Source: an uncultured Bacteroidota bacterium | GTDB taxonomy: Bacteria; Bacteroidota; Rhodothermia; Rhodothermales; Salinibacteraceae | DNA length: 64,000 nt | Assembly: GCA_913056185.1 (NCBI GenBank) | Contig: CAJXLV010000012.1 | Location: 3,688 to 67,687, forward strand | Reading direction: 5' to 3' | Part shown: positions 1 through 64,000 of the stretch, in pieces | Position numbering within the stretch: position 1 is the first letter of the stretch | How the letters are laid out: each line of letters starts with the position of its first letter | Translations under genes and position numbers: made by a program | Notes under the pieces: model-generated | Databases searched by the model: none | What the model saw: only the letters and a program-made list of their open reading frames with translations | Told to the model about the DNA's origin: nothing

Positions 1-611
1 GCCTCCACTACACGCACGAGACGCACCTGGCGCCTGCGCAGGCCCCGTTCTTTCTATTCTTTGAGACGGTCGATTCCCATTCGCTCTGGAACTACGGCCT
101 GCCGCCAGTCCCCCCCGACTGGCGCCAGTTCAACGACCAGACGACGGCCCGCCGCTCGCCTCACCCCGACACGGCCTCGTTTCCGCCGGTCTTTCTTCCG
201 GACTCCATCACGGCCCCCGTCATCTACGACCAGCCCACGCCGCTCCGCTACCTCCGCCATGTCGCCCACGAATGGCGCATCCTCCGCGACTACCTGACCG
301 CCAAGGCGCCCCCCGGCAGCCTGGTCCTGATCCTGGGCGATCATCAACCGCCCCTCCTCGAAACAACACGCAACACAGTGCCCCTGCACGTCCTCAGTCG
401 CGACTCCACACTCGTCGACCGCGTGCGCCGGCAGGGCTTCACCGAGGGACTACGCCCCACCGATCAGAGCCCCCGCCTCCGCCAGGAAAGCCTGTATGCC
501 TTCCTCGTCCGCCTCCTCGCGGCACACGACCGTGGCGGCCCGCCCCCGGACACCTCAGGCCTTCCCCCGCAACAGCCCACAGGCGTTTCGCCATCGCTCC
601 TGTTGCCCTGA
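1..611 (+). CDS. Sulfatase-like / alkaline-phosphatase-superfamily protein, C-terminal part (5' truncated by window)
   Basis: Frame 3 is open from base 3 to the TGA at 609-611. It reads ...PFFLFFETVDSHSLW...SLVLILGDHQPP..., the GDH metal motif of this superfamily. Confidence 0.65.
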   Translation, partial: LHYTHETHLAPAQAPFFLFFETVDSHSLWNYGLPPVPPDWRQFNDQTTARRSPHPDTASFPPVFLPDSITAPVIYDQPTPLRYLRHVAHEWRILRDYLTAKAPPGSLVLILGDHQPPLLETTRNTVPLHVLSRDSTLVDRVRRQGFTEGLRPTDQSPRLRQESLYAFLVRLLAAHDRGGPPPDTSGLPPQQPTGVSPSLLLP

Positions 612-630
612 GTTGCCTCTCGCAGTCCTG

Positions 631-1698
631 CTACGCCGTCGCCGCACGGGCGTGGAGCACCGCCAGCGCCTTCCCAAATCGATCGGCCGCCTCCGCCCAC
701 GTCGGGAACATTCGGCTCCGCCGCCACGCCGCGCGCCCGCAGTGCCGCCGCCCCAGCGCATCGTTCAGAAACCCCCGGACGGCTGCCCGGGCGGCACGGG
801 CGTTGCCCGGAGGCACCAGCGCTCCGGCCGCCGCCGAGCCAAAGTTCTCGGGCATCCCCCCAACGCGCTGCCCCACCACCGGCAGCCCCCGGGCCATCGC
901 CTCGCGCGTGGACAGGCTGCACGTCTCAAACGGCGACGGAAGGACGAAGAGATCGGCCCGATCGTAGCGTGCAGGCAGCGCGTCGGGGGCCAGCCCCCCC
1001 GTCCACACCACCCGGTGCGCAAGCCCAGCTTCGCGAAGGCGTTGTCGCACGCTCGCCGCGTAGTCGGCATCGATTGACACATCGCCTACCACCTGCCACG
1101 TCCACGCGAGGTCCTGCAGGCCCGCCAGCACATCGACAAACGCCCTTAGGCCCTTCGTGGGAAGCACATTGGCCACAGTGAGCAGGCGCGCTGTGCCCTG
1201 CCGCAGACGGGGCGGGCACGCACCGCGGTACCGCGCGTGGAGCCCCGGCTGGACGACCCGCACCTGTTCGGCCGCAAATCCCTCGTCGAGGAGAGCCTGC
1301 CGCACGTATTGGCTCGGCGTGATGGCGGCATCCAGTTCCGCGAGGGAGGCCCGCTCTGCCGCCGCCACGGCTGCATCGGTCGCCTGAGGGTCTACGCACG
1401 TAAGGTAATGCGCCAGCAGCACGAGCGTAGCTGCCGGCCGGGCCGCGCGGAGGGCGCGGAGGGCACGGGGAGTGCGGGTCAGCAGACTATCCACCACAAT
1501 CACCTCAGCCCTCGTCCCCCCAAGCGCCTCTGCCGACGCGGCCGCCGGGACCCAGGGGCAAACGCGGACGGGCGTCGTCGACCGCATCCCTGCAATCATG
1601 CGCCGGTTGTACACATTCCCCCCGGTCTGCAACGCGTGAATCTCAGGGACCAAGAAGAGAACCGACGGGCGGGGCCGAGGCGGGGCGGAAGTAGGCAT
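631..1698 (-). CDS. Glycosyltransferase family 4 (GT-B)
   Basis: N-terminal QTGGNVYNRRM; C-terminal ADLFVLPSPFETCSLSTREAMARGLPVV (E-x7-E motif). Confidence 0.9.
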   Translation of the reverse strand: MPTSAPPRPRPSVLFLVPEIHALQTGGNVYNRRMIAGMRSTTPVRVCPWVPAAASAEALGGTRAEVIVVDSLLTRTPRALRALRAARPAATLVLLAHYLTCVDPQATDAAVAAAERASLAELDAAITPSQYVRQALLDEGFAAEQVRVVQPGLHARYRGACPPRLRQGTARLLTVANVLPTKGLRAFVDVLAGLQDLAWTWQVVGDVSIDADYAASVRQRLREAGLAHRVVWTGGLAPDALPARYDRADLFVLPSPFETCSLSTREAMARGLPVVGQRVGGMPENFGSAAAGALVPPGNARAARAAVRGFLNDALGRRHCGRAAWRRSRMFPTWAEAADRFGKALAVLHARAATA

Positions 1699-1814
1699 GG
1701 CATCTCAGGGTGAGAACACAGGCTCTTTGCCCGCAGACAACCAAAGGCGACGGCGAGCGTTTAGGGTGCACCTATGTTCCGCACTCTCGTTCTCCGGATC
1801 TGTTCTCGCACCCC

Positions 1815-2588
1815 ATGGCCGGCCACACACGCAAGTGGGCAAAAGTCAAGCGCAAGAAACAGAAAGACGACCGGCGCAAGTCCAAAATTTGGGCCAAGCT
1901 GTCCCAAGAAATTGAGGCGGCTGTTCGTGAGAGCGGGGCAGACCCCACCGCCAACGTGGCCCTGTCGCAGGCCCTGGAGCGGGCTCGCGAGGAGGACATG
2001 GCAAAAGACACCATCGAACGGGCCATCAAGCGGGGACTTGGGGAGCTGGAGGGAGAGGGCCGCAAGAAGGTGACGTACGAGGGCTACGCGCCGCACGGGG
2101 TGGCCGTGTTTGTGGAGGCCGAAACCGACAACATCAACCGTACGGTGAAGGACCTCCGCAATCTGCTTACCGACCACGGCGGCAACCTGGGCAAGGACGG
2201 ATCGGTGGCGTACCTCTTTGAACAGAAGGGGCGCCTGGTGCTTCCAACTGACACGGCGGACGAGATGACGCTCTTTGAGCTTGCGGTGGAGGCGGGAGCA
2301 GAAGACGTGGAGAAGACCGACGGGACGTACGTCGTTACGACTCCGCGAGAGGTGTTTTCCGACGTCGAGGCGGCCCTCGACGCGGCAGGCCTCCAGGTGG
2401 ACGCAGCCAGCCTCCTCCGCACCCCCACCACGACTGTGTCGCTGGCCCCAGGTGTGCAGGCGGAGGTGACGTCCTTGATTGAGAAGATTCACGGACTAAA
2501 GGACGTGGAGGCCGTCTACACGACCCTGCAGGTAGGAGGTGTGCCCCTCATGCACGGCCCCGACGCTGCCCCGGCACCCGCCCCTTGA
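1815..2588 (+). CDS. yebC: YebC/PmpR family protein
   Basis: MAGHTRKWAKVKRKK start, YEGYAPHGVA and TDNINRT motifs, directly upstream of ruvC. Confidence 0.95.
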   Translation: MAGHTRKWAKVKRKKQKDDRRKSKIWAKLSQEIEAAVRESGADPTANVALSQALERAREEDMAKDTIERAIKRGLGELEGEGRKKVTYEGYAPHGVAVFVEAETDNINRTVKDLRNLLTDHGGNLGKDGSVAYLFEQKGRLVLPTDTADEMTLFELAVEAGAEDVEKTDGTYVVTTPREVFSDVEAALDAAGLQVDAASLLRTPTTTVSLAPGVQAEVTSLIEKIHGLKDVEAVYTTLQVGGVPLMHGPDAAPAPAP

Positions 2589-2642
2589 GGCACGCTTGTT
2601 GTTTCGTTTGCCCATCCCCCTTCCACGCCCCCCCGCAGCCCC

Positions 2643-3182
2643 ATGCTCATCCTTGGGATCGATCCTGGCTCTCGGGCCACCGGCTTCGGCCTCGTGGCCA
2701 CCGGAGGCACGGAGGAACAGTTCGTCACCGCCGATACGATCCGTCTGGAGGCCACCGACGAACACCCCGACCGGCTGAAGCAGATTTACGATGCCCTCAT
2801 CGACGTGATCGACACGCACGAGCCCGAAGCGTTTTCCATCGAGATGCCCGTGTACGGGCAGAATCCCCAGTCCATGCTCAAGCTGGGACGGGCGCAGGCC
2901 GCCGCGATGATGGCCGCCCTCAACCGCAGCCTCCCTGTCGCCCAGTACACCCCGAAAGAGATTAAAAAATCTGTGACGGGGAACGGAAACGCCTCGAAGA
3001 CGCAGGTGCGTTATATGATCGACGCGATCTTGTCGACCAACGACCGCGACTTGTCCCACGATGCTTCGGATGCGCTCGCCATTGCGCTGTGCCACGCCAA
3101 CCGCGACGCCCACGACGGGGGGCAGTCTTACACCGGATGGGCCAGCTTTGTCGACGCCAATCCGGACCGAGTCTCTGACTGA
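2643..3182 (+). CDS. ruvC: Holliday junction resolvase RuvC
   Basis: ILGIDPG, SIE, KKSVTGNGNASK and DASDALAIA; the acidic catalytic residues are present. Confidence 0.95.
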   Translation: MLILGIDPGSRATGFGLVATGGTEEQFVTADTIRLEATDEHPDRLKQIYDALIDVIDTHEPEAFSIEMPVYGQNPQSMLKLGRAQAAAMMAALNRSLPVAQYTPKEIKKSVTGNGNASKTQVRYMIDAILSTNDRDLSHDASDALAIALCHANRDAHDGGQSYTGWASFVDANPDRVSD

Positions 3183-3235
3183 GCGATGCGCGTTGGGGCC
3201 GCCCCGGTCGGGCCCAGCGTGTTAGCCCACGTCCC

Positions 3236-3511
3236 TCAACGGTACCCCTTCTCCTTGTCGCGCACCCGCACCACCTCTTCCACCTCGTCGGCACTCAGCG
3301 CCCCCTCGCTCAACTGCACAGCCAGTTCTGCAATGCGCGCCACTTTATTTGGGGCCTGGCGCCACTCGGGATGTGCCTGGTCAATGAGGCTGATCAGGAT
3401 GCGGAGATATGGATAACGCTCCTCCGGCGACTCAAGATCGGCGACGGATTGTGCAAACAGTTCGGCGTTGCGGCCCACCTGTCGGTCGACCATTGTGGTG
3501 TCGTAACGCAT
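3236..3511 (-). CDS. Hypothetical protein, DUF4290-like
   Basis: 91 aa from ATG 3511: MRYDTTMVDRQVGRNAELFAQSVADLESPEER... The GRN/ER pattern resembles DUF4290 (recollection). Confidence 0.55.
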   Translation of the reverse strand: MRYDTTMVDRQVGRNAELFAQSVADLESPEERYPYLRILISLIDQAHPEWRQAPNKVARIAELAVQLSEGALSADEVEEVVRVRDKEKGYR

Positions 3512-3704
3512 GGGAAGGGGGAAAGACCCTAAAGCAGGAGTTGAGGGGGAGGCGTGTGTGAGGCCCGAACAGACGCAGCTTTTCCTACGCACCGGTTTGC
3601 CGAGAGTTGCCCGGTTTTTTGAAGAGATGGCCTGTGCCCCTCCGCGAACTTCGTTCCCGGGGCTCCGTACAGCTTGACGCACGAATCAGCTCTCCCCCTC
3701 CGCC

Positions 3705-3989
3705 ATGGACGACCAGTCGAACAACTTTACGACCCCCTACCAGCTGGAGCGTCTGCCTGAGGTCCCCGCCTATCACCGCGATGCACGACGCGGCGGGCGT
3801 CTTTCGGAAGGACATCTTGTCTACTACGGCCCCCACCCCTCCTACTACGGCATTGGCGAGGTGAAGCGCATCAACGGTTCCAACATTGCCGTCGACTTCC
3901 GCGGCACCGGCCTCTTCAACGTCCATGAAGAGATCATGGACCAGCGTTACCTAATTCGCATCCCGCAAGAGAAGATGTCGAAGCTTTGA
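3705..3989 (+). CDS. Small hypothetical protein, possible SH3/KOW-like beta-barrel
   Basis: 94 aa with normal composition; LVYY...YGIGEVKRINGSNIAVDF fits a beta-barrel pattern. Confidence 0.6.
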   Translation: MDDQSNNFTTPYQLERLPEVPAYHRDARRGGRLSEGHLVYYGPHPSYYGIGEVKRINGSNIAVDFRGTGLFNVHEEIMDQRYLIRIPQEKMSKL

Positions 3990-4413
3990 CACTTCCCCGG
4001 CCAACGCCGGGAGATTCTCTGGCGCTTCCATGCGTCTTCTCCCAGATCAGCGCGGGAGCTTTACTGCGCTGCGAAGCGAGTGCCTGTAGAGTGCTCTTCT
4101 CCCGCACTACTCAGCACTGTAATCCCCGGCCGCACCGCCGTCCCCAGCCGCACTGCCCTGCGTGCGCGCCCAGATCCGGAAGACTGCATCCGGGAAGAAG
4201 ATTCCCGTCCGGCAGTATGCTCGCCGAGGACGGACGGGCGCACACCTGCCTCTCTTTCTGCGCCCGGTACGCGACGGGCAGGGGGTTTTGAAAGTGCTCC
4301 CCCGACTCCTGTAACAACCGCCCCCGTCGGCTCGTAGTCCCGGTGCAAAGATGCCCCAGCCCGTACACCGGCGCGTCTTTGCTGTGTGTGCCCTCCGCAG
4401 CCGCCCGTGCCCC

Positions 4414-5361
4414 ATGGCCCAGCTTCACGTCTCCGACGTCGCCAAGACCTACGGCGCAACCACCGCCGTCGATCACGTATCGTTTTCCGCTGCCCCCGGG
4501 CGCATCCTGGGCCTGCTTGGGCCGAACGGCGCCGGCAAAACCTCCACCATTCGGATGATCACGCACATCACAAGGCCGGATTCCGGATCGGTGACGTACG
4601 ACGGCAGGCCGGTGGGGCCGTGGAGCCAGCAGCGCATGGGCTACCTGCCCGAGGAGCGTGGCCTCTACAAGCGGCTGAAGGTGAAGGAGCAACTCGTCTA
4701 CCTCGGCACGCTGAAGGGACTGCCCAGACGAGAGGCGAGCGAGAAGGCCGACTACTGGCTCGACCGTTTCGACGCGTCGGACTGGGGCTCGATGAAGACC
4801 GAAGAGCTCTCGAAGGGCATGCAGCAGAAGATTCAGTTCATCGCCACGCTGCTGCATGACCCGTCCCTCCTCATCTTCGACGAGCCCTTCAGCGGCCTCG
4901 ACCCCATCAACGCGGATCTGCTGCGCGACATCATCCTCGACCTGCGCAAGGACGACCGCACCATCCTTTTTGCCTCGCACCGCATGGAGCAAGTGGAGCA
5001 GCTGTGCGACGACATCTGCCTCATGGCACGCGGCGAAATTGTTCTGCGGGGCGCCCTGCGTGACGTCAAACGCCAGTTCGGCCGCAACACCGTGGTCGTA
5101 GAGTTTGACGGCAACGATGCGTTTGTCGATGCGCTTGTGGATGCGGACATCGTGCGCGTCAACACCCGCACTGCACACCGGGCCGAATTGACACTGACTG
5201 GCAACGCCCCGGCGCGGCGCGTTCTGGACGCGGCACTCTCGGGGGTCGACGAGTTGTACCGCTTCGAGCGCGTGGAGCCCCCGCTGAGTGAGATTTTTGT
5301 GGAGACGGTGGGCGAGGCGGAGGCACGCCGCATGCAGGAGCAGGCCGTCGCTGCCGCCTGA
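4414..5361 (+). CDS. ABC transporter ATP-binding protein (NatA-like)
   Basis: GPNGAGKT, LSKGMQQK, FDEP and ASH motifs; C-terminal FERVEPPLSEIFV. Confidence 0.92.
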   Translation: MAQLHVSDVAKTYGATTAVDHVSFSAAPGRILGLLGPNGAGKTSTIRMITHITRPDSGSVTYDGRPVGPWSQQRMGYLPEERGLYKRLKVKEQLVYLGTLKGLPRREASEKADYWLDRFDASDWGSMKTEELSKGMQQKIQFIATLLHDPSLLIFDEPFSGLDPINADLLRDIILDLRKDDRTILFASHRMEQVEQLCDDICLMARGEIVLRGALRDVKRQFGRNTVVVEFDGNDAFVDALVDADIVRVNTRTAHRAELTLTGNAPARRVLDAALSGVDELYRFERVEPPLSEIFVETVGEAEARRMQEQAVAAA

Positions 5362-5407
5362 CCCCCGCCCCTTCCTCCGCTCTTCTTGTTTTCGCCTCGG
5401 TCTCTCG

Positions 5408-6703
5408 ATGTACAAAATTTGGCTGATCCTTCGGAGCGAGTTTTGGCGCCGCGTGCGCTCTACCACATTCATCGTGGCCACTCTCCTGGCGCCCCTCCTG
5501 CTTATCGCCCTCATGTTTGCCCCCGCCCTGCTTGGCGAGCTGGGCGAGGAGTCGTCGGAGCACACCGTGGCCGTGGTGGACCACACCGGTACGCTGCTCG
5601 ATCGGCTGCAGGACGCTTCCGGGGAGGCCTCGCGGCTTACCTTCGTGGCGGCCAATCCCCCCACCGACTCGTTGCGCGCGGCGGTGCTGGCCGGCGAGTA
5701 CGACGGGTTCGTCGTTCTCCCGACGTCGCTGCTAACGGACGACAACGAAACGGTCACGTACTACAGCACCGAGAGCAGCCTCGGCGGCCCGGCGCGGCTG
5801 GAGAGTAGGCTGGAGGACGCAGTGCGCGATGCGGTGCTTGCGGCCCGCGAGGTGCCCGACACTATTCAGGCCCTCATGGAACGTGAGGTGAATGTCTCGC
5901 CCCAGGTCCTCTCCGAAGAAGGCGAGGCCGGCAGTGGCATCATCCTGACGTTCATCGGCTTCGGGATGGCCTTCCTCATCTACTTCGCTGTGTTTATCTA
6001 CGGTCAGTTTGTGATGCAGGGCGTCATCCAAGAGAAAAGCAACCGCGTCGTTGAGGTCGTCGTGTCGTCGGTGCGGCCGTTCGAGCTGCTCATGGGCAAG
6101 GTGCTGGGCGTAGGGGCCATGGGCCTGACACAGATGATCGTCTGGGTGGCTCTGGCTGGGGCCGGCATGACATTCGCCGGCACCCTTCTGGCCCTCTTCG
6201 TCACACCTGCTGACCTCGGCGTGCCCACCGATGCCTCAGCGCAGGAGCTAATGGCGGCGGCCGGCATCACGATGCCTTCCATACCCTTCTCCCTCGTGGT
6301 CTGGTTTCTGCTCTTCTTTGTGGGCGGCTATCTGCTCTACGCCAGCCTCTTCGCCGCTGTGGGCTCCGCGGTAGAGCAGCAACAGGATGCGCAAAACCTG
6401 ATGTATCCGGTCTTCATCCCCCTCGTGGTGCCGCTCATGTTCGTAACGTTCGTCGTGGAGTCGCCAGACTCAATGCTGTCGCTCGTTCTGTCGCTCGTGC
6501 CCTTCTTCTCTCCCATCATCATGCCGCTGCGCATGACCGCCGCGGCCGTCCCCGTCTGGCAGACGCTCCTCGCGTTCGGACTCCTCGTGGGCGGCTTTGT
6601 CTTCACCATCTGGGTGGCCGCACGCATCTACCGAATCGGCATCTTTATGTACGGCAAGACGCCAAGCCTCACTGAGGTCGTCAAGTGGGCCACGTATCGG
6701 TAG
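5408..6703 (+). CDS. ABC-2 type permease (NatB/YhaP-like)
   Basis: One N-terminal TM helix, a large external domain and QEKSNRVVEVVVSSV...LMGKVLG; follows the ATPase gene. Confidence 0.9.
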   Translation: MYKIWLILRSEFWRRVRSTTFIVATLLAPLLLIALMFAPALLGELGEESSEHTVAVVDHTGTLLDRLQDASGEASRLTFVAANPPTDSLRAAVLAGEYDGFVVLPTSLLTDDNETVTYYSTESSLGGPARLESRLEDAVRDAVLAAREVPDTIQALMEREVNVSPQVLSEEGEAGSGIILTFIGFGMAFLIYFAVFIYGQFVMQGVIQEKSNRVVEVVVSSVRPFELLMGKVLGVGAMGLTQMIVWVALAGAGMTFAGTLLALFVTPADLGVPTDASAQELMAAAGITMPSIPFSLVVWFLLFFVGGYLLYASLFAAVGSAVEQQQDAQNLMYPVFIPLVVPLMFVTFVVESPDSMLSLVLSLVPFFSPIIMPLRMTAAAVPVWQTLLAFGLLVGGFVFTIWVAARIYRIGIFMYGKTPSLTEVVKWATYR

Positions 6704-6726
6704 TCGCGGAGCCGGTAGTCGCGGAG
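6698..6726. repeat. 14-bp direct repeat x2 spanning the permease stop codon
   Basis: CGGTAGTCGCGGAG at 6698-6711 and 6713-6726. Confidence 0.85.
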
Positions 6727-6983
6727 TACCGACGGCCTCCCCCCAGGCCGAGACCGACGCCTGCGCCCTCCCACTCGCGGTCTGCCTCCCGCATTTCATG
6801 CGGGTTTTGTGGCTTCTGGGCGTCAGTCCTCCGCAATGTCCCCACGCCGAGCGATCTTTTCGCGCGCCCACGCATTGGAAGGGGTTGCCGGAAGCTTCCC
6901 ACCCCGCAGCTACGAAACGGGGTAGCTGTGAAGCGGACTCCCCCCGGTCGCTCTCGTCGTTTCAGTGCAACTGCTCCTCGCTT

Positions 6984-8360
6984 ATGGACACCACACTCTC
7001 GAAGGCCTCCCCGGTCGAGTATGAACTGGACCTCCACGCCACGGCCGATGAACTGGAGCCCAAACTGAAGGAGGCCCTGAAGGCCCAGCGCAAAAATATG
7101 GACGTGCAGGGCTTTCGGAAGGGCAAGGTCCCGCTCGGGCTGGTCAAAAAAATGCACGGCGAGGCCATTGGGTACCGGGTGGCCGAGCAGTTCGTCCAAA
7201 ACGCCTTTGAAGAGACTGTGGAGGCGAGTGACGACCTTGAGCCGCTGGGGCAGCCCACGCTTGTAGACCTGGACTATGAGCTGGACGCGGACTTGGAGGC
7301 GACCCTGCGGTTCGGCGTACGGCCCACAGTGGAGCTCGAGGATCTTTCGTCCGTGGAGCTCTCGATGCTGGCCCCGGAGATTACCGATGAGGATGTGGAT
7401 GAAGAGATCGAGCGTCTCCGGACGGAGGAGGCCGACCTGCTTCCCCTCGAGGACGAGCCGGCGGGGGAGACCGACTTTGTGAACATTGACCTCCAACGCA
7501 TCGACCCGCAGACCGACACGCCCATCATTGGCGACAAGGACGAGGACCTCACGTTCTTTCTGGACGATGAGCGCCTCAAGCAGGAGCTGCGCGAGGGGCT
7601 TACGGGCAAACAGGCCGGTGACACCTTCCGCGTAATGCTGCCTCAGGACCTTCACGCGCACGACCATCCGCACGGCGCCGATGCCGACCACGACCACGGC
7701 GAGGAGGACGACCGCCTCTACGAGGTCACGGTCAACGACGTGAAGCGCCGCGACTTGCCGCCGCTCGACGCAGAGTTCGTCCGCCGTGCGACGGAAGGCG
7801 AGCTTGAGGACGTGGACGCGCTTCGCCAAGACATTCGCGAGCGCCTGCAGGACGCCTGGGACCAGCGCGCCCGTGAGATGGCGCAGGGGGAGGTGATCGA
7901 TACGATGTTGGAGCTGCACCCGGTGCCCGTGCCCGAATCGGTCATCGAGGGGTACCTGGATTCGTTCGTGAAGCAGGTGGAAGAGGAAAACGACGGCGAG
8001 CGGCCCGACGACTTTGACGAGGAGCACTTCCGCCGCCGCAACCGGCGCGACGCGGAGAAGCAAGGCCGCTGGATGCTGATCCGCGACCGGGTGATTGAGG
8101 AGGCGGGCCTGGAGGCCACCGAGGACGACATCCAGGCCTTCTTTGCCGACCAGGCACAGGGCGGCGACGTGACCCCCCAGCAAATCCAGCAGTTCTACCG
8201 CTCGATGCCTCAGATGATGGAGAAGGTGGAACAGCAAATTCTAAGCGACAAGGTGTTCGACCTTCTGCTGGAGCGCTTCGATGTGCAGCACAAAAGCCGT
8301 GAGGAGTTTGAAGCCGAAATGCAGCAAGAGCAGGAGGCGCGCCAGCGCGTGGCCCCGTAG
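6984..8360 (+). CDS. tig: Trigger factor, with a His-rich insertion
   Basis: GFRKGK ribosome-binding signature; upstream of clpP; very acidic. Confidence 0.95.
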   Translation: MDTTLSKASPVEYELDLHATADELEPKLKEALKAQRKNMDVQGFRKGKVPLGLVKKMHGEAIGYRVAEQFVQNAFEETVEASDDLEPLGQPTLVDLDYELDADLEATLRFGVRPTVELEDLSSVELSMLAPEITDEDVDEEIERLRTEEADLLPLEDEPAGETDFVNIDLQRIDPQTDTPIIGDKDEDLTFFLDDERLKQELREGLTGKQAGDTFRVMLPQDLHAHDHPHGADADHDHGEEDDRLYEVTVNDVKRRDLPPLDAEFVRRATEGELEDVDALRQDIRERLQDAWDQRAREMAQGEVIDTMLELHPVPVPESVIEGYLDSFVKQVEEENDGERPDDFDEEHFRRRNRRDAEKQGRWMLIRDRVIEEAGLEATEDDIQAFFADQAQGGDVTPQQIQQFYRSMPQMMEKVEQQILSDKVFDLLLERFDVQHKSREEFEAEMQQEQEARQRVAP

Positions 8361-8501
8361 CCTCTCATGCACGCCCCCTCTGCACACCCTCCCGGCGTCC
8401 CCTCCGCCCACACCGAGACAAAGGGGAACTATTTCGCGCCGCTCAGGGTGTGATTTTTGCCGCACGACCCGTTGCATTCCGCATCGATTTTCCGAGCCGC
8501 C

Positions 8502-9254
8502 ATGGCCGACGCCGACGACTTTATCAGTTTCAGCAGGAGCCTCACCTCTCTCCCCAGCAGCATCTATGACGATGGGCTGGGGGACCAACCAATGTCGGGA
8601 CTCGTGCCGATGGTGGTGGAGCAAACTACCCGAGGCGAACGGGCCTACGACATCTTCAGCCGTCTCTTGAAGGAGCGCATCATCTTCATCGGGACCCCCA
8701 TCAACGACCAGATCGCCAACCTGACGGTGGCGCAGCTGCTGTACCTGGCGAGCGAAAGTTCGGAGAAGCCCATCAATCTCTACATCAACTCGCCGGGTGG
8801 GGTGATCTACAGCGGACTCGGCGTCTACGACACGATGCAGTACGTGGGCGCGCCAGTGTCGACCATCTGCGTGGGCCTGGCCGCCTCCATGGGCTCCGTC
8901 CTGCTGGCCGCCGGGGAAGACGGCAGCCGGGCGTGCCTTCCAAACTCCCGCGTCATGATCCACCAGCCGATGGGCGGGGCTGAAGGCCAGGCCTCTGACA
9001 TTGAAATTCAGGCCGAGGAAATCATGTGGCTGAAGCAGCGCCTCTACGAAATCCTGGCGCTGCACACGGGCCAGACCATCGAGCAGATTGAAGACGATGC
9101 GGACCGAAACTACTGGATGAGCGCCACCGAGGCGGAGGCGTACGGCCTTGTGGATAAGGTCTTGAACCCCAAAAACTTGGAGGGTCTTACCTCGATCGAG
9201 CCAAACGGAGAGCTGGACGAGGGCGCGGATGCGGCGGACGACGAGGACGCGTAG
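8502..9254 (+). CDS. clpP: ATP-dependent Clp protease proteolytic subunit
   Basis: [25 protein letters not shown] (Ser), MIHQP (His), DADRNYW (Asp). Confidence 0.97.
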
Positions 9255-9560
9255 ACACGGGACTTCGCAGAAAACCGTCTTTGCTTCTCCTCGGACAAAT
9301 CCGGGAGATTCTCCTGCGGGCTTTGCTGCCCCCATCCCACACGGGTCTGCGTCTCTCGGCAAATGAGCGGAGCGGGTTCACGCGAGTAAAAGCGCGGGAC
9401 CGTTCCTGCGCTGGGGGCGAAGCGACCGAGTGCGTTCGGAGTGCTCGTCTCGCGCTCTCCCCAGTACCCAAACCACTTGCGCCTGGACACCTGCGTCTGT
9501 CGACACCTGGGCGTGCGCCTCCCGACGCGCCCACACAACTCGCGTCCACACAATTTTTGT

Positions 9561-9597
9561 GCGGCGGCCTCGATGCCTCGGGGCCGTCGCCTTTTTG
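9561..9597 (+). terminator. Intrinsic terminator on the + strand
   Basis: 13-bp stem GCGGCGGCCTCGA/TCGGGGCCGTCGC, TGCC loop, then CTTTTTG. Both wobble pairs are G-U only on the + strand. Confidence 0.75.
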
Positions 9598-9620
9598 TGG
9601 CTACTTGCTCAGACAGGCGC

Positions 9621-9673
9621 AAACAAAAAAGGGACGCCGGCCTGGGGGGAGGGAGGAGGAAGGCCGACGCCCC
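9621..9673 (-). terminator. Intrinsic terminator of tRNA-Glu
   Basis: 13-bp stem 9631-9643/9661-9673 with two G-U pairs valid on the - strand, followed by a U6-G-U3 tract (A-run 9621-9630 on +). Confidence 0.7.
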
Positions 9674-9685
9674 TTAAAAAGAGTG

Positions 9686-9760
9686 TACCGCGTACGGGAT
9701 TTGAACCCGTGCTACCGGCGTGAGAGGCCGGCGTCCTAGACCAGACTAGACGAACGCGGC
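9686..9760 (-). tRNA. trnE: tRNA-Glu, anticodon CUC; CCA not encoded
   Basis: Reverse complement folds as a cloverleaf: GCCGCGT acceptor stem, CCGGC-CT-CTC-AC-GCCGG anticodon arm, ACGGG-TTCAAAT-CCCGT T arm. Confidence 0.97.
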
Positions 9761-10031
9761 AGAAAACCATCTGCTGTGTCCGACAGGCTGTACATGCCCA
9801 CTGCCGCTCGGTTTCGCGTTCATGGAAATTCAACCCCACCGCCGAACAGGGATTTTTGCAAGTCGCTTTCAGAAACATGTGGATGCAGGCGACGTGCACC
9901 CCAGTGATCTGCAACGGTGTTTGCAACAGGTAGCATCCTCCCCACCGGCCTTCCTCACGGACGGACTCGCGCCCGCACGCCGCCTCCGCACCGATGCGAC
10001 CGTTCCTCGTTCATCCGACTGCCCCCGCTCT

Positions 10032-11072
10032 ATGCCAACCCTGACGACGCGTCGCTCTCTCCTGGCCCTGCTTCCTCTTCTGGCTGTCCTCCTTCTCGCC
10101 GGCTGCGGGAACTCGGGCGGCCAAAGCGCAGAGAATTCTGCTGCTTCGGACGTCCCCTACGAAGTTGGCACCCCCGTGTCGGACACCACCGTCGCCGTAA
10201 TCGTGTCGTCCGAGTACGGCACCGACACCCTCCTGGCCCGCAACTACCAGCGTCAGTTGAAAATGGCCACGCGCCGCAGCGCCCCGTCGCAGCGCTCGCC
10301 GGAACAGATGCAGCAGACACACCGCCAGCTTGTGCGCGGGTTTGCGCGGCAGCACGTCCTCAGCGGCGAGGCGAAGGCTCGGGACATCACCGCCGACACC
10401 GCGCAGGTCTCCGCCCGCCTCCAATCCCTAAAGCAGCGCTACGACAGCGAGGAGCAGTTCCGCGAGCAGCTGGCCCGAAGTGGCCTCACAGTCGACTCCG
10501 TGCGCGCCCTGCTGGCCGACCGCTTCCGCCAGCGTACCCTCCAGCAGCAAATGTCGGAGCAGTTCGAGCAGCCTTCCGCCGAAGATGTGGAAGCGTACAG
10601 CAAAGACAACCGCCGCATCCGCGCTCAGCACATCCTGCTGAAAGTAGGCGAGAATGCACCGGAGCCGACGGTTGACTCGGTGCGGCAGGTGGCCGCAACG
10701 CTTGTGGACAGCGCCAGGATGGACAATGTTGACTTTGCGGAGCTGGCCAAGCGCCACAGCGAGGGCCCGTCGGCGCGCAAGGGCGGCGACCTGGGCTTCT
10801 TCGGCCGTGGACAGATGGTCGATCCGTTTTCGGACGCCGCCTATGCGCTCTCCGACTCTGGCGATGTAGCACCGGACCCCGTGCGCACCCGGTTCGGCTT
10901 TCACGTGATCCGCCTGACGGATGCCGGGCAGCCCCTGGACACGGCCCGTGCCCGCCAGCAAATGACGACGGAGCGTCGCAAACAGGCGGTGGAGAAGCAG
11001 GTAAGCGACTTGCTGGGGAAGGCCACCGTGCAGGTCAACCCTGAACTCGTTGCGGCCGGCTTCCAGAACTAA
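10032..11072 (+). CDS. Parvulin-type peptidyl-prolyl isomerase lipoprotein (PrsA/SurA-like)
   Basis: Lipobox LAGC; IRAQHILLK, FAELAKRHSEGPS, GGDLGFF and FGFHVIRL motifs. Confidence 0.9.
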   Translation: MPTLTTRRSLLALLPLLAVLLLAGCGNSGGQSAENSAASDVPYEVGTPVSDTTVAVIVSSEYGTDTLLARNYQRQLKMATRRSAPSQRSPEQMQQTHRQLVRGFARQHVLSGEAKARDITADTAQVSARLQSLKQRYDSEEQFREQLARSGLTVDSVRALLADRFRQRTLQQQMSEQFEQPSAEDVEAYSKDNRRIRAQHILLKVGENAPEPTVDSVRQVAATLVDSARMDNVDFAELAKRHSEGPSARKGGDLGFFGRGQMVDPFSDAAYALSDSGDVAPDPVRTRFGFHVIRLTDAGQPLDTARARQQMTTERRKQAVEKQVSDLLGKATVQVNPELVAAGFQN

Positions 11073-11533
11073 TGCATCGACTCGTGATCTGCATCGCGCC
11101 GCACCATTTCCACATGGGGGATGCCGGCTTCCATAAAGGTGCGGCCCGTAGACACGAACCCGAGCGCGGCGTACCAGTCGTCCAGGTGGGCCTGGGCGTG
11201 TAGAAGAAAGGTGTGGAAGCCTGCCCGGCGGGCATCACGCACGATGTGGTGGACAAGCCGCGTGCCGTGTCCCTCTCCACGATGCGCCGGCAAAACGGCA
11301 ATCCGCTCCAGCTTGGCGACAACCTCTTCCTCGTACGACACGGTGCGCCACCGCGCTGTCGCAACGGGCTGCCCCTCCACGCGCCCCAGAACGTGGCGGC
11401 TCGCCTCGTCGTGCCCGTCCCACTCCTCCTCCGGCGCACAGCCCTGCTCCTCCACAAAGACGCGAGTACGAATCGCACGCGCAGCCGACCAGTCGTCCTC
11501 GCTGCGCACCGGAGCAAATAGAACATCGGCCAT
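11069..11533 (-). CDS. GNAT N-acetyltransferase (ElaA/YjcF-like)
   Basis: IRTRVFVEEQ, RIAVLPAHRGEGHG, LHAQ and FMEAGIPHVEM. Confidence 0.9.
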   Translation of the reverse strand: MADVLFAPVRSEDDWSAARAIRTRVFVEEQGCAPEEEWDGHDEASRHVLGRVEGQPVATARWRTVSYEEEVVAKLERIAVLPAHRGEGHGTRLVHHIVRDARRAGFHTFLLHAQAHLDDWYAALGFVSTGRTFMEAGIPHVEMVRRDADHESMH

Positions 11534-11688
11534 CGGAATCGGAGGAGTGGATCGGAAGGGGCGAACAAAAAAGCACACGGGGGCTCCACAAGACACGAAG
11601 ACAACCGCCAGATGCTCCGCTCGTGTCCATGGGAATGGTCACAGCGGCAGTCTCAGACCTGACTCTCACAACATTGCCCGCCTGCTCC

Positions 11689-12342
11689 ATGCCCCCTGCC
11701 GATGCCTGGTCTCTCTGGACGGATCGCTTCGCGGACTTTTTGGGGACGCAGGCCGCGGCGGCGGACGCGGCCCACGACGCGGCCCACATCGAACGAGTGG
11801 CGTCGACGGCACGACGCCTCGCCGAAACGGAATCAGCCCAGCTGGACGTCGTCATCCCGGCGGCCTGGCTGCACGACTGCGTGGTGCGCCCCAAGGATGC
11901 CCCCGATCGTGCAGAGGCCGCCCGCCTCTCAGCCTCCGCCGCCGCCTCCTTCCTGAAAAAGGCTGGATACCCCACACAATGGATCCCCGATATTGAGCAC
12001 GCCATTGCCGCACACAGCTACTCCGGAACGACGCCTCCGGACACCCTGGAGGCTCAGGTGGTGCAGGATGCAGACCGGCTCGACGCCCTCGGTGCCATCG
12101 GGCTGGCGCGGTGCTTCACTGTGGGCGGCGCACTGGACCGCCCCCTCTACAACCCCGACGACCCCTTCTGCGAAGACCGCGCTCCGGACGACGACACCTA
12201 TACCCTCGATCACGTCTACGCCAAGCTCCTGCGCCTCCCGAACACCATGCAGACCGAAACCGGCCGGAACGAGGCGGAGCGCCGCGCTTCTTTTCTGCGG
12301 ACCTATCTCGACCGACTCCGCAACGAACTTGGCCACGCCTGA
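11689..12342 (+). CDS. HD-domain phosphohydrolase (YedJ-like)
   Basis: AHDAAHIERV, AWLHDC, HSY and VQDADRLDALGAIG. Confidence 0.9.
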   Translation: MPPADAWSLWTDRFADFLGTQAAAADAAHDAAHIERVASTARRLAETESAQLDVVIPAAWLHDCVVRPKDAPDRAEAARLSASAAASFLKKAGYPTQWIPDIEHAIAAHSYSGTTPPDTLEAQVVQDADRLDALGAIGLARCFTVGGALDRPLYNPDDPFCEDRAPDDDTYTLDHVYAKLLRLPNTMQTETGRNEAERRASFLRTYLDRLRNELGHA

Positions 12343-12367
12343 CTGCCACAACTTGACTGCCAAAACC
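12340..12367. repeat. Imperfect 14-bp tandem repeat starting at the HD-gene stop codon
   Basis: TGACTGCCACAACT followed by TGACTGCCAAAACC (12/14 identical). Confidence 0.6.
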
Positions 12368-12500
12368 GAACGCGACTCCACGGCGTTTGGAACGGTTCGG
12401 GCCGCAACGTTTTTACCTCTTTGCGTCTCAATCCCCATGAGCGGCCTTCGTCTCCCGCTCCCCCACACTCACGCTGTCCCCCACAATCCGCCCCCCATCC

Positions 12501-13076
12501 ATGGAGCCGATTGAGAACCGTGTCGCGCAGGGCGAGATCGAGGTTTACAATCTCGCCGATCTCTGGGACGACCGCCCCCTCACCGAGCTTGATATCAGCA
12601 CGTTTTTGGTCGAGGGGCTCATGCTGAAAGAAAAAGAGTTCCGGAAGGCCGTGGACGCGCATGACTGGTCGCAATACGAAGACGAGCATATCGCCCTCTA
12701 TTGCTCCACCGACGCCATCGTGCCCACCTGGGGCTACATGCTGATTGCCTCTGAGCTGACAGACATCGCCGCTTCCACCACTGTCGGCCGCGCGGACGAT
12801 CTCTTGCGTGAATACTACACCCGCGCGCTGGCGAACGAGGACTGGTCGGCCTACGAAGACCTCCCGGTTGTTGTGAAAGGGTGCGGGGATGACCTCGTGC
12901 CCGAGATGGCCTACGTCCACGCCCTCCAACAGCTACAGTCCGTGGCCCGCAAGCTGATGTACGGCGAGCCGTGCTCGTCCGTCCCGCTCTGGCGTCGCCC
13001 CGAGGAGGACACGTCCCCGGCCGATGCGGAGGCCGTGGGCGTGAAGAAGCCGGACCTTCCCAGCCCCAACGCGTAG
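12501..13076 (+). CDS. DUF2480 family protein
   Basis: I.NRVAQ, LKEKEFR, CSTDAIVPTWGYML, VVVKGC and LMYGEPCSSVP. Confidence 0.85.
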   Translation: MEPIENRVAQGEIEVYNLADLWDDRPLTELDISTFLVEGLMLKEKEFRKAVDAHDWSQYEDEHIALYCSTDAIVPTWGYMLIASELTDIAASTTVGRADDLLREYYTRALANEDWSAYEDLPVVVKGCGDDLVPEMAYVHALQQLQSVARKLMYGEPCSSVPLWRRPEEDTSPADAEAVGVKKPDLPSPNA

Positions 13077-13476
13077 CCGACAAGACGCTCCAGCATCTGT
13101 TTTTTGATTTCGGATCGGCGTACAAGAGCGGCCCCCAAGGCACGAGGCAGGACAGGTTCTCAGACGTGCCCCTGCCTCTCCCCCGCCGTTACCCAGGATT
13201 GGCTCTCTCCCTTCCGTATCGTCCCGCAGCATCGCCGACCCTCTTCCGAAAGGCCCACGGGCGGCATGGGTAGCCCCCGATCGCATCACCTACCGCGGTG
13301 TCACCGTCAAGCAGCATGCGAGGCCGACCCGGTGACACGTAGGCACAGGAACAGCCGCCAGATGTCTCGTCAGGCGCGTCCGCCTTGCGGTCGTGTGGGC
13401 CGACCTGGCGCGTGAGGCCCCGCTTGTGCCCCCACCCGTCGCCCCGTCGTTTTGCCTCCCCGCCCGCCCAACTTCC

Positions 13477-14241
13477 ATGCAGCTCGATCTCTCCGACCAG
13501 ATTGTCCTTGTAACCGGCGCGAGCCGCGGTATCGGCCGCGCCACCGCACAGGCGCTCGCGGATGCCGGGGGCACGGTGGCTGTGCACTACGGGCGCAGTG
13601 AGGAGGCAGCGACGGAGGTCGCCGCGGCGTGCGGCCCGGAGGCCCGCTCCTTCCAGGCCGACCTTTCCACGGTCGAGGCCGCGGACGGACTGATCGACCG
13701 GGTGATTGACACCTACGGGCGGCTCGATGCCCTGGTGCTAAATGCCGGCGTGGCCGTGCCCACCCCGCTCGATGCCGACACCGCCGACTGGCGCGCGGCG
13801 TGGGCCAACACCATGCACGTGAACCTGCGTGCCCCTGAGTTGCTAAGCCGGCACGCCGTGCGCCACTTTCAGTCACGCTCTCCCGCCGGGGGGCGCATCG
13901 TGAGCATTGCCTCTCGGGCAGCGTTCCGCGGCGACACGCCCGACTACATGACGTACGCCGCCTCCAAAGCCGGCCTCGTCGCCCTCACGCGCTCCATCGC
14001 CCGCGCATTCGGAAAAGATGAGGTCAAGGCCTTCACGCTCGCGCCCGGCTTCACGCGCACCGACATGGCGCAGGACTTCATCGACGAGTACGGGGAGGCC
14101 CACGCGACGAGCGACCTTGCGCTCAACGAGCTCACCGAGCCCGCCGATGTGGCCTCGGTCGTCGTCTTTCTCGCCAGCGGCCACGCGGATCACGCCACCG
14201 GCACCACCATCGACGTCAACGCCGGCAGCTACGTGCACTGA
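13477..14241 (+). CDS. Short-chain dehydrogenase/reductase
   Basis: TGASRGIG, LNAG and YAASK motifs. Confidence 0.92.
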   Translation: MQLDLSDQIVLVTGASRGIGRATAQALADAGGTVAVHYGRSEEAATEVAAACGPEARSFQADLSTVEAADGLIDRVIDTYGRLDALVLNAGVAVPTPLDADTADWRAAWANTMHVNLRAPELLSRHAVRHFQSRSPAGGRIVSIASRAAFRGDTPDYMTYAASKAGLVALTRSIARAFGKDEVKAFTLAPGFTRTDMAQDFIDEYGEAHATSDLALNELTEPADVASVVVFLASGHADHATGTTIDVNAGSYVH

Positions 14242-14275
14242 GCCGCGCCGCCGCGTCACACCCCCTGACTCCCGG

Positions 14276-15064
14276 CTACGAGGACAAGTCCGGCAAAAAC
14301 GCCTCGACCGTCGCGTTAAAGGCCGCCGGTCGCTCCACGGGAAGGGCATGGCGGGCCTCCTCCACCACCGCGACCTCGGCGTTTGGCATGCGCGCAGCCA
14401 TGCGCCGCTTCGCCCTCACCGGAGTGTAATCCTCGTCCGACGACACGAGAAGCGTCGGCGTCGGAATGCGCCCCAACCGATCGGCCACGCTCCACCGCAT
14501 GATCGCGTCCATGGCCCAGAGGTACGCCTGCTTGTCGTTCTGGGCCCAACGGCGGACGAACGTGCGGCGGAGCTCGTCCTGCTCTGGCTTCACGAACAGC
14601 TTGCGGGCCAGGAGCCGGCCCACACGCCGCATGCCCAGTGCCTGCACCGCCAGCCGGCGCGAGGCGTAGACCCACACGTCGTGCCACGAGCGCAGGCGCA
14701 TGTCGGCCACACTGTTTACGACCACCAGCCGCCGCACGAGCGCCGGGGCCCCGGCAGCCAGTTCGAGCGCCACCATTCCGCCCATGGAAAGCCCCATCAC
14801 GTGGGCCGGCGCGGCCTCTTTCCGCCGCAGGAACACCGCCACGTCACGGGCGAACTGCGCAATAGAGTACGGCCCCTGCGCCCGCTCCGAACGCCCATGC
14901 CCACGCAAATCTATCCGCAGCACCCGGTAGCGGTCCGCAAAGCGCTCCACCTGTGCGGCCCAGTCGCGGCCGCTCGACCCCAGGCCATGTACCAACACAA
15001 GGGGCGGTCCGTCACCGCACTCGCTCCAGTATAGGCGCGTCTCGTCGATGCAGACGTAGGGCAT
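14276..15064 (-). CDS. Alpha/beta-fold hydrolase (enol-lactonase/esterase-like)
   Basis: VHGLGSS oxyanion motif, GLSMGG nucleophile elbow, and D (SDED) and H (RHAL) triad candidates. Confidence 0.9.
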   Translation of the reverse strand: MPYVCIDETRLYWSECGDGPPLVLVHGLGSSGRDWAAQVERFADRYRVLRIDLRGHGRSERAQGPYSIAQFARDVAVFLRRKEAAPAHVMGLSMGGMVALELAAGAPALVRRLVVVNSVADMRLRSWHDVWVYASRRLAVQALGMRRVGRLLARKLFVKPEQDELRRTFVRRWAQNDKQAYLWAMDAIMRWSVADRLGRIPTPTLLVSSDEDYTPVRAKRRMAARMPNAEVAVVEEARHALPVERPAAFNATVEAFLPDLSS

Positions 15065-15236
15065 GGGGCAAACCGGGAACGATATACTTGCAGCGCCTGC
15101 GCACTGCTACCGGCCCCCCAACCGCTCGTTCGCTCTCCCCCCGCCTGGATCAATCCAGGGCGGCGGACGTGGTATACCTTGACGGAAATGACGCAACGCG
15201 TTACGATTCAGATTCTAAAGGAGACGGAGTGGTCCT

Positions 15237-15749
15237 ATGGCCCGACGCATCAAGCGGTATGAGAACCGCAAGCTGTACGACTTGGAGCAGAGTGAGTACG
15301 TATCGTTGGACGATATCGCCGGCTTGGTACGAGCCGGTGAGACGGTGGAGGTTGTCGACAACGCTACCGGCCAAGACCTTACGGCCCAAACGCTCACGCA
15401 GGTTATTCTGGAGGAAGGGAAAAACGGACACGAGGTCCTCCCCTCGGACCGATTGCACACCCTCCTCCGCCGCAGCGAGGCCGTTCTGGACAGCGGACTG
15501 GACCAACTCCGAGCCACGGTGGAGGCGCTGATGGAGAATCCCCTGCAGCGATTGCGCCAACTCATGCAGCCTCCTCGCAAGAAAGAGATTAACCACCTCC
15601 GCCGGCAGTTGCGTCAGCTTGAACAGCGTCTCTCGGTGTTGCTGGACGAGGCGCGAACGCAGCGCTCGGAGGGGCCCGACGCGTCGTCCCCCTCACAGGC
15701 GGCGACGGAGGAGGCCCCAGCGCCCGACGAGGCCACGTCCGGCCAATAG
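15237..15749 (+). CDS. phaR: PHA synthesis regulator PhaR-like DNA-binding protein
   Basis: RIKRYENRKLYD...YVSLDDIAGLVRAGETVEVVDNATGQDLTAQTLTQVILEE, the PHB-accumulation N-terminal domain. AGGAG/GGAG lies upstream. Confidence 0.88.
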   Translation: MARRIKRYENRKLYDLEQSEYVSLDDIAGLVRAGETVEVVDNATGQDLTAQTLTQVILEEGKNGHEVLPSDRLHTLLRRSEAVLDSGLDQLRATVEALMENPLQRLRQLMQPPRKKEINHLRRQLRQLEQRLSVLLDEARTQRSEGPDASSPSQAATEEAPAPDEATSGQ

Positions 15750-15803
15750 CCGGGGGGCGTTTCCCACACTCGCATTTCTTTCACAACTCATTTCACACGC
15801 ACC

Positions 15804-16271
15804 ATGACCCCTGACAACAGCACCCCCGAACAGTCGTCTCCCGCCCCCGAGTCTGCCGCAGAAGCGGACACGCAGGCCGCGGAGCAGTCGCAAAGCGAAT
15901 TGACGGAGCGCGGCCGCGAGGTCTGGCTGGCTGGACTCGGCGCCCTCGCTACCGTGGAGGAGGAAGGCACCAAGCTCTTCAACCGCCTCGTGGACCGCGG
16001 GCAGCAGTTCGAGGAGAAGCGCCGCCACGAACTCGAAGAGGCCACCGAGAAGGTCCGCGAGCAGAGCGACGAAGCCATCTCCCAAATCGAAGAGGCCGGC
16101 GAGGAGACGCAGTCGATGCTCTCCAACTCCATTAACGCTGCTCTTGAGCGCTTCGGCGTGCCTACCCGCAACGAGGTGGACGACCTGGCAGGCAAGGTGG
16201 ACCATCTCTCGCAGCAGGTGGAGGCGCTCGCAGAAAGCCTCTCGGAGGAGACGCCGGACGAAGGCGAGTAG
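15804..16271 (+). CDS. Phasin, PhaI/PhaF-type granule-associated protein
   Basis: VWLAGLGAL...EEEGTKLFNRLVDRG and LERFGVPTRNEVDDL; no AAKP-type tail. Confidence 0.85.
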   Translation: MTPDNSTPEQSSPAPESAAEADTQAAEQSQSELTERGREVWLAGLGALATVEEEGTKLFNRLVDRGQQFEEKRRHELEEATEKVREQSDEAISQIEEAGEETQSMLSNSINAALERFGVPTRNEVDDLAGKVDHLSQQVEALAESLSEETPDEGE

Positions 16272-16299
16272 CCCCTCCCGAGTCCGTTCCCTCTACACA

Positions 16300-16328
16300 G
16301 GAGCCCCCGCCGCGGGGGCTCCTTTTTT
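16300..16328 (+). terminator. Intrinsic terminator after phaR-phasin
   Basis: GGAGCCCCCG-CCG-CGGGGGCTCC followed by TTTTTT. Confidence 0.85.
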
Positions 16329-16418
16329 GTGCGCATGCCCCATGACCGCAGCCCGGTCGGAACCGCTTCCGGCCTTCTCCGATAGAACGAGCGATTTTTG
16401 AAAAGCCCCACTCCCGTG

Positions 16419-17708
16419 ATGCCGTCCCCCCCGCCGCCTGCTCGAAGTACCGTTGGCCTCGCGTGTGCCGGGGGCGTGATCGAGGGAGCCATCTACGAGA
16501 TTGGGGCCCTCTGTGCCGTCGACGAAGCGGTCGACGGCATCGACCTGCACGCGCTGGACATCTACGTGGGGGTAAGCTCCGGGGCCCTCGTAAGCGGCAT
16601 GCTGGCCAACGGCGTCGCCGCCCAAGCGCTGAGCCGCGCCGTCGTGTCCGAATCGCCGGACCCCTCCCTCAACCTGCAGCCCGAGGTGCTCTTTCGACCG
16701 GCCTTTCGGGAGTATGCCGGGCGGCTGCGCCGGCTGCCGGGCACGGTCCTCTCTTCGCTCCGCTACTACCTTCTCAATCCCGGCGACCTGTCCCTGCTCG
16801 GCCTCCTTACCACGTTCGGCTCTGTCGTGCCCACGGGCCTGTTCACCAACGCGCCCCTCGAGCGCTTTCTCGCCACGGCCTTCTCCACGGGCGGACGCAC
16901 GAACGACTTCCGGACGCTCGCCCGCAAGCTCTACGTGGTCGCCATGAACCTCGACTCCGCCGAGGTCACTGTGTTTGGCGAACCCGGATACGATCACGTG
17001 CCCATCTCCACTGCCATCCAGGCCTCCACGGCCCTGCCGGGCCTCTACACACCGGTCGAGATCGACGGCCAGTACTACATCGACGGGGTGGCGCGCCGCA
17101 CCGTGCACGCGAGCGTGGGCCTGAATGCCGGGGCCGACCTGCTGTTCTGCATCAACCCCATCGTCCCCATCAACGTGCAGCTCCACCAACACGCCGACCG
17201 GCTGCTGGAGCAGCACGCAAACGGTGAGGCCCAGAGCCTCGCCGAGCGCGGGCTCCCGACGGTGCTGTCGCAAACCTTCCGCGCCATCGTCGACTCCCGC
17301 AAGCGCACCGGGTTCAAAAAGTACGAGCACACCCACCCGGACGCCGATCTCATCTTGATTGAGCCGGAGTGCGACGACGAGAGCCTGTTCTTCTCCAACA
17401 TCTTCAGCTTCAAAAACCGCCACGACGTGTGCGAGCACGCCTACCAGGCCACGCGCGAGCACCTGCGCGACCGGGCCGAGACGCTTCGGCCCCTGCTGCA
17501 GCGCCACGGCCTGTCGCTGCGCATGGACGTGCTGGAGGACGATCGCCGCTTGCTGTACGACGTGCCGCTCAGCGAGCGCTCCGAGGCCACCTGGTCGCCA
17601 CCGGTGACCATGGCGGAGGTGCTCGACGAAACCAACGACACCCTGGACCGCCTCGATGGCCTCCTCGACCGGCTGTACGCGCGCTCGGGCGAGCCCCCGG
17701 CGCCCTGA
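16419..17708 (+). CDS. Patatin-like phospholipase/lipase
   Basis: CAGGVIEGAIYEIG Gly-rich loop, GVSSG nucleophile, YIDGV catalytic Asp. The start could alternatively be TTG 16398. Confidence 0.88.
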   Translation: MPSPPPPARSTVGLACAGGVIEGAIYEIGALCAVDEAVDGIDLHALDIYVGVSSGALVSGMLANGVAAQALSRAVVSESPDPSLNLQPEVLFRPAFREYAGRLRRLPGTVLSSLRYYLLNPGDLSLLGLLTTFGSVVPTGLFTNAPLERFLATAFSTGGRTNDFRTLARKLYVVAMNLDSAEVTVFGEPGYDHVPISTAIQASTALPGLYTPVEIDGQYYIDGVARRTVHASVGLNAGADLLFCINPIVPINVQLHQHADRLLEQHANGEAQSLAERGLPTVLSQTFRAIVDSRKRTGFKKYEHTHPDADLILIEPECDDESLFFSNIFSFKNRHDVCEHAYQATREHLRDRAETLRPLLQRHGLSLRMDVLEDDRRLLYDVPLSERSEATWSPPVTMAEVLDETNDTLDRLDGLLDRLYARSGEPPAP

Positions 17709-17771
17709 GCTGCGCCCGGCAGCCGCGCCCGGCCCGTCCTTCCTTGTCGCCACCGCCCGTCCCCGGCGCCG

Positions 17772-19628
17772 CTACCGGGCCCACACCGCCAGCCCTCCAC
17801 CAATCACAAACAGCGGGATGGAGAGCCAGAGCGGGCCGCCCTGCACCGCAGCAATTACGCCCCCGATGATGCAGGCCCCCGCCAGGACACTGCTCCGCAG
17901 CCCCGCAAGCGGATCGCTCGGCGGCTCGTCGGTCAGCGTCTCTTCAAACTGCGCGACCCCGGAGGTCAGCAGCTGCGGCAGCTCCAGCGCCACGTCCACC
18001 AACTCGGGGGCGTTGCTGAGCAGTTCGGACCCCAGCGTGAAGGGACTAAACCGCTCCCGAAAGATGCGCTGCACGTGCCGGCGCGATACGGCCACCACGT
18101 CGAGATCCGGGTCGAGCGTGCGCCCCACTCCCTCAAACGTCACCAGCGCCTTCACCATCAGCGTCATCTCCACAGGGAAGAAGATGCGGTATCGGGCGCC
18201 CAGGCTCAGCGACTGTAGAATGACCTGGGCGAGGCTGATGGATCCTTTTTTGCTCCGCATCAAGAAGTGCCGCGCCATGTCCGACACTGCGCGCCGGAAT
18301 CCCTGCGGGTCGCCCCCCTCGCCCACCCGCGCCATGTCCAGCAGATAGCGGGCCGCGCTCTCCACATCCCCGCGCACCAGGGCGTAGTAGTAGTACAGCA
18401 TGCGCCGCTTGATGTCGGCCCGGAAGCGCCCCACCATCCCCAGGTCGATAAACCCGATCTTCAGATCCTCGGGCCGCTCGCCCGGCAGAATCTTGAGGTT
18501 GCCCGCGTGCAGGTCGGCGTGGAAGAAGCCGTCCTTGTAGAGCATGCGAATGATGGCCGACGCCCCAAGATCGACCACTCGCTGCCGCTCGGCGTCGCTC
18601 AGGTCGAGCACCGCGCGGGAGTTGGGCCGGATGCCGCCGAGGTACTGCATCGTGAGCACGTCGCCGGTGCTCAGGTCGCGGTACACGTCGGGAAACACAA
18701 TGTCGGGCGCGTCCTGGAAGTTGGCCGCGAAGATTTCGGCGTGGTCGGCCTCGTAGTCGAAGTCAATTTCTCGCCGCGTGTAGGCGCTGAACTCTTCGAT
18801 GATCTGCTTCGGCTGGTAGCGCGGGAGCAGCCACTGCAGAAAGCCGCCAAAGAACTGAAGCAGTTTCAGATCGGAGGTCACGACGTCCCGGATGCCGGGC
18901 TTGATGACCTTGACCACCACGTCGTCGCCGTCGTGGGTGGTGGCGCGGTGCACCTGCGCGATGGAGGCGGCGCCGAGGGGATCGGGATCGATGGCCCGGA
19001 ACCGCCCGTCGACGGGCGCCCCCAGTTCTCGCTCGATAATGGCCTGCACCTGCTCGAACGGGATGGGCGGCAGGTGGTCCATGAGGCTGCCGAGCTCCTC
19101 CGTGATCGGCTCCGGCAGCAGGTCCTCCCGGATCGCCATAATCTGCCCCAGCTTGGTGAAGGTGGGGCCCAGGATTTCGAGGCGGCGCCGGAGCTGCGTC
19201 GGAAATGGGCGGTCGCGCAGGTCGCTCCGCACGAACGGCTGCAGGAGCGCGGCCAGGGTGCGCTTGCCCAGCGAGCGGAGGCCGCTCTTCTGCACCGCAG
19301 GCAGGGAGCGCACGTACGCAATGTGCCCGCCCATCAGCAGTCCGGCCACGTGCCGCCACACCGTAAAGAACCGCCGCACGGCGCCACGATACGGCGCCAG
19401 CGGATCGAAGTCGGTGAACGGCGAGGACTGCGTCGACGCGCCGGGGGCTCCGTCCTCCGGCGGGCCGTCGCCGGACGGAAAGGCGGAGGCCCGTGCGCCG
19501 GGAAGGGCCTCTGTGTCTTCAGGAGGCCGGTCCGGCGCACGTCCGTTGCCGCCCTGCTCCGCTGCCCACTCGCCCTCGCTCCCCTCTTCTGCACCGGACG
19601 GCGACGATGTAGACTCGGACGGAGCCAT
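17772..19628 (-). CDS. AarF/ABC1/UbiB family atypical kinase
   Basis: LGPTFTKLGQ, AASIAQVH, VVKV, FFHADLHAGN and IDLGMVG; two C-terminal TM helices. Confidence 0.9.
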   Translation of the reverse strand: MAPSESTSSPSGAEEGSEGEWAAEQGGNGRAPDRPPEDTEALPGARASAFPSGDGPPEDGAPGASTQSSPFTDFDPLAPYRGAVRRFFTVWRHVAGLLMGGHIAYVRSLPAVQKSGLRSLGKRTLAALLQPFVRSDLRDRPFPTQLRRRLEILGPTFTKLGQIMAIREDLLPEPITEELGSLMDHLPPIPFEQVQAIIERELGAPVDGRFRAIDPDPLGAASIAQVHRATTHDGDDVVVKVIKPGIRDVVTSDLKLLQFFGGFLQWLLPRYQPKQIIEEFSAYTRREIDFDYEADHAEIFAANFQDAPDIVFPDVYRDLSTGDVLTMQYLGGIRPNSRAVLDLSDAERQRVVDLGASAIIRMLYKDGFFHADLHAGNLKILPGERPEDLKIGFIDLGMVGRFRADIKRRMLYYYYALVRGDVESAARYLLDMARVGEGGDPQGFRRAVSDMARHFLMRSKKGSISLAQVILQSLSLGARYRIFFPVEMTLMVKALVTFEGVGRTLDPDLDVVAVSRRHVQRIFRERFSPFTLGSELLSNAPELVDVALELPQLLTSGVAQFEETLTDEPPSDPLAGLRSSVLAGACIIGGVIAAVQGGPLWLSIPLFVIGGGLAVWAR

Positions 19629-19995
19629 GCTGACAGTGCGACTCGGAGGAAAATGGCCGGGCGTGGAGGATGGACACACGCTGTTAGACTGTGTTCATAC
19701 CCAGGCAGTCGCGAATGGTTGTTGGCCGGGAGCACAAAGAGCCGCCCCCTGTCCGACGGCTTCTGTCTCGAAACACCACTGCTCCCCCAAAGGTGTGCAT
19801 CACTCGTCGAAGAATCCACCCGGCCCCACGCACGAACGGCACTGCCGCCCTGGCACTTCTCCCCCCGTGCCCCAATACGCTGTTCTATGGATGCACGATG
19901 GGACGCCGATGTCTCTCCCCCGCCTTCTCCCCCCGTGCTGTTCGCACGTTTGTGTGGGGCGCCCCTGCGCTTTGCCCAACCTTGCCTCCGCCTTC

Positions 19996-21492
19996 ATGCC
20001 GCCTTCCTTCCGGCTCGCGCTCGTCCTCGGCCTCGTTGTGCTCATCGGCGCTGCCCCTGCCCGCGGACAACCCGCCGACTCTGCCCTCACGGTCGGCTCC
20101 AAAAAGTTTACCGAGAACGTCATCCTGGGCTGGATGGGCACGCACCTGATGCGCAGCGCGGGCCGCTCGGCGACGCACCGCGAACAGCTGGGCGGCTCTC
20201 GGTTTCTGTGGGAGGCGCTCCGCCGGGGCGACATCGACGCGTACCCGGAGTACACCGGCACGCTGCGCCGCGAAATCCTCGCCGGCTCCAGCGTCGACCG
20301 TGACGCGCTGGCCGACACCCTGGCCCGCTACGGCCTCGCCATGACCGCCCCGCTCGGCTTCAACAACACCTACGCGCTTGGCATGCGCGCCGCTCAGGCC
20401 GACTCGCTGGGCATCGAGACGATTGGCGACCTGCGCGACCACCCGAACCTGCGGCTCGGCTTTTCGAACGAGTTCATGGACCGGGGCGACGGGTGGCCCT
20501 CCCTGAAGACGGCCTACGCCCTGCCGCAGTCGGCCCGCGGGATCGACCACGACATTGCCTACCGCGGCCTCGCAAACGGCGAGATCGACGTGATCGATCT
20601 CTACTCCACCGACGCAAAGATCGAGCGCTACGACCTGCGCGTCCTCCGCGATACCCGCAATCACTTTCCCAGCTACCGCGCGGTGGTTCTCTATCGTCGC
20701 GACCTGCGGACACGCGCCCCCGCCGCGGTAACGGCCCTGAAGCGCCTGGAAGACCAGCTCCCCGCCGACACGATGCAGGCCCTCAACGCCCGCTCCCAGA
20801 TCGAGCAGCGGGACGAGGCCCGGGTCGCGGCGGCGTTCGTGAACCGCACCTTCGACCTCGACGCCACGGCGGACGTGGACACGCGGGCCGACCGCCTCCG
20901 CCGCTACACGGCCGATCATCTGCTTCTCGTCGGGATCTCGCTCGGGCTGGCCGTTTTTTTCGGGATTCCGCTCGGCATCGTGGCAGCCAAGCGCCGCTGG
21001 CTGGGCCCCGGCATTCTGGCGGTGGTCGGCGTCATCTACACCATTCCGGCGCTCGCCCTGCTGGCGATGATGGTGCCCCCGCTCGGCCTGGGCCGCGTGC
21101 CGGCCATTGCGGCCCTTGCGCTCTACAGCCTGCTGCCCATCGTGTGGACCACGTACACGGGGCTGAAGGACATCTCGTCCTCCCTCCGGGAGTCGGCCGA
21201 GGCGCTGGGGCTCTCCGCGGGGGCCAAGCTGTGGCGCGTGGAACTACCGCTGGCGGCTCGGTCGATTCTGGCGGGCATCAAGATCGCCGTCATCATCAAC
21301 ATCGGTGCGGCCACGCTCGGGGCCCTCATCGGGGCGGGCGGCTACGGGCAGCCCATCCTTACCGGCATCCGGCGGGCCAACCTGGGGCTCATTCTGGAGG
21401 GCACGGTGCCCGCCGCCGTGCTCACGCTCCTCGTGCTGGCGCTAATGGAAGGGCTGGAGCGCGCCCTCCTTCCCCGGTCGATGCGGTCGTGA
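19996..21492 (+). CDS. Osmoprotectant (glycine betaine-type) ABC substrate-binding/permease fusion
   Basis: Signal peptide, VGSKKFTE, YPEYTGT, FNNTYALGM, and a C-terminal permease with VELPLA...IGAGGYG. Confidence 0.9.
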   Translation: MPPSFRLALVLGLVVLIGAAPARGQPADSALTVGSKKFTENVILGWMGTHLMRSAGRSATHREQLGGSRFLWEALRRGDIDAYPEYTGTLRREILAGSSVDRDALADTLARYGLAMTAPLGFNNTYALGMRAAQADSLGIETIGDLRDHPNLRLGFSNEFMDRGDGWPSLKTAYALPQSARGIDHDIAYRGLANGEIDVIDLYSTDAKIERYDLRVLRDTRNHFPSYRAVVLYRRDLRTRAPAAVTALKRLEDQLPADTMQALNARSQIEQRDEARVAAAFVNRTFDLDATADVDTRADRLRRYTADHLLLVGISLGLAVFFGIPLGIVAAKRRWLGPGILAVVGVIYTIPALALLAMMVPPLGLGRVPAIAALALYSLLPIVWTTYTGLKDISSSLRESAEALGLSAGAKLWRVELPLAARSILAGIKIAVIINIGAATLGALIGAGGYGQPILTGIRRANLGLILEGTVPAAVLTLLVLALMEGLERALLPRSMRS

Positions 21493-21517
21493 CGGGCCAT
21501 CGGGCAACAGGAACCGG

Positions 21518-21940
21518 CTATCCTGGCCGCCGAGGAGTCACCCCCTCGACCCGGTCAAAGTCCTGATCGAACGTGTACGCCTCTTCGAGGCCGTGGTGCT
21601 CCATCCACGCCGCGCTGTAACAGTCGGCAAAGTCGATGTTTTTCTCTTCGTACCACACAATGGCTTGGAGCAGGATCTCCTGGTCCTCAACGGTCAATCC
21701 TGGAAGCCCCAGAATGGCCACGACTTTCGCCCGGATGGAGGGCCGATCCAGCTCGTAGACCGATTCGAGGACCCAGACAATTTCTGCGATGGTGAGAACG
21801 GTCGTTACGAGGCGCTCCTCTCCTCGCTCCGCACGCTCCAGGAGATTGCGCGCGTTGGAGGCCTGCTCGGGGACATCTCCCGTCAGATGGCGAAGGAAGA
21901 CGTTTGCGCCGACAAGTGCAGGCTCGGAGTCATCGGACAT
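21518..21940 (-). CDS. vapC: PIN-domain (VapC-like) toxin; first catalytic Asp replaced by Gly
   Basis: LVGANVFLR (canonical VDxN), IAEIVW, DFADC and TFDQDF; overlaps the upstream antitoxin. Confidence 0.82.
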   Translation of the reverse strand: MSDDSEPALVGANVFLRHLTGDVPEQASNARNLLERAERGEERLVTTVLTIAEIVWVLESVYELDRPSIRAKVVAILGLPGLTVEDQEILLQAIVWYEEKNIDFADCYSAAWMEHHGLEEAYTFDQDFDRVEGVTPRRPG

Positions 21941-22154
21941 CGGACTCAGCGGGCTCGGAGGGCATCAAAATCTTGCGCCCCCCTACCTCAATCGACCCGT
22001 AGTGATCGGAGAGCGACTCGTTGAGTGGAAGCAACGAAATCGCACCACCTCGCTTCACGAAGGCCACCCGCTGCCCCTCCTCAATGTCCAGAGCCTCCCG
22101 AATTTCCTTCGGCAACATCAGTTGTCCCCGTCGCCCGACTTTTGCCGTATTCAT
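21930..22154 (-). CDS. vapB: AbrB/MazE/SpoVT-type antitoxin (VapB-like); C-terminus possibly frameshifted
   Basis: AKVGRRGQLMLPKEIREALDIEEGQRVAF; G6 run at 21978-21983. Confidence 0.8.
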   Translation of the reverse strand: MNTAKVGRRGQLMLPKEIREALDIEEGQRVAFVKRGGAISLLPLNESLSDHYGSIEVGGRKILMPSEPAESDVR

Positions 22155-22190
22155 GTCGGATCGGTTTTTGTCAGCCAGAATCGAATGTGA

Positions 22191-22244
22191 CTGTCAATTG
22201 GACAGATTGAGGACGGGAGCGGTTCTTTTCCAGAATTTTGGAAA
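22191..22244. promoter_or_regulatory. Two palindromes upstream of the TA pair (candidate autoregulatory operators)
   Basis: CTGTC-AATTG-GACAG (22191-22205, contains TTGACA on the - strand) and TTTCCA-N6-TGGAAA (22227-22244) in an AT-rich spacer. Confidence 0.35.
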
Positions 22245-22280
22245 TGAGTCCAAGCCACTGCTATCGTTACAGCGAGACGC

Positions 22281-22679
22281 TCAACGCACCTCAAAGTAGC
22301 GGTCGTGGTGGCGGGCGCAGCCGGGGTTGAACGCCGCCCCGCACGACAGACACGTGTCGTCGCCGTCCAGGTACTGCCGGATGGTGAGGACTGCCTGACA
22401 CATCCCGCACACGACCGCTGGTGTATGAAACCGATCCGCGGGCCATCGCTGCGCCTCGTGGTCCGTCGTTTCTTTGTGGCATGCGAAGCAGGGGTAGAAC
22501 GCGTCGCAGCACGGGAAGCGGATCGCGATGACGTCCCGCGGGCCGTGGTAGTGCGCACAGCGGGTCTCCGGCCCCACGTCGATGCCGCGGACGGGCACGT
22601 CGAATCGAGGGTCCGAATCCGGCGCACGGGTGGTGTGCCGCGGGGCCCATCGGTTGAGCTGGGCGTCGTCGTTCATCAT
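22281..22679 (-). CDS. CHY zinc-finger protein
   Basis: RCAHYH, FPCC..FYPCFACH, CGMC, CLSC and FNPGC..H. Confidence 0.88.
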   Translation of the reverse strand: MMNDDAQLNRWAPRHTTRAPDSDPRFDVPVRGIDVGPETRCAHYHGPRDVIAIRFPCCDAFYPCFACHKETTDHEAQRWPADRFHTPAVVCGMCQAVLTIRQYLDGDDTCLSCGAAFNPGCARHHDRYFEVR

Positions 22680-22694
22680 CGGAGCGCAGAAGAA

Positions 22695-24203
22695 TTATTC
22701 GTCGCGAAAGCCGGACGCCATGGCGTGGCGCTGCCGGCAAAGCAGGCGCCCGATCTCTCGGGTCCAGACAGGGCTCAGTGCAACGCCGAGTGCCCCCAGT
22801 GCCAAAACGGTTACCAGCGCCACTGACCGCCCAAGCCCGACCCAAAGCCCGACAGGCAGAGTCATCGCCACCAGCATCCCTACAAACCCGCCGGCAAACG
22901 TGGTCGTGGTGTTGCCCTGATAGTTGAAGAACGCGCTCTGGTCGAGCGCGACGGCCTCTCGCCCCCATACGCCCAACCCGAGAAAAAAGGACGGCACCAC
23001 ACCCAGGTTGTAGATCAACAGTGCCCCCATCGGCACAATCATCGACGGGCGAAGCCCCCCCGCTACCGGCAATACCACCGCAGTGCCCGCTACACTGAGC
23101 ACGCAGAACGTTGCGTACTGCGACCGCACGAGCGTCCGGGGGCGCACTGCCCGTGCCAGAAGTCCATCGAAGTGCGCGCCGTGCCAGGCGTAGACAAAGC
23201 CTACGTACTGGAATCCCAAAAACCCCGTCAGCACGATGCTGAACGTGACTGTGATGAACGCATCGAGCACAGGTGGCGGTGCCTCCCCACCGGTTGTTGT
23301 GACAACCTGAAACAAGAACACAGCCTCCAGCAGCAGCGCGCCCAGTAGCATCTGCCGCGGCCGCTTGTTGCGAAGGATGAGCCTCAGGTCCAGCAGTGCC
23401 AGCGACACCACGCACCCCCATCCGCGGCCCGCCCCTCGGAAGATCCCTGTAGACTGCGTGCGAGAGGGCTCCGTGTTCCCCAACACGCTGTAAAGCCGAC
23501 CCCGAAGCGTCCGGTGGGCCGCTACGGCCAGGGCAGCCGTTCCGGCGAAAAGCAGGGTCATCGGAAGGATCCGCCCCGCTGCCAGCCCTCCAAAGAGCCC
23601 CGCCGACGCGGATTGGAGCAGTTGTCCTCCCGTCCAGGAGCCCCCCGCCACGACGACCGCGAGAAGGCCAGCCGCACCGAGCACGCGTCTGGCGTGTCGG
23701 TCCCACACGGCCCGGAGGAGGCCGTTCAGGAACTGCGTGGTCGCCACCAGCAGGAGCGCTCCGATGGCCCAAAAGGCCGCCCCCACCGCCGAGGTTGCAG
23801 GACGCACCGTGCTTCCCCAGAGCGACGCGAGGACGACGACCGGCAGCAGGTTCAGCAGGCTCAGAGACGAGAGGCCCTGCAGGATGCGAACGACCTGTGG
23901 TCGCCGAAGGGGCAGATGCAGATACGGCCGCACGTCGCTCCCGGCGGAGCGCTGCAGGAAGAAGCGCATCGGGACGAGCCCCACCGCGCCGTACAGAAGA
24001 AACTCATTGAGCAACCGCAGCGGATCTTGCCCCGGTGCCACCTCCGCCACAATCTCCGGGAAAAACCAGCCGACCGCTACAAAGAGGGACCCAAAGTACG
24101 CGGCCGCCAGCAGGAGGAGCAGCCCCCCAATCAGGCTGCGCCCGAAGGTCGGCGAGCGAGTCCGTTGATGCCACTGGTGGCGGAGGACGTCAAGAAGCGT
24201 CAT
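22695..24203 (-). CDS. DUF5687-like polytopic membrane protein (ABC permease-like), paralogue 1
   Basis: About 12 TM segments, LILRNKRPRQ, FDGLLARAV and C-terminal RHAMASGFR. Confidence 0.8.
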   Translation of the reverse strand: MTLLDVLRHQWHQRTRSPTFGRSLIGGLLLLLAAAYFGSLFVAVGWFFPEIVAEVAPGQDPLRLLNEFLLYGAVGLVPMRFFLQRSAGSDVRPYLHLPLRRPQVVRILQGLSSLSLLNLLPVVVLASLWGSTVRPATSAVGAAFWAIGALLLVATTQFLNGLLRAVWDRHARRVLGAAGLLAVVVAGGSWTGGQLLQSASAGLFGGLAAGRILPMTLLFAGTAALAVAAHRTLRGRLYSVLGNTEPSRTQSTGIFRGAGRGWGCVVSLALLDLRLILRNKRPRQMLLGALLLEAVFLFQVVTTTGGEAPPPVLDAFITVTFSIVLTGFLGFQYVGFVYAWHGAHFDGLLARAVRPRTLVRSQYATFCVLSVAGTAVVLPVAGGLRPSMIVPMGALLIYNLGVVPSFFLGLGVWGREAVALDQSAFFNYQGNTTTTFAGGFVGMLVAMTLPVGLWVGLGRSVALVTVLALGALGVALSPVWTREIGRLLCRQRHAMASGFRDE

Positions 24204-24262
24204 GATGAATCAGCTCCATAGCGGGACGCGTCGGCAGGGACCTCTTCGTTTCTGTTCTCGTC

Positions 24263-25774
24263 TCAGATCGGCTCGTTCTCGCGGAAGCCTTCCAGCATCG
24301 CGTGCCGGTGGCGCTTCAACTCACGAGCGAAGGGCTGCAGGGTCCAGGCCACCACACCGAGCCCAGCGAGTCCGGCGCCGCCCAGTACCGCCGCGACGAG
24401 CAGCCAGCCGCCCGTCGCGTACGCCGCAATCGTTCCCACCAACAAGCCGAAGGGGATCGGAAGCAATATCAGCCCTCTTGAAGATTCAGTCATGGCCATC
24501 GAAGCGCTTGACGCAGACGTGTCGACCGGCATCCGGAAGCGAGGCCCGACGTATGCGATGGCGGGGGTGCCCACGCCCCACCAGTACAGGGTACAGCCCA
24601 GAAGAAACATCGCGTAGTCGGGCCGAATCCAGGGCGCCAGCGCAGGCAGGAGCAGGCTTCCGGGAAGCAGTCCCGTCCAGAGCAGAGCCAGCTTGGACGT
24701 CACGACCTTCGAGAACGAATGTGGACGGGTGAACAGGCCATCGACGTGCCCCGCCGAGATCCCGTAGATTGCACTTCCGACGGTAAAGGATGGCCACCCA
24801 ATTCCAAAAAACGCGATGTACAGGATCCCATTGAAGCCGATCGCGCCTTTCAGCACGAGTTCGGAAACCCCAATTCCGTAGAACAGCACCGCGCAGATGA
24901 TCCCCATCAGGGCGATTCCCCGCATCCTTCGCGTCCGGAGCATCTGTCGTAGCTCCAGCGCCACGAGGCGCCCCGCCGGCAGCGTCCGTTCGGCCCAGCG
25001 GCAGAGCGCCTGCTCCCACCACGAGGGCCCGTCCCGCCGACGCATCGTCCGCCGGTCCACCTCCAGTCGTGTCTGCATGGCACAGAGGAGTCCGGCATGC
25101 AGCCCAGTCGATAGGAAGGCAGTGCACGCGAGCCCCACCAGCGGCCGGCTAAAGATGACCCGAGACGCGGCCCGGAACAGATCGGGGCCCAGGGTAGCGT
25201 CCACCGAGAAGAGCCCAACGACCAGTGCGATCACACCCGCGAGGCCCCGTGGCCGCCATCCCAGTAGCAGATGAAGAAGGATGGCCCCGTGGCTCGCGAG
25301 CACGACCGTCAGCAGCAGCGCCGTGGCGAGCCACGCGCCCGCCGCGCCCGGCGACCACGCCGTCACGACCTCTGCCGCCCACACGGGGACCACCAGCACG
25401 ACGGCAAACACCGTGTGCACCGACAGGAGCGACAGGAGCGCCTGCCCATTGAGCAGGCCCCTCCGCGACACCGGAAGGACCGTGTAGGACGCCACCTGCT
25501 CCGACGGGGGCGACTGCAGAAGGAAACGGCTCGCCATCAGAGCAGGCATCAGGTAGAGCATTCCCCCGTTGATGAGCGCCTGCGCATCGGCCTCCGGGAA
25601 GAGCTCCCGCAGCACGTCGCCCAGCACATAGCTTCCGAGCCCCAGCGGCGCCAGCAGGAACAGCAGGAGGCCGAGCAGGACAATTTGCCCCGCCACCGTA
25701 CCAGTGCCCCACGTCGGGTCGCGCAGCCAGCGCGTCACGCGGTGCCGGAATAGAATGCGGAACGTGCGCATCAC
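24263..25774 (-). CDS. DUF5687-like polytopic membrane protein, paralogue 2
   Basis: QMLRTRRMR, VDGLFTRP and C-terminal RHAMLEGFR. Confidence 0.78.
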   Translation of the reverse strand: MMRTFRILFRHRVTRWLRDPTWGTGTVAGQIVLLGLLLFLLAPLGLGSYVLGDVLRELFPEADAQALINGGMLYLMPALMASRFLLQSPPSEQVASYTVLPVSRRGLLNGQALLSLLSVHTVFAVVLVVPVWAAEVVTAWSPGAAGAWLATALLLTVVLASHGAILLHLLLGWRPRGLAGVIALVVGLFSVDATLGPDLFRAASRVIFSRPLVGLACTAFLSTGLHAGLLCAMQTRLEVDRRTMRRRDGPSWWEQALCRWAERTLPAGRLVALELRQMLRTRRMRGIALMGIICAVLFYGIGVSELVLKGAIGFNGILYIAFFGIGWPSFTVGSAIYGISAGHVDGLFTRPHSFSKVVTSKLALLWTGLLPGSLLLPALAPWIRPDYAMFLLGCTLYWWGVGTPAIAYVGPRFRMPVDTSASSASMAMTESSRGLILLPIPFGLLVGTIAAYATGGWLLVAAVLGGAGLAGLGVVAWTLQPFARELKRHRHAMLEGFRENEPI

Positions 25775-25834
25775 GGTCGGAAAGATCGCTGAAGTCAGGG
25801 AAAGGTTGTTTCTCTGGCGCCCTTTTCCACCTCT

Positions 25835-27325
25835 TTACCAGTGCCACTCGTTCGGGGATAGCCACTTGCCCCGAAACCCCCGGAGCATCGCGTGGCGGCG
25901 ATGCCGAAGGGCTGCCTCCAGACGGGGCAGCCAGAGCGGGATGGTGCCGAGCCCCAGGCCCCCGAGGGTAGCCACACCTGAGAGCAAAACCGGAATCCCC
26001 CCGAGACTTCCCAGCAGGGCAGGCGGCACGCCAAGCAGCGCCATGAGGACGACGCCTCGCAACGAGCCGCCCGAGACCGTGAATCGACTCTGCTCCGGGT
26101 TCACCCAGGTCCGATTCCCGACAATGCCAGCCCACACGACCGCAGGAACGCTAACCCCGGCGTGATAAAGTGCAAAGGCGGCCATCGGCACTGCAAAAAA
26201 TGGATCCGCCCACGCCACTACTGGCATGGCGAGAACGGGCGGCCCCACGGCGAGCCCCATTAGCACGATGAGCGTCGCCCGGACGAGCCGTCCCGGAGAC
26301 GCGCGCGCCAGCAAGCCGTCGAGGTGCTTCCCATGCCAGGCAAAAGCAAACTGGCCGTACGTGCCCGGTAGTAGCAGGCCGAGCATGAACGGGGCCATCC
26401 CGACCGAGAAGACGGAAAGAGAGTCCCCCGCGACCGAATAGACAAAGAATACAAGCGCGCCCGCTCCAACGAGAAGCTGCTCGCGGGGCCCACGATTCCG
26501 AAAAATAAGGGCCCCTTCCAAGAGAATAAGCGACCAGAGCCCTCCTCGCCGCCCGACATCCAGCGACACGTACTGGCGCCGTTTCCCTTGGCCCGCTCCC
26601 TCTGCTTCTCTGTACATATATCGGCGCAGAGCCGTCGTGGAGGCGGCACCCAGGGCGACAGCCCCGACGGCGAGCAGCAGGAGCGGCCCCAGGTGTCCCC
26701 GCTGCGCTCCGGCAAAAAGCCATACCGACACGTCACGAACCACCGTTTTCCCGAGGAGATCGCCCCCGATCAGACCGAGGACAACGGCGCTCAGGCCGAG
26801 AAAAACAGGCCACCGCCGACGAAGCCACGCCACGCGGAGCCACACGTAGGCACAGTGGGTGCTCCCCACTGCCAAAAGCGCACCGGCGGTCCAGAAGACG
26901 GCTCCGAGCGGAAAGGTGCCCGGAACGACCGTGCGCGCAACGAGCGCCGCGAGGCCGAGAACTGGGAGCAGGGCTGGAAGACTGGCCGCCGACGTAATCT
27001 GTATGGCCCGCGCCAGCGTCGTCCGGCGCACAGGGAGGCAGAGCAGCGCGCGCCACGCCTCAGCGTCGAACCGCTGCAGGAAGAACCGAGCAACAACAAG
27101 TACGGCCGCCCCGCTCAGCAGGTGTTCATTGAGCAGGCGAAGCGGATCTCGGGCCGGCGCCACCTCCGCCACGACATCCGGAAAGAACCACCCGAGGGCG
27201 ACGAACCCCCCGCCGAAGTACACCGCGGCCAAGGCGACGAGGACTGTCGTCAAGAGGCCCTTGCCGAAAGACCTTGAGCGCCGCCAGCCCGCCCACCGGT
27301 GGCGCAGCACATCGAAAATCGTCAT
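25835..27325 (-). CDS. DUF5687-like polytopic membrane protein, paralogue 3
   Basis: LIFRNRGPRE, LDGLLARA and C-terminal RHAMLRGFR. The N-terminus closely matches paralogue 1 (FFP.VVAEVAP..DPLRLLNE). Confidence 0.8.
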   Translation of the reverse strand: MTIFDVLRHRWAGWRRSRSFGKGLLTTVLVALAAVYFGGGFVALGWFFPDVVAEVAPARDPLRLLNEHLLSGAAVLVVARFFLQRFDAEAWRALLCLPVRRTTLARAIQITSAASLPALLPVLGLAALVARTVVPGTFPLGAVFWTAGALLAVGSTHCAYVWLRVAWLRRRWPVFLGLSAVVLGLIGGDLLGKTVVRDVSVWLFAGAQRGHLGPLLLLAVGAVALGAASTTALRRYMYREAEGAGQGKRRQYVSLDVGRRGGLWSLILLEGALIFRNRGPREQLLVGAGALVFFVYSVAGDSLSVFSVGMAPFMLGLLLPGTYGQFAFAWHGKHLDGLLARASPGRLVRATLIVLMGLAVGPPVLAMPVVAWADPFFAVPMAAFALYHAGVSVPAVVWAGIVGNRTWVNPEQSRFTVSGGSLRGVVLMALLGVPPALLGSLGGIPVLLSGVATLGGLGLGTIPLWLPRLEAALRHRRHAMLRGFRGKWLSPNEWHW

Positions 27326-27355
27326 GACACGTGAATCTACGCTGCTGCAACTGTA

Positions 27356-28090
27356 CTACGCCTCCGCGTCGGCGGGCTCCGTCTCCTTTGGGCGAATTGC
27401 CTCGGCAAAATAGGTCGTCAGGTCCTCCAGCGTGTCCGGGTCGGTCGGCTCGTCGCGCACGATCTCCCCGCCCTCCAGGATGGCGATCCGGTCGCTCACG
27501 TCGGTGACGTGCCCGAGGTCGTGGCTGGAGACGAGCATCGTCGTGTCCCCGCGCCGCGCCTGCAGCAGCTCCTTGAGTTGGATCTGCGACCGCGGGTCGA
27601 GGCTGGCGAACGGCTCGTCGAACACGAGCAGGTCCGGCTGTGGCAGCAGCGCGGCGACGAGGCCCGCCTTGTTCTTGTTGCCGGTGGAAAGGTCACGGAT
27701 GTACTTGGTCGTCTCCCCGATCGGCTCGTCGACGTAGAAGTCCGCGAACTGGGCCAGCCGCTCGTCGACCGTCGCCTCGCTCAGGTCGTAGGTCTGCCCC
27801 ACGAAGTGCCAGTACTCGTCCGGCGTCAGGAAGTCGATCAGGAACGAGGGGCCGAGGTAGGAGCCGGTGCGCTCCTTCCAGTCGAACGCGTCGGCCACAG
27901 TGTCGCCGTCGAGCCGCACCTGCCCCGCGTCGGCCCGGATCAGGTCGAGGACGAGGCGGAGGAAGGTGGTCTTGCCCGCCCCGTTGTTGCCGACGAGGCC
28001 GAGGGCCGTGCCCCGCTCAACCGTCAGGTCGGGGATGGACAACTCAAACTCGTCGTAGCGCTTCGTGAGGGTGTCGGTGGTAAGATTCAT
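27356..28090 (-). CDS. ABC transporter ATP-binding protein
   Basis: GNNGAGKTT, divergent signature LSTGNKNK, FDEP and SSH. Confidence 0.92.
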   Translation of the reverse strand: MNLTTDTLTKRYDEFELSIPDLTVERGTALGLVGNNGAGKTTFLRLVLDLIRADAGQVRLDGDTVADAFDWKERTGSYLGPSFLIDFLTPDEYWHFVGQTYDLSEATVDERLAQFADFYVDEPIGETTKYIRDLSTGNKNKAGLVAALLPQPDLLVFDEPFASLDPRSQIQLKELLQARRGDTTMLVSSHDLGHVTDVSDRIAILEGGEIVRDEPTDPDTLEDLTTYFAEAIRPKETEPADAEA

Positions 28091-28248
28091 CGCTGAAGGA
28101 ACGAGCGGTTGTTGGGTGTACGGCGAATCAGGCGGTGATTGATTTGTGCAGAACTGTTTCAACGTTTCCCTACCCAGATGGATTGAACGCAACCTCTCTT
28201 AACATTCCCGTCTCGGAAGAATCGACCTCACGCAGCACGCCTCACGCA

Positions 28249-29763
28249 TCAGTTCCCCGACGCCCGGAAGCCACGCAGCATGGCGTAGCGGTTGTAGTTG
28301 TACAGCCGCGTAAGGCCGCGCAGCCAGACCGGCAGTGCAAGCAGCGAAAGGAGTCCGAGTGCGGCCACCCCACCAAATTGGAGGACCAGGCGGTCGAACG
28401 AGAACAGAAACAGGAAAGGAACGACGAACAGCGGAAACGTAACGGCCACGCGTCCGCCCGAAAAGTTGGTTTGCATGAACGTCTGCTCGTCCACCGCAAG
28501 GGCTTTGCGGTTGAACGTGGCGCCGGCAACCATGGCGGGCACCACGACCCCGGCGTTGTACAGGAAGAACGTGGTGTGCACGATCAGAAACGGATTCTGC
28601 GACAGAAGCAAGGTCGGAAGCGGGATCAGAAAGCAAAAGAGGGTTCCCCCCTCCAGAAACAGCAACTTTCCGGCCATGCGATGACGGGCAGAGACGGGGC
28701 GGGCCATGCAGGCCTCCACGCCCGTGCCTTCGTAGCTGAAGAGGTTCTGGCCGTGGTAAATCGCGAACACCCCCGTTGCGAACAGGCCCGGGAAGAGCGT
28801 TATGTTGATCAGTTCTAGGGGCGGGGCCGCCCGCAAATCTGCCACCTCGATCGGGAAGACGGCAAATCCCGAAAGTACCAGAACAAAGAAGAGCGCCATA
28901 AAGAAGGTCCAGCGGGTCTGGGCGTTGCGAAGCAGGAGCCGCGCCTCCAAGACGGCTTCTCGCCAGGCGGGCCCGCGCCGCGCGATCCAATCGAGCCCAT
29001 CGCTCGTTCGTCCCGCCGTTCTCGATCGCCGGTTCTGGTCTACGACCATCGCCCGCCGGAGCCAGCGCACGTATCCGCCCACGATGCCGACGAGGCCGAC
29101 CCCTGCGGCCGAAGCGGGCAAGAGCCGTCCCTGCACCGCCCCACCGAAGAGCCACCCCGACACGTCGAGCAGCGACGCAACCCCGCCCGCCACATTGACC
29201 CATTCGAGTCCGGCGCTCGCCACCAAGAGAAACAGGCCCACGGCGGCGAGGACGGGCCGTGCCGACACGCCCCGCCGCAGCATCGGCGTCGCGTAGGTCA
29301 CGGCCACCAGCACGCCCGCCCCCGCGAGTCCAAACCGGAGCGCAGGCCCCAGGGCGCCGTCCAGCGCGGCCTCCACGCAGACCGTCGCCACAAACGCCAG
29401 CGGCACCGCGTTCCAGAGGCTGAAGAGGGACAGTGCCGCCAGCACAGCCACAAGGCCGGACCGGCGGACGGGCAGCGGCAGGTAGGGCCGCAACTCCGCC
29501 CCGATCCCCGACTCCACAAACACACGCACCGCGGCGTAGGCGAGGGCGAACGGCAGCAGCCCCCGGCTCGCCACGAGCAACGGATCGGCGCCCGGCGCCG
29601 CCTCCCGCACCAGATCGTCGAACGCGACTCCCAGCAGAACGAGTCCACCGCCGAGGTACAGCGCCAGGAAGCCGCCCAGGATGAGCGAGAGGCCCCGCCG
29701 CCCTAAGAACGGAACGCGCACGAAGGCGTGGAGGCGGTGGCGAAGCAGGAACCAAAGCGGCAT
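28249..29763 (-). CDS. DUF5687-like polytopic membrane protein, paralogue 4
   Basis: LLLRNAQTR, YLPLPVRR, FLYNAGV and C-terminal RYAMLRGFR. Confidence 0.8.
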   Translation of the reverse strand: MPLWFLLRHRLHAFVRVPFLGRRGLSLILGGFLALYLGGGLVLLGVAFDDLVREAAPGADPLLVASRGLLPFALAYAAVRVFVESGIGAELRPYLPLPVRRSGLVAVLAALSLFSLWNAVPLAFVATVCVEAALDGALGPALRFGLAGAGVLVAVTYATPMLRRGVSARPVLAAVGLFLLVASAGLEWVNVAGGVASLLDVSGWLFGGAVQGRLLPASAAGVGLVGIVGGYVRWLRRAMVVDQNRRSRTAGRTSDGLDWIARRGPAWREAVLEARLLLRNAQTRWTFFMALFFVLVLSGFAVFPIEVADLRAAPPLELINITLFPGLFATGVFAIYHGQNLFSYEGTGVEACMARPVSARHRMAGKLLFLEGGTLFCFLIPLPTLLLSQNPFLIVHTTFFLYNAGVVVPAMVAGATFNRKALAVDEQTFMQTNFSGGRVAVTFPLFVVPFLFLFSFDRLVLQFGGVAALGLLSLLALPVWLRGLTRLYNYNRYAMLRGFRASGN

Positions 29764-29979
29764 GGCGGATCACACATGAACGGATAGAACTCGAACGGCC
29801 GGACGGTAGACCAGCACGACGCGGCACCCGTCTCCACCTCTTTCTCGCCTCAGTGTCGACCTGTTCCCAGCGTCAAATGCGGGGTGATCTCGCATCCGCT
29901 CGCTTTTCAGGTCGCCCCCAGACGCTGCAACAATGCTCGACGGAGACACCCGAGGACCCCCACGGCGATCCGGCGTGCA

Positions 29980-30894
29980 CTACGGATTCCGGGTCGGCGA
30001 CGCCGGTGCCGTTCGTCGCTCATCCTCATGCTCGACGTACGGGAGCGGTTCGTAGAGCGCCCCGCCGCAGCGCCCGAGGAGCCCGACGAGAAGGACGCCC
30101 GAGGCGACCAGGGAGACGCCCCCGAAGACGCCATCGCCCGCCCCGCCCGTGATGAGTTCGAAGCCGGCCTCCACCGGCAGGCCCCCAAACAAGGCATTCG
30201 CGTTCCCCAACGCATGCATCGCGATGGGGGCCCAGAGGCTGCGGGTGTGCACGTAGAGAAGCGTGGTCACCCCCGCAAAGACAAACGCGCCGAGGACGTG
30301 GCCGTGCAGCAGCGCAAACGGCACCGCGGCGGCCCCCAGCGCGAGGGCCGGGCGGTCCCAGGCGTACGCCCAACGCTGATACACGACGCCCCGAAAGAGG
30401 ACCTCCTCCACGAGTGGGGCCGCAACGACCCCCGACCCAATCAGTCGAAGATACTCTCTCGTTCCCGTGGGCGTCTCCACGGCGTTCATCACGTACCGGT
30501 CGGCCAGCCGGGGGGCCACCTGCTCCAGCCACGGCACGAGCAGGTGGAACTCGGCGCTGTTGAGGAGATCGACCGCCAGAACGCCGACGAGAACAGTCCC
30601 CCACGCCGACGGGGACGACGGAAGCGGGCCGAAGAGGGCGGACAGGTCCAGGCCTTGCCCCCACAGGGCCTGGCCGAGCCACCCGACCATCGTGCCCCCG
30701 ATGAGCCCCATTCCGAGCATTCTTTCCGAAATGTCGGGCCCCACCTCGAGCCCGGAGGCGATCAGCAATCCCACCGCCCCGAACAGCGCGCACACGGCCC
30801 AGAGGGCGAGGTGGCGCACGCGGATGCGGTCGAGCGCTGTGTCGGATGTGGATGCTGGAGCAGACGCAGATGAATCGTTGGAAAGCGGACCCAT
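29980..30894 (-). CDS. CPBP (CAAX/Abi-type) intramembrane glutamic protease
   Basis: EEVLFRG, FALLH and AMHALGN motifs intact. Confidence 0.9.
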   Translation of the reverse strand: MGPLSNDSSASAPASTSDTALDRIRVRHLALWAVCALFGAVGLLIASGLEVGPDISERMLGMGLIGGTMVGWLGQALWGQGLDLSALFGPLPSSPSAWGTVLVGVLAVDLLNSAEFHLLVPWLEQVAPRLADRYVMNAVETPTGTREYLRLIGSGVVAAPLVEEVLFRGVVYQRWAYAWDRPALALGAAAVPFALLHGHVLGAFVFAGVTTLLYVHTRSLWAPIAMHALGNANALFGGLPVEAGFELITGGAGDGVFGGVSLVASGVLLVGLLGRCGGALYEPLPYVEHEDERRTAPASPTRNP

Positions 30895-30972
30895 CGGCCG
30901 AAGTGGACGAACGTGTGCGGACGCGGCGTGCGACGGAATGGGAGCGACGGGGTCGGACCCGTGTCGTCTTCG

Positions 30973-31491
30973 TTAGGCAATTTCAAGCCGTCCGTCCAGC
31001 TCTCCGGAGGGGTGATCGATCTCGGCACTCGCCGGCAGGCGGGCGATCAGCTTCTCAATCAGATCGTCGCTGTCCTGAACATGTCGATGAAAGGTGAGGG
31101 CCGGCTCGTGGTCGGCGTCCACGTAGATCTCGACGCTCACGCCCCCAATAAACACGCGGCGCACCTCCTCGAAGGAGACCTCTCGACCGGCTCGGAGGGG
31201 GCGCTCCTTCCGAAGCCGATCCTCCGTCAGGGACAACTCCGAAAGGAGAGAGGGGACCGCCGACACAGCAGCGCCAATCAGTCCCGCAATTGCGCCTGTA
31301 TACGCTCCCCAATTCATCCCGGACAGCCCCTTGATAACCATCGTTCCGGAAATCGCGAGGACCGAGAGGGCAACGATGCCGGCCGTTCCGTACGCCCCCC
31401 ACCGGTAGAGAGGCCCGTGGCGGTAGACCTCCGTATGCTCAAAGGAGCGTTCAGGGGACCGGGCATCGTTGTCCGACGTGCGAGAGCTCAT
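30973..31491 (-). CDS. Hypothetical membrane protein (2 TM helices plus a possible PH-like domain)
   Basis: MSSRTSDND start, two hydrophobic helices, then a beta-rich acidic domain. Confidence 0.6.
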   Translation of the reverse strand: MSSRTSDNDARSPERSFEHTEVYRHGPLYRWGAYGTAGIVALSVLAISGTMVIKGLSGMNWGAYTGAIAGLIGAAVSAVPSLLSELSLTEDRLRKERPLRAGREVSFEEVRRVFIGGVSVEIYVDADHEPALTFHRHVQDSDDLIEKLIARLPASAEIDHPSGELDGRLEIA

Positions 31492-31585
31492 GGTGGAACG
31501 CGGAGGGATGTGCTCGGAGTCATCGATCCTTGACGAAGGGCGCCCGGGACAGATTGACGAAGGGAACCTCCATGCTGCTCGCGTC

Positions 31586-31882
31586 TCACGAGAGAAGGAG
31601 TCTCCCCACCTGCACCCCGGCCGTGAGGACGAAGATCCCAATGCCTGCGTAGCGCCACCCGTTCGCCTCGGCTCCTCGCTCCTCCCGAATCCGTGCCCAG
31701 ACGAAGCATCCACTTCCCACTCCAATCCCAGTGAGGCTTGCGGCCCCGGAGTAGTCGCCGACCCAGAGCGTCAGCCCGATGGCAGCGACCAGCAGTGCGT
31801 TGACGGCCCAAATCGCAGGCCAGTTGATCGGAGAAGAGCTCCAGAAATCGATTTCGGGGCGTTCGGAAGCGGCGCTCGACAT
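31586..31882 (-). CDS. Small hypothetical membrane protein (about 3 TM helices)
   Basis: 98 aa with three hydrophobic stretches, co-oriented with neighbouring genes. Confidence 0.5.
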   Translation of the reverse strand: MSSAASERPEIDFWSSSPINWPAIWAVNALLVAAIGLTLWVGDYSGAASLTGIGVGSGCFVWARIREERGAEANGWRYAGIGIFVLTAGVQVGRLLLS

Positions 31883-32093
31883 TGCAGGGCCACCGGCTTG
31901 GTGTATAGAATTGATGAACGAACACTGTGACAGGTATATTTTTCATCCCAGCACTGTTTCACAGGAGGCCTCACTCCGAGCGCGCGCCCCTGGGTCTTGC
32001 CCAATTCGATCCATCTTTTCGCGGGACGCGGCACCTGATTTGTCGCCGTGTCGTTTTTCTTCGTCGGTTCTTTTCCACCGTCCGCTCTTGTCC

Positions 32094-33596
32094 ATGCCCG
32101 CTCCCATCGAAGCCCTTCGCGCCCATCTCGCCCCCATCGAAGACCTGAAGGCCGCCGCCGCGGTGCTGCGGTGGGACCAGGAGACGCACATGCCGGACGG
32201 CGGCGCGGAGGCGCGCGCACAACAGCTCTCCACGCTCCAGTCCACCGCCCACGAGCGCTTCGTGGCCGAGGAGACCGGTGCGCTGCTCGACCAAGCGGCA
32301 GAGGCCCTCGACGCACCTGCTCCACTCGATCCCGACGCCGCCCTTGTGCGGGTCACGCGGCGCGACTACGAGCGGGCCGTGCGCGTCCCGTCGTCGCTCG
32401 TCGCCGAGCTGTCGAAGGCCACGTCCCAGGCGCAGCAGGCGTGGACCCAGGCCCGGCAGAACGACGACTTCTCGCGGTTCGCCCCGCACCTGGAGCGACT
32501 CGTCGAGCTGTCGGTGGAGAAGGCGGAGGCCATCGGCTACGAGGACGAGCCGTACGACGCCCTCCTCGCGGAGTACGAGCCGGGCCGCACCACCGCCGAG
32601 GTCGCGTCGCTCTTCGACACGCTGCGCAGCGACCTCGTCCCGATTGTCGACGCCATCGCCGAGGCCCCACCGATCGATGATTCGGTGCTCCGCGGCTCGT
32701 ATCCGCAGTCCGACCAGCGGGCGTTCGGACGCTCGGTGATCGCGGACTTTGGGTACGACTTCGACCGGGGGCGGCAGGACGTCTCGGCCCACCCCTTCAC
32801 CACCGCCTTCTCCCCCGACGACGTGCGCCTCACCACGCGCTACGACGAGGACAACGTGGCGTCGGCCCTCTTCTCGACGATCCACGAGGCCGGGCACGGC
32901 CTGTACGAGCAGGGCATCGCCCCGTCGCTCGATCGCACGCCCCTCGGCGACGGCACGGCGCTCAGCACCCACGAGTCGCAGGCGCGCCTCTGGGAGAACC
33001 ACATCGGCCGCAGCCGTCCGTTCTGGCGCCACTACCTGCCCCGCCTGAAAGACGCGTTTCCCGACGCCCTCGGCGACGCGGCCCTGGAGCCGTTCTACCG
33101 CGCGATCAACCGGGTAACCCCGTCCCTGATCCGGGTGGAGGCCGACGAGGTCACCTACCACCTGCACGTGATGCTCCGCTTCGAGCTGGGGCGCGGCCTC
33201 ATCGACGGCTCGGTGTCGGTCAACGACCTGCCGGCGCGCTGGAACGACGCGATGGACACCTATCTCGGCGTGGTGCCGGAGACGGACGCGAACGGCGTGC
33301 TGCAGGACGTGCACTGGTCGCAGGGTGCGTTCGGCTACTTTCCCACCTACACGCTCGGCACCCTCACGGCCGCTCAGCTCATGGAGGCGATCCAGAACGA
33401 CCTTCCGGGCCTGCCCGAGCACATTGCCGAGGGGCGCTTCGGGCCGCTCCTCGACTGGCTTCGGACCCACCTCCACCAGCACGGACGAGTGCTGGACGCA
33501 CCCGATCTTCTGGAACGGGCCACGGGCAAGGCGCTCTCGACTGGGGCCTGGCTCCGGTACGCCCGCGACAAGTTCGGGGCCCTATACAGCCTGTAG
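32094..33596 (+). CDS. Carboxypeptidase, M32 (Taq) family
   Basis: WDQETHMP, HPF, IHEAGH, HESQ, IRVEAD and GYFPTY. Confidence 0.95.
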   Translation: MPAPIEALRAHLAPIEDLKAAAAVLRWDQETHMPDGGAEARAQQLSTLQSTAHERFVAEETGALLDQAAEALDAPAPLDPDAALVRVTRRDYERAVRVPSSLVAELSKATSQAQQAWTQARQNDDFSRFAPHLERLVELSVEKAEAIGYEDEPYDALLAEYEPGRTTAEVASLFDTLRSDLVPIVDAIAEAPPIDDSVLRGSYPQSDQRAFGRSVIADFGYDFDRGRQDVSAHPFTTAFSPDDVRLTTRYDEDNVASALFSTIHEAGHGLYEQGIAPSLDRTPLGDGTALSTHESQARLWENHIGRSRPFWRHYLPRLKDAFPDALGDAALEPFYRAINRVTPSLIRVEADEVTYHLHVMLRFELGRGLIDGSVSVNDLPARWNDAMDTYLGVVPETDANGVLQDVHWSQGAFGYFPTYTLGTLTAAQLMEAIQNDLPGLPEHIAEGRFGPLLDWLRTHLHQHGRVLDAPDLLERATGKALSTGAWLRYARDKFGALYSL

Positions 33597-33739
33597 CCCC
33601 GAACGTCGTGGAGCGGCAGGCGCCCACGCCCCACGCGTCCCCGCCGCCGCGGCCCAAAAACGCGTTGCCGCCTCGGAAACGCGCCGGGACGCGGCTCGTA
33701 GGGCGTGTAGTCAATACTTTTCGGATCCCCGCTTCGTAT

Positions 33740-35098
33740 ATGTCCGTCCCCGCCGTCCAAGACTGGTCGCTTCGTTCCTGGCGCGAGAAGGAGGCGCTCC
33801 AGCAGCCCACGTATCCCAACGATGCTTCGCTGCAAGAGGCGCTGGACCACGTCTCCGCCCTGCCCCCCCTCGTCACCTCGTGGGAAGTGGAACACCTAAA
33901 AACCGAACTGGCCCGCGCTGCGAACGGCGAGCGGTTCCTGTTACAGGGCGGCGAGTGTGCCGAGTCGTTTGGGGACTGCCGGGCTGACGCCATCACGAGC
34001 CGGCTCAAAATTTTGATGCAGATGAGCCTCGTGCTCACCTACGGGCTCAATACCCGCGTCGTGCGCGTCGGGCGGTTCGCCGGGCAGTACGCCAAGCCGC
34101 GGTCGTCCGACACCGAGACACGAGACGGCACCACCCTCCCCAGCTACCGCGGCGACATTATCAACGGCGCGGCCTTTGCCCCCGAGGCGCGCCGCCCCGA
34201 TCCGCAGCGCATGGTCGAGGCCTACGCCAGCTCCTCGCTCACGCTCAATCTCGTGCGGGCCTTGACGGAAGGCGGCTTTGCTGACCTGCGCCACCCGGAG
34301 TACTGGGACCTCGACTTTGTGCAGCATTCTCCGCTGGCGGACGAGTACCACGCCATCGCAGATGCCATCGGCGACACGATCGACTTCCTGGAAACGGTGA
34401 CGGACGAAGAGATCGACTCCGTAGAGGGCGTCACGTTCTACACCAGTCACGAGGCCCTGCTGCTGCCCTACGAAGAGGCCCTCTCCCGCACGGTGCCTCA
34501 CAAGGCCGGCGTGTACAACCTTGGCACCCACCTGCCTTGGGTCGGCAAGCGCACCAACCAGCCGGAGAAGGCCCACGTAGAGTATGCCCGAGGCATCGAA
34601 AACCCGGTGGGCCTCAAGGTGGGCCCAGCCATGACGCCCTCGCGCCTCAAGACGCTTATCCGTACGCTCGACCCCGAGGATGAGCCCGGCAAACTGATGC
34701 TCATCTCTCGCCTTGGGGCGGATGCCATCGGCGACAAACTCGCCCCGCTCATCCAGGCCGTACAGGCCACCGGCCAATCGGTGCTTTGGATTGCGGACCC
34801 CATGCACGGCAACACCGAGAAGACCGATGCTGGGATCAAGACCCGCCGCTTCGACAACGTCCTCGGCGAGCTGGAGCAGGCCATGGACATCCACGCGGCG
34901 GAGGGCTCACACCTGGGGGGGGTACACTTTGAGCTCACCGGCGAAGACGTGACCGAGTGCATTGGGGGAGCACGCGGGCTGAGCGAGGCCGACCTCGGGC
35001 GGGCCTACGAGTCGCACGTCGACCCGCGCCTCAACTACGAGCAGTCCATGGAGATGGCCTTCAGCATCGTCCGCAAGCACCGGCGGCTGCACGACTGA
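33740..35098 (+). CDS. Class II DAHP synthase (3-deoxy-7-phosphoheptulonate synthase)
   Basis: LQGGECAE, GRFAGQYAKPRS, WVGKRT, DPMHGNT, GGVHFELTG and DPRLN. Confidence 0.95.
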   Translation: MSVPAVQDWSLRSWREKEALQQPTYPNDASLQEALDHVSALPPLVTSWEVEHLKTELARAANGERFLLQGGECAESFGDCRADAITSRLKILMQMSLVLTYGLNTRVVRVGRFAGQYAKPRSSDTETRDGTTLPSYRGDIINGAAFAPEARRPDPQRMVEAYASSSLTLNLVRALTEGGFADLRHPEYWDLDFVQHSPLADEYHAIADAIGDTIDFLETVTDEEIDSVEGVTFYTSHEALLLPYEEALSRTVPHKAGVYNLGTHLPWVGKRTNQPEKAHVEYARGIENPVGLKVGPAMTPSRLKTLIRTLDPEDEPGKLMLISRLGADAIGDKLAPLIQAVQATGQSVLWIADPMHGNTEKTDAGIKTRRFDNVLGELEQAMDIHAAEGSHLGGVHFELTGEDVTECIGGARGLSEADLGRAYESHVDPRLNYEQSMEMAFSIVRKHRRLHD

Positions 35099-35122
35099 GG
35101 ATGGCCACGCAGCCGAATGCAT

Positions 35123-35177
35123 GCCTGGAGGGGCCGCCTGGAGGGGCCGCCTGAAAGGGCCACCTGGAGAGGGGGCC
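35123..35177. repeat. 13-bp tandem repeat, about 4 copies, between convergent genes
   Basis: GCCTGGAGGGGCC x2 perfect, then GCCTGAAAGGGCC and ACCTGGAGAGGGGGCC. Confidence 0.8.
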
Positions 35178-35241
35178 AATGCCCGGACGAGAGCGGGGCT
35201 TTCTGCCCTTGTCCCCGTCCGTCCCCCTCATCCGTCCCCCC

Positions 35242-36312
35242 TCATATTTGGACGCCGAACTCCTCCTCCGCCTCAAAGGAGCGCACCAGCGCGGCGTATA
35301 GCTCCACGCAGTGATCCACATCCGTGGTGTCCACCACCTCCACCGGCGAGTGCATATAGCGCAGCGGCACAGAAAGAAGAACACTGGGCACACCGCTCCG
35401 CGTCTTGAAAATGGAGTCAGTATCGGTGCCCGTGCGGCGGCTGCTCGGCTCGTGCTGGAGCGGAATGCCTTCCGCCGCAGCCACCTCCATGACGCGCTCC
35501 ACCAGGTGCGGGTGGTTGGACGTGCCGTGCGTGACCGTGGGCCCACCGCCCAGTTGCACGTCGCCGTGCTTGGAGCTGCTGATGCCGGGCGAATCGGTGG
35601 CGTGGGTCACGTCGAACGCAATCGCGGCATCCGGGGCGAGACGATGCGTCACCATCTTTGCGCCGTGGCCCCCAATCTCCTCCTGCACCGAATTCGCCGC
35701 GACCACCTCCCAGGCCGGGCGGCGCTCCGCCAGCTGGGCCAACGCCCGGGCAATGATAAAGCCGCCGAGACGATTGTCGATGGCGCGAGCCGTGATGCGG
35801 GAGTCCGTTAGCGTCGTTGGCCCTACATCGAACACCATGGGGTGCCCCACCCGAACGCCGCGCTCGTGCACGTCCTCTTTGGTCGACGCGCCGATGTCAA
35901 TGAAGAGCTCGTGGACCTTCGGCACCTTCTCGTTCTTGGTATCGCGGATGTGGATGGCCGTATTGCCCACCACGCCAGTGACCGGCCCGTCGTCCCCGAG
36001 GATGCGCACACGCAGCCCCCGCGCAATGGCGCGGTCGGACCCGCCGATCCGGTTCACGTAGAGAATTCCCTCGTCCGTGATATGCCGCACCATGAACCCA
36101 ATCTCGTCGACGTGGGCATCGAGCAAGACGCGGGGCCCATCGGGAGCGGTGCCCTCGAGGGTAGCCCAGGCCGTGCCGTAGGCGTCGCTGTCTACAGCAT
36201 CGGCATGGGGGCGAACGTACTCGGCCCACACGCGCTGGCCGCGCGCCTCGAATCCGGTGGGACTGGGGGTATCGAGCAGATCAAAGAGAAACGATTGGGC
36301 ATCGGTGGTCAT
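35242..36312 (-). CDS. M42 family metallo-aminopeptidase
   Basis: DAHVDE, IDNR, QEEIG, DVT and RYMHS ligands present. Confidence 0.93.
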   Translation of the reverse strand: MTTDAQSFLFDLLDTPSPTGFEARGQRVWAEYVRPHADAVDSDAYGTAWATLEGTAPDGPRVLLDAHVDEIGFMVRHITDEGILYVNRIGGSDRAIARGLRVRILGDDGPVTGVVGNTAIHIRDTKNEKVPKVHELFIDIGASTKEDVHERGVRVGHPMVFDVGPTTLTDSRITARAIDNRLGGFIIARALAQLAERRPAWEVVAANSVQEEIGGHGAKMVTHRLAPDAAIAFDVTHATDSPGISSSKHGDVQLGGGPTVTHGTSNHPHLVERVMEVAAAEGIPLQHEPSSRRTGTDTDSIFKTRSGVPSVLLSVPLRYMHSPVEVVDTTDVDHCVELYAALVRSFEAEEEFGVQI

Positions 36313-36553
36313 GCGGGAGCAAAAACTTGGAGGAACCAGGGCAGCGACAAGGGGTGAGCATACCTACGTTTCTGTACGGACCGCTCCGGTCGGGTGTCCA
36401 CGCCCCGTTCGAATTTTTGCGAGTTCCACGGCTGTCTCCCACGCGCAGCATGCCCGTGGCCCTCCACGAACCAATAGGGACGCGCGTGGGTGATTATGCA
36501 CCCAGCGCTCCTTCTTCCCACTGTCTCTTCATTCCCCCTTCCGCCCCGCCACT

Positions 36554-37264
36554 ATGCCAAAAACGATTGACCAGACCTATCACATGCTCATTGTGGAGGA
36601 CGACACAGACATTCTGATGGGGCTGGAGGAATACTTTGAACTGGAGGAGTATAGCGTCGAGACGGCAGAAGACGGCGCTGAAGCGCTGCAGAAGATGCAA
36701 GACATGGACAAGTGCGACGTGGTGCTCCTGGACGTCATGCTTCCGAAGAAGGATGGCTTCGAGGTCCTCGAGGAGTCGCAAGAGATGGGCTTCAGCGCAC
36801 CGATTCTTATGATCACGGCCCGCGGCGAACAGGAGTCGAAGCTCAAAGGCTTTGGCCTGGGAGCGGATGATTATGTGACCAAGCCGTTCAACGTGGAAGA
36901 ACTGGCTGCGCGCGTGAAGGCCATCCTGCAACGGACGAAGCCGCCGGCCGAGGCGCCGATGGATGTGTACGAGATTGGGGATGTGGAGGTCAACTTCACC
37001 ACCCACGAGGCCTTTCGGGACGACAAAGAGTTGAACTTCACGGCGTTGGAATTTGACATTCTGCGCTACCTCATTCAGCACAAGGGGCGCACCGTCACAC
37101 GCAAGCAGCTCTTGCGCGACGTGTGGGGGATCGACGAGAACATCATTACCCGCACCATCGACCGCCACATGGCCTCCGTTCGCAAAAAGATAGAGCCGGA
37201 CCCCTCCGACCCCACCTTCATCGAGACTGTGTACGGCATCGGCTACCGGTTTGACGACGAGTAG
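36554..37264 (+). CDS. OmpR/PhoB family response regulator
   Basis: IVEDD, LLDVMLP (phosphoacceptor Asp), DYVTKPF, and a winged helix ending ETVYGIGYRF. Confidence 0.95.
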   Translation: MPKTIDQTYHMLIVEDDTDILMGLEEYFELEEYSVETAEDGAEALQKMQDMDKCDVVLLDVMLPKKDGFEVLEESQEMGFSAPILMITARGEQESKLKGFGLGADDYVTKPFNVEELAARVKAILQRTKPPAEAPMDVYEIGDVEVNFTTHEAFRDDKELNFTALEFDILRYLIQHKGRTVTRKQLLRDVWGIDENIITRTIDRHMASVRKKIEPDPSDPTFIETVYGIGYRFDDE

Positions 37265-37276
37265 CCGCCCGGCATG

Positions 37277-38017
37277 CTACCCGGAGGCATCCGGGGATTC
37301 GGCCACGCGCTCCGCCCCTTCCAGCTTGTACCCAATGCCGTACACACTCTGAATGGGCCAGGCGTCTTCGGCGTCTCCGTCCATGGCATCGCGGAGGGCA
37401 TTCACGTGCCGGTCGATGGTGCGCGTTTCCACCTCCGTGGGCAGGTCCCATACATCTCGGAGAATTTGCTCGCGGGTAGCCGTGCGGCCCCGGCGGCGCA
37501 GCAGGTATGCAAGCAGCTTGTACTCCAGGTCCGTGAGGTCGACCGGGGAACCGTCGCGGGTCACCGTGTCCGTGGTCAAATCCACATGCAGCCCGCCCAC
37601 CGCAAACACCCCATCCTCCGTATCGGCCTCCGCCTCGCGGCGCAGCAACACATCGATGCGGGCCACGAGCTCTTCGGTCTCAAACGGCTTCGTGAGGTAA
37701 TCATCGGCCCCGACTTGGAAGCCACGCATCTTGTGCTCGTGGTCGCCGAGGCCAGTGAGCATGAGGACAGGGGTGCGGACGCCATCGTCGCGGGTCTGGC
37801 GAAGCACCTCGAACCCGTTCAGGTCGGGCAGCTTCGCATCCAGCACAATCAGGTCGTATCCCGGGAGGCGGGTGGCCTCCGTCAGGGCTGTCTCTCCATC
37901 TTCCGCCAGCGTGACATCGTATCCTTCGGATTCGAGGTACAAGAGAAGGCTGGTGCTGAGTTCGCTGTCGTCTTCTACAACGAGAAGCGAGGGCCCTTGC
38001 GGACGCGTATCGGGCAT
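37277..38017 (-). CDS. OmpR/PhoB family response regulator
   Basis: VVEDD, VLDAKLP, DYLTKPF, RTIDRHV and SVYGIGYKL. Confidence 0.95.
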   Translation of the reverse strand: MPDTRPQGPSLLVVEDDSELSTSLLLYLESEGYDVTLAEDGETALTEATRLPGYDLIVLDAKLPDLNGFEVLRQTRDDGVRTPVLMLTGLGDHEHKMRGFQVGADDYLTKPFETEELVARIDVLLRREAEADTEDGVFAVGGLHVDLTTDTVTRDGSPVDLTDLEYKLLAYLLRRRGRTATREQILRDVWDLPTEVETRTIDRHVNALRDAMDGDAEDAWPIQSVYGIGYKLEGAERVAESPDASG

Positions 38018-38194
38018 GGGAAAGACGAGAAAGTCAGGATCAGGGAAACGTGAGAAGGGGGACGGCCGGGGGGAACGCTCGGCTGGGAGCAGCCGGGCCT
38101 GCAGAAACGCATTGCTCTTGGACGGGCGGCAGTAGGGTACTGCGCGTCGGGGAGGGCTACGCCCCCCGGCAGGGAAACGGGTCTCGCGTGCGCC

Positions 38195-39634
38195 TTACCC
38201 ATGCATCACCGCGAGGGGCTCCAGCCGGGCCACCTTGCTGGCCAGTCGGGCTCCCGCCACCGTTTCCACGACGCCATCAATGTTTTCTTTGACCCGGACG
38301 CCGCTGGCAGGGCTGCCCCCCTCGCCCGAGCGTACCGCAACGCCTTTGTTCTCGAGTTGCTCATCGAGCGCCACGGGCTCGGCCTGATGGTTGGCCTCGT
38401 GCCGACTCATGGTACGCCCGGCCCCGTGGCATGCAGATCCAAAGCTTTTTTGCATGGCGTCGCGCGTGGCGAGCATGACCCACGAGGCCTCCCCCATGCT
38501 GCCCGGCACAAGAACGGGCTGGCCGAGGGCACGGTACGGAAGAGAGATGCCGGGAGTGCCGGGGCCAAAGGCGCGGGCGGCTCCCTTCCGGTGCACGTAG
38601 CAGCGCATGTGCTTCCCGTCCACCTGGTGCATCTCCACCTGGCCCAGGTTGTGCGCCACATCGTACACCGTCTTTAGGCGCTGGCCCGCGCCATCAAGCA
38701 AATCATCGAACACCTCGCGGACGCGATGGGCCAGCACTTGGCGGTTGGCGTAGGCATAGTTGGCGGCCGCACGCATCGCCCCCATGTAGTCCTCGGCTTC
38801 GCTGGAGTCGAGGGGAACCGACACAAGGTTCGGGTCCGGCGGCGTAATGTCGTAGGAGGGCGCTGCCTCTTGGAACCGCTCCATGTAGTCGGCACAGATC
38901 TGACGCCCGTAGCCCCGGGAACCGCAATGGACCTGGGCCACGAGCGTCCCCTCTTTCAGTCCCATTGTGACGGCGGCCGCGCGGTTGAACACCTCTTCTA
39001 CGGAGTGGATCTCGATAAAGTGCTCTCCGCCGCCAAGCGTGCCCAGCTGTTGCGCCCCCAGCGAGCGGGCCGCCTCGCTCACCTTTTTCGGATTGGCCTC
39101 GTTCAGCCGTCCCCCCTCTTCCGCCCGCACTAAATCGTCCTGCTGTGCCATGTCTTTGCGGAGGGCCCACTGCGCGCCGGACTGGGCCACATGGTCCACC
39201 TCGCTCTTGGTGAGCGACATGGGCCCTTCTGCATCAACGCCGCTCGGGATATGGGCTTTTAGTGCATCAGCGAGTCCATCAAAATTCCCCTCCGCCTCTT
39301 CTACACTGATGTCGGACCCCAGTAGGCGAACCCCAGCGTTGATGTCGTGCCCGATGGCCCCGGGGGCAATGGTGCCGACCGGCCACTTCGACACCGCCAC
39401 AATGCCCACAGGCGCGCCCTGTCCGCTGTATACGTCAGGCATCACCACGAGATGCCCCACCAACCCCGATAGCATCGCGGTGCGGATGGCCTGATCGATG
39501 GCCTTCCGTTCAAGAATCTCGTCGATGAGGTCTTCGCTCGCGAGGATGCGTACGGGCACGCGCATCGCGTCCTGGAACGACTGGGGAATCTCCCAGGTGA
39601 AGTCGTCGATCCGCGTCAGGTCCGTTCGTTCCAT
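38195..39634 (-). CDS. rtcB: RtcB-family protein with non-canonical active site
   Basis: MPD, HDINAG, GGGEHFIE, HCGSRG, YDVAHN, HRKGA, PGSMG and SACHGAGR; 479 aa with no internal stops. Confidence 0.9.
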   Translation of the reverse strand: MERTDLTRIDDFTWEIPQSFQDAMRVPVRILASEDLIDEILERKAIDQAIRTAMLSGLVGHLVVMPDVYSGQGAPVGIVAVSKWPVGTIAPGAIGHDINAGVRLLGSDISVEEAEGNFDGLADALKAHIPSGVDAEGPMSLTKSEVDHVAQSGAQWALRKDMAQQDDLVRAEEGGRLNEANPKKVSEAARSLGAQQLGTLGGGEHFIEIHSVEEVFNRAAAVTMGLKEGTLVAQVHCGSRGYGRQICADYMERFQEAAPSYDITPPDPNLVSVPLDSSEAEDYMGAMRAAANYAYANRQVLAHRVREVFDDLLDGAGQRLKTVYDVAHNLGQVEMHQVDGKHMRCYVHRKGAARAFGPGTPGISLPYRALGQPVLVPGSMGEASWVMLATRDAMQKSFGSACHGAGRTMSRHEANHQAEPVALDEQLENKGVAVRSGEGGSPASGVRVKENIDGVVETVAGARLASKVARLEPLAVMHG

Positions 39635-39846
39635 ACGCTTGAGCTCGCGCACGCACGAGGGCATTCCCCCCTCTTCCACGCCGCGTCTGTTTGTTCTTGG
39701 TGTGAGAAGATGGGTTTTGAACCCTCATTGGAATTTCAGTGTTCCATTTTTCGTCGCGCTCTGGCCTAACACGCCTAACAAGGTGCGCAACGCCTCGTCT
39801 CCTTCGCAGACGCAGCGCCGAGGGCCCGCCCCCCCAACCAGTCTCG

Positions 39847-40995
39847 TTACGCCGCCGCAGGGGACGCCGCCGCGGCTGTCGACGACTCGGCGTGCCCAAC
39901 CTCATGGATCCACCCGCCGCCGAGCACGTCGTCGTCCTCATAGAGCACAAGGCTCTGGCCCGGCGTAATGGCGCGGCGCGGCTCCGAGAAGGCCACCTTG
40001 AGGGTATCGTCGTCGGGCTGCCACGCGAGGCAGCCGGCCCCATCGTCGTTGTAGCGGATGGTGCCCCAGGCCGGACGTTCTTCCTCCAGCTCCGGGTATT
40101 TCACCAGGTTGATCTCGTGCGCCGTGAGGGTCTGCTCCATAAGCTCTTCCCGCGGCCCTACAGTAATGGTGTTTGTCTTCGGATCAATGGCGGTGACGTA
40201 AACGCGCTCTCCGAGGGCCAAGTCCAGCCCTCGTCGTTGGCCGACGGTATAGAACGGATAGCCGTCGTGTTCGCCCACCACGGTGCCGTCGCTGAGGACA
40301 AACGTTCCGCCACTTACCTCCTCCTCCAGGCCGTCGACGTGGTCTTTCAAGAACCGGGGATAGTCGTTGTCGGGGATGAAGCAAATCTCGTAGGAGTCGG
40401 GCTTGTCGGCCACGCTGAGCCCAAAGTCGGCGGCCATTTCGCGAATCTCCGGCTTTTTGTACTCGCCGAGTGGAAAGATCGACCGCGCAAGGTGCTCCTG
40501 GGGCAGGCCCCAGAGCGCGTAGCTCTGGTCCTTGGTGCGGTCGAGACCTCGGCTCAATACGTACCGCTCCAGCGACTCGTCGTAGCGCACGTTGGCGTAG
40601 TGGCCCGTGGCAATGTACTCGCAGTCCAGGTCGTCGGCCCGTTGTAGCAGGGCCGCCCACTTGATGTGCGTGTTGCACAAGACGCAGGGATTGGGCGTAC
40701 GGCCTGAGAGGTACTCATTGGTGAACCGCTCGATCACCCAGTCGCCAAATTCCTCGCGGATGTCAACGACAAAGTGCGTGAGGCCGTGCTTGGTGGCCAC
40801 AACCCGGGCGTCGTTCATCGATTCGATGGAGCAGCAGCCGACCTCCTTCCCGTCGCGACCGCCACTGGTGGAGTAGTCCCACGTTTTCATGGTAATCCCG
40901 ATCACTTCGTAGCCGCGCTCGCTCAGCAATACAGCGGTTACGGACGAGTCGACGCCGCCGCTCATGGCGACCAGTACGCGTCCCTTCTTGCTCAT
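39847..40995 (-). CDS. mnmA: tRNA 2-thiouridine(34) synthase
   Basis: AMSGGVDS, TPNPCVLCN, ATGHYA, KDQSY and DSYEICF. Confidence 0.97.
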   Translation of the reverse strand: MSKKGRVLVAMSGGVDSSVTAVLLSERGYEVIGITMKTWDYSTSGGRDGKEVGCCSIESMNDARVVATKHGLTHFVVDIREEFGDWVIERFTNEYLSGRTPNPCVLCNTHIKWAALLQRADDLDCEYIATGHYANVRYDESLERYVLSRGLDRTKDQSYALWGLPQEHLARSIFPLGEYKKPEIREMAADFGLSVADKPDSYEICFIPDNDYPRFLKDHVDGLEEEVSGGTFVLSDGTVVGEHDGYPFYTVGQRRGLDLALGERVYVTAIDPKTNTITVGPREELMEQTLTAHEINLVKYPELEEERPAWGTIRYNDDGAGCLAWQPDDDTLKVAFSEPRRAITPGQSLVLYEDDDVLGGGWIHEVGHAESSTAAAASPAAA

Positions 40996-41432
40996 GCCTG
41001 GGGGGTCCGTCTTGATGGATGGTGTGTATGGACAAATACTGAACCTGCCTCTATGCCCGGGCGTTCCAGCGCGTTGTGCTATCAACCAGGTGGTGACTGG
41101 CGTTCTTCCCCCCTCTGTCGGCGAATTTCCGGGCGGAGTCGCGTAGGGCGCCCGTCGCACGCCGGAGGGCGGGCGCAGGCGTGTGCCACCGGGCCTCGTT
41201 CCACCGAACCGCTTGCCTCAAAGAAGAGTCGCCCCCGCCCGGACAACTCCCCAGTAGGACATGTAGGTTTCTCACTCAATGTAGGCTTCTCCTTCAGCCG
41301 TTGAGGGAACGCAGCAGCACGCTCCCCCACCCTCTGCAGCAGCTCTTTAGCCAATATTCGCTTGTACCGCAACTCGGAAAGAAGGATGTTGAGGAGACAC
41401 CTAATCTTCTTTCGTCACTCCTTCCTACCCAT

Positions 41433-41831
41433 ATGTCTGCTTCGACCTCCGCGTCCCGCAGCACCGTGACGACCCCTCTCGCCCCGGCTGCGATCGGTCC
41501 ATACAGCCAGGGCATTCTCGTTGACGATCGGCTCTACGTGTCCGGCCAAATCGCAATCGATCCTGATAGCGGAAGCATGGTAGAGGGGACACTCGAAGCA
41601 GAAACCATTCGCGTTCTGGAGAATGTCGAGGCGGTCCTCAACGCGGCAAGCATGGGCTTTGAGAAGGTGGTCCGCTGCGAGGTGTTCATGACGGATATCA
41701 ACGATTACGGAGAGGTCAATGAGGTGTACGCTCGGTACTTCAACGAGCAGCCGCCGGCCCGGCAGGCCGTGGAGGTGTCGGCCCTCCCTCGCAATGCGCG
41801 GGTGGAAATCTCTTGCATTGCCATCCGGTGA
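41433..41831 (+). CDS. ridA: RidA/YjgF enamine deaminase
   Basis: APAAIGPYSQG, SGQI, PARQAVEV, and LPRNARVEI. Confidence 0.95.
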   Translation: MSASTSASRSTVTTPLAPAAIGPYSQGILVDDRLYVSGQIAIDPDSGSMVEGTLEAETIRVLENVEAVLNAASMGFEKVVRCEVFMTDINDYGEVNEVYARYFNEQPPARQAVEVSALPRNARVEISCIAIR

Positions 41832-41840
41832 TGAGCGCTT

Positions 41841-41882
41841 GCCGCATTGTGCAGGCCGCATTGTGCAGGCCGCATTGTGCAG
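41841..41882. repeat. Perfect 14-bp tandem repeat x3
   Basis: GCCGCATTGTGCAG at 41841, 41855 and 41869, between the convergent ridA and lipoprotein genes. Confidence 0.95.
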
Positions 41883-41901
41883 GGCCCTTCCTGGAAAAAG
41901 G

Positions 41902-42453
41902 TCAGACCCCATCGACCTCCAGTCGATAATAGACAACCGCCCGTACGACGCCGCCCCCGTCCGGGACGTCTTGCGGCGCATCCACTTCAAACTCCCCAAA
42001 GACCGATGAGGCCCCGTCCCGAACGACTCCAGTTACCGGTGTTGTGCTGCGGTCGGTGACAGGCTCTGTAGCGCCGTCGGGAAACGTTGCGCGGGCGATG
42101 CGCGGGCCGCCCGCATCCGATCCCAGAAAGAGCAGTCCCTCCCTGGGAGGGGCTGTGATGGGCACAACGGCTACACTGTCCACCCGTGCGGAGACAACAT
42201 CGCTGCGGGAAAAGCCATTGTCCGCAAGGATAGCGTCCAGCGTTCTTCCCTCTACGGTGGAAGCCACCCCCAGCGTGCCGTCTTCCGCCACCTCCGCACG
42301 GGTGTACTCAAACCGGTACTGCACAGTGGGCGGCACGGCCGAGTTTGCGCTGAGGAGAACCGTGCTGTTTGCCGACGACAGGTCGCACCCCGAAAGCATG
42401 AGCAGAGGCCCAAGCAGCACGGCCGCCGCTGTCCATTGAGACGAAAACTGCAT
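41902..42453 (-). CDS. Hypothetical lipoprotein
   Basis: Lipobox LSGC followed by a beta-rich domain. Confidence 0.7.
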   Translation of the reverse strand: MQFSSQWTAAAVLLGPLLMLSGCDLSSANSTVLLSANSAVPPTVQYRFEYTRAEVAEDGTLGVASTVEGRTLDAILADNGFSRSDVVSARVDSVAVVPITAPPREGLLFLGSDAGGPRIARATFPDGATEPVTDRSTTPVTGVVRDGASSVFGEFEVDAPQDVPDGGGVVRAVVYYRLEVDGV

Positions 42454-42539
42454 CGCAGGATCGTTCTTTGAGGAGGACGTAAACACGGATGGATGCCGTG
42501 GACTGCCTCGGACGCATCCGCGGGTGCAAAGCCGCTCGG

Positions 42540-43832
42540 TCACTCCGCCCCCGCAATTCCTTTGTTATATTCGTTTTTGTAGGCCCGGACGGCCCGGAAA
42601 ATGCCACTGGCGAGATAGGTCTGGCCACGATCGCTGTTTAGATACCGGGCTTCTCGCGGGTTGGTAAGGTATCCCAGCTCCACGAGCACCGCCGGCATGG
42701 AGGCCCCCCACAGGACGTAAAACCCGGCCTGCCGCACGCCGCGGCTGCGGCGCTGAACGCGGTCCTTAAACTGCTGCTGAACGATGGACGCAAAATCCTC
42801 GCTGAATTGCATATTGGAGCTTAGAAAGAGCTCTCCCTTCACAAACGCCTCCGCATCGTACTGCTCGTAGCGCGCTGGGTTGCTCTCGTATTCTCGGACG
42901 ACGCTGTTCTCCGTGCGCATCACCCGGCGGGCCGCATCGGTCTTCGACGGTCCCAGGAAATAGGTCTCCGTGCCATTAACAGACGAAGACCGGAAGGCGT
43001 TGGCGTGGAGGGAGATAAAGAGATCCCCACCGGCCCGGTTCGCCAGGCGGCCGCGCTCCTTCAGCGGGATAAACCGATCGTCGGAGCGTGTGTAGACGAC
43101 CTCCAGTCCCAGTCGCGTCTCGATGTAGCTGCCCAGCTTGCGCGCCACATCCAGCACGATGTGTTTTTCCTGCAGCCCATTGGCCACCGCCCCGGGGTCT
43201 TTGCCGCCGTGTCCGGGGTCGATCACGACGGTATCGAGGCGCGACCGGCGGCGGGTAAACTGCGCAGCGGCGGGGGAATCAGCACGCGCCGCGCCGGCGC
43301 CGTTGGCTGTGGCAGGGCGGGCGTCTCGACCGCGTGGGGGCGAGGGAGCCGTGGCCACGGGAGGCCCCTCGTCTGCATGCTCGAGGTTCAGCAGAAGATC
43401 GCTGGAGGCAGCGTCGCGGTATGTCGTGGCCGAGACCGAACGTCCTGGGTGCAGGTGCACTCGGATGACGAGGGGACCCGCCGTGCGGGTGGGCGTGTAG
43501 CGCCGGACCGGGCCCTGGGGATCGCTCGGCTGGTAGGCGTCGTGGAGCGAGGCGTCGTAGACCACCCATTCCAGCGTGTGCGCGTCGATGCGACGAAGCA
43601 GGTACGCCTCCGGGGAGGCGGTAGTCCGCATGCGCATGACATAGCCCTGCCCGTCCGACCGGGCGGTGAAGGACACATCCGTGACGAGCACGGCACCGTG
43701 GGCAGGGCCTGCGCACATCAGCATGCCTCCCAGGAGTCCCCACGCGATTATGCGCCTGTGCCCCCCCGAAGGCCTTTGGGGGACTACGGGCCGCGGGGCA
43801 AGACTGGCGAGAAGACGACGGAGCCACTGCAT
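42540..43832 (-). CDS. N-acetylmuramoyl-L-alanine amidase (Amidase_3), probable AMIN-like N-terminal domain
   Basis: IDPGHGGKDPGA, EK, FISLHAN, and AVLVELGYLTN. The start is uncertain (43832 or further in). Confidence 0.9.
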   Translation of the reverse strand: MQWLRRLLASLAPRPVVPQRPSGGHRRIIAWGLLGGMLMCAGPAHGAVLVTDVSFTARSDGQGYVMRMRTTASPEAYLLRRIDAHTLEWVVYDASLHDAYQPSDPQGPVRRYTPTRTAGPLVIRVHLHPGRSVSATTYRDAASSDLLLNLEHADEGPPVATAPSPPRGRDARPATANGAGAARADSPAAAQFTRRRSRLDTVVIDPGHGGKDPGAVANGLQEKHIVLDVARKLGSYIETRLGLEVVYTRSDDRFIPLKERGRLANRAGGDLFISLHANAFRSSSVNGTETYFLGPSKTDAARRVMRTENSVVREYESNPARYEQYDAEAFVKGELFLSSNMQFSEDFASIVQQQFKDRVQRRSRGVRQAGFYVLWGASMPAVLVELGYLTNPREARYLNSDRGQTYLASGIFRAVRAYKNEYNKGIAGAE

Positions 43833-44030
43833 GAGCACGCAAAGACCGGACCGACAAACACGAAGACACCGCTGCAGCAAGGGCGCGGCGTCTGCGCAAG
43901 GTGGCACGCAGCGTCCGCAAAGTAAAGCCCTATCGGCGCACAGCAGGCCCCGGAAAACGTCGGAGGGCGCGGGACTCAAGTCCTACGCAGGGCCCTCCCG
44001 CATGCCTTCGAGACAACACTTCCTGCGCGC

Positions 44031-44759
44031 TCATCGCGTGCGGGTGGAGTCGATCAGTCGCCGGAGGTGGCGAGCAATCATTCGGTCGCGCATCTGGGCT
44101 CGCCGTTGCAGATTGCGTTGCAAGGTACGGATCTGGCGCTGCAGGCGCTGAATCTCGCGACGACGGTTGGCCTGCTTCAGCGCAAAGATGTCCGCAAGCA
44201 TAGCGCGGAGGGTATCGATGCGGGTTGTACGCTCCGGTCCCTCCGGCATCAGCCGGATTTCGTGGGCAAGATCGCGGGCCGTCCGTTCCATGCGTCGTTC
44301 GCGGAGGAGGCGCTTGTAGAGCGTGCGGCTGGAGCGCTGGATCTCATTCAGGTAGCGCCCCTGCTCAGCGCCCGAAGCAGGCGTGTCGGACGCCGAGCGC
44401 CTGGACGTGCCCGGGGCCCATCCGCCGAGCACGACAGACCTGCGCTCCTCGCGCACCTCTTGTTCGGTGGTGGGCGTCAGGCCATCGGCCTCCACAGCAA
44501 AGAGACGGCCATTGAGCTCCAGGACGGGCCGCTGGATACCAAGGAATCGGTAGCGGGCATGCACGCCACGCAGATCCAGGCTGTCCGGCAATTGATCATC
44601 GGCAAGGGGGCGGCCGTCCACATAAACAGTGCCGTCGCGGATGTGCAGGGTATGGCTGGGCTGGGCAGAGGCGACCGGGCCGTTCAGCCCCCAAAGAAGC
44701 CCCATGAGCAGGAGAGCCGTAGCCAGGAGGGGCGCAGATGAAGAAGAACGCGATAGCAT
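44031..44759 (-). CDS. Secreted hypothetical protein with C-terminal coiled coil
   Basis: Sec-type signal ending ASA-Q and an Arg-rich helical C-terminus; third gene after the sigma/anti-sigma pair. Confidence 0.65.
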   Translation of the reverse strand: MLSRSSSSAPLLATALLLMGLLWGLNGPVASAQPSHTLHIRDGTVYVDGRPLADDQLPDSLDLRGVHARYRFLGIQRPVLELNGRLFAVEADGLTPTTEQEVREERRSVVLGGWAPGTSRRSASDTPASGAEQGRYLNEIQRSSRTLYKRLLRERRMERTARDLAHEIRLMPEGPERTTRIDTLRAMLADIFALKQANRRREIQRLQRQIRTLQRNLQRRAQMRDRMIARHLRRLIDSTRTR

Positions 44760-44819
44760 GAGTGCAACAATAGACCAATAGGAGCACGAAGAGGAGACCG
44801 TCACCGGATGCACCAGGGC

Positions 44820-45398
44820 TCAGGGGCGCTGTACAGGCTGTAGGGCGCTGCCCCAGCGGTCGGGTCGGCTGTGAGCCCGGAGGCGTTCGATGCGGCGGTG
44901 AATACGCACCAGTTCATCACGGTCGTCCCAGGTCGGCACGGCAGTGGAGGGAGCCGAGGAAGAGACAGCCCCCTCCGGGGCCGTGGCCTGCGACTCCGCC
45001 GCGGAGCGTCCCGAAGAGGCTGCAGGAGCGGGAGCACCGGCCTCACTGCGGCCTTGCCACCAGCCCAGCCCCACCAGCAGGACAACAGCCAGGGCGGCGC
45101 CGGCCGCCTGAAGGCGGCCCGCCCAGGACCGCTGTGGAGCATGGGCCGGACGGGAGTCGCGGGACGAAGGGGGCGGCCCCGTCGGGGCCTCTGCGGCCGT
45201 CCGCGCCGTCTCCACCACCTGGTCCACCACCGCTGGATCGGGACGGGCGGCAGGACACGCGTCCAGCTGCTCTTTGGCTTCGCGCAGACGCTGGTATTCC
45301 CGAAGCAACGATTCATCCCTCGCCAGGCGCCGGGCCAGGGACGCTTCGTCCACCTCTTCGTCGTACAGATACATCAGAAGACGCAGCCGATCGTCCAT
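44820..45398 (-). CDS. Putative anti-sigma factor (single TM helix, no zinc motif)
   Basis: Directly downstream of the ECF sigma gene; short helical N-terminus (LMYLYDE) and a central TM helix. Confidence 0.65.
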   Translation of the reverse strand: MDDRLRLLMYLYDEEVDEASLARRLARDESLLREYQRLREAKEQLDACPAARPDPAVVDQVVETARTAAEAPTGPPPSSRDSRPAHAPQRSWAGRLQAAGAALAVVLLVGLGWWQGRSEAGAPAPAASSGRSAAESQATAPEGAVSSSAPSTAVPTWDDRDELVRIHRRIERLRAHSRPDRWGSALQPVQRP

Positions 45399-45449
45399 CG
45401 GGAAAGAGGGGCGTGTGGGGTGTGGGGCAGGAGTTCGAGTGCAAATTGG

Positions 45450-46055
45450 TCACGCATCGAGCGTGCCGGCGAGCGCCGTCTCGTTGGACGCCTCCATCAT
45501 CTTGCGCAGGTTTTTCAGGGCATACCGCATGCGACCGAGCGCCGTGTTGATGGATACGTCCTGAAGCTCGGCAATTTCACGGAAGGTCAGGTCCGTCTCC
45601 TGGCGCAGAAGCAGCACCTCGCGCTGCTCGGGCGCCAGCTCATCGATGTGGGCGTCCAGCCACTCGCGCTGCTCGGCGCGGTGGAGCTGCTCGTCGGCGT
45701 ACGGCGCGTCGGCCTCCAGGGTGTCCCAGAAGGAACGGCCGTCATCTTCGCCCTGGGGCACTTCCTTCCACTTCTTCTGCTTGCGGGTGTGGTCGATGGC
45801 CGCGTTGCGCGCAATGCTCATCACCCAACTCAGCCACTGGCCCCGACGGTCGTAGGACCCCCGCTCGCCCTGCATGGCCTTGATCACGCGCTCAAAGGTT
45901 TCCTGGAAGAGATCATTCGCCGTGGCGCGGTCCTTGACCATGCCCATGAGGTAGCCAAAGATACGGTCCTGGTGTCGCTCCACGAGCCGACGGAAGGCCT
46001 GCCCGTCTTCCTCCTCCAGGTACCTTGTCACCAATTCTTCGTCGGTAGGCTGCAT
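45450..46055 (-). CDS. ECF sigma-70 factor
   Basis: DLFQETF, WVMSIARNAAID, TFREIAE and SINTALGRMRYA. Confidence 0.93.
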   Translation of the reverse strand: MQPTDEELVTRYLEEEDGQAFRRLVERHQDRIFGYLMGMVKDRATANDLFQETFERVIKAMQGERGSYDRRGQWLSWVMSIARNAAIDHTRKQKKWKEVPQGEDDGRSFWDTLEADAPYADEQLHRAEQREWLDAHIDELAPEQREVLLLRQETDLTFREIAELQDVSINTALGRMRYALKNLRKMMEASNETALAGTLDA

Positions 46056-46083
46056 GCGGAATCCCATCTGTTGGCAGTGCCGG

Positions 46084-46109
46084 GACGTGGGGGCATGGCA
46101 CCAGTTCGA
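46084..46109 (-). promoter_or_regulatory. Candidate ECF-type autoregulatory promoter
   Basis: The - strand reads TCGAAC-N16-CGTC (AAC-N16-CGT spacing), about 30 nt upstream of the sigma start. Confidence 0.35.
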
Positions 46110-46286
46110 ACGAGCATCCCAGCGCGATTATTGTGTGCCCCGTCCACTCATTCGGGAAGTGGCCGCAAGGACCGTTCCGACCTCGTCTCCGGAAGAGGTC
46201 CTCCGAAGCGCGTGGGGGGCTCCGGACTCCGCGGCACGGTCGCCCCGATCTCTTCTCGGCACTGCGACAATGTGTCGGCCCGCATG

Positions 46287-47663
46287 CTACAGCACAATGT
46301 CCACCACCTCGCGCAGCTGCTCGGCCCCGGACACGGCAATCTCGTAGTCGCCCGCGATCCGTTCCAGGTTGTTCTCCGGCACCACGGCGCGGTCGAACCC
46401 CAGCTTGGCAGCCTCCTTCAGGCGCGGCTCGATTTGGCTCACCGTGCGCACCTCTCCGCCCAGCCCCACCTCCCCAATAAGCACCGCCCCGGTGTCGGCG
46501 GGAATGTCGCGGAAGGAGGAGGCAGCGGCGATGGCCACCCCGACGTCCACCGCCGGTTCTTCGAGGCGCACCCCGCCCGCCACGTTGATGAACACATCGT
46601 GGTCGCTAAAGGCGAGGCCCGCGCGCTTTTCCAGCACCGCCAGGATCATCTGCAGCCGCTGCGACGCGAAGCCGGTCACCGTGCGCTGCGGGGTGCTGTA
46701 GGAAGTGGGCGTTACCAGCGCCTGGATCTCCACCAGGATGGGCCGCGTCCCCTCCAGCGAGCACACCACCGTGGAGCCGCTCACGCCGTAGCCCCGCTCC
46801 GAGAGGAACAGCTCGCTCGGGTTGGGCACCTCGTGGAGGCCGTCCTCGCGCATCTGAAACACCCCAATCTCGTTGGCCGCCCCAAACCGGTTTTTGACGC
46901 TGCGCAGGATGCGATAGGCGTGGTTCTGATCGCCTTCAAAGTACAACACCGTGTCCACCATATGCTCCAGCACCCGCGGCCCGGCAATGGTGCCTTTCTT
47001 GGTGACGTGCCCCACCAGGAAGGTGGCAAACTCGCGCTCCTTGGTCAGCTTGAGGAGCGAGGCGGTGCTCTCGCGCACCTGGCTGACCGAGCCGGGCGCA
47101 CTCGTGAGGTCGGGGCGATACAGGGTCTGGATGGAGTCGGCCACCAGCAGGTCTGGCTCCACCGTTTCGACCGCGTTGGCAATCTCCTGCACGTTCGTCT
47201 CCGCCAGGAGGTAGAGCGCGTCGGAATCCACGCCCAGCCGCTGGGCCCGGATCTTCACCTGTCGCTTCGACTCCTCGCCGGTGACGTACAGGATCGTACG
47301 GGTGGGCAGGTAGCCGCCCAGCTCGGTCATGAGCGTGCTCTTGCCAATGCCGGGGTCGCCGGCGATGAGGCTGAACGAGCCCTGCATAATGCCCCCGCCC
47401 ATCACCCGGTCGAACTCGTCGACGCCGGTGCAGAGCCGCGCCTCCTCACCAAGGTCTACCTCGGTGATCTGCGTTGGCCGGTTTGCCGAGCCCTGTCCGT
47501 TCTGCCCGTCGGTGGTCAAATCCGGGACGCGGGCCTCTACGTCGGCAGACTCTGTCTCTCTTACGAGCGTATTCCACGCCCCACAGCCCGAGCACTTGCC
47601 CATCCACTTGTGTGCCTCGTGCCCGCATTCTTGGCAGACGTACTTGGGACTGGAGTTCGCCAT
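46287..47663 (-). CDS. radA: DNA repair protein RadA/Sms
   Basis: C4 zinc finger, GDPGIGKST, KNRFG and a Lon-like C-terminus. Confidence 0.97.
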   Translation of the reverse strand: MANSSPKYVCQECGHEAHKWMGKCSGCGAWNTLVRETESADVEARVPDLTTDGQNGQGSANRPTQITEVDLGEEARLCTGVDEFDRVMGGGIMQGSFSLIAGDPGIGKSTLMTELGGYLPTRTILYVTGEESKRQVKIRAQRLGVDSDALYLLAETNVQEIANAVETVEPDLLVADSIQTLYRPDLTSAPGSVSQVRESTASLLKLTKEREFATFLVGHVTKKGTIAGPRVLEHMVDTVLYFEGDQNHAYRILRSVKNRFGAANEIGVFQMREDGLHEVPNPSELFLSERGYGVSGSTVVCSLEGTRPILVEIQALVTPTSYSTPQRTVTGFASQRLQMILAVLEKRAGLAFSDHDVFINVAGGVRLEEPAVDVGVAIAAASSFRDIPADTGAVLIGEVGLGGEVRTVSQIEPRLKEAAKLGFDRAVVPENNLERIAGDYEIAVSGAEQLREVVDIVL

Positions 47664-47943
47664 GAATCGCTCAGAACCTGTGTGGGAAGGAATGCGAAAC
47701 CGACGTGCGCGAAGCGCGGCCCGCACCGGACGCGAGCACGTGTGGGGGCTTGTCGGGGCGGACGTTTGCCGCGCCCAACGCGTGGGGGGACCGACAGGAC
47801 CCGGCCGGGCAACGCGGCGCCGCGGGGGCCTCACCGGAGGCATTTGTGGGCCACCGTTCCCGGACGCCAGGCGCAAAGATCAAGGGACGTTCACAGAGGA
47901 ACCTCCCCGCCGACCCGAATGTGCACTATGCGCGCACCCCAGG

Positions 47944-48786
47944 ATGGATGCATTGTCCAAAACCTATACGCCGCCCGGCCTCGCGTTGTCCCCGCCCCTC
48001 GACGTGCCCTTCCAAACAGCCGCCCGCCCCGCGGTGCTCGACTCATTGCTCGCCCCCTTCCGCGCCCTTGGCCAGTACGCCATCCTGATTGGCCGCGCGT
48101 TCGCGTCGGTCGATGAGTTTCGGATGTACTGGAAGAACCTGTTTATCCAGATGGTGCGCATCGGCATCGACTCGGTGCCCATCGTCGCGCTGGCCGCGGC
48201 GTTTTCCGGGGCCGTACTCACCGTACAGACGGCGTACCAGTTGGAAACGCCCTTCATCCCGAAGACCATCATCGGCTCCATCGTCGCCCCCTCCATCATG
48301 CTGGAACTGGGCGTGGTGGTGGCCGGGTTCATCCTGGCGGGGCGGGTCGGGGCCCGCATCGCCGCCGAGCTGGGCACGATGCGCGTGTCGGAGCAAATCG
48401 ATGCCCTGGAGGTGATGGGCCTCAACTCAATCGGGTTTCTCATTCTGCCGCGCGTGCTGGCGGGCGTGGTCATGTTTCCGATGCTGTACGTGGTGTCCTG
48501 CATCGTGGGGATTGGCACCGGCATCCTCACCGGGGAGGTGGGGGGCTTTCTCAGCGCCAGCGAGTTTCTGGAAGGGGCCCGCCAGTTTTTCCAGCTGCTC
48601 GATCCGTTGATCGGCTTCATCAAGTCGGTCGCCTTCGGCTTCATCGTGACCTCCATCGCCTGCTACAAAGGCTACTACACCGGCGGGGGCGCCGTGGGCG
48701 TGGGCGATAGCACCACGCAGGCGGCGGTGCTGAGTTGCGTGTTCATTCTGGTGGCGGATCTTCTGGTGGCCATGCTGCTGCTGTGA
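47944..48786 (+). CDS. mlaE: MlaE-family lipid ABC permease
   Basis: ELG...AGRVGARIAAELGTMRVSEQIDALEVMG and GVGDSTTQAAV. Confidence 0.93.
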   Translation: MDALSKTYTPPGLALSPPLDVPFQTAARPAVLDSLLAPFRALGQYAILIGRAFASVDEFRMYWKNLFIQMVRIGIDSVPIVALAAAFSGAVLTVQTAYQLETPFIPKTIIGSIVAPSIMLELGVVVAGFILAGRVGARIAAELGTMRVSEQIDALEVMGLNSIGFLILPRVLAGVVMFPMLYVVSCIVGIGTGILTGEVGGFLSASEFLEGARQFFQLLDPLIGFIKSVAFGFIVTSIACYKGYYTGGGAVGVGDSTTQAAVLSCVFILVADLLVAMLLL

Positions 48787-48841
48787 CGCCCCGGCGCCCT
48801 CTCCCGTGTTCGCGGCCTTCTGCGTTTCGTCTCGCCTCTCG

Positions 48842-49618
48842 ATGATTGAAGTGCGCAACATCTCGAAAAGCTTCGGCGACCTCCAGGTCCTCAGCGACGT
48901 ATCGCTGGACGTGCGTGAGGGGGAGAAGCTGGCCATTATTGGCCGGTCTGGGTCCGGCAAAAGCGTGCTCATGAAGCACCTCGTGGGCCTGCTGAAGCCG
49001 GACACCGGCCACGTGTACGTGGACGACCAGGACCTCTGCTGTGCCTCCTACGAGCGGCTGCGCGAATTGCGCAAGCGGTTCGGCGTGCTGTTTCAGGGCG
49101 GCGCGCTCTTCGACTCTATGTCGAGCTTCGAAAACATCGCGTTTCCACTGCGCTACTTCTCGTCGCTCTCGGACGCCGAAATTGAGACGCGGGTGCAGGA
49201 CTGTCTGGACCTGGTCAACCTCTCGGACGTGGGCGCCAAAAACCCTTCGGAGCTGTCCGGCGGCATGCGCAAGCGGGTGGCCCTGGCCCGGGCCATCTCC
49301 ATGGAGCCGGCCTACATCCTGTACGACGAGCCCACCAGCGGGCTCGACCCCGAAACCTCCAATACGATCAACGACCTAATCAATCAGCTCGCCCGCGAGC
49401 TCAACGTCACGAGCGTCGTGATTACGCACGACATGCACTCGGTCCTCGAGGTGGCCGATCGCGTGGCCTTTCTCCACAATCAGGACCTGGAGTGGGTGGG
49501 GCCGGTGGCCGAGGTGCACGACTGTGCAAGCCCCAACCTCAACTCGTTCGTCCGGGCCAGCGAATACAAAATCGGCGATCCGTCTCCCACCTCGCCCCTG
49601 TCGGAGCCGTCGCCGTAG
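48842..49618 (+). CDS. mlaF: MlaF-family ABC ATPase
   Basis: GRSGSGKS, LFQGGALFDS, LSGGMRKRVALARA and YDEPTSGLDP. Confidence 0.93.
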   Translation: MIEVRNISKSFGDLQVLSDVSLDVREGEKLAIIGRSGSGKSVLMKHLVGLLKPDTGHVYVDDQDLCCASYERLRELRKRFGVLFQGGALFDSMSSFENIAFPLRYFSSLSDAEIETRVQDCLDLVNLSDVGAKNPSELSGGMRKRVALARAISMEPAYILYDEPTSGLDPETSNTINDLINQLARELNVTSVVITHDMHSVLEVADRVAFLHNQDLEWVGPVAEVHDCASPNLNSFVRASEYKIGDPSPTSPLSEPSP

Positions 49619-49658
49619 CGCCCCTGCCTCATGCTCTTTCTGTCTGACGCTTCCCCGC

Positions 49659-50591
49659 ATGCAATACAGCAACGAACTGAAGGTTGGCGCCGCCATCATT
49701 TTGGCGGTCGTTGCGGCCTTCGTCGGCATTCGGTTTTTCCAGAACGTGCCCCTCTTCGAGAGCTCCTACACGCTCTACGCCGAGTTTGACAACGCCAACG
49801 GGCTGGTGTCCGGCAAGCCGGTGCGGATGAAGGGCGTGAAGGTCGGCTCGGTGGAGCGCGTGCAGCTGGACCCGCAGTCGCAGACGGTGCGCGTGGAGAT
49901 GAAGCTGGAGCGCGGCCCGCGCGTTCCGGAAGGCTCTGAGGCATCGGTGGCGGGCATCAGTGCGCTCGGGGGGGTGCACGTAAGCATCGCGCCCGGCCCG
50001 CGCAACAACCCGCAGCTGGCACCGGGGGCCACCCTCGGCACGCCGGACGCCCCCTCCTCCCTGGGCCGCCTCACCGAACAGGCCCCGGCCCTCGCCTCCA
50101 AGGCCGACAGTGTGCTCCGCAACACGAACGCAACGATGGCGTCGCTCAACCGCCTGCTCCGCCGTCCGGACAGCGACCTCCGCCAGTCCCTCGCGGCCCT
50201 GCGCGGCATGGCCACCGACCTCGAACAGGTGACCGACGCGGAAAAGGCCACCCTCCGGCGACTGCTCCAAAACCTGGAGTCCGTCTCGGGCGACCTGCGC
50301 GACTTCACCGGCGAGAACAGCGACTCCCTGGACGTGGCGATCCGACGCCTCAACCAGTCGCTCGACCGCCTCAACCGCGGGCTCGCCTCCTTCGAACAGA
50401 CCTCCGCCACCCTCGACACCATCGCCACGAAGCTCAACGAGGGCTCCGGCACGGCCGGTCGCCTCCTCAACGATCCTGGCCTCTACGTGAGGCTCGACTC
50501 CGCCGCGGCGCAGGCCAACACGCTGCTCAAGGACTTCCAGAACGACCCCGGGCGCTACCTGGAGGACCTGACGCTGGTGAAGGTGTTTTAG
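49659..50591 (+). CDS. mlaD: MlaD/MCE-family protein
   Basis: N-terminal TM helix, F.NANGL..G.PVRMKGVKVGSV, and a long helical C-terminus. Confidence 0.9.
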   Translation: MQYSNELKVGAAIILAVVAAFVGIRFFQNVPLFESSYTLYAEFDNANGLVSGKPVRMKGVKVGSVERVQLDPQSQTVRVEMKLERGPRVPEGSEASVAGISALGGVHVSIAPGPRNNPQLAPGATLGTPDAPSSLGRLTEQAPALASKADSVLRNTNATMASLNRLLRRPDSDLRQSLAALRGMATDLEQVTDAEKATLRRLLQNLESVSGDLRDFTGENSDSLDVAIRRLNQSLDRLNRGLASFEQTSATLDTIATKLNEGSGTAGRLLNDPGLYVRLDSAAAQANTLLKDFQNDPGRYLEDLTLVKVF

Positions 50592-50736
50592 CCGCCCTGT
50601 GTTGCCCCCCGGCGAGACGGCAGGCCTCGCAGCACGGAGCTGGGAGAGCCCGACGTCCCGCCTCCCGGACACACGCACCCTGCTGCGCCGGCATACCCTG
50701 CTGCACCTGCATCCCCTGCGGACCGCCTCGCTGCTC

Positions 50737-51912
50737 ATGGCCTCATCGGACACCCGCACGGACGCTGCCTCCCCCAACCGGGATGCCTCGCCCCCCGGCA
50801 CTCCAGCCTCCTGGCCGCGGCTGCAGCGGCACGTCCTGCGACGGGCGGGCCGCCACCTGCTCCGGTCGAGCGATCGCACGGACACTGACGAGGTGGCCCC
50901 GCCGCCTCGCCAAACGGGCGGCTATGCCCGCTGGCTGCCCGTGCTCCGGGCCCTGCCGTGGGTGCTGGGCACACTATTCGCGGTGTCGTTCGTATGGGAT
51001 TTTCCGGGCGTGCGCTTCACGGTGGCCGGCTACCCCATCGTCCTCGAGAACCTGCTGCGCTTCACCGCGGTGAGCGGCCTTGTGGGCTTTGGCACCAACT
51101 GGCTCGCCATCACCATGCTGTTTCGGCCCCGCGCGCCGCGCCCCATCGTGGGCCAGGGCCTGGTGCCCGCCCAACGCGAACGGGTGGCCTACCGCCTCGC
51201 ACAAGCGGTAAGCGACGAGCTCATCAACAAGGCCCTCATCAAGCAAAAAATCCGGGAGAGTGGACTCATCACCGAGTACCGCGACCGCCTCGTCGCCGCG
51301 GCCGGCGATGTGGTTGCCAGCAACGCGGTGCGGGCCGAAACGAAGGCTCTGCTCCGGCGGGTGCTGCACGACCTCCTTTCAACCCCGGCGGTGCAAGACC
51401 GCATCGTGGACTTTACGGTGGAGCGCGTGGAGGAGCACGCCAGCGACGGATTTTCGGGGCTGGCGCTGCGCACCTATCGCTTTTTTGGGGAGGCCGACTT
51501 CCGCGAGCGCCTCTACGAAGCGGTGGAGCAGCTGCCCACGGCCGTCGATCCATTGCTCGACGAGATCGACCCCTGGCTTGACCGCCTCCCCGCCCGCATC
51601 GAACGCCACGGCGACGCCCTCGAAGACACCCTGATGCAGGTGATCCTTCGTCTCGTCGATGCCTTCGACGTGGAGCGCATGATCTACGAGAACGTGCGGG
51701 CGTACGACGAGCAGCAGCTCGAGCTTCTCCTGCGCCGCACCACCAACGAGCAGCTTACCTATATCAAGTACCTGGGGGCAGTGCTGGGCATCATCGGCGG
51801 CTTTATCATCTGGGCGCCCGCCCTGGCGCTGGTCATCGTCACTGCCCTCGGGCTGTCCCTCTACGCCCTCGACGAGGCCCTCGTCCGGGCCCGCCCCACA
51901 GGCGTCGACTGA
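50737..51912 (+). CDS. DUF445 family membrane protein
   Basis: LVGFGTNWLAITMLFRP...GLVP and EQLTYIKYLGAVLGIIGG. Confidence 0.85.
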   Translation: MASSDTRTDAASPNRDASPPGTPASWPRLQRHVLRRAGRHLLRSSDRTDTDEVAPPPRQTGGYARWLPVLRALPWVLGTLFAVSFVWDFPGVRFTVAGYPIVLENLLRFTAVSGLVGFGTNWLAITMLFRPRAPRPIVGQGLVPAQRERVAYRLAQAVSDELINKALIKQKIRESGLITEYRDRLVAAAGDVVASNAVRAETKALLRRVLHDLLSTPAVQDRIVDFTVERVEEHASDGFSGLALRTYRFFGEADFRERLYEAVEQLPTAVDPLLDEIDPWLDRLPARIERHGDALEDTLMQVILRLVDAFDVERMIYENVRAYDEQQLELLLRRTTNEQLTYIKYLGAVLGIIGGFIIWAPALALVIVTALGLSLYALDEALVRARPTGVD

Positions 51913-51927
51913 CGCGCCCCAAACGCC

Positions 51928-52572
51928 TCAGAGCATCTCGGCGAACCAGTCCGCCGCCGCCTGTGCCACCTCTTCCAGTTCCCCCCTCCCCCGGAACAGG
52001 TGTCCGGCCCCCTCCACCACATGAAACGCCTTGGTGCACGTGAGCTGCGCATAGGCCTCCTGGTTGAGGCGGTGAACTTGCGTGTCGGCGCCCCCCACAA
52101 TGAACAAGCACGGTGCCTGTACGTCCGGAAGGGCCTCCGGCGCCATGTCCACCCGCCCGCCCCGCGACACGATGGCCCCCACGCGCTCGTTCGAGGGCGC
52201 GCGGGAGGCTGCCTGCAGGGCCGCCGCCGCCCCGGTGCTGGCCCCAAAATACCCCACGCGCAACGACGTTGTCTCCGGCCGGCGCCCCAGCCACTGCGTC
52301 ACCGCCCGCAGGCGCTCGCTCAGCAGCGGAATGTCAAAGCGCGCCTCCGGCACACGGTCTTCCACCTCCGTCAGCAGGTCGAACAAAAGCGTCCCCAGGC
52401 GCCGATCGCGCAGCACGTGCGCCACGTAGTTGTTGCGCGGGCTCTTTCGGCTGGAGCCGCTTCCATGGACAAACACCACAAGCCCCGTCGCCCCCTCCGG
52501 AATTTCCAGGGCGCCTTCCAGTACTACGTCATCGAGGGTGATGGACACCAGGGTTTCTGAAAGGGGGGCCAT
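51928..52572 (-). CDS. Dienelactone-hydrolase-like alpha/beta hydrolase
   Basis: HGSGSSR.SPRN, GYFGASTG, VSRGGR, VGGAD and GAGHLF. Confidence 0.85.
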   Translation of the reverse strand: MAPLSETLVSITLDDVVLEGALEIPEGATGLVVFVHGSGSSRKSPRNNYVAHVLRDRRLGTLLFDLLTEVEDRVPEARFDIPLLSERLRAVTQWLGRRPETTSLRVGYFGASTGAAAALQAASRAPSNERVGAIVSRGGRVDMAPEALPDVQAPCLFIVGGADTQVHRLNQEAYAQLTCTKAFHVVEGAGHLFRGRGELEEVAQAAADWFAEML

Positions 52573-52866
52573 GGCTTCGCTCTGCGCTGTTGAACGGTCT
52601 CCCGGCCGACTGCCAGGGAGACCCTCAAGGTAGCACGGCGCTCCACGGCGCGCCGTCCACGTCCGGAGCACACTCGACTCCGCGGATTGTGGCCCCCTCG
52701 TGCCCAAACTCTCCCGACCGGCCGCGCAGCCGGATGGTCCCTGCTGATCCTACGGGCACGACGTGCGTACACGTCTTGCAAACGAGCGCTTTCCCCCTCC
52801 CGGCATCGGCCGCGATCCGTAGCCCGCCCCGTTCGCCCTTCTGTGCCCTTTTGCCCTCCTGCACAC

Positions 52867-54252
52867 ATGAAAACACACGAGCCCCTTTCCGGTGTCGATG
52901 CGGCCTGGTTGCGCATGGACGCCCCCACCAACCTGATGACGATCACGGTGGTGCTTGAGCTCGCTGCCCCGATGGACGTGGACGCGCTGAAGGCGCTGCT
53001 GAAGGAGCGATTTCTCGGGTTCACGCGGTTCCGCCAACGGGTGCAAAACCCCGACGGGGCTCCGTATTGGGAGCTCGACCCGCACTTCGACCTCGACCAG
53101 CACGTGCACCGCGGGGCCCTGCCCGGGGCGGCCGGCAAGGAGGAACTAAAGGAGCGCGTAAGCGACCGGATGAGCGTGCCGCTCGATCGCTCAAAGCCCC
53201 TGTGGCAGATGGAGCTCATCGAAGCGTACCGGGGCGGCAGCGCCATCATCGTCCGCCTGCACCACTGCATCGGTGATGGAATGGCCCTGTTGCAGGTGCT
53301 GCTATCGCTGGCCGACGAGTATTTTGACCCCGACCGCTTTCCCTCCACCGAGCACCGCGGAGGGCTTCTGCCCGGCCCGGTGCGCGGCGCGCTCAATGCG
53401 GCGCGAGGCACGTTGAACACTGGACGCCGCCTGCTCCAGGAAGGCGCACGGGCGCTCACCGGTCCCTCTCACGCCCTGCACCGCGTCAAACAGAGCCTCA
53501 GCGTCGGGGCGGCGCTCTCCAAGTTCGTCTCTCTTTGTCCTGACACGGGCACGCCTCTGCGCGGCGACCTTGGCGTAGCACAACGAGCTACATGGTCTGA
53601 GCCTCTTTCCCTCACCCGCATCAAACGCCTCGGCCGCGTGATCGACGCGAAGGTGAACGATGTGCTCCTCGGGGCCGTGGCGGGGGCGCTGCGGCACTAC
53701 ATCGCCTCCCGGGACGCCCTGGATTCGGCAGACACCGTGCGGGCCCTCATTCCGGTCAACCTCCGCCCGCCCGAGCAGGCCTTCGAGCTGGGCAACCGCT
53801 TTGGGCTCGTGTTTCTGGACCTCCCCGTGGGCCTGGAGAACCGGCTGGAGCGCGTGCTGGCGGTGAAAGCGCAGATGGACGAGATTAAGAACTCGGCCGA
53901 GGCGATCGCGGCACTCGGGGTGCTCGAAAGCCTCGGCTACGTGCCGCTGGGGGTGGAAGACGAAGCCGTCCGCTACTTTAGCAACAAAGCCAGCGCGGTG
54001 ATGACGAACGTGCCGGGGCCGCAAGAGCCGCTGCACCTGGCCGGGCGGCGCCTCAAGATGGTGATGCCCTGGGTGCCCCGGGCTGGGCACGTGGGCCTGG
54101 GCGTCAGCGTCTTTAGCTACGACGGCGAGGTGCGGCTGGGCATTGCCTGCGACGCGGGCCTCATTCCGGACCCCGACCCCATTGTCGAGACGTTTGCGGA
54201 CGAGTTCGACCGCCTCGCCGCCCGCCTCTTGCCCACCCCAGATGCGTCTTGA
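52867..54252 (+). CDS. Wax ester synthase/diacylglycerol acyltransferase (WS/DGAT)
   Basis: LSGVDAAWLRMD, LDRSKPLWQM, catalytic HHCIGDG, KVNDVLL, PVNLR, LGNRFG and TNVPGP. Confidence 0.93.
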   Translation: MKTHEPLSGVDAAWLRMDAPTNLMTITVVLELAAPMDVDALKALLKERFLGFTRFRQRVQNPDGAPYWELDPHFDLDQHVHRGALPGAAGKEELKERVSDRMSVPLDRSKPLWQMELIEAYRGGSAIIVRLHHCIGDGMALLQVLLSLADEYFDPDRFPSTEHRGGLLPGPVRGALNAARGTLNTGRRLLQEGARALTGPSHALHRVKQSLSVGAALSKFVSLCPDTGTPLRGDLGVAQRATWSEPLSLTRIKRLGRVIDAKVNDVLLGAVAGALRHYIASRDALDSADTVRALIPVNLRPPEQAFELGNRFGLVFLDLPVGLENRLERVLAVKAQMDEIKNSAEAIAALGVLESLGYVPLGVEDEAVRYFSNKASAVMTNVPGPQEPLHLAGRRLKMVMPWVPRAGHVGLGVSVFSYDGEVRLGIACDAGLIPDPDPIVETFADEFDRLAARLLPTPDAS

Positions 54253-54267
54253 CTCCCTGGCCCCAGG

Positions 54268-54753
54268 CTATGCGTCTGTGCGCCGCACGGTGTCGGTGAG
54301 GCGATCAACGCGGTCGCTCAACGCCTCAACCTGATCCTTCAGCGCGTCTACGTCGTCGCGGGAGGGCACGCCGATGCGCTGCAGGGCGGCGTTCACCTCC
54401 TCCTGCACCCGCTCTTCGGCGGCCTGCATTGCGTCGGGCTCTTGGGTCGCCCGCCGCACCTGCCGGGCCCGCTGCTCCCGCCGCTCGCGCTGGGCCTGCT
54501 CCCAGGATTTGCCCTCCTCCACAAGCGCGTCGAACACCTGCGCCCCGGCACTCTGCGCCACGTCGAGCAGACCGAGCCCCGCCCACCACGCCGCCCGTGT
54601 GCCCCGGACCAGCCCCGACACCACGTCGCCGGGGCCTGGTAGCCTCCACCCGGACGACGCCGACGAGGCCGCCTGTGACGAACGGGTGCGTCGGTGGCGC
54701 GATCGATCCTTTGTGCCGCGAGTAACCGTGATTGTAGGGCTGTCGTCGCTCAT
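54268..54753 (-). CDS. Phasin, PhaI/PhaF-type (second copy)
   Basis: AWWAGLGLL...GAQVFDALVEEG and LQRIGVPSRDDVDAL. Confidence 0.82.
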   Translation of the reverse strand: MSDDSPTITVTRGTKDRSRHRRTRSSQAASSASSGWRLPGPGDVVSGLVRGTRAAWWAGLGLLDVAQSAGAQVFDALVEEGKSWEQAQRERREQRARQVRRATQEPDAMQAAEERVQEEVNAALQRIGVPSRDDVDALKDQVEALSDRVDRLTDTVRRTDA

Positions 54754-54815
54754 GACTGAAAGGAGGAGTTCTGTAGAGACGATTGTGCAGGTGCGGGGTG
54801 CGGACGCGGAAGCGG

Positions 54816-55256
54816 TTAGTATACTTTTTCGACGTCGGCCGCCACTGCGTTCATGCCTCGAAAGACCCCCATGTTGGACATAATCTGCATCATCGAGCCT
54901 TCGATCTGGTAGTCGGGGGAAGCGAGGGCCTCGGCGGCGCCCATCTCGCCCTTGTCCATGCGCACCCACACGTCGTAGTCGGCCGTGGCACGGGCCATGA
55001 CGGCCTCTTTGTCGACTGGCTCTTCGCGCATCTCGTCGGAGGGCGCCTCGTCGATCCAGAGATCTACGTCCACGACCGTGCCTTCGTCAAAGGTGTAGGT
55101 GGCAGAGACGTCTTCCCCCTCCGGAGTGTTGAAGCACCGGAGCTCGATGACGCTCGAGAAGCCGCCTGCGGTAGACTGAAACTCCTCGTCCTGGTTGAGG
55201 GCCTCGACAAAGCGCTCGACAAACGCGGGGGTCCAGTAGCGGGGGGCGTCGCTCAT
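54816..55256 (-). CDS. SCP2 sterol/lipid-binding domain protein
   Basis: FVERFVEALNQD, ATADYDVW...GEMGAAEAL....YQIEGSMMQIM (SCP2-like pattern). Confidence 0.7.
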   Translation of the reverse strand: MSDAPRYWTPAFVERFVEALNQDEEFQSTAGGFSSVIELRCFNTPEGEDVSATYTFDEGTVVDVDLWIDEAPSDEMREEPVDKEAVMARATADYDVWVRMDKGEMGAAEALASPDYQIEGSMMQIMSNMGVFRGMNAVAADVEKVY

Positions 55257-55435
55257 GGGGAAGAGGACTCGTTTGGGAGAAGGGTGGGCTGTAGTGTAGC
55301 CGTGCGGTACGGAAAGTGGCAAACGATCCTGGACGTAGGAAGCGGTAGACGAATGGATCATGCCCCCCAACGACGTCCTCAGCGCGCATCCACCTTCATG
55401 CCGCCACACGTCCACGCCCCTGCACTTCCGCTTGC

Positions 55436-56572
55436 CTATGTCATTGACGGGGGCAACTCAGCCTTCTTCGTCCCCACCTCCTCGTCCGCCCCATCCCCGC
55501 CCGGCGTGGGCAGATCGTCCGGCACATCCGGTTTCGTGGTCTGCACCGCGTCCGGGTCGGCGGTCTGCTCCGGCAGTTTCGCCGCGGGGATCTGGATGTC
55601 GGGCGCGTCGGGCTTGAAGTTGAGCATCACCTCCAGGACGCCCGCCTTCGTCTCCGGCTGCATGAGCTTGTGCCGGAGCGTCGACGCGTTGCGGAAGCCC
55701 TTGAAGTAGCTGCTGTAGTTTTTGCGCATCTCCATCACGCCGGTGCGCTCGCCCAACCACTCGCATTTGAGCGACAGGTGCTCGGCCACCACCTGCACGC
55801 GCTCCTCCCAGTCGGGCCGGGGCGGCAGCTCGCCCGTCTCCATGTATGTCTTGGCGCGGTCAAAAATCCAGGGGTTGCCCAGCGCGCCGCGGCCCATCAT
55901 CACGCCGTCCACGCCCGTTTCTTCGAACATCGCCTCGATGGCCTCCGGGTCCAGCGCGTCGCCGTTGCCGATGAACGGCATGTCGCGTACGCCCTCTTCT
56001 TTGATCTTGCGCAGCCACTCCCAGCGCGCCTCGCCCTTGTACTTCTGCTCGCGGGTGCGGGCGTGCACCGTGAGCGCCGCCACGCCCATCTCCTCCAGCA
56101 TGCGCGCCACCTCCACGATGTGGATCGAGTCATCGTCCCACCCGAGGCGCGTCTTGACGGTGACCGGGCGGGTGGCCTCCTCCATCACCGCCGCCGTGAT
56201 GTTGCGCATCTTGTCGAGGTTGCGCAGCACGCCCGCCCCGCCATCCTTCTGCACGATCTTGCGCACCGGGCAGCCAAAGTTGATGTCAATCACATCCGGC
56301 CCGGCGGCGTCGACCATGGGCGTCGCGTTGCGGACCTCGTCGATCCCGCCGCCCCAGACCTGAATGCCGATGGGCCGCTCCTCGTCGAAGATCTCGAGCT
56401 TCTGGTGCTCGTGCTCCTGCTCGCGCAGTAGGCCCGCAGAGGAGACGAACTCAGTGTACATCATGTCCGCCCCGTACCGCTTGCAGAGGATGCGGAACGG
56501 CGGGTCGCTCACGTCTTCCATCGGCGCGAGGAAGAGGGGCCGGTCGTCAAAGTTGAGGTGGCCAATGCGCAT
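55436..56572 (-). CDS. dusB: tRNA-dihydrouridine synthase B
   Basis: LAPMED, YTEFVS, DINFGCP, VTVKTRLG, TVHART, GNGD and GRGALGNPW. Confidence 0.95.
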   Translation of the reverse strand: MRIGHLNFDDRPLFLAPMEDVSDPPFRILCKRYGADMMYTEFVSSAGLLREQEHEHQKLEIFDEERPIGIQVWGGGIDEVRNATPMVDAAGPDVIDINFGCPVRKIVQKDGGAGVLRNLDKMRNITAAVMEEATRPVTVKTRLGWDDDSIHIVEVARMLEEMGVAALTVHARTREQKYKGEARWEWLRKIKEEGVRDMPFIGNGDALDPEAIEAMFEETGVDGVMMGRGALGNPWIFDRAKTYMETGELPPRPDWEERVQVVAEHLSLKCEWLGERTGVMEMRKNYSSYFKGFRNASTLRHKLMQPETKAGVLEVMLNFKPDAPDIQIPAAKLPEQTADPDAVQTTKPDVPDDLPTPGGDGADEEVGTKKAELPPSMT

Positions 56573-56761
56573 CGGGGCGGGCTGAGTCCTGTGTGTCACG
56601 GGGTGGAGTGAGGGGGCAAAAACGCACCGAAGGCAAACGGTGGTTCCGCAACAATGCGGAAACGTTGAGCGCGCGAACGGTTAACGAGGACCTGTACCCA
56701 TTCCGGGCATTCGTTCGTACGTTGGGTGCACGGCTTCTTTTTTCTCGATTCTCTGGTTGTC

Positions 56762-57049
56762 ATGCCTACCGACGACGGCTCTTCTGGGCTCCGCCCGTTT
56801 TCGCTTGCCCTGCTCGCGCCGCTTGCGGTTCTGCTCACCGGCTGCGGCGGCCCCAACCTCCTGGAGCGTATCTCCACGGCCAGCTGGGGCTTCTGGGGCA
56901 CTGTCATCATTGTGCTCGACCTCGTGGCGCTGGTCGACCTGCTCGGCGACGGCACCCGAAGCACCAGCAGCAGGGTGATCTGGGGACTCCTCATCGTCTT
57001 CATGCCCGTCCTCGGGGTGATTCTGTACTTCATCTTCGGACGCGAGTAG
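56762..57049 (+). CDS. Small lipoprotein with PLDc_N-like helical hairpin
   Basis: Lipobox LTGC, then VLDLVAL...RVIWGLLIVFMPVLGVILYFIFGR. Confidence 0.75.
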   Translation: MPTDDGSSGLRPFSLALLAPLAVLLTGCGGPNLLERISTASWGFWGTVIIVLDLVALVDLLGDGTRSTSSRVIWGLLIVFMPVLGVILYFIFGRE

Positions 57050-57053
57050 CGGC

Positions 57054-57833
57054 ATGCAGCGAACCATGTGGACGTGTAGACGAGCCGGCCCCCGTCTGGT
57101 GCGCAGTACCTTCGTCGCGATCGTGGCAGGGGTGCTGGCGGCCTGTGGCGGAACCGCGTCCGTCACGGAGCCTGATCCGGAGGCGCGCTACCGGGCCGCC
57201 ATCAAAGACGCCCGCACGGCCGCGCCGTCGGAGATCACAACTTCGCTCACCCCCCTCGTGCCGCACAACGATGCGCTTGTGTGGCGCACGGTGCGGGACT
57301 CGATCCGACAGGTGCTGGTCGTGACCTGGGGCGGGGCCGAGACGCTGCCCGCCGCCACGGCCGGCGACACGGTGACGGCCGACCAGGACGTGTGGGTGAC
57401 GGCCGCGCCTCAGCTCCGGCGCTTCTGCCGGGGGCTCGACCGAACGGGCGATGCGCTCCGGCTTCGTCTCGCCCAGCGACTCGGCCTCCCACCGGACGCG
57501 AACTACGACCGCTTCGTGGAGCTCTGGGTGCGCCCACGGGCCCTCGTGCGCCCCTGCCCCGACCCCGAGGTCACGGACCGCGAGTGCGAACTGCGTCCGC
57601 CCGAGCCCCAGGCCCACGTGCGGATCAGCGACGCGCACCAGGAGTGGTTTCAGGGCCTGAAGGCGAACTCCTACGGCCCGGACGGGTATCCCTTCACGGG
57701 CCTCGGCTACACCTACGACTGGCACCCGGCGACCGACGAGGTGGGGTCGAGCGAGTTTGTGCTGCGGCCCGGCGAGGCCGCCGTCGTCCGAGCCACGGAC
57801 TCGACGGCCGCATACTGCCGGCCCGCCGACTGA
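57054..57833 (+). CDS. Conserved hypothetical lipoprotein
   Basis: Lipobox LAAC; LAQRLGLPP, FVELWVRP, RPCPDPE, YPFTGLGYTYDW and GSSEFV look like family motifs. Confidence 0.75.
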   Translation: MQRTMWTCRRAGPRLVRSTFVAIVAGVLAACGGTASVTEPDPEARYRAAIKDARTAAPSEITTSLTPLVPHNDALVWRTVRDSIRQVLVVTWGGAETLPAATAGDTVTADQDVWVTAAPQLRRFCRGLDRTGDALRLRLAQRLGLPPDANYDRFVELWVRPRALVRPCPDPEVTDRECELRPPEPQAHVRISDAHQEWFQGLKANSYGPDGYPFTGLGYTYDWHPATDEVGSSEFVLRPGEAAVVRATDSTAAYCRPAD

Positions 57834-57926
57834 GGGTCATCCTTTCGCCACGGTTTACACGACCGTGCCGAGCGGTACCTATCTTGGGTCGATGCGCATG
57901 CCTGTGTCTCCGCCTTCTCGTCGCCG

Positions 57927-59213
57927 ATGCCGCTTCGACGCCCGCTCACGCTCGTCCTTCTCCTGATCTGTCCGGTTCTTGGCCTCGGCTGCCAGTCCAC
58001 CGCCCCCTCCTCCTCGGCGCCGTCCGCGGAGGAGGCCCCGGCGCCCCTGATCGTCATCTCCATCGACGGCCTCCGGTGGGACTATCTCGACCTGCACGAG
58101 GCGCCCACCCTGTCCCGCCTGGCGGACACGGGTACTCACGTGGAGCGCCTAACGCCCCTCTTTCCCAGCAAGACCTTTCCCAATCACTACAGCACCGTCA
58201 CAGGGCTCTATCCCTCCCACCACGGCATCATCGCAAACACGATGTACGACCCGGTGCTGGACGCCAGGTTCAGCCTCAGCGACCGGGACGCGGTCGAAAC
58301 CCCCGACTGGTGGGGCGGCGAACCCATCTGGGTGACCGCCGAGCAGCAGGGGCGCACCGCGGCCACCTATTTCTGGCCCGGGTCCGAGGCGCCGATTCAG
58401 GGCGTGCGGCCCTCTGAATGGTTTCGGTACGACGAGAGCGTGCCCGGCACCACCCGTGTGGATCAGGCCCTGGAGTGGCTCGATCGGCCGGCCGAGACGC
58501 GCCCCGACCTCATCACGCTTTACTTCAGCCGGGTCGACACGAAAGGCCACTACTACGGCCCGCGCTCCGACTCGGTCGCCACGGCCCTGCGGGAGGTGGA
58601 CGGCTTCATCCAGCGCCTGCTCGACGGGCTCGCCGCACGGGGCCTTGCCGACGCGGTGAACCTCATGGTGACCTCCGACCACGGCATGAGCCCCACGGCC
58701 CGGGACCGCACCATCGTCCTCGACGACTACATCGACCTCGACGATGTGACGCTCACGGCCCGAAATCCGGTGGCGATGATGGAGCCCCGCTCCGGCGTGT
58801 CGGCCGACTCGGTCGTGGCGGCGCTGGACCGGGCCCCGCACCTCTCGGCGTACCGGCGCGGCGGGCTCCCGGACCCCCTCCATTTTGAGGGCCACCGCCG
58901 CATACCGTCCGTCATCGCCGTGGCCGACGACCGGTGGAGCCTCCGCACCCGGCGCTGGATGGCGAACAACCCGGACTGGGACGGGGGCGGGACGCACGGC
59001 TACGATCCCAGACACGAAACCATGCACGCCCTTCTCGTGGCCCACGGACCCGCCTTCCGGGCGTCCACCACGGTGGAGCAACTCTCCCTCCTCCACCTCT
59101 ACGAGCTGATGTGTGCGGTGCTCGACCTGGAACCGGCCCCGAACGACGGGCGACGGGCGGCCGCGCGGCCGCTCCTCGCTCCCAGTGCCACTCCCACGCC
59201 CGCGGCGCCGTAG
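57927..59213 (+). CDS. Nucleotide pyrophosphatase/phosphodiesterase (alkaline phosphatase superfamily) lipoprotein
   Basis: ISIDG, SKTFPNH (Thr nucleophile), VDTKGH, SDHGM and HGYD. Confidence 0.92.
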   Translation: MPLRRPLTLVLLLICPVLGLGCQSTAPSSSAPSAEEAPAPLIVISIDGLRWDYLDLHEAPTLSRLADTGTHVERLTPLFPSKTFPNHYSTVTGLYPSHHGIIANTMYDPVLDARFSLSDRDAVETPDWWGGEPIWVTAEQQGRTAATYFWPGSEAPIQGVRPSEWFRYDESVPGTTRVDQALEWLDRPAETRPDLITLYFSRVDTKGHYYGPRSDSVATALREVDGFIQRLLDGLAARGLADAVNLMVTSDHGMSPTARDRTIVLDDYIDLDDVTLTARNPVAMMEPRSGVSADSVVAALDRAPHLSAYRRGGLPDPLHFEGHRRIPSVIAVADDRWSLRTRRWMANNPDWDGGGTHGYDPRHETMHALLVAHGPAFRASTTVEQLSLLHLYELMCAVLDLEPAPNDGRRAAARPLLAPSATPTPAAP

Positions 59214-59260
59214 GGCCCGTCCTCGCTGCAATCGACAGAACGTCCGGCGCCCCCTCGCAG

Positions 59261-59923
59261 TCAGGCGACAGGTCCACGCTCTTCTCTCTCTCCGAGGCGC
59301 ACCACCTCGTCGGCGTGAGGGCGCAGCGCGTCCGTGAGGTGACTGGCCACAATGGCAAGCCCGCCGTCCGCCACGAACTCGCGCAGGAGCTCGACCGTCG
59401 CCTCGGTCGTGGCGGTGTCGAGGCTGCGGAGGGGCTCGTCCATCAGCACCACCGCCGGCTCGGCCACAAACGCAGCGGCCACCTGTGCCTTCTGCACCAT
59501 GCCACTCGAATAAGTCCCAATCAGGTTGGAGCGGCGCTCGTCGAGGCGGAGGCGATCCAGCACCGCCGCGATGCGGGCATCGCCGCCGACGCTGCCCCAC
59601 TGCCCGCGGCTGCGAAGAATCCACTCCAGCAGCTCCACAGCCGTGAGGTGCTCCGGGAGGTCCGGGCCGGCGTGCACAAGGCCCACGTGCTGCAGGTAGC
59701 GGTACGGGTGAGCGTGGACGTCAAGATCGCCGTAGTGCACCGTGCCGCTGGTGGGATAGGCCTGCACCGCGAGCAGGCGGAGGAGCGTGGTTTTGCCCGC
59801 CCCGTTGGGCCCGACGAGCAGGGTAAGCGTGCCGGGGGCGAACGACCGCGAAAGGCCGTTGAGGATGGGCGGGCCGTCGCCGTATCGTTTGGTCAGGGCG
59901 TCGAGCGCAAGGGAGGCAGCCAT
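59261..59923 (-). CDS. ABC transporter ATP-binding protein
   Basis: GPNGAGKTT, YSSGMVQK, MDEP and ASH. Confidence 0.88.
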   Translation of the reverse strand: MAASLALDALTKRYGDGPPILNGLSRSFAPGTLTLLVGPNGAGKTTLLRLLAVQAYPTSGTVHYGDLDVHAHPYRYLQHVGLVHAGPDLPEHLTAVELLEWILRSRGQWGSVGGDARIAAVLDRLRLDERRSNLIGTYSSGMVQKAQVAAAFVAEPAVVLMDEPLRSLDTATTEATVELLREFVADGGLAIVASHLTDALRPHADEVVRLGEREERGPVA

Positions 59924-59966
59924 GAGGCAGTCCGGATTGAGGAAGCAGGTACGGAGGCATCGCGGG

Positions 59967-61232
59967 TCACGCCGTGGCGCGGGCGCGGCCCTCCGTTGCG
60001 AGCGTGACCGCCACCGCCCCCACCGCCGACAGGCCAAGGTGCACGGCGGCCCAGGTGCCGACCCAGGCCCAGCCGTAGGTGTCCCCAAACAGCACCACGA
60101 GCGCGAGGCTTCCCACGTGCGGCCCAAACCAGCGCAGATTGACGAACGTGCGAGTGCCCACCCAGTCGGGCCACGACTGCATCGACCGCTGGAAGGCGGG
60201 CGGGGCGCTGGGGCGCGTCCCGAGCACCGCCCCGGCGGCCACCTGTCCCACAAAAACAGCCAGCAGATAAGCAGTGATGACGGCCGGGGCCACGCCTCGG
60301 ATCGCGAAAAGCCACAGGCCGAGGTGGGCCACCGCCACGAGGCGGCCCAGGGGAAGGCGGCGGTCCAGCTGGCGGACACTGGCCCACACCGCGGGCCGCC
60401 ACCGCCGGGGCACCCAGTAGAGCGCATCGTACGGCACCGGCTCGCGGTCGGCCGTCGCGATGGTGCCGCCGCCCAGCACTTCGGCGTAGAAGGCGGTGGT
60501 CTGGTAGAAGTCGCGGTCGTAGGCGGCGCGGCGCCGGGTTAGGCGCAGGCCGCCCCAGGCAAGCAGCAGCAGGCCCGGCCCCCAGGCAAGCAGGCCAATC
60601 CCCGCCTGGGCGGCGGCCGCCGTGGCCACCACCGCCGCCACCGCCACCACAAAGCAGCGCGTGGTGGCAAAGAGCGCCGGCACCAGCCCCCGCGGCAGGT
60701 CGATGCCCTGTCCCTGCTCCTCCACCGCCCGGGCGTACCACTGCCCCGCCTGCCCCTCGTGCCAGGCTTGCGACCGCGCCCCCAGCGTGGCAAAGTGCAC
60801 AAAGCTATCGAGCGCCACGGCCCCCAGCAGGAGCAGCCCTTGCCCCAGGGCCATCGTCTTGAGCCCGAGGCGGCGAAGCGGCCCGCCGGGATCGGCGTAG
60901 GCCAGGAGCACAGCCGGCACCGCCAGCAGCACCACCAGCGGAAGCAACCGCCGCCCCTGGTAGCGCAGCAGGCGCATCGGCGGCCAGTTGAGCCGCTGCA
61001 GCGTCGTGACATTGGGATCCGGAAAGAGCATGTTCGGCGGCGCCACGGCAAACACGCCAGCCCCCAGCAGGGCCCACAGGCGCAGCGCATCGGCCCGCGT
61101 CGTCGGGTCGGCCCCCGCAGTGAGAAGCACCGCCGCGGCACTCAGCACCCCCAACAGGAGTCCATACGCCAGCCGGGACGCCCATCCCGTGCTGTACCGA
61201 AGGGGAACGGGAAGCGAAGGAGAGCGGGACAC
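59967..61232 (-). CDS. Hypothetical polytopic membrane protein (probable partner of the downstream ATPase)
   Basis: Several TM segments and a Trp/Tyr-rich soluble loop. The start is uncertain (GTG 61232 chosen). Confidence 0.65.
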   Translation of the reverse strand: MSRSPSLPVPLRYSTGWASRLAYGLLLGVLSAAAVLLTAGADPTTRADALRLWALLGAGVFAVAPPNMLFPDPNVTTLQRLNWPPMRLLRYQGRRLLPLVVLLAVPAVLLAYADPGGPLRRLGLKTMALGQGLLLLGAVALDSFVHFATLGARSQAWHEGQAGQWYARAVEEQGQGIDLPRGLVPALFATTRCFVVAVAAVVATAAAAQAGIGLLAWGPGLLLLAWGGLRLTRRRAAYDRDFYQTTAFYAEVLGGGTIATADREPVPYDALYWVPRRWRPAVWASVRQLDRRLPLGRLVAVAHLGLWLFAIRGVAPAVITAYLLAVFVGQVAAGAVLGTRPSAPPAFQRSMQSWPDWVGTRTFVNLRWFGPHVGSLALVVLFGDTYGWAWVGTWAAVHLGLSAVGAVAVTLATEGRARATA

Positions 61233-61453
61233 GTCAGCCGGGCGGCGTGGGCGATGGGATGTGAATGTATCTGTGTACGAATGTAGGACTGCGGCCCGTG
61301 CCTGTCCACGGCCGCACAGAAAAATCGAACCAAATGCCGACAAAGGCGCACTCCCAGCGTCCGCCGCCCGGGCGCATTCTCCCAAAACCTACCGTCCGCC
61401 CCACGCATACACGATCTGCTCCCTCGTCCTGTCCTCGCAGCTTTCGTCCTCCC

Positions 61454-62794
61454 ATGTCCCCCCACACGCTCGCCGATCCGCTGCACGAGCGCCTGCTGGA
61501 GGCGTTTCCCGCCGACACCGCCTACCGCCCGGCCGACTGGCCCGCGGACGCCATGCCGGGCCCGCTGCGCCACTACCTGACACAGCTGCTGCGCCACAGG
61601 GCCCAGCAGGAAGCCCCCCGCCTGCAAGAGGCCCGGTCGCGCTGGGTCAACCACGATCACCCAGAGGTGCAGGAGGCCGCTCACGCGTATTTCCAGGCCG
61701 TCTCGGACCATCCGCAGGTGCCGGCCGCCGAGTGGTCCGAGACGCTCCGCACCGCCACCCGGCGCACCACGGCGTACCTCGTGCGCCCGGTCGCCACGCT
61801 TTCGACCGTGGTCTTTGAGACGACCGACCCCGTGCCCGTGCCTCAAGTTTTGGAGCGCATGCGCTTTTTTGAACCCTACGCGTATCTGCGGAACGCGGTG
61901 GATGCCTTTGCCACGAAGCGCAACCGCGACCGCCTGGAGGCGGACACCTTCGAGACGGTCCTCCGGCGCATCGACGCGCGCATGGCGGCAGACTTCGACG
62001 CAAATCGCTGGCTCGATGTGCTCGAGCCGTTGTTCGAGACGGCCCACCACGCCACGGGCACCGCCCAGGTCCCCCGGCCCCTGCTCTCGACCTTCTTCGA
62101 TGCAAAGAACGCCACGGCCATGGTCCAGCGGCTGCGTGCCCTCGAGCCTTCTTCCCAGGCCCTCGACGCCGCCGCCCTTCGGCAGCTTCTTCAGGCTCCA
62201 CGCCGCGACGCCTCCGAGGCTTCGGCCCAGCCGTCCCCTGAGCACTCGTCTCCTGCGCACTCATCCCCGGAACACTCGCCCGACACATCGCCCACGGACG
62301 ACCGTCCCACCTCTCCGTCGACCGAGACGCCTCCTCCCATGTGGAAACAGTTCGAGCAGGCCCCCTCCCCTCGTCCCTCCGACGCAGCAACGGCGGACGA
62401 CGCCACCCCGCTCTGGGCGCAATTTCAGCGGGAAGCCCCCGCGCCGAGGTCCGCATCACAGGATACTCCGTCTGCAGAGAGCCCCTCTTCCGCTCTCGAG
62501 CCAAGCGCCGAGGCCTCTTCCTCCTCTGCCCCCGACGAGGCGCTGCGCGACTTGGAAGCGTCCGTCTTCGGCAGTGCACCGGCCCCGAAGCGGGCCGTCT
62601 ACATCGAGAAGCTGTTTCAGGGCAACCGGGAGGCCTACCGGGAGGTGCTGGCACGCCTGCGCACCATCGACCACTGGCGCGAGGCCTCGCAAACCATTGC
62701 CCGAGAGGTCTTCCGTGCGCACCAAGTCAATATTTACAGCGATGCCGCCGTGCACTTTACCAACGCTGTGGAGGCGGGCCTCAAAGCGGAGTGA
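61454..62794 (+). CDS. Hypothetical protein: helical N-domain, disordered linker, small C-domain
   Basis: 446 aa, Ser/Pro-rich linker with two WxQF motifs, C-terminal YIEKLFQGNREAY. Confidence 0.75.
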   Translation: MSPHTLADPLHERLLEAFPADTAYRPADWPADAMPGPLRHYLTQLLRHRAQQEAPRLQEARSRWVNHDHPEVQEAAHAYFQAVSDHPQVPAAEWSETLRTATRRTTAYLVRPVATLSTVVFETTDPVPVPQVLERMRFFEPYAYLRNAVDAFATKRNRDRLEADTFETVLRRIDARMAADFDANRWLDVLEPLFETAHHATGTAQVPRPLLSTFFDAKNATAMVQRLRALEPSSQALDAAALRQLLQAPRRDASEASAQPSPEHSSPAHSSPEHSPDTSPTDDRPTSPSTETPPPMWKQFEQAPSPRPSDAATADDATPLWAQFQREAPAPRSASQDTPSAESPSSALEPSAEASSSSAPDEALRDLEASVFGSAPAPKRAVYIEKLFQGNREAYREVLARLRTIDHWREASQTIAREVFRAHQVNIYSDAAVHFTNAVEAGLKAE

Positions 62795-62814
62795 TCGGAA
62801 CGCGGAGTGATCGG
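62786..62814. repeat. 13-bp direct repeat x2 spanning the stop codon
   Basis: GCGGAGTGATCGG at 62786-62798 and 62802-62814. Confidence 0.85.
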
Positions 62815-62847
62815 GAGCCCGTCAGCGGACCGATCTCAGAGGCTTCG

Positions 62848-63177
62848 TTACTCGCGCCTCTCTTCGCGCTCGTGCTCCTCTCCGCGCAGACGCTGGCGCA
62901 CGAGCATACAAAGAGCGCCAAGCGTGGGATCGTCGAGGGCGTAGTAGACATGCACGCCTTCCCGGCGCCGCACGAGAAGCCCCTCCTCGGCCATCGTGCC
63001 CAGGTGCTTGCTCACGTTCGACTGCCGAAGCCCCGTCGCCTCCACAAGCGCCCCCACGGCCTGCTCGCCGTGCTCCTGCAGCGCATTGAGCAGCGTGAGA
63101 CGGGCCGGCGCGCCCAGCACCTCGAAGCGGCGGGCCACCGCGTCTATTTCATCAGGAGGCACGAGGGGGCGATCCAT
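62848..63177 (-). CDS. ArsR/SmtB family transcriptional regulator
   Basis: FEVLGAPARLTLL, QSNVSKHL and RREGVHVYYAL. Confidence 0.9.
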   Translation of the reverse strand: MDRPLVPPDEIDAVARRFEVLGAPARLTLLNALQEHGEQAVGALVEATGLRQSNVSKHLGTMAEEGLLVRRREGVHVYYALDDPTLGALCMLVRQRLRGEEHEREERRE

Positions 63178-63236
63178 GAACAGAGGAGGCTGCTTCTTTG
63201 CGCGAAATGGCCCGCGGCCGGACGCCGCGAGACGCG

Positions 63237-64000
63237 TCAAAACGTGAGGTGGAGGCGGGCGTTGAGCGTCCGCGGCGTGAGCCGTTTGGGGACGCGTTGG
63301 AAGTCCTCCGTCCAGCTGTAGTCGACTGTGTTGTCCATGTCGAAGAGGTTCAACACCTCGAGGGTAAGTTCGAGGTTTACCGGTCCCCCGAAGCCATCTC
63401 GGACCACCTCGATTTGTTTTGTAGCGCCGACGTCTACTCGACGATACGCGGGCAGGCGCCCGCTCATGCGCTCGCCCTGCACCCGGGCCCGCACTCCGCC
63501 GCCGCCCACCTCCGGGCCCGGATTGGCCGGCGTGTACGGAAGGCCGCTGCCGTACAGCAGGCGCAGGTGCACCTTCCAAGACGTGTCGCCCGGCACGTAG
63601 TCCTGCAGAAACGCCGAGAACGTGTGGCGCTGGTCGGCGGGGCGGGGCAGGAGGCCCTGCCGGTTTTCGCGCAGACGGTCGGTGTACGTGGCCAGGGCCT
63701 CATCCTCAAACCGTTCGCGCGCCACCAACAAGCTGTAGTTAAACCAGCTGTCGAGCCCCGGGACAAATTCGCCCCGCAGCTGCAGGTCCAGCCCATAGGT
63801 GTAGCCGTCGGTGTCGTTGTCCCCGGAGTAGTTGACCCGCACGTCCTCGATGGTGTACGAGATAAGGTTGTCCAGGTCTTTGTAGTACGCCTCTGCTCGT
63901 AGATACAGTCGCTCGTCGGGAAAGAAATACTCTCCGCCGAGAACGTACTGGATCGACCGCTGCGAGGTAATGTTTTCGTTGAGGGCCTCGTCGATGGTCT
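63237..64000 (-). CDS. TonB-dependent receptor, C-terminal part (5' end beyond window)
   Basis: Open to the window edge; beta-barrel strands (AEAYYK, FNYSLL, LEVLNLFD) and a terminal LHLTF. Confidence 0.88.
   Translation of the reverse strand, partial: TIDEALNENITSQRSIQYVLGGEYFFPDERLYLRAEAYYKDLDNLISYTIEDVRVNYSGDNDTDGYTYGLDLQLRGEFVPGLDSWFNYSLLVARERFEDEALATYTDRLRENRQGLLPRPADQRHTFSAFLQDYVPGDTSWKVHLRLLYGSGLPYTPANPGPEVGGGGVRARVQGERMSGRLPAYRRVDVGATKQIEVVRDGFGGPVNLELTLEVLNLFDMDNTVDYSWTEDFQRVPKRLTPRTLNARLHLTF

Follow-up and report, generated by a model that had tools for sequence, protein, structure and literature searches.

Two phasin-bearing loci of an uncultured Salinibacteraceae bacterium as putative halves of a neutral-lipid storage module

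Gene content of the two loci

The stretch of DNA analysed here (the window, 64 kb) comes from an uncultured member of the Salinibacteraceae. The seven genes that the original prediction had assigned to two lipid-related loci are all present, at or near the positions given for them. The two-locus layout stands, with the correction that the 33 kb separating loci A and B consist of unrelated housekeeping genes. The features are:

14276–15064, minus strand: alpha/beta hydrolase gene, divergent from the PhaR-like gene (Abhydrolase_1, E 9e-29)
15191–15201, no strand: palindrome ACGCAACGCGT, a tentative operator and the sole exact match to ACGCRNYGCGT in the 64 kb
15237–15749, plus strand: PhaR-like regulator, 170 aa (Pfam PF07879, PHB_acc_N, E 1e-25)
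15804–16271, plus strand: phasin 1, 155 aa (PF05597, E 9e-34)
16419–17708, plus strand: patatin-like lipase, 429 aa (PF01734, E 3.5e-22)
17772–19628, minus strand: ABC1/UbiB-family atypical kinase, 618 aa (PF03109, E 1e-64)
48806–51912, plus strand: MlaF, MlaD and DUF445 genes, 5' of the WS/DGAT gene (Pfam)
52867–54252, plus strand: WS/DGAT acyltransferase, 461 aa (TIGR02946, 384 bits)
54268–54753, minus strand: phasin 2, 161 aa (PF05597, E 3e-18)
54816–55256, minus strand: SCP2-fold protein, 146 aa (predicted fold; sequence score sub-threshold)
55293–55322, minus strand: putative sigma-70-like promoter of the SCP2-like gene (TTGCCA-N18-TACACT)

Pfam matches bear out the predicted content of locus A, namely a regulator, a phasin of the PF05597 family, a patatin and, on the opposite strand, an ABC1 kinase. 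The regulator had been called PhaR, and the PHB_acc_N domain is indeed present; however, the PHB_acc domain (PF05233) was not found in the protein with Pfam and its score against the PhaR equivalog TIGR01848 is 80.6 bits, under the cut-off of 109.45, so that it is PhaR-like only. In this protein, which was aligned with acidobacterial homologues, the DNA-binding PHB_acc_N domain at the N-terminus is followed by a middle part of helical or coiled-coil character and then by an acidic tail. Phasin 1 has a pI of 4.2 and carries the hydrophobic motif VWLAGLGALA. The motifs GVSSG and DGV are read from the translation of the patatin-like lipase, which we propose to be the mobilising esterase; gene callers place its start 7 codons after the first possible one. 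The ABC1 kinase bears a C-terminal hydrophobic anchor, does not reach the equivalog cut-offs for UbiB (326 vs 488) and matches the ABC1 protein of an acidobacterial WS/DGAT cluster with a phmmer E of 5e-180. The alpha/beta hydrolase keeps its position in two related loci (L175 and L176) but not in a third (L177), and is possibly an accessory member of the module discussed below. It was ruled out as a PHA depolymerase (83 bits vs an equivalog cut-off of 300), as was the neighbouring SDR as PhaB (127 bits vs 302).

In locus B, a WS/DGAT gene with an intact HHxxxDG motif is convergent with the genes for a second phasin and an SCP2-fold protein, in agreement with the prediction. The true start of the WS/DGAT gene lies at ~52867 and its end at 54252 on the plus strand. 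The protein is over the TIGR02946 cut-off of 310 bits, matches two solved structures of the family, 6CHJ and 7NXG (E 1e-26), and shares 69–84% identity with the aligned orthologues, among which its HHCIGDG motif is invariant; we propose that it is a wax-ester/TAG synthase. Phasin 2, with a basic N-terminus, converges on it, the two stop codons being 15 nt apart. The window carries two diverged phasin paralogues, one per locus; both score under the TIGR01837 cut-off, and amphipathic-helix statistics for the phasins were not significant. Upstream of phasin 2, in the same direction, lies the SCP2-fold gene, whose product scores 17.2 bits against Pfam SCP2, under the threshold of 21.3. The earlier SCP2 assignment is nevertheless confirmed by the predicted fold, the AF2 model (pLDDT 86.8) having the T. 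thermophilus SCP2 structures 2CX7/1WFR as its best PDB matches in Foldseek (TM 0.74–0.85). This protein is 65–86% identical across the family and order, and in acidobacterial clusters the corresponding place is taken by a bona fide SCP2. Its putative promoter, with the conserved spacer CCGCACGGC, is conserved in ~11–13 of 26 distinct upstream regions. On the other side of the locus, MlaD-DUF445 lies directly 5' of the WS/DGAT gene in most Salinibacteraceae loci (not in L012, L036 and L041), and MlaF, MlaD and DUF445 may possibly be linked to the module.

Candidate operators and transcription of locus A

The palindrome ACGCAACGCGT lies 36 nt 5' of the PhaR-like start, and a second core, CGCACTGC, is found at 15100–15107. 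Four further Salinibacteraceae loci conserve the block around the palindrome 5' of the PhaR-like gene. The palindrome is akin to the cross-phylum operator TGCCGCA[C/G]TGCGGTA, and we tentatively regard it as a candidate PhaR-like operator in the organism of the window. Among relatives, 42 of the 65 distinct regions 5' of PhaR-like genes carry TTGACA-N4-6-TGCCGCA[C/G]TGCGGTA-TAnnnT, the operator being placed between the -35 and -10 elements of the PhaR-like promoter. Acidobacterial loci carry 2–3 operator copies in the divergent intergenic region between phasin/PhaR and WS/DGAT. No PhaR-type operator was found at locus B of the window or of its relatives. Locus A is transcribed in situ: contigs from salt-lake metatranscriptomes represent it, with the PhaR-like gene covered by a transcript contig at 47–185x, and represent WS/DGAT and phasin 2 weakly.

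Conserved neighbourhoods in relatives

All 26 evaluable Rhodothermota loci (Salinibacteraceae/Rhodothermales) have the SCP2 and phasin genes convergent with WS/DGAT, while the flanking genes vary. Elsewhere, the families of loci A and B are joined physically to WS/DGAT and to further genes of wax-ester synthesis (L103, L041, L130 and the Acidobacteriota loci L053, L059, L075, L082 and L089), which supports the functional linkage of the six families put forward in the original prediction. In L041 a patatin joins the triad, a single 4.6-kb contig holds PhaR-phasin-SCP2-phasin-WS/DGAT (L103), and the order in L130 is ArsA-PhaR-phasin-patatin-WS/DGAT. Four of the acidobacterial loci (L059, L075, L082, L089) cluster an FcrA-type acyl-CoA reductase, ABC1, phasin, PhaR-like regulator, WS/DGAT and SCP2 together with two ArsA-like ATPases, and three of these four also with FadD. 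When an unbiased scan started from the PhaR-like gene, a phasin was immediately 3' in 60 of 66 evaluable loci and a patatin followed the PhaR-phasin pair in 30 of 37; the 26 PhaR-like loci whose flanks reached 8 kb or more contained ABC1 (10), FcrA (9), ArsA (9) and FadD (4), and PhaC in none. A PlsC-type acyltransferase replaces WS/DGAT in L104. WS/DGAT was near the PhaR-like gene in only 2 of the 80 loci of the reverse scan, and only 8 of 50 non-Rhodothermota WS/DGAT loci had a phasin within 10 kb. Loci A and B co-occur within one species or MAG, namely S. altiplanensis and MAG SW_9_63_38.

Metagenomes from soil and other sources commonly contain the same module, as do Acidobacteriota, and a co-option specific to salt-in halophiles is not supported. 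It is a widespread module and not a halophile invention, of which the Salinibacteraceae carry two split halves. The 64 kb contain no PhaC, PhaE, PhaA or PhaB, as had been stated, and no PhaZ; a PhaC probe validated against PDB 5HZ2 matched nothing in the window (best E 0.25), and PhaC was found within ~10 kb in none of 174 related loci (~2.1 Mb in total). Overall, the functional link and the local absence of PhaC hold from the earlier interpretation, and the halophile-specific part is not supported.

Storage of neutral lipid and alternative functions

We consider it probable, with considerable room for doubt, that loci A and B together make up one conserved module for storing neutral lipid, as wax ester or TAG, that is split in two. 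This reading is favoured because of the invariant triad of the Rhodothermota, the single acidobacterial cluster with its operator and the partners retrieved by the PhaR-like scan. Against it count the restriction of the PhaC search to gene neighbourhoods, the lack of any report of wax ester, TAG, PHA or inclusions in the Salinibacteraceae in the literature searched, the failure to find a fatty acyl-CoA reductase in the window or near their loci or a PhaR-type operator at locus B, the low counts of WS/DGAT near PhaR-like genes and of phasins near non-Rhodothermota WS/DGAT genes, the non-significant helix statistics, the phasin–patatin operons of PHB producers and the use of FcrA outside wax-ester synthesis. 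In such a module, WS/DGAT would join acyl-CoA to a fatty alcohol, yielding wax ester, or to diacylglycerol, yielding TAG, and the nascent hydrophobic body would be coated by the two PF05597 phasins. The SCP2-fold protein may shuttle or present lipid substrates, the patatin lipase would mobilise the store, and the ABC1 kinase could regulate or service the lipid body, as ABC1K proteins do on plastoglobules. The PhaR-like protein would repress its own promoter and the phasin operon via the palindromic operator overlapping the promoter, and would be titrated off the DNA once a hydrophobic surface appears, by analogy with PhaR on PHB granules. The PhaR-PhaP circuit of these granules (Cupriavidus necator, Paracoccus denitrificans, Rhodobacter sphaeroides) shares the PHB_acc_N domain, the adjacency of regulator and phasin genes and, with the relatives of the window, a TGC-rich palindromic operator over the regulator's own promoter. 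It differs in its complete PhaR, which the regulator here, lacking PF05233 and under the TIGR01848 cut-off, is not, in its PhaP1-type phasin, that of the window being of the PF05597 (PhaF/PhaI) type, and in the neighbours, which in the related loci are patatin, ABC1, FcrA, FadD, WS/DGAT and SCP2 and never PhaCAB.

Plastoglobule and eukaryotic lipid-droplet proteomes include ABC1K kinases, patatin-domain TAG lipases (ATGL/SDP1) and SCP2 carriers, a set that the proposed module would likewise assemble around a neutral-lipid particle. Unlike them, the present system is bacterial and operon-encoded, with a phasin as putative coat and not a fibrillin, perilipin or oleosin; the resemblance would be functional, and common descent is no part of the claim. 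In Rhodococcus, the abundant small TAG-droplet coat protein TadA/MLDS is encoded beside its dedicated regulator MLDSR, following the same coat-beside-regulator logic, but the coat families (apolipoprotein-like/HBHA-like vs PF05597) and the regulator families are unrelated. The phasins share PF05597, the WLAGLG hydrophobic motif and a C-terminal leucine-zipper-like helix with PhaF/PhaI of the Pseudomonas mcl-PHA cluster (phaC1ZC2DFI), but they lack the histone-like AAKP tail, lie outside a pha cluster, miss the TIGR01837 cut-off and include one copy invariably convergent with WS/DGAT. Lipid inclusions bearing a phasin have a precedent in R. ruber GA14 (PMC5658603). Experiments have shown that FcrA serves wax-ester formation as a fatty acyl-CoA reductase; according to the authors of that work, it is also used outside wax-ester synthesis (PMC11948995). 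The WS/DGAT of the window has close relatives in the Promineifilaceae and Holophagae used or cited in that work (ISME J 2025), and the acidobacterial clusters likewise carry an N-terminally extended, HMGR-like FcrA beside WS/DGAT and FadD. A difference is that no fatty acyl-CoA reductase, FcrA included, was found in the window or near the Salinibacteraceae loci; phasins are not mentioned in the FcrA paper (PMC11948995).

The main rival is that locus A, and perhaps phasin 2, form an ordinary PHA-granule module, with a PhaR repressor, PhaF/PhaI phasins, a patatin-type depolymerase and a synthase elsewhere, the WS/DGAT adjacency being synteny without shared function; it is the main rival because PHB producers, too, can have phasin–patatin operons. 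All of the Pfam and NCBIfam names, moreover, derive from PHA proteins. The patatin had been taken as a pointer to neutral lipid; the gene is confirmed, but alone it is no argument, since PHA granules likewise have patatin-type proteins linked to them, as with PhaZh1 of Haloferax, Haloferax mediterranei having a patatin-like PHA depolymerase. In Synechocystis, the PhaF-like Slr0058 and the patatin-type Slr0060 are encoded together in the slr0058-slr0061 operon and Slr0060 was isolated with PHB granules, but this host makes PHB with PhaEC, a PhaR-like gene, WS/DGAT and ABC1 are not reported in the operon, and GFP-Slr0058 did not co-localise with PHB granules (PMC7203880). The rival is made unlikely by the absence of PhaC within ~10 kb in the 174 related loci, where FcrA, FadD, WS/DGAT, a PlsC-type acyltransferase and SCP2 recur instead, by the incomplete PhaR-like regulator and by acidobacterial operators that sit in an intergenic region shared with WS/DGAT. 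The literature searched contained no report of PHA or phaC in Salinibacter, and phaC in Namib halite metagenomes was assigned to haloarchaea and Alphaproteobacteria.

We judge rather improbable a coat and regulator shared by mixed inclusions, in an organism making both PHA and neutral lipid. The affinity of phasins for hydrophobic surfaces is rather unspecific, that of R. ruber GA14 being on both PHA and lipid inclusions (PMC5658603), and the two diverged paralogues would suit this arrangement. What speaks against the pure PHA module applies here too: PhaC is in no neighbourhood examined, and the literature searched gives no evidence of PHA in the family.

Least probable of all is a role in envelope or membrane-lipid homeostasis, in which WS/DGAT would acylate another acceptor, for example an outer-membrane lipid handled by Mla, a polar lipid or a pigment glycoside. 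In its favour, most Salinibacteraceae loci have MlaFD-DUF445 directly 5' of WS/DGAT in the same orientation, and ABC1/UbiB proteins of other systems work on the prenyl-lipids of membranes. Against it, L012, L036, L041 and all acidobacterial clusters have lost the Mla linkage while phasin, SCP2 and WS/DGAT persist, and the closest solved homologues of WS/DGAT are genuine wax/TAG synthases. The phasin-like proteins would then be membrane-stress or chaperone proteins, chaperone-like effects being reported for phasins (PMC5658603), but the clustering with FcrA and FadD points to fatty alcohol and acyl-CoA, hence to wax esters (PMC11948995).

Neutral-lipid storage therefore remains our preferred reading. 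The recurrence of PhaR-like and phasin genes beside fat-making genes, in place of a plastic-making enzyme, in unrelated soil bacteria points to an undescribed bacterial toolkit for building and emptying oil droplets.

Proteins of the two loci

The window has a G+C content of 66%. Among genomes it is matched most closely by a 'Salinivenus sp.' MAG from an uncultured bacterium (WS/DGAT identity 91%), and the metagenomes in which its sequence recurs are all from brine, salt, salterns and hypersaline lakes; its source is accordingly an uncultured representative of the Salinibacteraceae. The original prediction was that of a phasin-coated wax-ester/TAG lipid-body system split over two loci, and the gene contents proposed for both are confirmed, by domain matches for all genes but SCP2, which is recognised by its predicted fold. 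The 33 kb that separate locus A from locus B consist of housekeeping genes.

Genes of locus A
15237-15749, + strand: PhaR-like regulator; PHB_acc_N (PF07879), E 1e-25, residues 5-64
15804-16271, + strand: phasin 1; PF05597, E 9e-34
16419-17708, + strand: patatin-like lipase; PF01734, E 3.5e-22; Ser-Asp dyad motifs GVSSG and DGV in the translation
17772-19628, - strand: ABC1 kinase; PF03109, E 1e-64

Genes of locus B
52867-54252, + strand: wax-ester/TAG synthase family protein (WS/DGAT); PF03007, E 3e-33; PF06974, E 7e-40; TIGR02946, 384 bits against a cut-off of 310
54268-54753, - strand: phasin 2; PF05597, E 3e-18; stop codon 15 nt from the WS/DGAT stop
54816-55256, - strand: SCP2-like protein, 146 aa; Pfam SCP2 (PF02036), 17.2 bits against a gathering threshold of 21.3, E 0.0068

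The PhaR-like protein has PHB_acc_N as its only domain, with no match to PF05233 (PHB_acc), and scores 80.6 bits against TIGR01848 (PhaR), under the cut-off of 109.45; a PDB search with its profile returned coiled-coil noise only. Phasins 1 and 2 pass the gathering threshold of PF05597 (116.7 and 66.3 bits against 28.8) and remain under the trusted cut-off of TIGR01837 (90.5 and 59.4 bits against 94.7). Their amphipathic-helix statistics are not significant, the observed maximum being reached by 9/300 and 47/300 shuffles. The ABC1 kinase falls under both UbiB equivalog cut-offs (TIGR01982, 325.6 against 487.55; NF003404, 270.9 against 667). The module proteins of the halophile are acidified, with a pI of 4.2 for phasin 1, 4.05 for SCP2 and 5.2 for the PhaR-like protein, compared with 9-10 for the acidobacterial counterparts. 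The N-terminus of phasin 2 (54654-54753, - strand) holds a basic stretch, TRGTKDRSRHRRTRSS, and with a pI of 6.6 the protein stands out from a proteome that is acidic elsewhere; the PhaR-like proteins of Acidobacteriota have tails rich in K, R, A and P that recall the histone-like domain of PhaF. Binding to nucleic acid is possible.

The catalytic HHxxxDG motif of WS/DGAT reads HHCIGDG in the window and is invariant among orthologues save one, in which A replaces G as the fifth residue. The aligned residues in 6CHJ are HHSLVDG, and the solved Marinobacter and Acinetobacter enzymes are matched at E 1e-26. The protein is a putative wax-ester or TAG synthase with an intact catalytic motif. The 146-aa protein has no PDB match by sequence search. 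Its AF2 model, built from an alignment of 25 database homologues (pLDDT 86.8, pTM 0.82), retrieved with Foldseek the T. thermophilus SCP2/TT1886 structures 2CX7 and 1WFR as best matches (TM 0.74-0.85, E 3e-8), followed by about 20 further SCP2 structures, and by this predicted fold the protein is an SCP2.

Conservation of the neighbourhoods within and beyond the Rhodothermales

A profile search of genome contigs with the WS/DGAT alignment yielded 80 loci, whose six-frame ORFs were searched with the window proteins. Thirty belong to Salinibacteraceae/Rhodothermales, and a convergent phasin is present in all 26 of these with usable downstream sequence, nearly all of which also hold the SCP2-like gene; the co-occurrence of WS/DGAT and phasin expected for Rhodothermota is seen in these loci. 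Around homologues of phasin 2 with 51-63% identity, four contexts were compared, and in each the 146-aa gene is followed by the phasin and a convergent WS/DGAT, with differing outer genes; identity to the phasin 2 orthologue from S. ruber is only 57%. Among the outer neighbours of this triad are rhodopsin and CBS genes in S. ruber, genes for GH113 and for a Por-secreted protein in one related locus (L012), and Dus and EamA in another (L013). One further locus, L041, has a patatin gene between WS/DGAT and phasin. The other 50 loci are from Chloroflexota and Acidobacteriota (WS/DGAT identity 43-49%), with a phasin within 10 kb in 8 of them. A PhaR-like gene is also present in five acidobacterial loci (L053, L059, L075, L082 and L089), all with an ABC1 gene except L053, which is only 3 kb long. 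Chance co-location of the six families was rejected because the triad persists in 26/26 loci with changing flanks and because the families cluster independently, in a different gene order, in a second phylum.

The search from locus A, made on metagenome contigs with the PhaR-like alignment, gave 80 loci (40-57% identity, but 92% in a single case), which were scored with all probes. Of the 66 loci evaluable for it, 60 have a phasin 3' of the PhaR-like gene, frequently in two paralogous copies, and patatin comes next in 30 of 37 evaluable loci, in the order of the window. Among Salinibacter species the order PhaR-like, phasin, patatin is kept; a convergent ABC1 is found in 2/3 loci, and the divergent alpha/beta hydrolase beside locus A is likewise kept in 2/3; S. 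altiplanensis and MAG SW_9_63_38 each carry both loci. The 26 PhaR-like loci flanked on one side by 8 kb or more hold ABC1 in 10 cases, FcrA (fatty acyl-CoA reductase) in 9, the ArsA pair in 9, FadD (acyl-CoA synthetase) in 4, WS/DGAT in 1 and PhaC (PHA synthase) in 0. A 4.6-kb contig, L103, is loci A and B of the window fused: it carries a PhaR-like gene, a phasin, a Salinibacter-type SCP2 (E 9e-57), a second phasin and then WS/DGAT on the opposite strand. Another locus, L130, has the order ArsA, PhaR-like, phasin, patatin, WS/DGAT. In L104, a 444-aa PlsC-type acyltransferase (PF01553; 12333-13667, - strand) takes the place of WS/DGAT between patatin and ABC1-FadD-FcrA-ArsA, where it may serve as another kind of wax or ester synthase.

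The acidobacterial cluster, defined by Pfam on L075 and by phmmer across loci, consists, in this order, of an FcrA-type HMGR-like protein with an N-terminal extension, ABC1, phasin, a PhaR-like gene, WS/DGAT, a 143-aa protein, two ArsA/Get3-like ATPases and an acyl-CoA synthetase. Its ABC1 and phasin match those of the window at E 5e-180 and E 4e-30 (phmmer), and its PhaR-like protein, encoded divergently from WS/DGAT, has PHB_acc_N only. The 143-aa protein is a genuine SCP2 by sequence (E ~1e-45 to 2CX7 and 1WFR), so that the same two structures are matched by it in sequence and by the 146-aa protein of the window in fold. The kinship between the Salinibacter and acidobacterial SCP2 proteins would rest on fold, since the hhalign match between them is weak (E 0.011, probability 4%). 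The HMGR-like protein scores under the HMGR equivalog cut-off; according to the authors who described FcrA, such a protein also adjoins WS/DGAT in a Holophagaceae contig (PMC11948995). The two loci of the window thus correspond to one wax-ester cluster in a second phylum.

Several features beside these clusters were also recorded. The ArsA/Get3-like ATPase pair adjoins the PhaR-phasin module outside Salinibacteraceae (L059, L075, L082, L089, L104, L107, L117, L121, L122, L142 and others) and is absent from the window. Its best NCBIfam match is M. tuberculosis BagB (221 bits, under the cut-off), and the ATPases might insert tail-anchored proteins into lipid bodies. In L075, a second SCP2 paralogue (4618-5079, - strand) and a GMC-family oxidoreductase (2218-3843, + strand) lie next to FcrA; the GMC-FcrA pairing recurs in L110, L113 and L128, and the oxidoreductase might interconvert alcohol and aldehyde. 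In most Salinibacteraceae loci, MlaF-MlaD-DUF445, with MlaE upstream, is directly 5' of WS/DGAT on the same strand (12001-15969 in L013/L014; also L016-L044). DUF445 abuts WS/DGAT in L013 and L016, and an operon link between lipid transporter and acyltransferase is therefore possible.

Other genes of the window
21518-22130, - strand: PIN-domain toxin and MazE/AbrB-type antitoxin beside a zf-CHY protein; annotation transferred from the related locus L001
22695-29763, - strand: three paralogous DUF5687 membrane proteins of ~500 aa each, an uncharacterised transporter-like array; an ABC ATPase gene and an unannotated stretch lie between the first two and the third
41902-46067, - strand: ECF sigma factor, two proteins without Pfam match and N-acetylmuramoyl-L-alanine amidase; four-gene order also in L013 and L014
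48806-51912, + strand: MlaF-MlaD-DUF445
51928-52707, - strand: dienelactone-hydrolase-like gene between DUF445 and WS/DGAT, as in L015
56726-59213, + strand: small PLDc_N membrane protein, 259-aa protein without Pfam match and type I phosphodiesterase; trio kept near locus B in L013 and L014

Operator, promoters and transcription

The regions upstream of PhaR-like genes share an architecture in which TTGACA is followed, after 4-6 nt, by the palindrome TGCCGCA[C/G]TGCGGTA, which on its right side passes into a -10 element, TAnnnT. Of 65 distinct upstream regions, 42 contain the operator core. An operator between -35 and -10 is the classical arrangement of autorepression. The PhaR sites of alphaproteobacteria are TGC-rich, and the operator of the PhaR-like genes resembles them. 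In the acidobacterial loci, two to three copies spaced ~31 bp apart occupy the divergent intergenic region between the PhaR-like gene (or phasin) and WS/DGAT, L059 and L079 included, where the PhaR-like gene is not an immediate neighbour. The position of these predicted operators is the best evidence that a PhaR-like protein may act at a wax-synthase locus.

The element has drifted in Salinibacteraceae, where five aligned upstream regions share ...ATCAAT...ACGC-N3-GCGTCAAAA...TGACGCAWCGCGTTAC. Two regulatory features of the window are relevant here.

15191-15201: candidate operator, the single exact match to ACGCRNYGCGT in 64 kb
55293-55322, - strand: promoter TTGCCA-N18-TACACT of the SCP2-like gene, conserved together with its spacer CCCGCACGGC in many Salinibacter/Salinivenus species

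With up to one mismatch, ACGCRNYGCGT occurs 15 times in the window against 19.9 expected, which is chance level, and none of these matches lies 5' of locus B. The core GCA[C/G]TGC is absent 5' of the SCP2-like gene and of WS/DGAT in all Salinibacteraceae loci, and relaxed palindromes at these positions are at background (3/26, against a mean of 1.2-4 in random windows). The spacer of the SCP2-like promoter holds CCGCAC, which is half of the cross-phylum PhaR-like operator, and no full site. A regulon joining the two loci in Salinibacteraceae finds no support in these results.

Contigs covering locus A at 93-99% identity were found in four salt-lake metatranscriptome assemblies. Their depth was 47-185x over the PhaR-like region, which was the deepest of the 8-kb stretch in 3/4 runs, 10-19x over phasin 1, 9-33x over patatin and 7-15x over ABC1. 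Locus B was thinly covered, with WS/DGAT fragments at 5-20x and phasin 2 and SCP2 at ~2x. Because expression is poorly reflected by contig depth and some DNA may have been carried over, we conclude only that the genes are probably transcribed in nature.

A proposed module for neutral-lipid bodies

The most economical reading, which we consider fairly likely, is that neutral-lipid bodies of fatty-acyl type are served by a module made up of the PhaR-like regulator, the phasins of family PF05597, patatin, ABC1 and SCP2. On the same reading, the synthesis genes beside it would be FadD, FcrA and either WS/DGAT or a PlsC-type acyltransferase, and the ArsA-like ATPase pair would belong to the module in some lineages. 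By analogy with PhaR and PhaP, the PhaR-like protein would repress its own gene and the phasin-patatin operon, and would be titrated onto the nascent hydrophobic surface, after which the phasins would coat the body. SCP2 would act as lipid carrier of the body, patatin would mobilise the stored lipid, and ABC1 could play a regulatory role like that of ABC1K proteins on plastoglobules. All steps past gene identity, linkage and operator are ones that we infer. A phasin on lipid inclusions has a precedent in R. ruber GA14 (PMC5658603). Against the neutral-lipid module, WS/DGAT lies near the PhaR-like gene in only 2 of the 80 loci of the reverse scan, and the authors of the FcrA study state that the enzyme has uses beyond wax-ester synthesis (PMC11948995). 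Acyl-CoA reductase is present in related clusters of other phyla and was found neither in the window nor in the 10 kb around the Salinibacteraceae loci, whose product could be TAG instead of wax ester; alternatively, the reductase could be encoded elsewhere in the genome.

The principal rival, a module dedicated purely to PHA, appears unlikely. Haloferax has a patatin-type PHA depolymerase, which speaks for it, as does the phasin and patatin operon of a PHB producer, Synechocystis (slr0058-slr0061), of which Slr0060 was recovered together with PHB granules, although GFP-Slr0058 showed no co-localisation with these (PMC7203880). The observation that the window is devoid of PHA synthesis genes was correct. 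Our C. necator PhaC probe matched PDB 5HZ2 at 907 bits and reached E 0.25 at best in the 64-kb window; it detected no PhaC within ~10 kb of 174 related loci (~2.1 Mb), a scope made up of the window and these neighbourhoods. The adjacent SDR was rejected as PhaB by equivalog scoring, and the adjacent alpha/beta hydrolase was rejected as PhaZ (PHA depolymerase) or PhaC by equivalog scoring and the PhaC probe. The papers on Salinibacter that were searched hold nothing on PHA, phaC, phasin or wax esters, and those for Salinibacteraceae make no statement either way on PHA, wax esters or TAG. A soil-clone PhaC 'probably from Salinibacter' proved uninformative, its best match being Burkholderia at 59%. 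A coat shared by both polymers is distinctly improbable, and a role in envelope lipids very improbable.

For the neutral-lipid module, comparative genomics favours the inference originally drawn, whereas its second part, a co-option specific to a salt-in halophile, is not supported: the association predates this halophile and reaches well beyond it, and the organism simply carries it in two pieces. More broadly, the chances appear evenly balanced that this is a cross-phylum bacterial 'lipid-droplet toolkit' accompanying wax-ester/TAG synthesis genes (FcrA, FadD, WS/DGAT or PlsC-type acyltransferase), consisting of a PhaR-like surface-sensing repressor with its operator, PF05597 phasins, patatin, ABC1 and SCP2, and in many lineages also of a Get3/BagAB-like ATPase pair. 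The component families, the PhaR/phasin logic and the FcrA-WS/DGAT pathway are already known. To our knowledge, there is no widely agreed system of coat and regulator for the neutral-lipid bodies of bacteria other than actinobacteria. In the literature searched, no paper associates clusters of WS/DGAT or FcrA with PhaR-like regulators and phasins of the PF05597 family; the term 'phasin' is absent from the FcrA paper and a supplement (PMC11948995), and the nearest report mentions in passing a putative phasin on one betaproteobacterial WS/DGAT scaffold, treated as PHA-related (PMC10351704).

If true, the proposed toolkit would offer a genetic handle on the building, sensing and emptying of wax-ester/TAG droplets in diderm bacteria of at least three phyla, and parts for wax-ester engineering, namely a lipid-body-responsive operator-repressor pair and coat proteins. 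Our search matched ~1,800 PhaR-like proteins, many of which JGI and NCBI call PHA repressor or PHA regulator. A large share of the genes that now bear the name 'PHA synthesis repressor PhaR' or 'PHA granule-associated protein' would then lie outside PHA metabolism, and a systematic mis-annotation would be corrected. For the Salinibacteraceae, in which no carbon reserve is reported in the literature searched, it would predict neutral-lipid storage in these dominant bacteria of salterns.

Follow-up and report, generated by a model that had tools for sequence, protein, structure and literature searches.

RtcB is the universal 3'-phosphate RNA ligase, which acts in the splicing of tRNA and XBP1 and in the repair of bacterial RNA, and to our knowledge its metal-bridging cysteine has been treated as indispensable in every study so far. 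Residues are numbered here as in P. horikoshii (Pho) RtcB, following a residue-by-residue alignment, unless they are marked as window residues. In canonical RtcBs the substitutions C98A, N202A and K480A each abolish ligation on their own, and of the three mutants archease rescues K480A alone (PMC9745838, PMC3973293). Loss of Cys98 kills every step and not just the final one, and Lys480 makes the guanine-O6 contact in the P. horikoshii enzyme (PMC9745838). Asn202 holds the 5'-OH nucleophile, and the E. coli protein mutated at the corresponding residue (Asn167) does not join ends and de-guanylylates the capped end (PMC8051266). Roles have been described for the whole region of Asn202, His203, Phe204 and Glu206 (PMC9745838, PMC8051266, PMC3973293). 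The canonical cysteine is prone to oxidation, which inactivates RtcB (PMC8051266, PMC10630183).

The gene described here lies in a 64,000-nt stretch of DNA from an uncultured member of the Salinibacteraceae, referred to hereafter as the window. A literature search found no paper on a Cys-less RtcB clade or on a Salinibacter RtcB. The RtcB paralogues of Myxococcus xanthus keep the canonical Cys/Asn site. Diverged activities, such as ligation versus capping, have been reported for M. xanthus RtcB1-6 and the PrfH-coupled RtcB2 of family TIGR03073 (PMC10630183). Human RTCB with PYROXD1 (8ORJ) has the same fold as the window protein (TM 0.88-0.93); eukaryotes shield the RTCB cysteine with a partner oxidoreductase, whereas the clade to which the window protein belongs has dropped it. 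The nearest canonical relatives are the long-form RtcBs of Chloroflexota (Anaerolineales; P0140, P0078-P0120; among them the intein-containing form, NF038162), which are 51-54% identical and supply the best-scoring match of the clade profile outside the clade. They have the same extein length and architecture as the window protein but, unlike it, a full canonical site (C98, N202, EEAPxAYK, K480), and they come from another phylum and a non-halophilic setting. Some of them carry an intein exactly before Cys98.

The RtcB-family coding sequence occupies 38195..39634 on the minus strand and specifies 479 aa, from an ATG at 39634 to a TAA stop (38195-38197). The longest ORF (38195-39679, minus strand, 494 aa) begins at an in-frame GTG at 39679 that adds 15 aa; the ATG at 39634 is favoured because homologues are 477-482 aa long. 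The whole profile of Pfam PF01139 (RtcB), positions 1-426 of 426, is covered with a score of 457.4 bits (cut-off 27), and a phmmer search of the PDB matched P. horikoshii RtcB across residues 6-479 (E=5e-125). The earlier note, made from the letters of the window, had called an intact full-length RtcB ORF, and ORF calling, Pfam and phmmer all bear this out. Scores fell below the cut-off for NCBIfam PRK09588 (NF007153; 155.7 bits, curated cut-off 407) and for the release-factor-H-coupled family TIGR03073 (119.4 bits, cut-off 271.8); the window gene also differs from TIGR03073 RtcB2 in having no prfH context. A tblastn search found only one RtcB homologue in the 64,000-nt window.

AlphaFold gave a weak model from a clade-only alignment (pLDDT 69) and was run again with canonical homologues added, which yielded an AlphaFold2 model with pLDDT 88 and pTM 0.89. 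All 16 significant Foldseek matches of this model were RtcB/RTCB structures. Two nucleotide-closing segments, window residues 404-422 and 438-449, have low AlphaFold confidence. The window protein is 43% identical over its whole length to P. horikoshii RtcB (PH1602 extein; 1UC2, 4DWQ, 4DWR, 4ISZ, 4IT0, 7LFQ, 8DC9), to which the predicted fold superposes with TM 0.92-0.93 (4DWQ and 1UC2) and an rmsd of 2.5-2.7 A. It is a full-length RtcB homologue with, as modelled, the RtcB fold. Unlike the P. horikoshii gene, that of the window lacks an intein, and there is no archease partner nearby.

The two proteins share D65, D95, H203, F204, E206, H234, R238, H329, N330, H337, S385, H404, R408 and R412. 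They differ by C98A, N202E, H67Y, Y70Q, F72A, Y94H, R190L, H242R, T383E and K480H and by the exchange of EEAPGAYK for ASGVRVKE. Taken in order along the minus strand, the PDVY motif (39428..39439) keeps the Asp that partners the nucleophile His (Pho D65, window Asp67) and has Tyr for Pho H67 (TAC, 39428-39430). The position of the metal-bridging Cys98 is Ala in DINAG (GCT, 39335..39337). GGGEHFIE (39011..39034) has Glu for Pho N202 (GAG, 39023-39025); His203, an M2 ligand, is kept there, as are Phe204 and Glu206, which contact guanine. HCGSRG (38912..38929) retains His234, which binds M1, and Arg238, which contacts the 5'-OH strand; two residues past the motif, Pho His242 is Arg. DVAHN (38648..38662) still contains His329, an M1 ligand, and Asn330, which contacts the gamma-phosphate. 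In PGSMGEAS (38483..38506) Ser385 is kept and Thr383 is Glu, a change found in 89% of the clade. The nucleophile His (CAC, 38426-38428; window residue 403, Pho H404) and Arg408 stand in SACHGAGR (38414..38437). ASGVRVKE, which replaces EEAPGAYK (Pho 445-452), is encoded at 38285..38308, inside a segment of low AlphaFold confidence, and in the C-terminal VMHG (38198..38209) the guanine-O6 contact Lys480 is His (CAT, 38201-38203).

Grouped by function, the four His/Asp metal ligands (M1 H234 and H329; M2 D95 and H203) are present; Phe204 and Glu206 remain among the guanine contacts, with Lys480 and the EEAPxAYK segment replaced; and of the 5'-OH-strand contacts seen in PDB 7LFQ, Arg238 and Gln194 are kept while Arg190 is Leu and His242 is Arg. 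The earlier note had described a re-wired active site, reading Cys to Ala, Asn to Glu, PDVY, no EEAP-x-AYK and a terminal VMHG alongside retained HFxE (here HFIE), HCGSRG, DVAHN, HRKGA, PGSMG and SACHGAGR. The codons and the alignment agree with each of these readings. Its list of changes was incomplete, since Y70 to Q, F72 to A, Y94 to H, R190 to L, H242 to R, T383 to E and the GYGFPIGG loop are also altered. The window protein naturally has equivalents of all three engineered mutants, C78A/C98A, N167A/N202A and K480A. As single mutants in the laboratory these are inactive, the Cys to Ala change at all steps, the Asn to Ala change in joining, and K480A when archease is not supplied. Unlike the laboratory mutants, the natural clade has evolved under strong purifying selection, with many co-occurring changes that may compensate.

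Homologues with the re-wired site amount to about 75 protein clusters (90% identity) and 45 genome/species loci, and they were seen only in Salinibacteraceae/halophilic Rhodothermales. The earlier note had raised the possibility of a conserved clade sharing these changes, and they do form one, monophyletic with an NJ bootstrap of 100/100. The combination of Glu202 with loss of AYK was present in none of 40 other RtcB representatives (50% identity). Ala, which had been put forward as the state at position 98, does not define the clade: the position varies, with Thr the commonest and Ala, Ser, Val, Met and Cys also found. Cys98 is kept in some basal lineages only (P0064, P0069, P0073-75) and other basal lineages have Ser98, whereas the crown (bootstrap 98/100) has Thr, Ala, Val or Met98 and no Cys. 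Positions 98, 202, 451 and 480 are changed throughout the clade (98 is still Cys in those basal members); about 90% of members differ at 190 and 242, and a minority at 412. Glu202, the loss of AYK and His/Arg480 date to the clade root, and Cys98 was lost later.

This order bears on a suggestion of the earlier note, that Glu202 replaces the thiolate. In its favour, Glu202 is present at the clade root while basal Cys98 persists, and a gain of Glu202 before the loss of Cys98 is the order that a ligand swap would require. Against it, Glu202 occurs in 89% of the clade and residue 202 is Gln in P0007, P0052, P0054 and P0058, Gly in P0053, Asp in P0075 and Ala in the Longimonas group; several of the lineages with a residue other than Glu also lack Cys98. 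The Longimonas proteins, for instance, combine Thr98 and Ala202 with an omega of 0.01-0.05. Glu202 is therefore not an indispensable replacement ligand.

All 47 clade members read have an intact CDS. Pairwise dN/dS had a median of 0.072 and ranged over 0.01-0.10 (0.02-0.10 within the family), at dS values of 0.3-2.3 that are mostly at least 1 and saturated at family-level divergence. When the window genes were compared with their orthologues, dN came to 0.087 (RtcB-like gene), 0.070 (mnmA), 0.117 (response regulator) and 0.153 (M42 peptidase); dN/dS values for response regulator 2 were left out, as they are partly paralogue mis-assignments. Constraint on the RtcB-like gene is at housekeeping level, its dN/dS of about 0.07 being the same as for neighbouring mnmA in the same genome pairs. 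Synonymous codons have turned over across genomes at Ala98 (GCT/GCA/GCG/GCC), Thr98 and Glu202, and these are therefore old, maintained states. Sequencing error or chance is excluded because dozens of independent genomes show identical states, encoded by differing synonymous codons.

The gene is also present in salt-lake metatranscriptomes, as contigs in four runs. Contig word depth in these runs was 70-420 for the RtcB-like gene and mostly 3-50 for mnmA, with one bin of up to 138. Within the 212-bp spacer between the two genes (39635..39846, minus strand) the depth of RNA-library contigs rises in the direction from mnmA to the RtcB-like gene, which is suggestive only. One RNA-library contig spans the 3' end of the RtcB-like gene and the OmpR-type response regulator downstream. 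A transcription start at 39707 was considered and rejected: contigs ending there overlap the next contig by exactly 30 nt (39678-39707), and since such an overlap is a unitig junction the break is not a mapped 5' end. A promoter/terminator scan, with a tool that lacks Bacteroidota-type promoters, gave nothing above shuffle expectation.

A recent rtcB pseudogene, or errors of sequencing or assembly, would account for substitutions at residues held essential, and this is the sole point in favour of simple decay. That explanation is refuted by the 47 independent intact CDSs, the low dN/dS (0.01-0.10 at dS 0.3-2.3), the recurrence of the same states with different synonymous codons in many genomes and the presence of the gene in RNA libraries, and we regard it as extremely improbable. 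The earlier note had associated decay with canonical close relatives and relaxed selection; this pattern was looked for and does not hold, and purifying selection was found. Its alternative of a maintained gene is upheld by a monophyletic clade in which all CDSs are intact, dN/dS is 0.02-0.10 and dN is near that of mnmA.

The neighbourhood is as the earlier note described it. Pfam-annotated ORFs place mnmA (39847-41160, minus strand) upstream and an OmpR-type response regulator (37277..38017, minus strand) 177 bp downstream on the same strand; the Pfam scan also detected a second, divergent response regulator (36554-37264, plus strand). The order mnmA...rtcB...RR/M42/DAHP synthase is conserved across genera in three syntenic relatives. 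A mobile-element or defence association was considered and rejected, as PADLOC gives no match for the RtcB-like protein and the housekeeping synteny on the chromosome is conserved. RtcA, archease and RtcR, which the note had also found missing nearby, were absent from the 14 ORFs scanned with Pfam (window ~28-48 kb) and from the 10 kb on either side of the RtcB-like gene in the three syntenic relatives.

The lack of archease, RtcA and RtcR nearby would fit a protein that carries out part of the RtcB pathway, or another reaction, without joining strands. Candidates are a 2',3'-cyclic phosphodiesterase, 3'-phosphate capping or de-capping, and action on a DNA end or a protein substrate. N202, R190 and H242 are altered while the guanylylation core (H404, D65, the metal His/Asp residues, E206 and F204) is kept, and the E. 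coli Asn167 mutant de-guanylylates instead of joining (PMC8051266). We nonetheless consider such a change of chemistry unlikely: loss of Cys98 stops every step in canonical enzymes and not the last alone, the 5'-OH-strand contacts R238 and Q194 are kept, and there is no positive evidence for any given alternative substrate.

Erosion within the clade has been selective, with catalytic-core residues fixed and others changed. D65, D95, H203, F204, E206, R238, H329, H337 and H404 are invariant and H234 is changed in one member only; R408 or R412 is lost in some basal members, and some lineages show further erosion at R408, R412 and N330. The segment ARAFGPGTPGISLPYRALGQPV (38513..38578, minus strand) is invariant across the clade where canonical RtcBs are most variable (entropy 0.00-0.07 versus 1.5-2.7). 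Clade-specific invariant segments of this kind indicate gained constraints and not losses alone.

These patterns can be read in a second way, in which nucleotidyl transfer has been lost and the protein is kept as a non-catalytic binder, partner or regulator. Its ligand might be a nucleotide, a metal or the 3'-phosphate end of RNA or DNA, and the His/Asp cluster would serve for ligand binding or folding. The changes at C98, N202 and K480, each inactivating in canonical enzymes, agree with this, as do the semi-relaxed state of positions 98 and 202, the further erosion at R408, R412 and N330 and the alteration of two of the five mapped 5'-OH-strand contacts (R190L, H242R). The surface loop that is invariant in this clade only might be where a partner binds, and purifying selection of enzyme strength is also shown by functional pseudoenzymes. 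A binder has no obvious need of a nucleophile, however, and His404 and Asp65 are invariant in every clade member, as are D95, H203 and H329 among the four metal ligands other than Cys (the fourth, H234, has changed once) and H337, F204 and E206. What true erosion looks like is seen in P0256, a degenerate RtcB homologue from another lineage in which H404 and the metal motifs are lost. We take maintenance as a pseudo-ligase to be the chief alternative to an enzyme, and the less likely of the two.

We favour a re-wired enzyme. Since it evolves as slowly as a housekeeping gene, the RtcB-like protein probably still works, and the invariance of the His404/Asp65 dyad and of nearly all His/Asp metal ligands leans towards catalysis. 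The protein would be an enzyme of nucleic-acid ends that still depends on metal and on a covalent His, with no thiolate at the metal site and with its nucleotide pocket remodelled, a reading to which we give a probability of roughly 0.5. At even odds, too, the gene is functional and vertically inherited, an offshoot of the long RtcB family (archaeal/Chloroflexota-type) that is specific to the Salinibacteraceae. We count against the enzyme that no single replacement ligand is universal in the clade and that the changes at C98, N202 and K480 are each inactivating in canonical RtcBs.

In the mechanism that we propose, His403 (Pho H404), positioned by Asp67 (Pho D65), would attack the nucleotide, with divalent metal still held by Asp95/His203 and His234/His329. 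The two metals would no longer share a thiolate bridge; charge and bridging would fall instead to a carboxylate beside His203 (Glu202, and Glu383 perhaps as well), along with solvent or the phosphate of the substrate. The outcome would be a harder, oxidation-insensitive metal site that prefers Mn2+ or Mg2+ over thiophilic metals. The base pocket may have been remodelled through His480, Lys/Glu at 451/452 and the altered GYGFPIGG loop, and the 5'-OH-strand contacts alongside it (R190L, H242R). With both pocket and strand contacts remodelled, the cofactor and/or the nucleic-acid substrate probably differ from those of canonical GTP/Mn RNA ligation. That the protein is catalytically competent, what Glu202 does, which metal and NTP it prefers and that oxidation resistance was the reason for selection are all points that we infer; loss of the cysteine as an escape from oxidation in an aerobic, high-light habitat is plausible.

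An RtcB under housekeeping-level constraint without Cys98, Asn202 or Lys480 asks which parts of the active site the chemistry needs. We suggest, tentatively and with more doubt than we attach to the enzyme as such, that this is an RtcB lineage which performs nucleic-acid end repair or joining through a His-NMP intermediate without a thiolate-bridged binuclear Mn centre. If inactive, the protein would be the first conserved RtcB pseudoenzyme, as far as literature searches show. If active, it would offer a template from nature for RNA ligases that resist oxidation or use other cofactors. Cys-free His-NMP chemistry would imply a carboxylate or solvent bridge, insensitivity to oxidation and perhaps the use of Mg2+ and/or a non-GTP nucleotide, and the 'essential' Cys, Asn202 and Lys480 would belong to one solution and not to the chemistry itself. 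The clade would in that case record a path taken in steps, on which Glu202 came first, Ser next replaced Cys and Thr/Ala followed; the basal members with Cys98 and Glu202 are ready evolutionary intermediates.

The minus-strand ORF at 38195-39679 encodes 494 aa from a GTG codon; an internal ATG at 39634 yields 479 aa and was taken as the start because this length agrees with homologues of 477-482 aa. The product covers the Pfam RtcB profile (PF01139) from first to last position (457 bits), in keeping with the earlier note's description of a full-length ORF, and residues 6-479 align with Pyrococcus horikoshii RtcB at 43% identity (E=5e-125). An AlphaFold2 model, predicted without ligands from an alignment of the clade described below and canonical homologues, had a pLDDT of 88 and a pTM of 0.89 and superposed on the P. 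horikoshii enzyme with a TM of 0.92-0.93. Low confidence was limited to residues 404-422, directly after the nucleophile, and 438-449, where EEAPxAYK is replaced. By homology and predicted fold, the protein is a member of the RtcB family. No defence-system signature was found for it, and full-text literature searches yielded no paper describing an RtcB lineage without the cysteine or any RtcB from Salinibacteraceae.

All residue statements rest on P. horikoshii numbering, which was verified on a sequence reconstructed from the alignment. The changes listed in the earlier note were all upheld: Cys98 to Ala (GCT, 39335-39337) and Asn202 to Glu (GAG, 39023-39025), both on the minus strand, His67 to Tyr, EEAPGAYK to ASGVRVKE and Lys480 to His. 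Tyr70 to Gln, Phe72 to Ala, Tyr94 to His, Arg190 to Leu, His242 to Arg and Thr383 to Glu can be added to them. Asp65, Asp95, His203, Phe204, Glu206, His234, Arg238, His329, Asn330, His337, Ser385, His404 (403 in the window protein), Arg408 and Arg412 are kept.

In canonical RtcB, Cys98 bridges metals M1 (His234, His329) and M2 (Asp95, His203), and Cys-to-Ala mutants lose all steps of the reaction (PMC9745838, PMC8051266). Asn202 holds the 5'-OH nucleophile in place and forms a hydrogen bond to the oxygen that bridges the alpha and beta phosphates of GTP; P. horikoshii N202A is inactive (PMC9745838, PMC8051266, PMC3973293), and E. coli N167A joins no strands and de-guanylylates instead (PMC8051266). 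Guanine O6 is read by Lys480 and N1/N2 by Glu206; K480A, E206A and F204A are each inactive alone, with activity restored by archease (PMC9745838, PMC3973293). By these mutant data the window protein therefore carries three individually inactivating changes, and it lacks Cys98 and Asn202, two defining features of the canonical GTP/Mn ligase active site. Its guanine pocket and 5'-OH-strand contacts are partly kept and partly changed: the strand is contacted by Arg190, Gln194, Arg238 and His242 (PMC8051266) as well as Asn202, and two of these are altered besides Asn202.

Among 5.8 billion proteins searched, homologues ran in an unbroken series from 99% to about 59% identity (protein clusters P0001-P0077), after which identity dropped to 51-54% with fully canonical 483-aa proteins. 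Glu202 is present in 89% of the series (key-column table), whose members share xGGVQ[VIL]KE in place of EEAPxAYK, His or Arg480, Glu383, Leu190 and Arg242. Residue 98 is Thr (53%), Ala (21%), Ser, Val or Met, and Cys in five members. In neighbour-joining trees, which are rough estimates, all of these homologues form a single clade (100/100 bootstraps). All Thr/Ala/Val/Met98 forms sit in its crown (98/100); the tree did not resolve the basal branching of a Cys-bearing group, a Ser-bearing group and P0072. Glu (or Asp) 202 and the absence of AYK are found in all basal lineages, and the outgroup has Cys98; the parsimonious order is therefore that Glu202, the loss of AYK and the change of Lys480 to His or Arg came first and Cys98 was lost afterwards.

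In two scans that covered one genome per species, clade members came only from Salinibacter, Salinivenus, Longibacter, Longimonas and hypersaline Salinibacteraceae/Rhodothermales MAGs. In a 50% clustering of 15 billion proteins it was one representative, and the best match to its profile after the clade itself was a canonical Chloroflexota RtcB. The nearest canonical relatives, from Chloroflexota/Anaerolineales (P0140/P0141, loci L109-L117), differ in carrying an intein of ~440-520 aa exactly between DIN and Cys98, so that the metal-bridging Cys is also the +1 splicing nucleophile. None of the NCBIfam equivalog models accepted the window protein; its top NCBIfam match was the 'intein-containing RtcB' model, in two stretches flanking the absent intein. 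Other unusual RtcB homologues among the 50%-cluster representatives, each of which may be a clade or an error, were P0157 (canonical with Gly at position 98, FDINGGVR), P0256 (broadly degenerate, His404 and the NHF motif lost) and P0263 (DIACG, GNGSHY, no AYK).

All 47 extracted clade coding sequences were intact. Pairwise Nei-Gojobori (NG86) dN/dS had a median of 0.072 over all clade pairs and was 0.02-0.10 between the window and in-family orthologues, where dS was saturated (about 1-1.9). Estimates on saturated dS are rough; the values point to purifying selection. Over the same genome pairs, median dN was 0.087 for the rtcB-like gene, 0.070 for mnmA, 0.117 for the downstream response regulator and 0.153 for the M42 peptidase. 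Ala98 is encoded by all four GCN codons, Thr98 by three ACN codons and Glu202 by both GAR codons, and this synonymous variety argues that these states have long been maintained. Simple decay of the gene was excluded by the intact sequences, low dN/dS and codon variety. A Longimonas sub-lineage (L. halophila and relatives; L065-L069, P0066, P0070) is further altered than other members, with Ser67, Thr98, Ala202, Thr330 and Asn/Ser480 and without Glu383 or Arg412, yet the gene is intact there and its dN/dS is 0.01-0.05.

The gene order RidA, mnmA, (small ORF, ZapE-like ATPase), rtcB-like, response regulator(s), M42 peptidase and class-II DAHP synthase is common to the window, Longibacter salinarum, a 2.4-Mb contig of a Salinibacteraceae MAG and a JGI MAG. 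This shared order marks the rtcB-like gene as chromosomal, long resident in Salinibacteraceae and passed on vertically. As the earlier note had said of rtcA, rtcR and archease, none of these, nor prfH, was found among the ORFs scanned in the window and relatives' loci. A 212-bp spacer (39635-39846) separates the gene from mnmA in the window. Longibacter and a basal Salinibacteraceae MAG have there a ~120-aa ORF with no Pfam match and an oppositely oriented ZapE/AFG1-type ATPase (L001 7763-9738, L003 7974-9624), and the JGI MAG the small ORF alone (L004 9442-9813). The mnmA ORF (39847-41160, minus strand) is listed with 437 aa from a GTG, about 45-50 aa longer at the N-terminus than its orthologues (386-392 aa); translation probably begins at the Met of MSKKGRV, ~55 residues in, near 40995. 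Two OmpR-type response regulators (receiver plus Trans_reg_C; 36554-37264, plus strand, and 37277-38017, minus strand) have 3' ends 12 bp apart and are kept in Longibacter; no histidine kinase was found among ORFs scanned within about 10 kb. ORFs 44871-48116 (plus), 44031-44813, 41902-42543 and 30973-31725 (all minus) had no Pfam match at E<=0.001; one of them, 5 kb from the rtcB-like gene, is 1081 aa.

Contigs 93-100% identical to the gene occurred in four salt-lake metatranscriptome runs (X25-X28). Word depth (36400-41400) was 70-420 for the rtcB-like gene and mostly 3-50 for mnmA (one bin up to 138); since the depth of contigs measures expression only coarsely and DNA may have been carried over, we read the contigs as a sign of the gene's presence in RNA and draw nothing more from depth. 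A hint of co-transcription comes from one RNA contig that spans the gene's 3' end and the response regulator downstream. In the strain of that contig, intergenic 38060-38194 is swapped for 159 unrelated letters.

Judged by residue conservation, the losses in the clade are selective. His404, Asp65, Asp95, His203, His329, His337, Phe204, Glu206 and Arg238 are unchanged throughout. The non-Cys metal ligands Asp95, His203 and His329 are among these; the fourth, His234, is altered in one member. In contrast, the unrelated degenerate homologue P0256 has lost both His404 and the metal motifs. The alignments also indicate new constraints. Four segments do not vary in the clade, although canonical RtcBs are at their most variable there: ARAFGPGTPGISLPYRALGQPV (38513-38578, minus strand; residues 353-374), identical in members down to about 60% overall identity and matching one of the least conserved loops of canonical RtcBs, and residues 147-159, 165-178 and 296-306. 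These blocks could form a new partner or substrate interface. Net charge per residue is -0.040 in the clade vs +0.001 in canonical RtcB, mostly through fewer basic residues. Acidic proteins are expected of salt-in halophiles, and some of the added Asp and Glu residues may reflect drift common to halophiles; Glu202, however, lies inside the active site.

Because the losses are selective, His404, Asp65 and the metal ligands are kept and new constraints were gained, we favour an enzyme that would keep His-NMP chemistry and the two-metal scaffold and no longer need the thiolate bridge. That three of the clade's changes are lethal in canonical enzymes is contrary to this. A conserved non-catalytic binder, the pseudo-ligase of the earlier note, is a serious alternative, against which stands the clade-wide retention of the nucleophile His404, its partner Asp65 and nearly all of the His/Asp metal ligands. 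The protein may also catalyse only part of the reaction, or another one. The earlier note's other suggestion, that Glu replaces the thiolate, is favoured by the parsimonious order, in which Glu202 was gained before Cys98 was lost; as a general rule it is countered by Cys-less lineages with Gln, Ala or Gly202, likewise strongly constrained. In the favoured enzyme, the Glu202 carboxylate, aided by substrate phosphate or solvent, would have rendered Cys98 dispensable. The RtcB Cys oxidises readily to a sulfonate, which blocks both metals (PMC8051266, PMC10630183), and insensitivity to oxidation would be a plausible benefit of its loss in these organisms.
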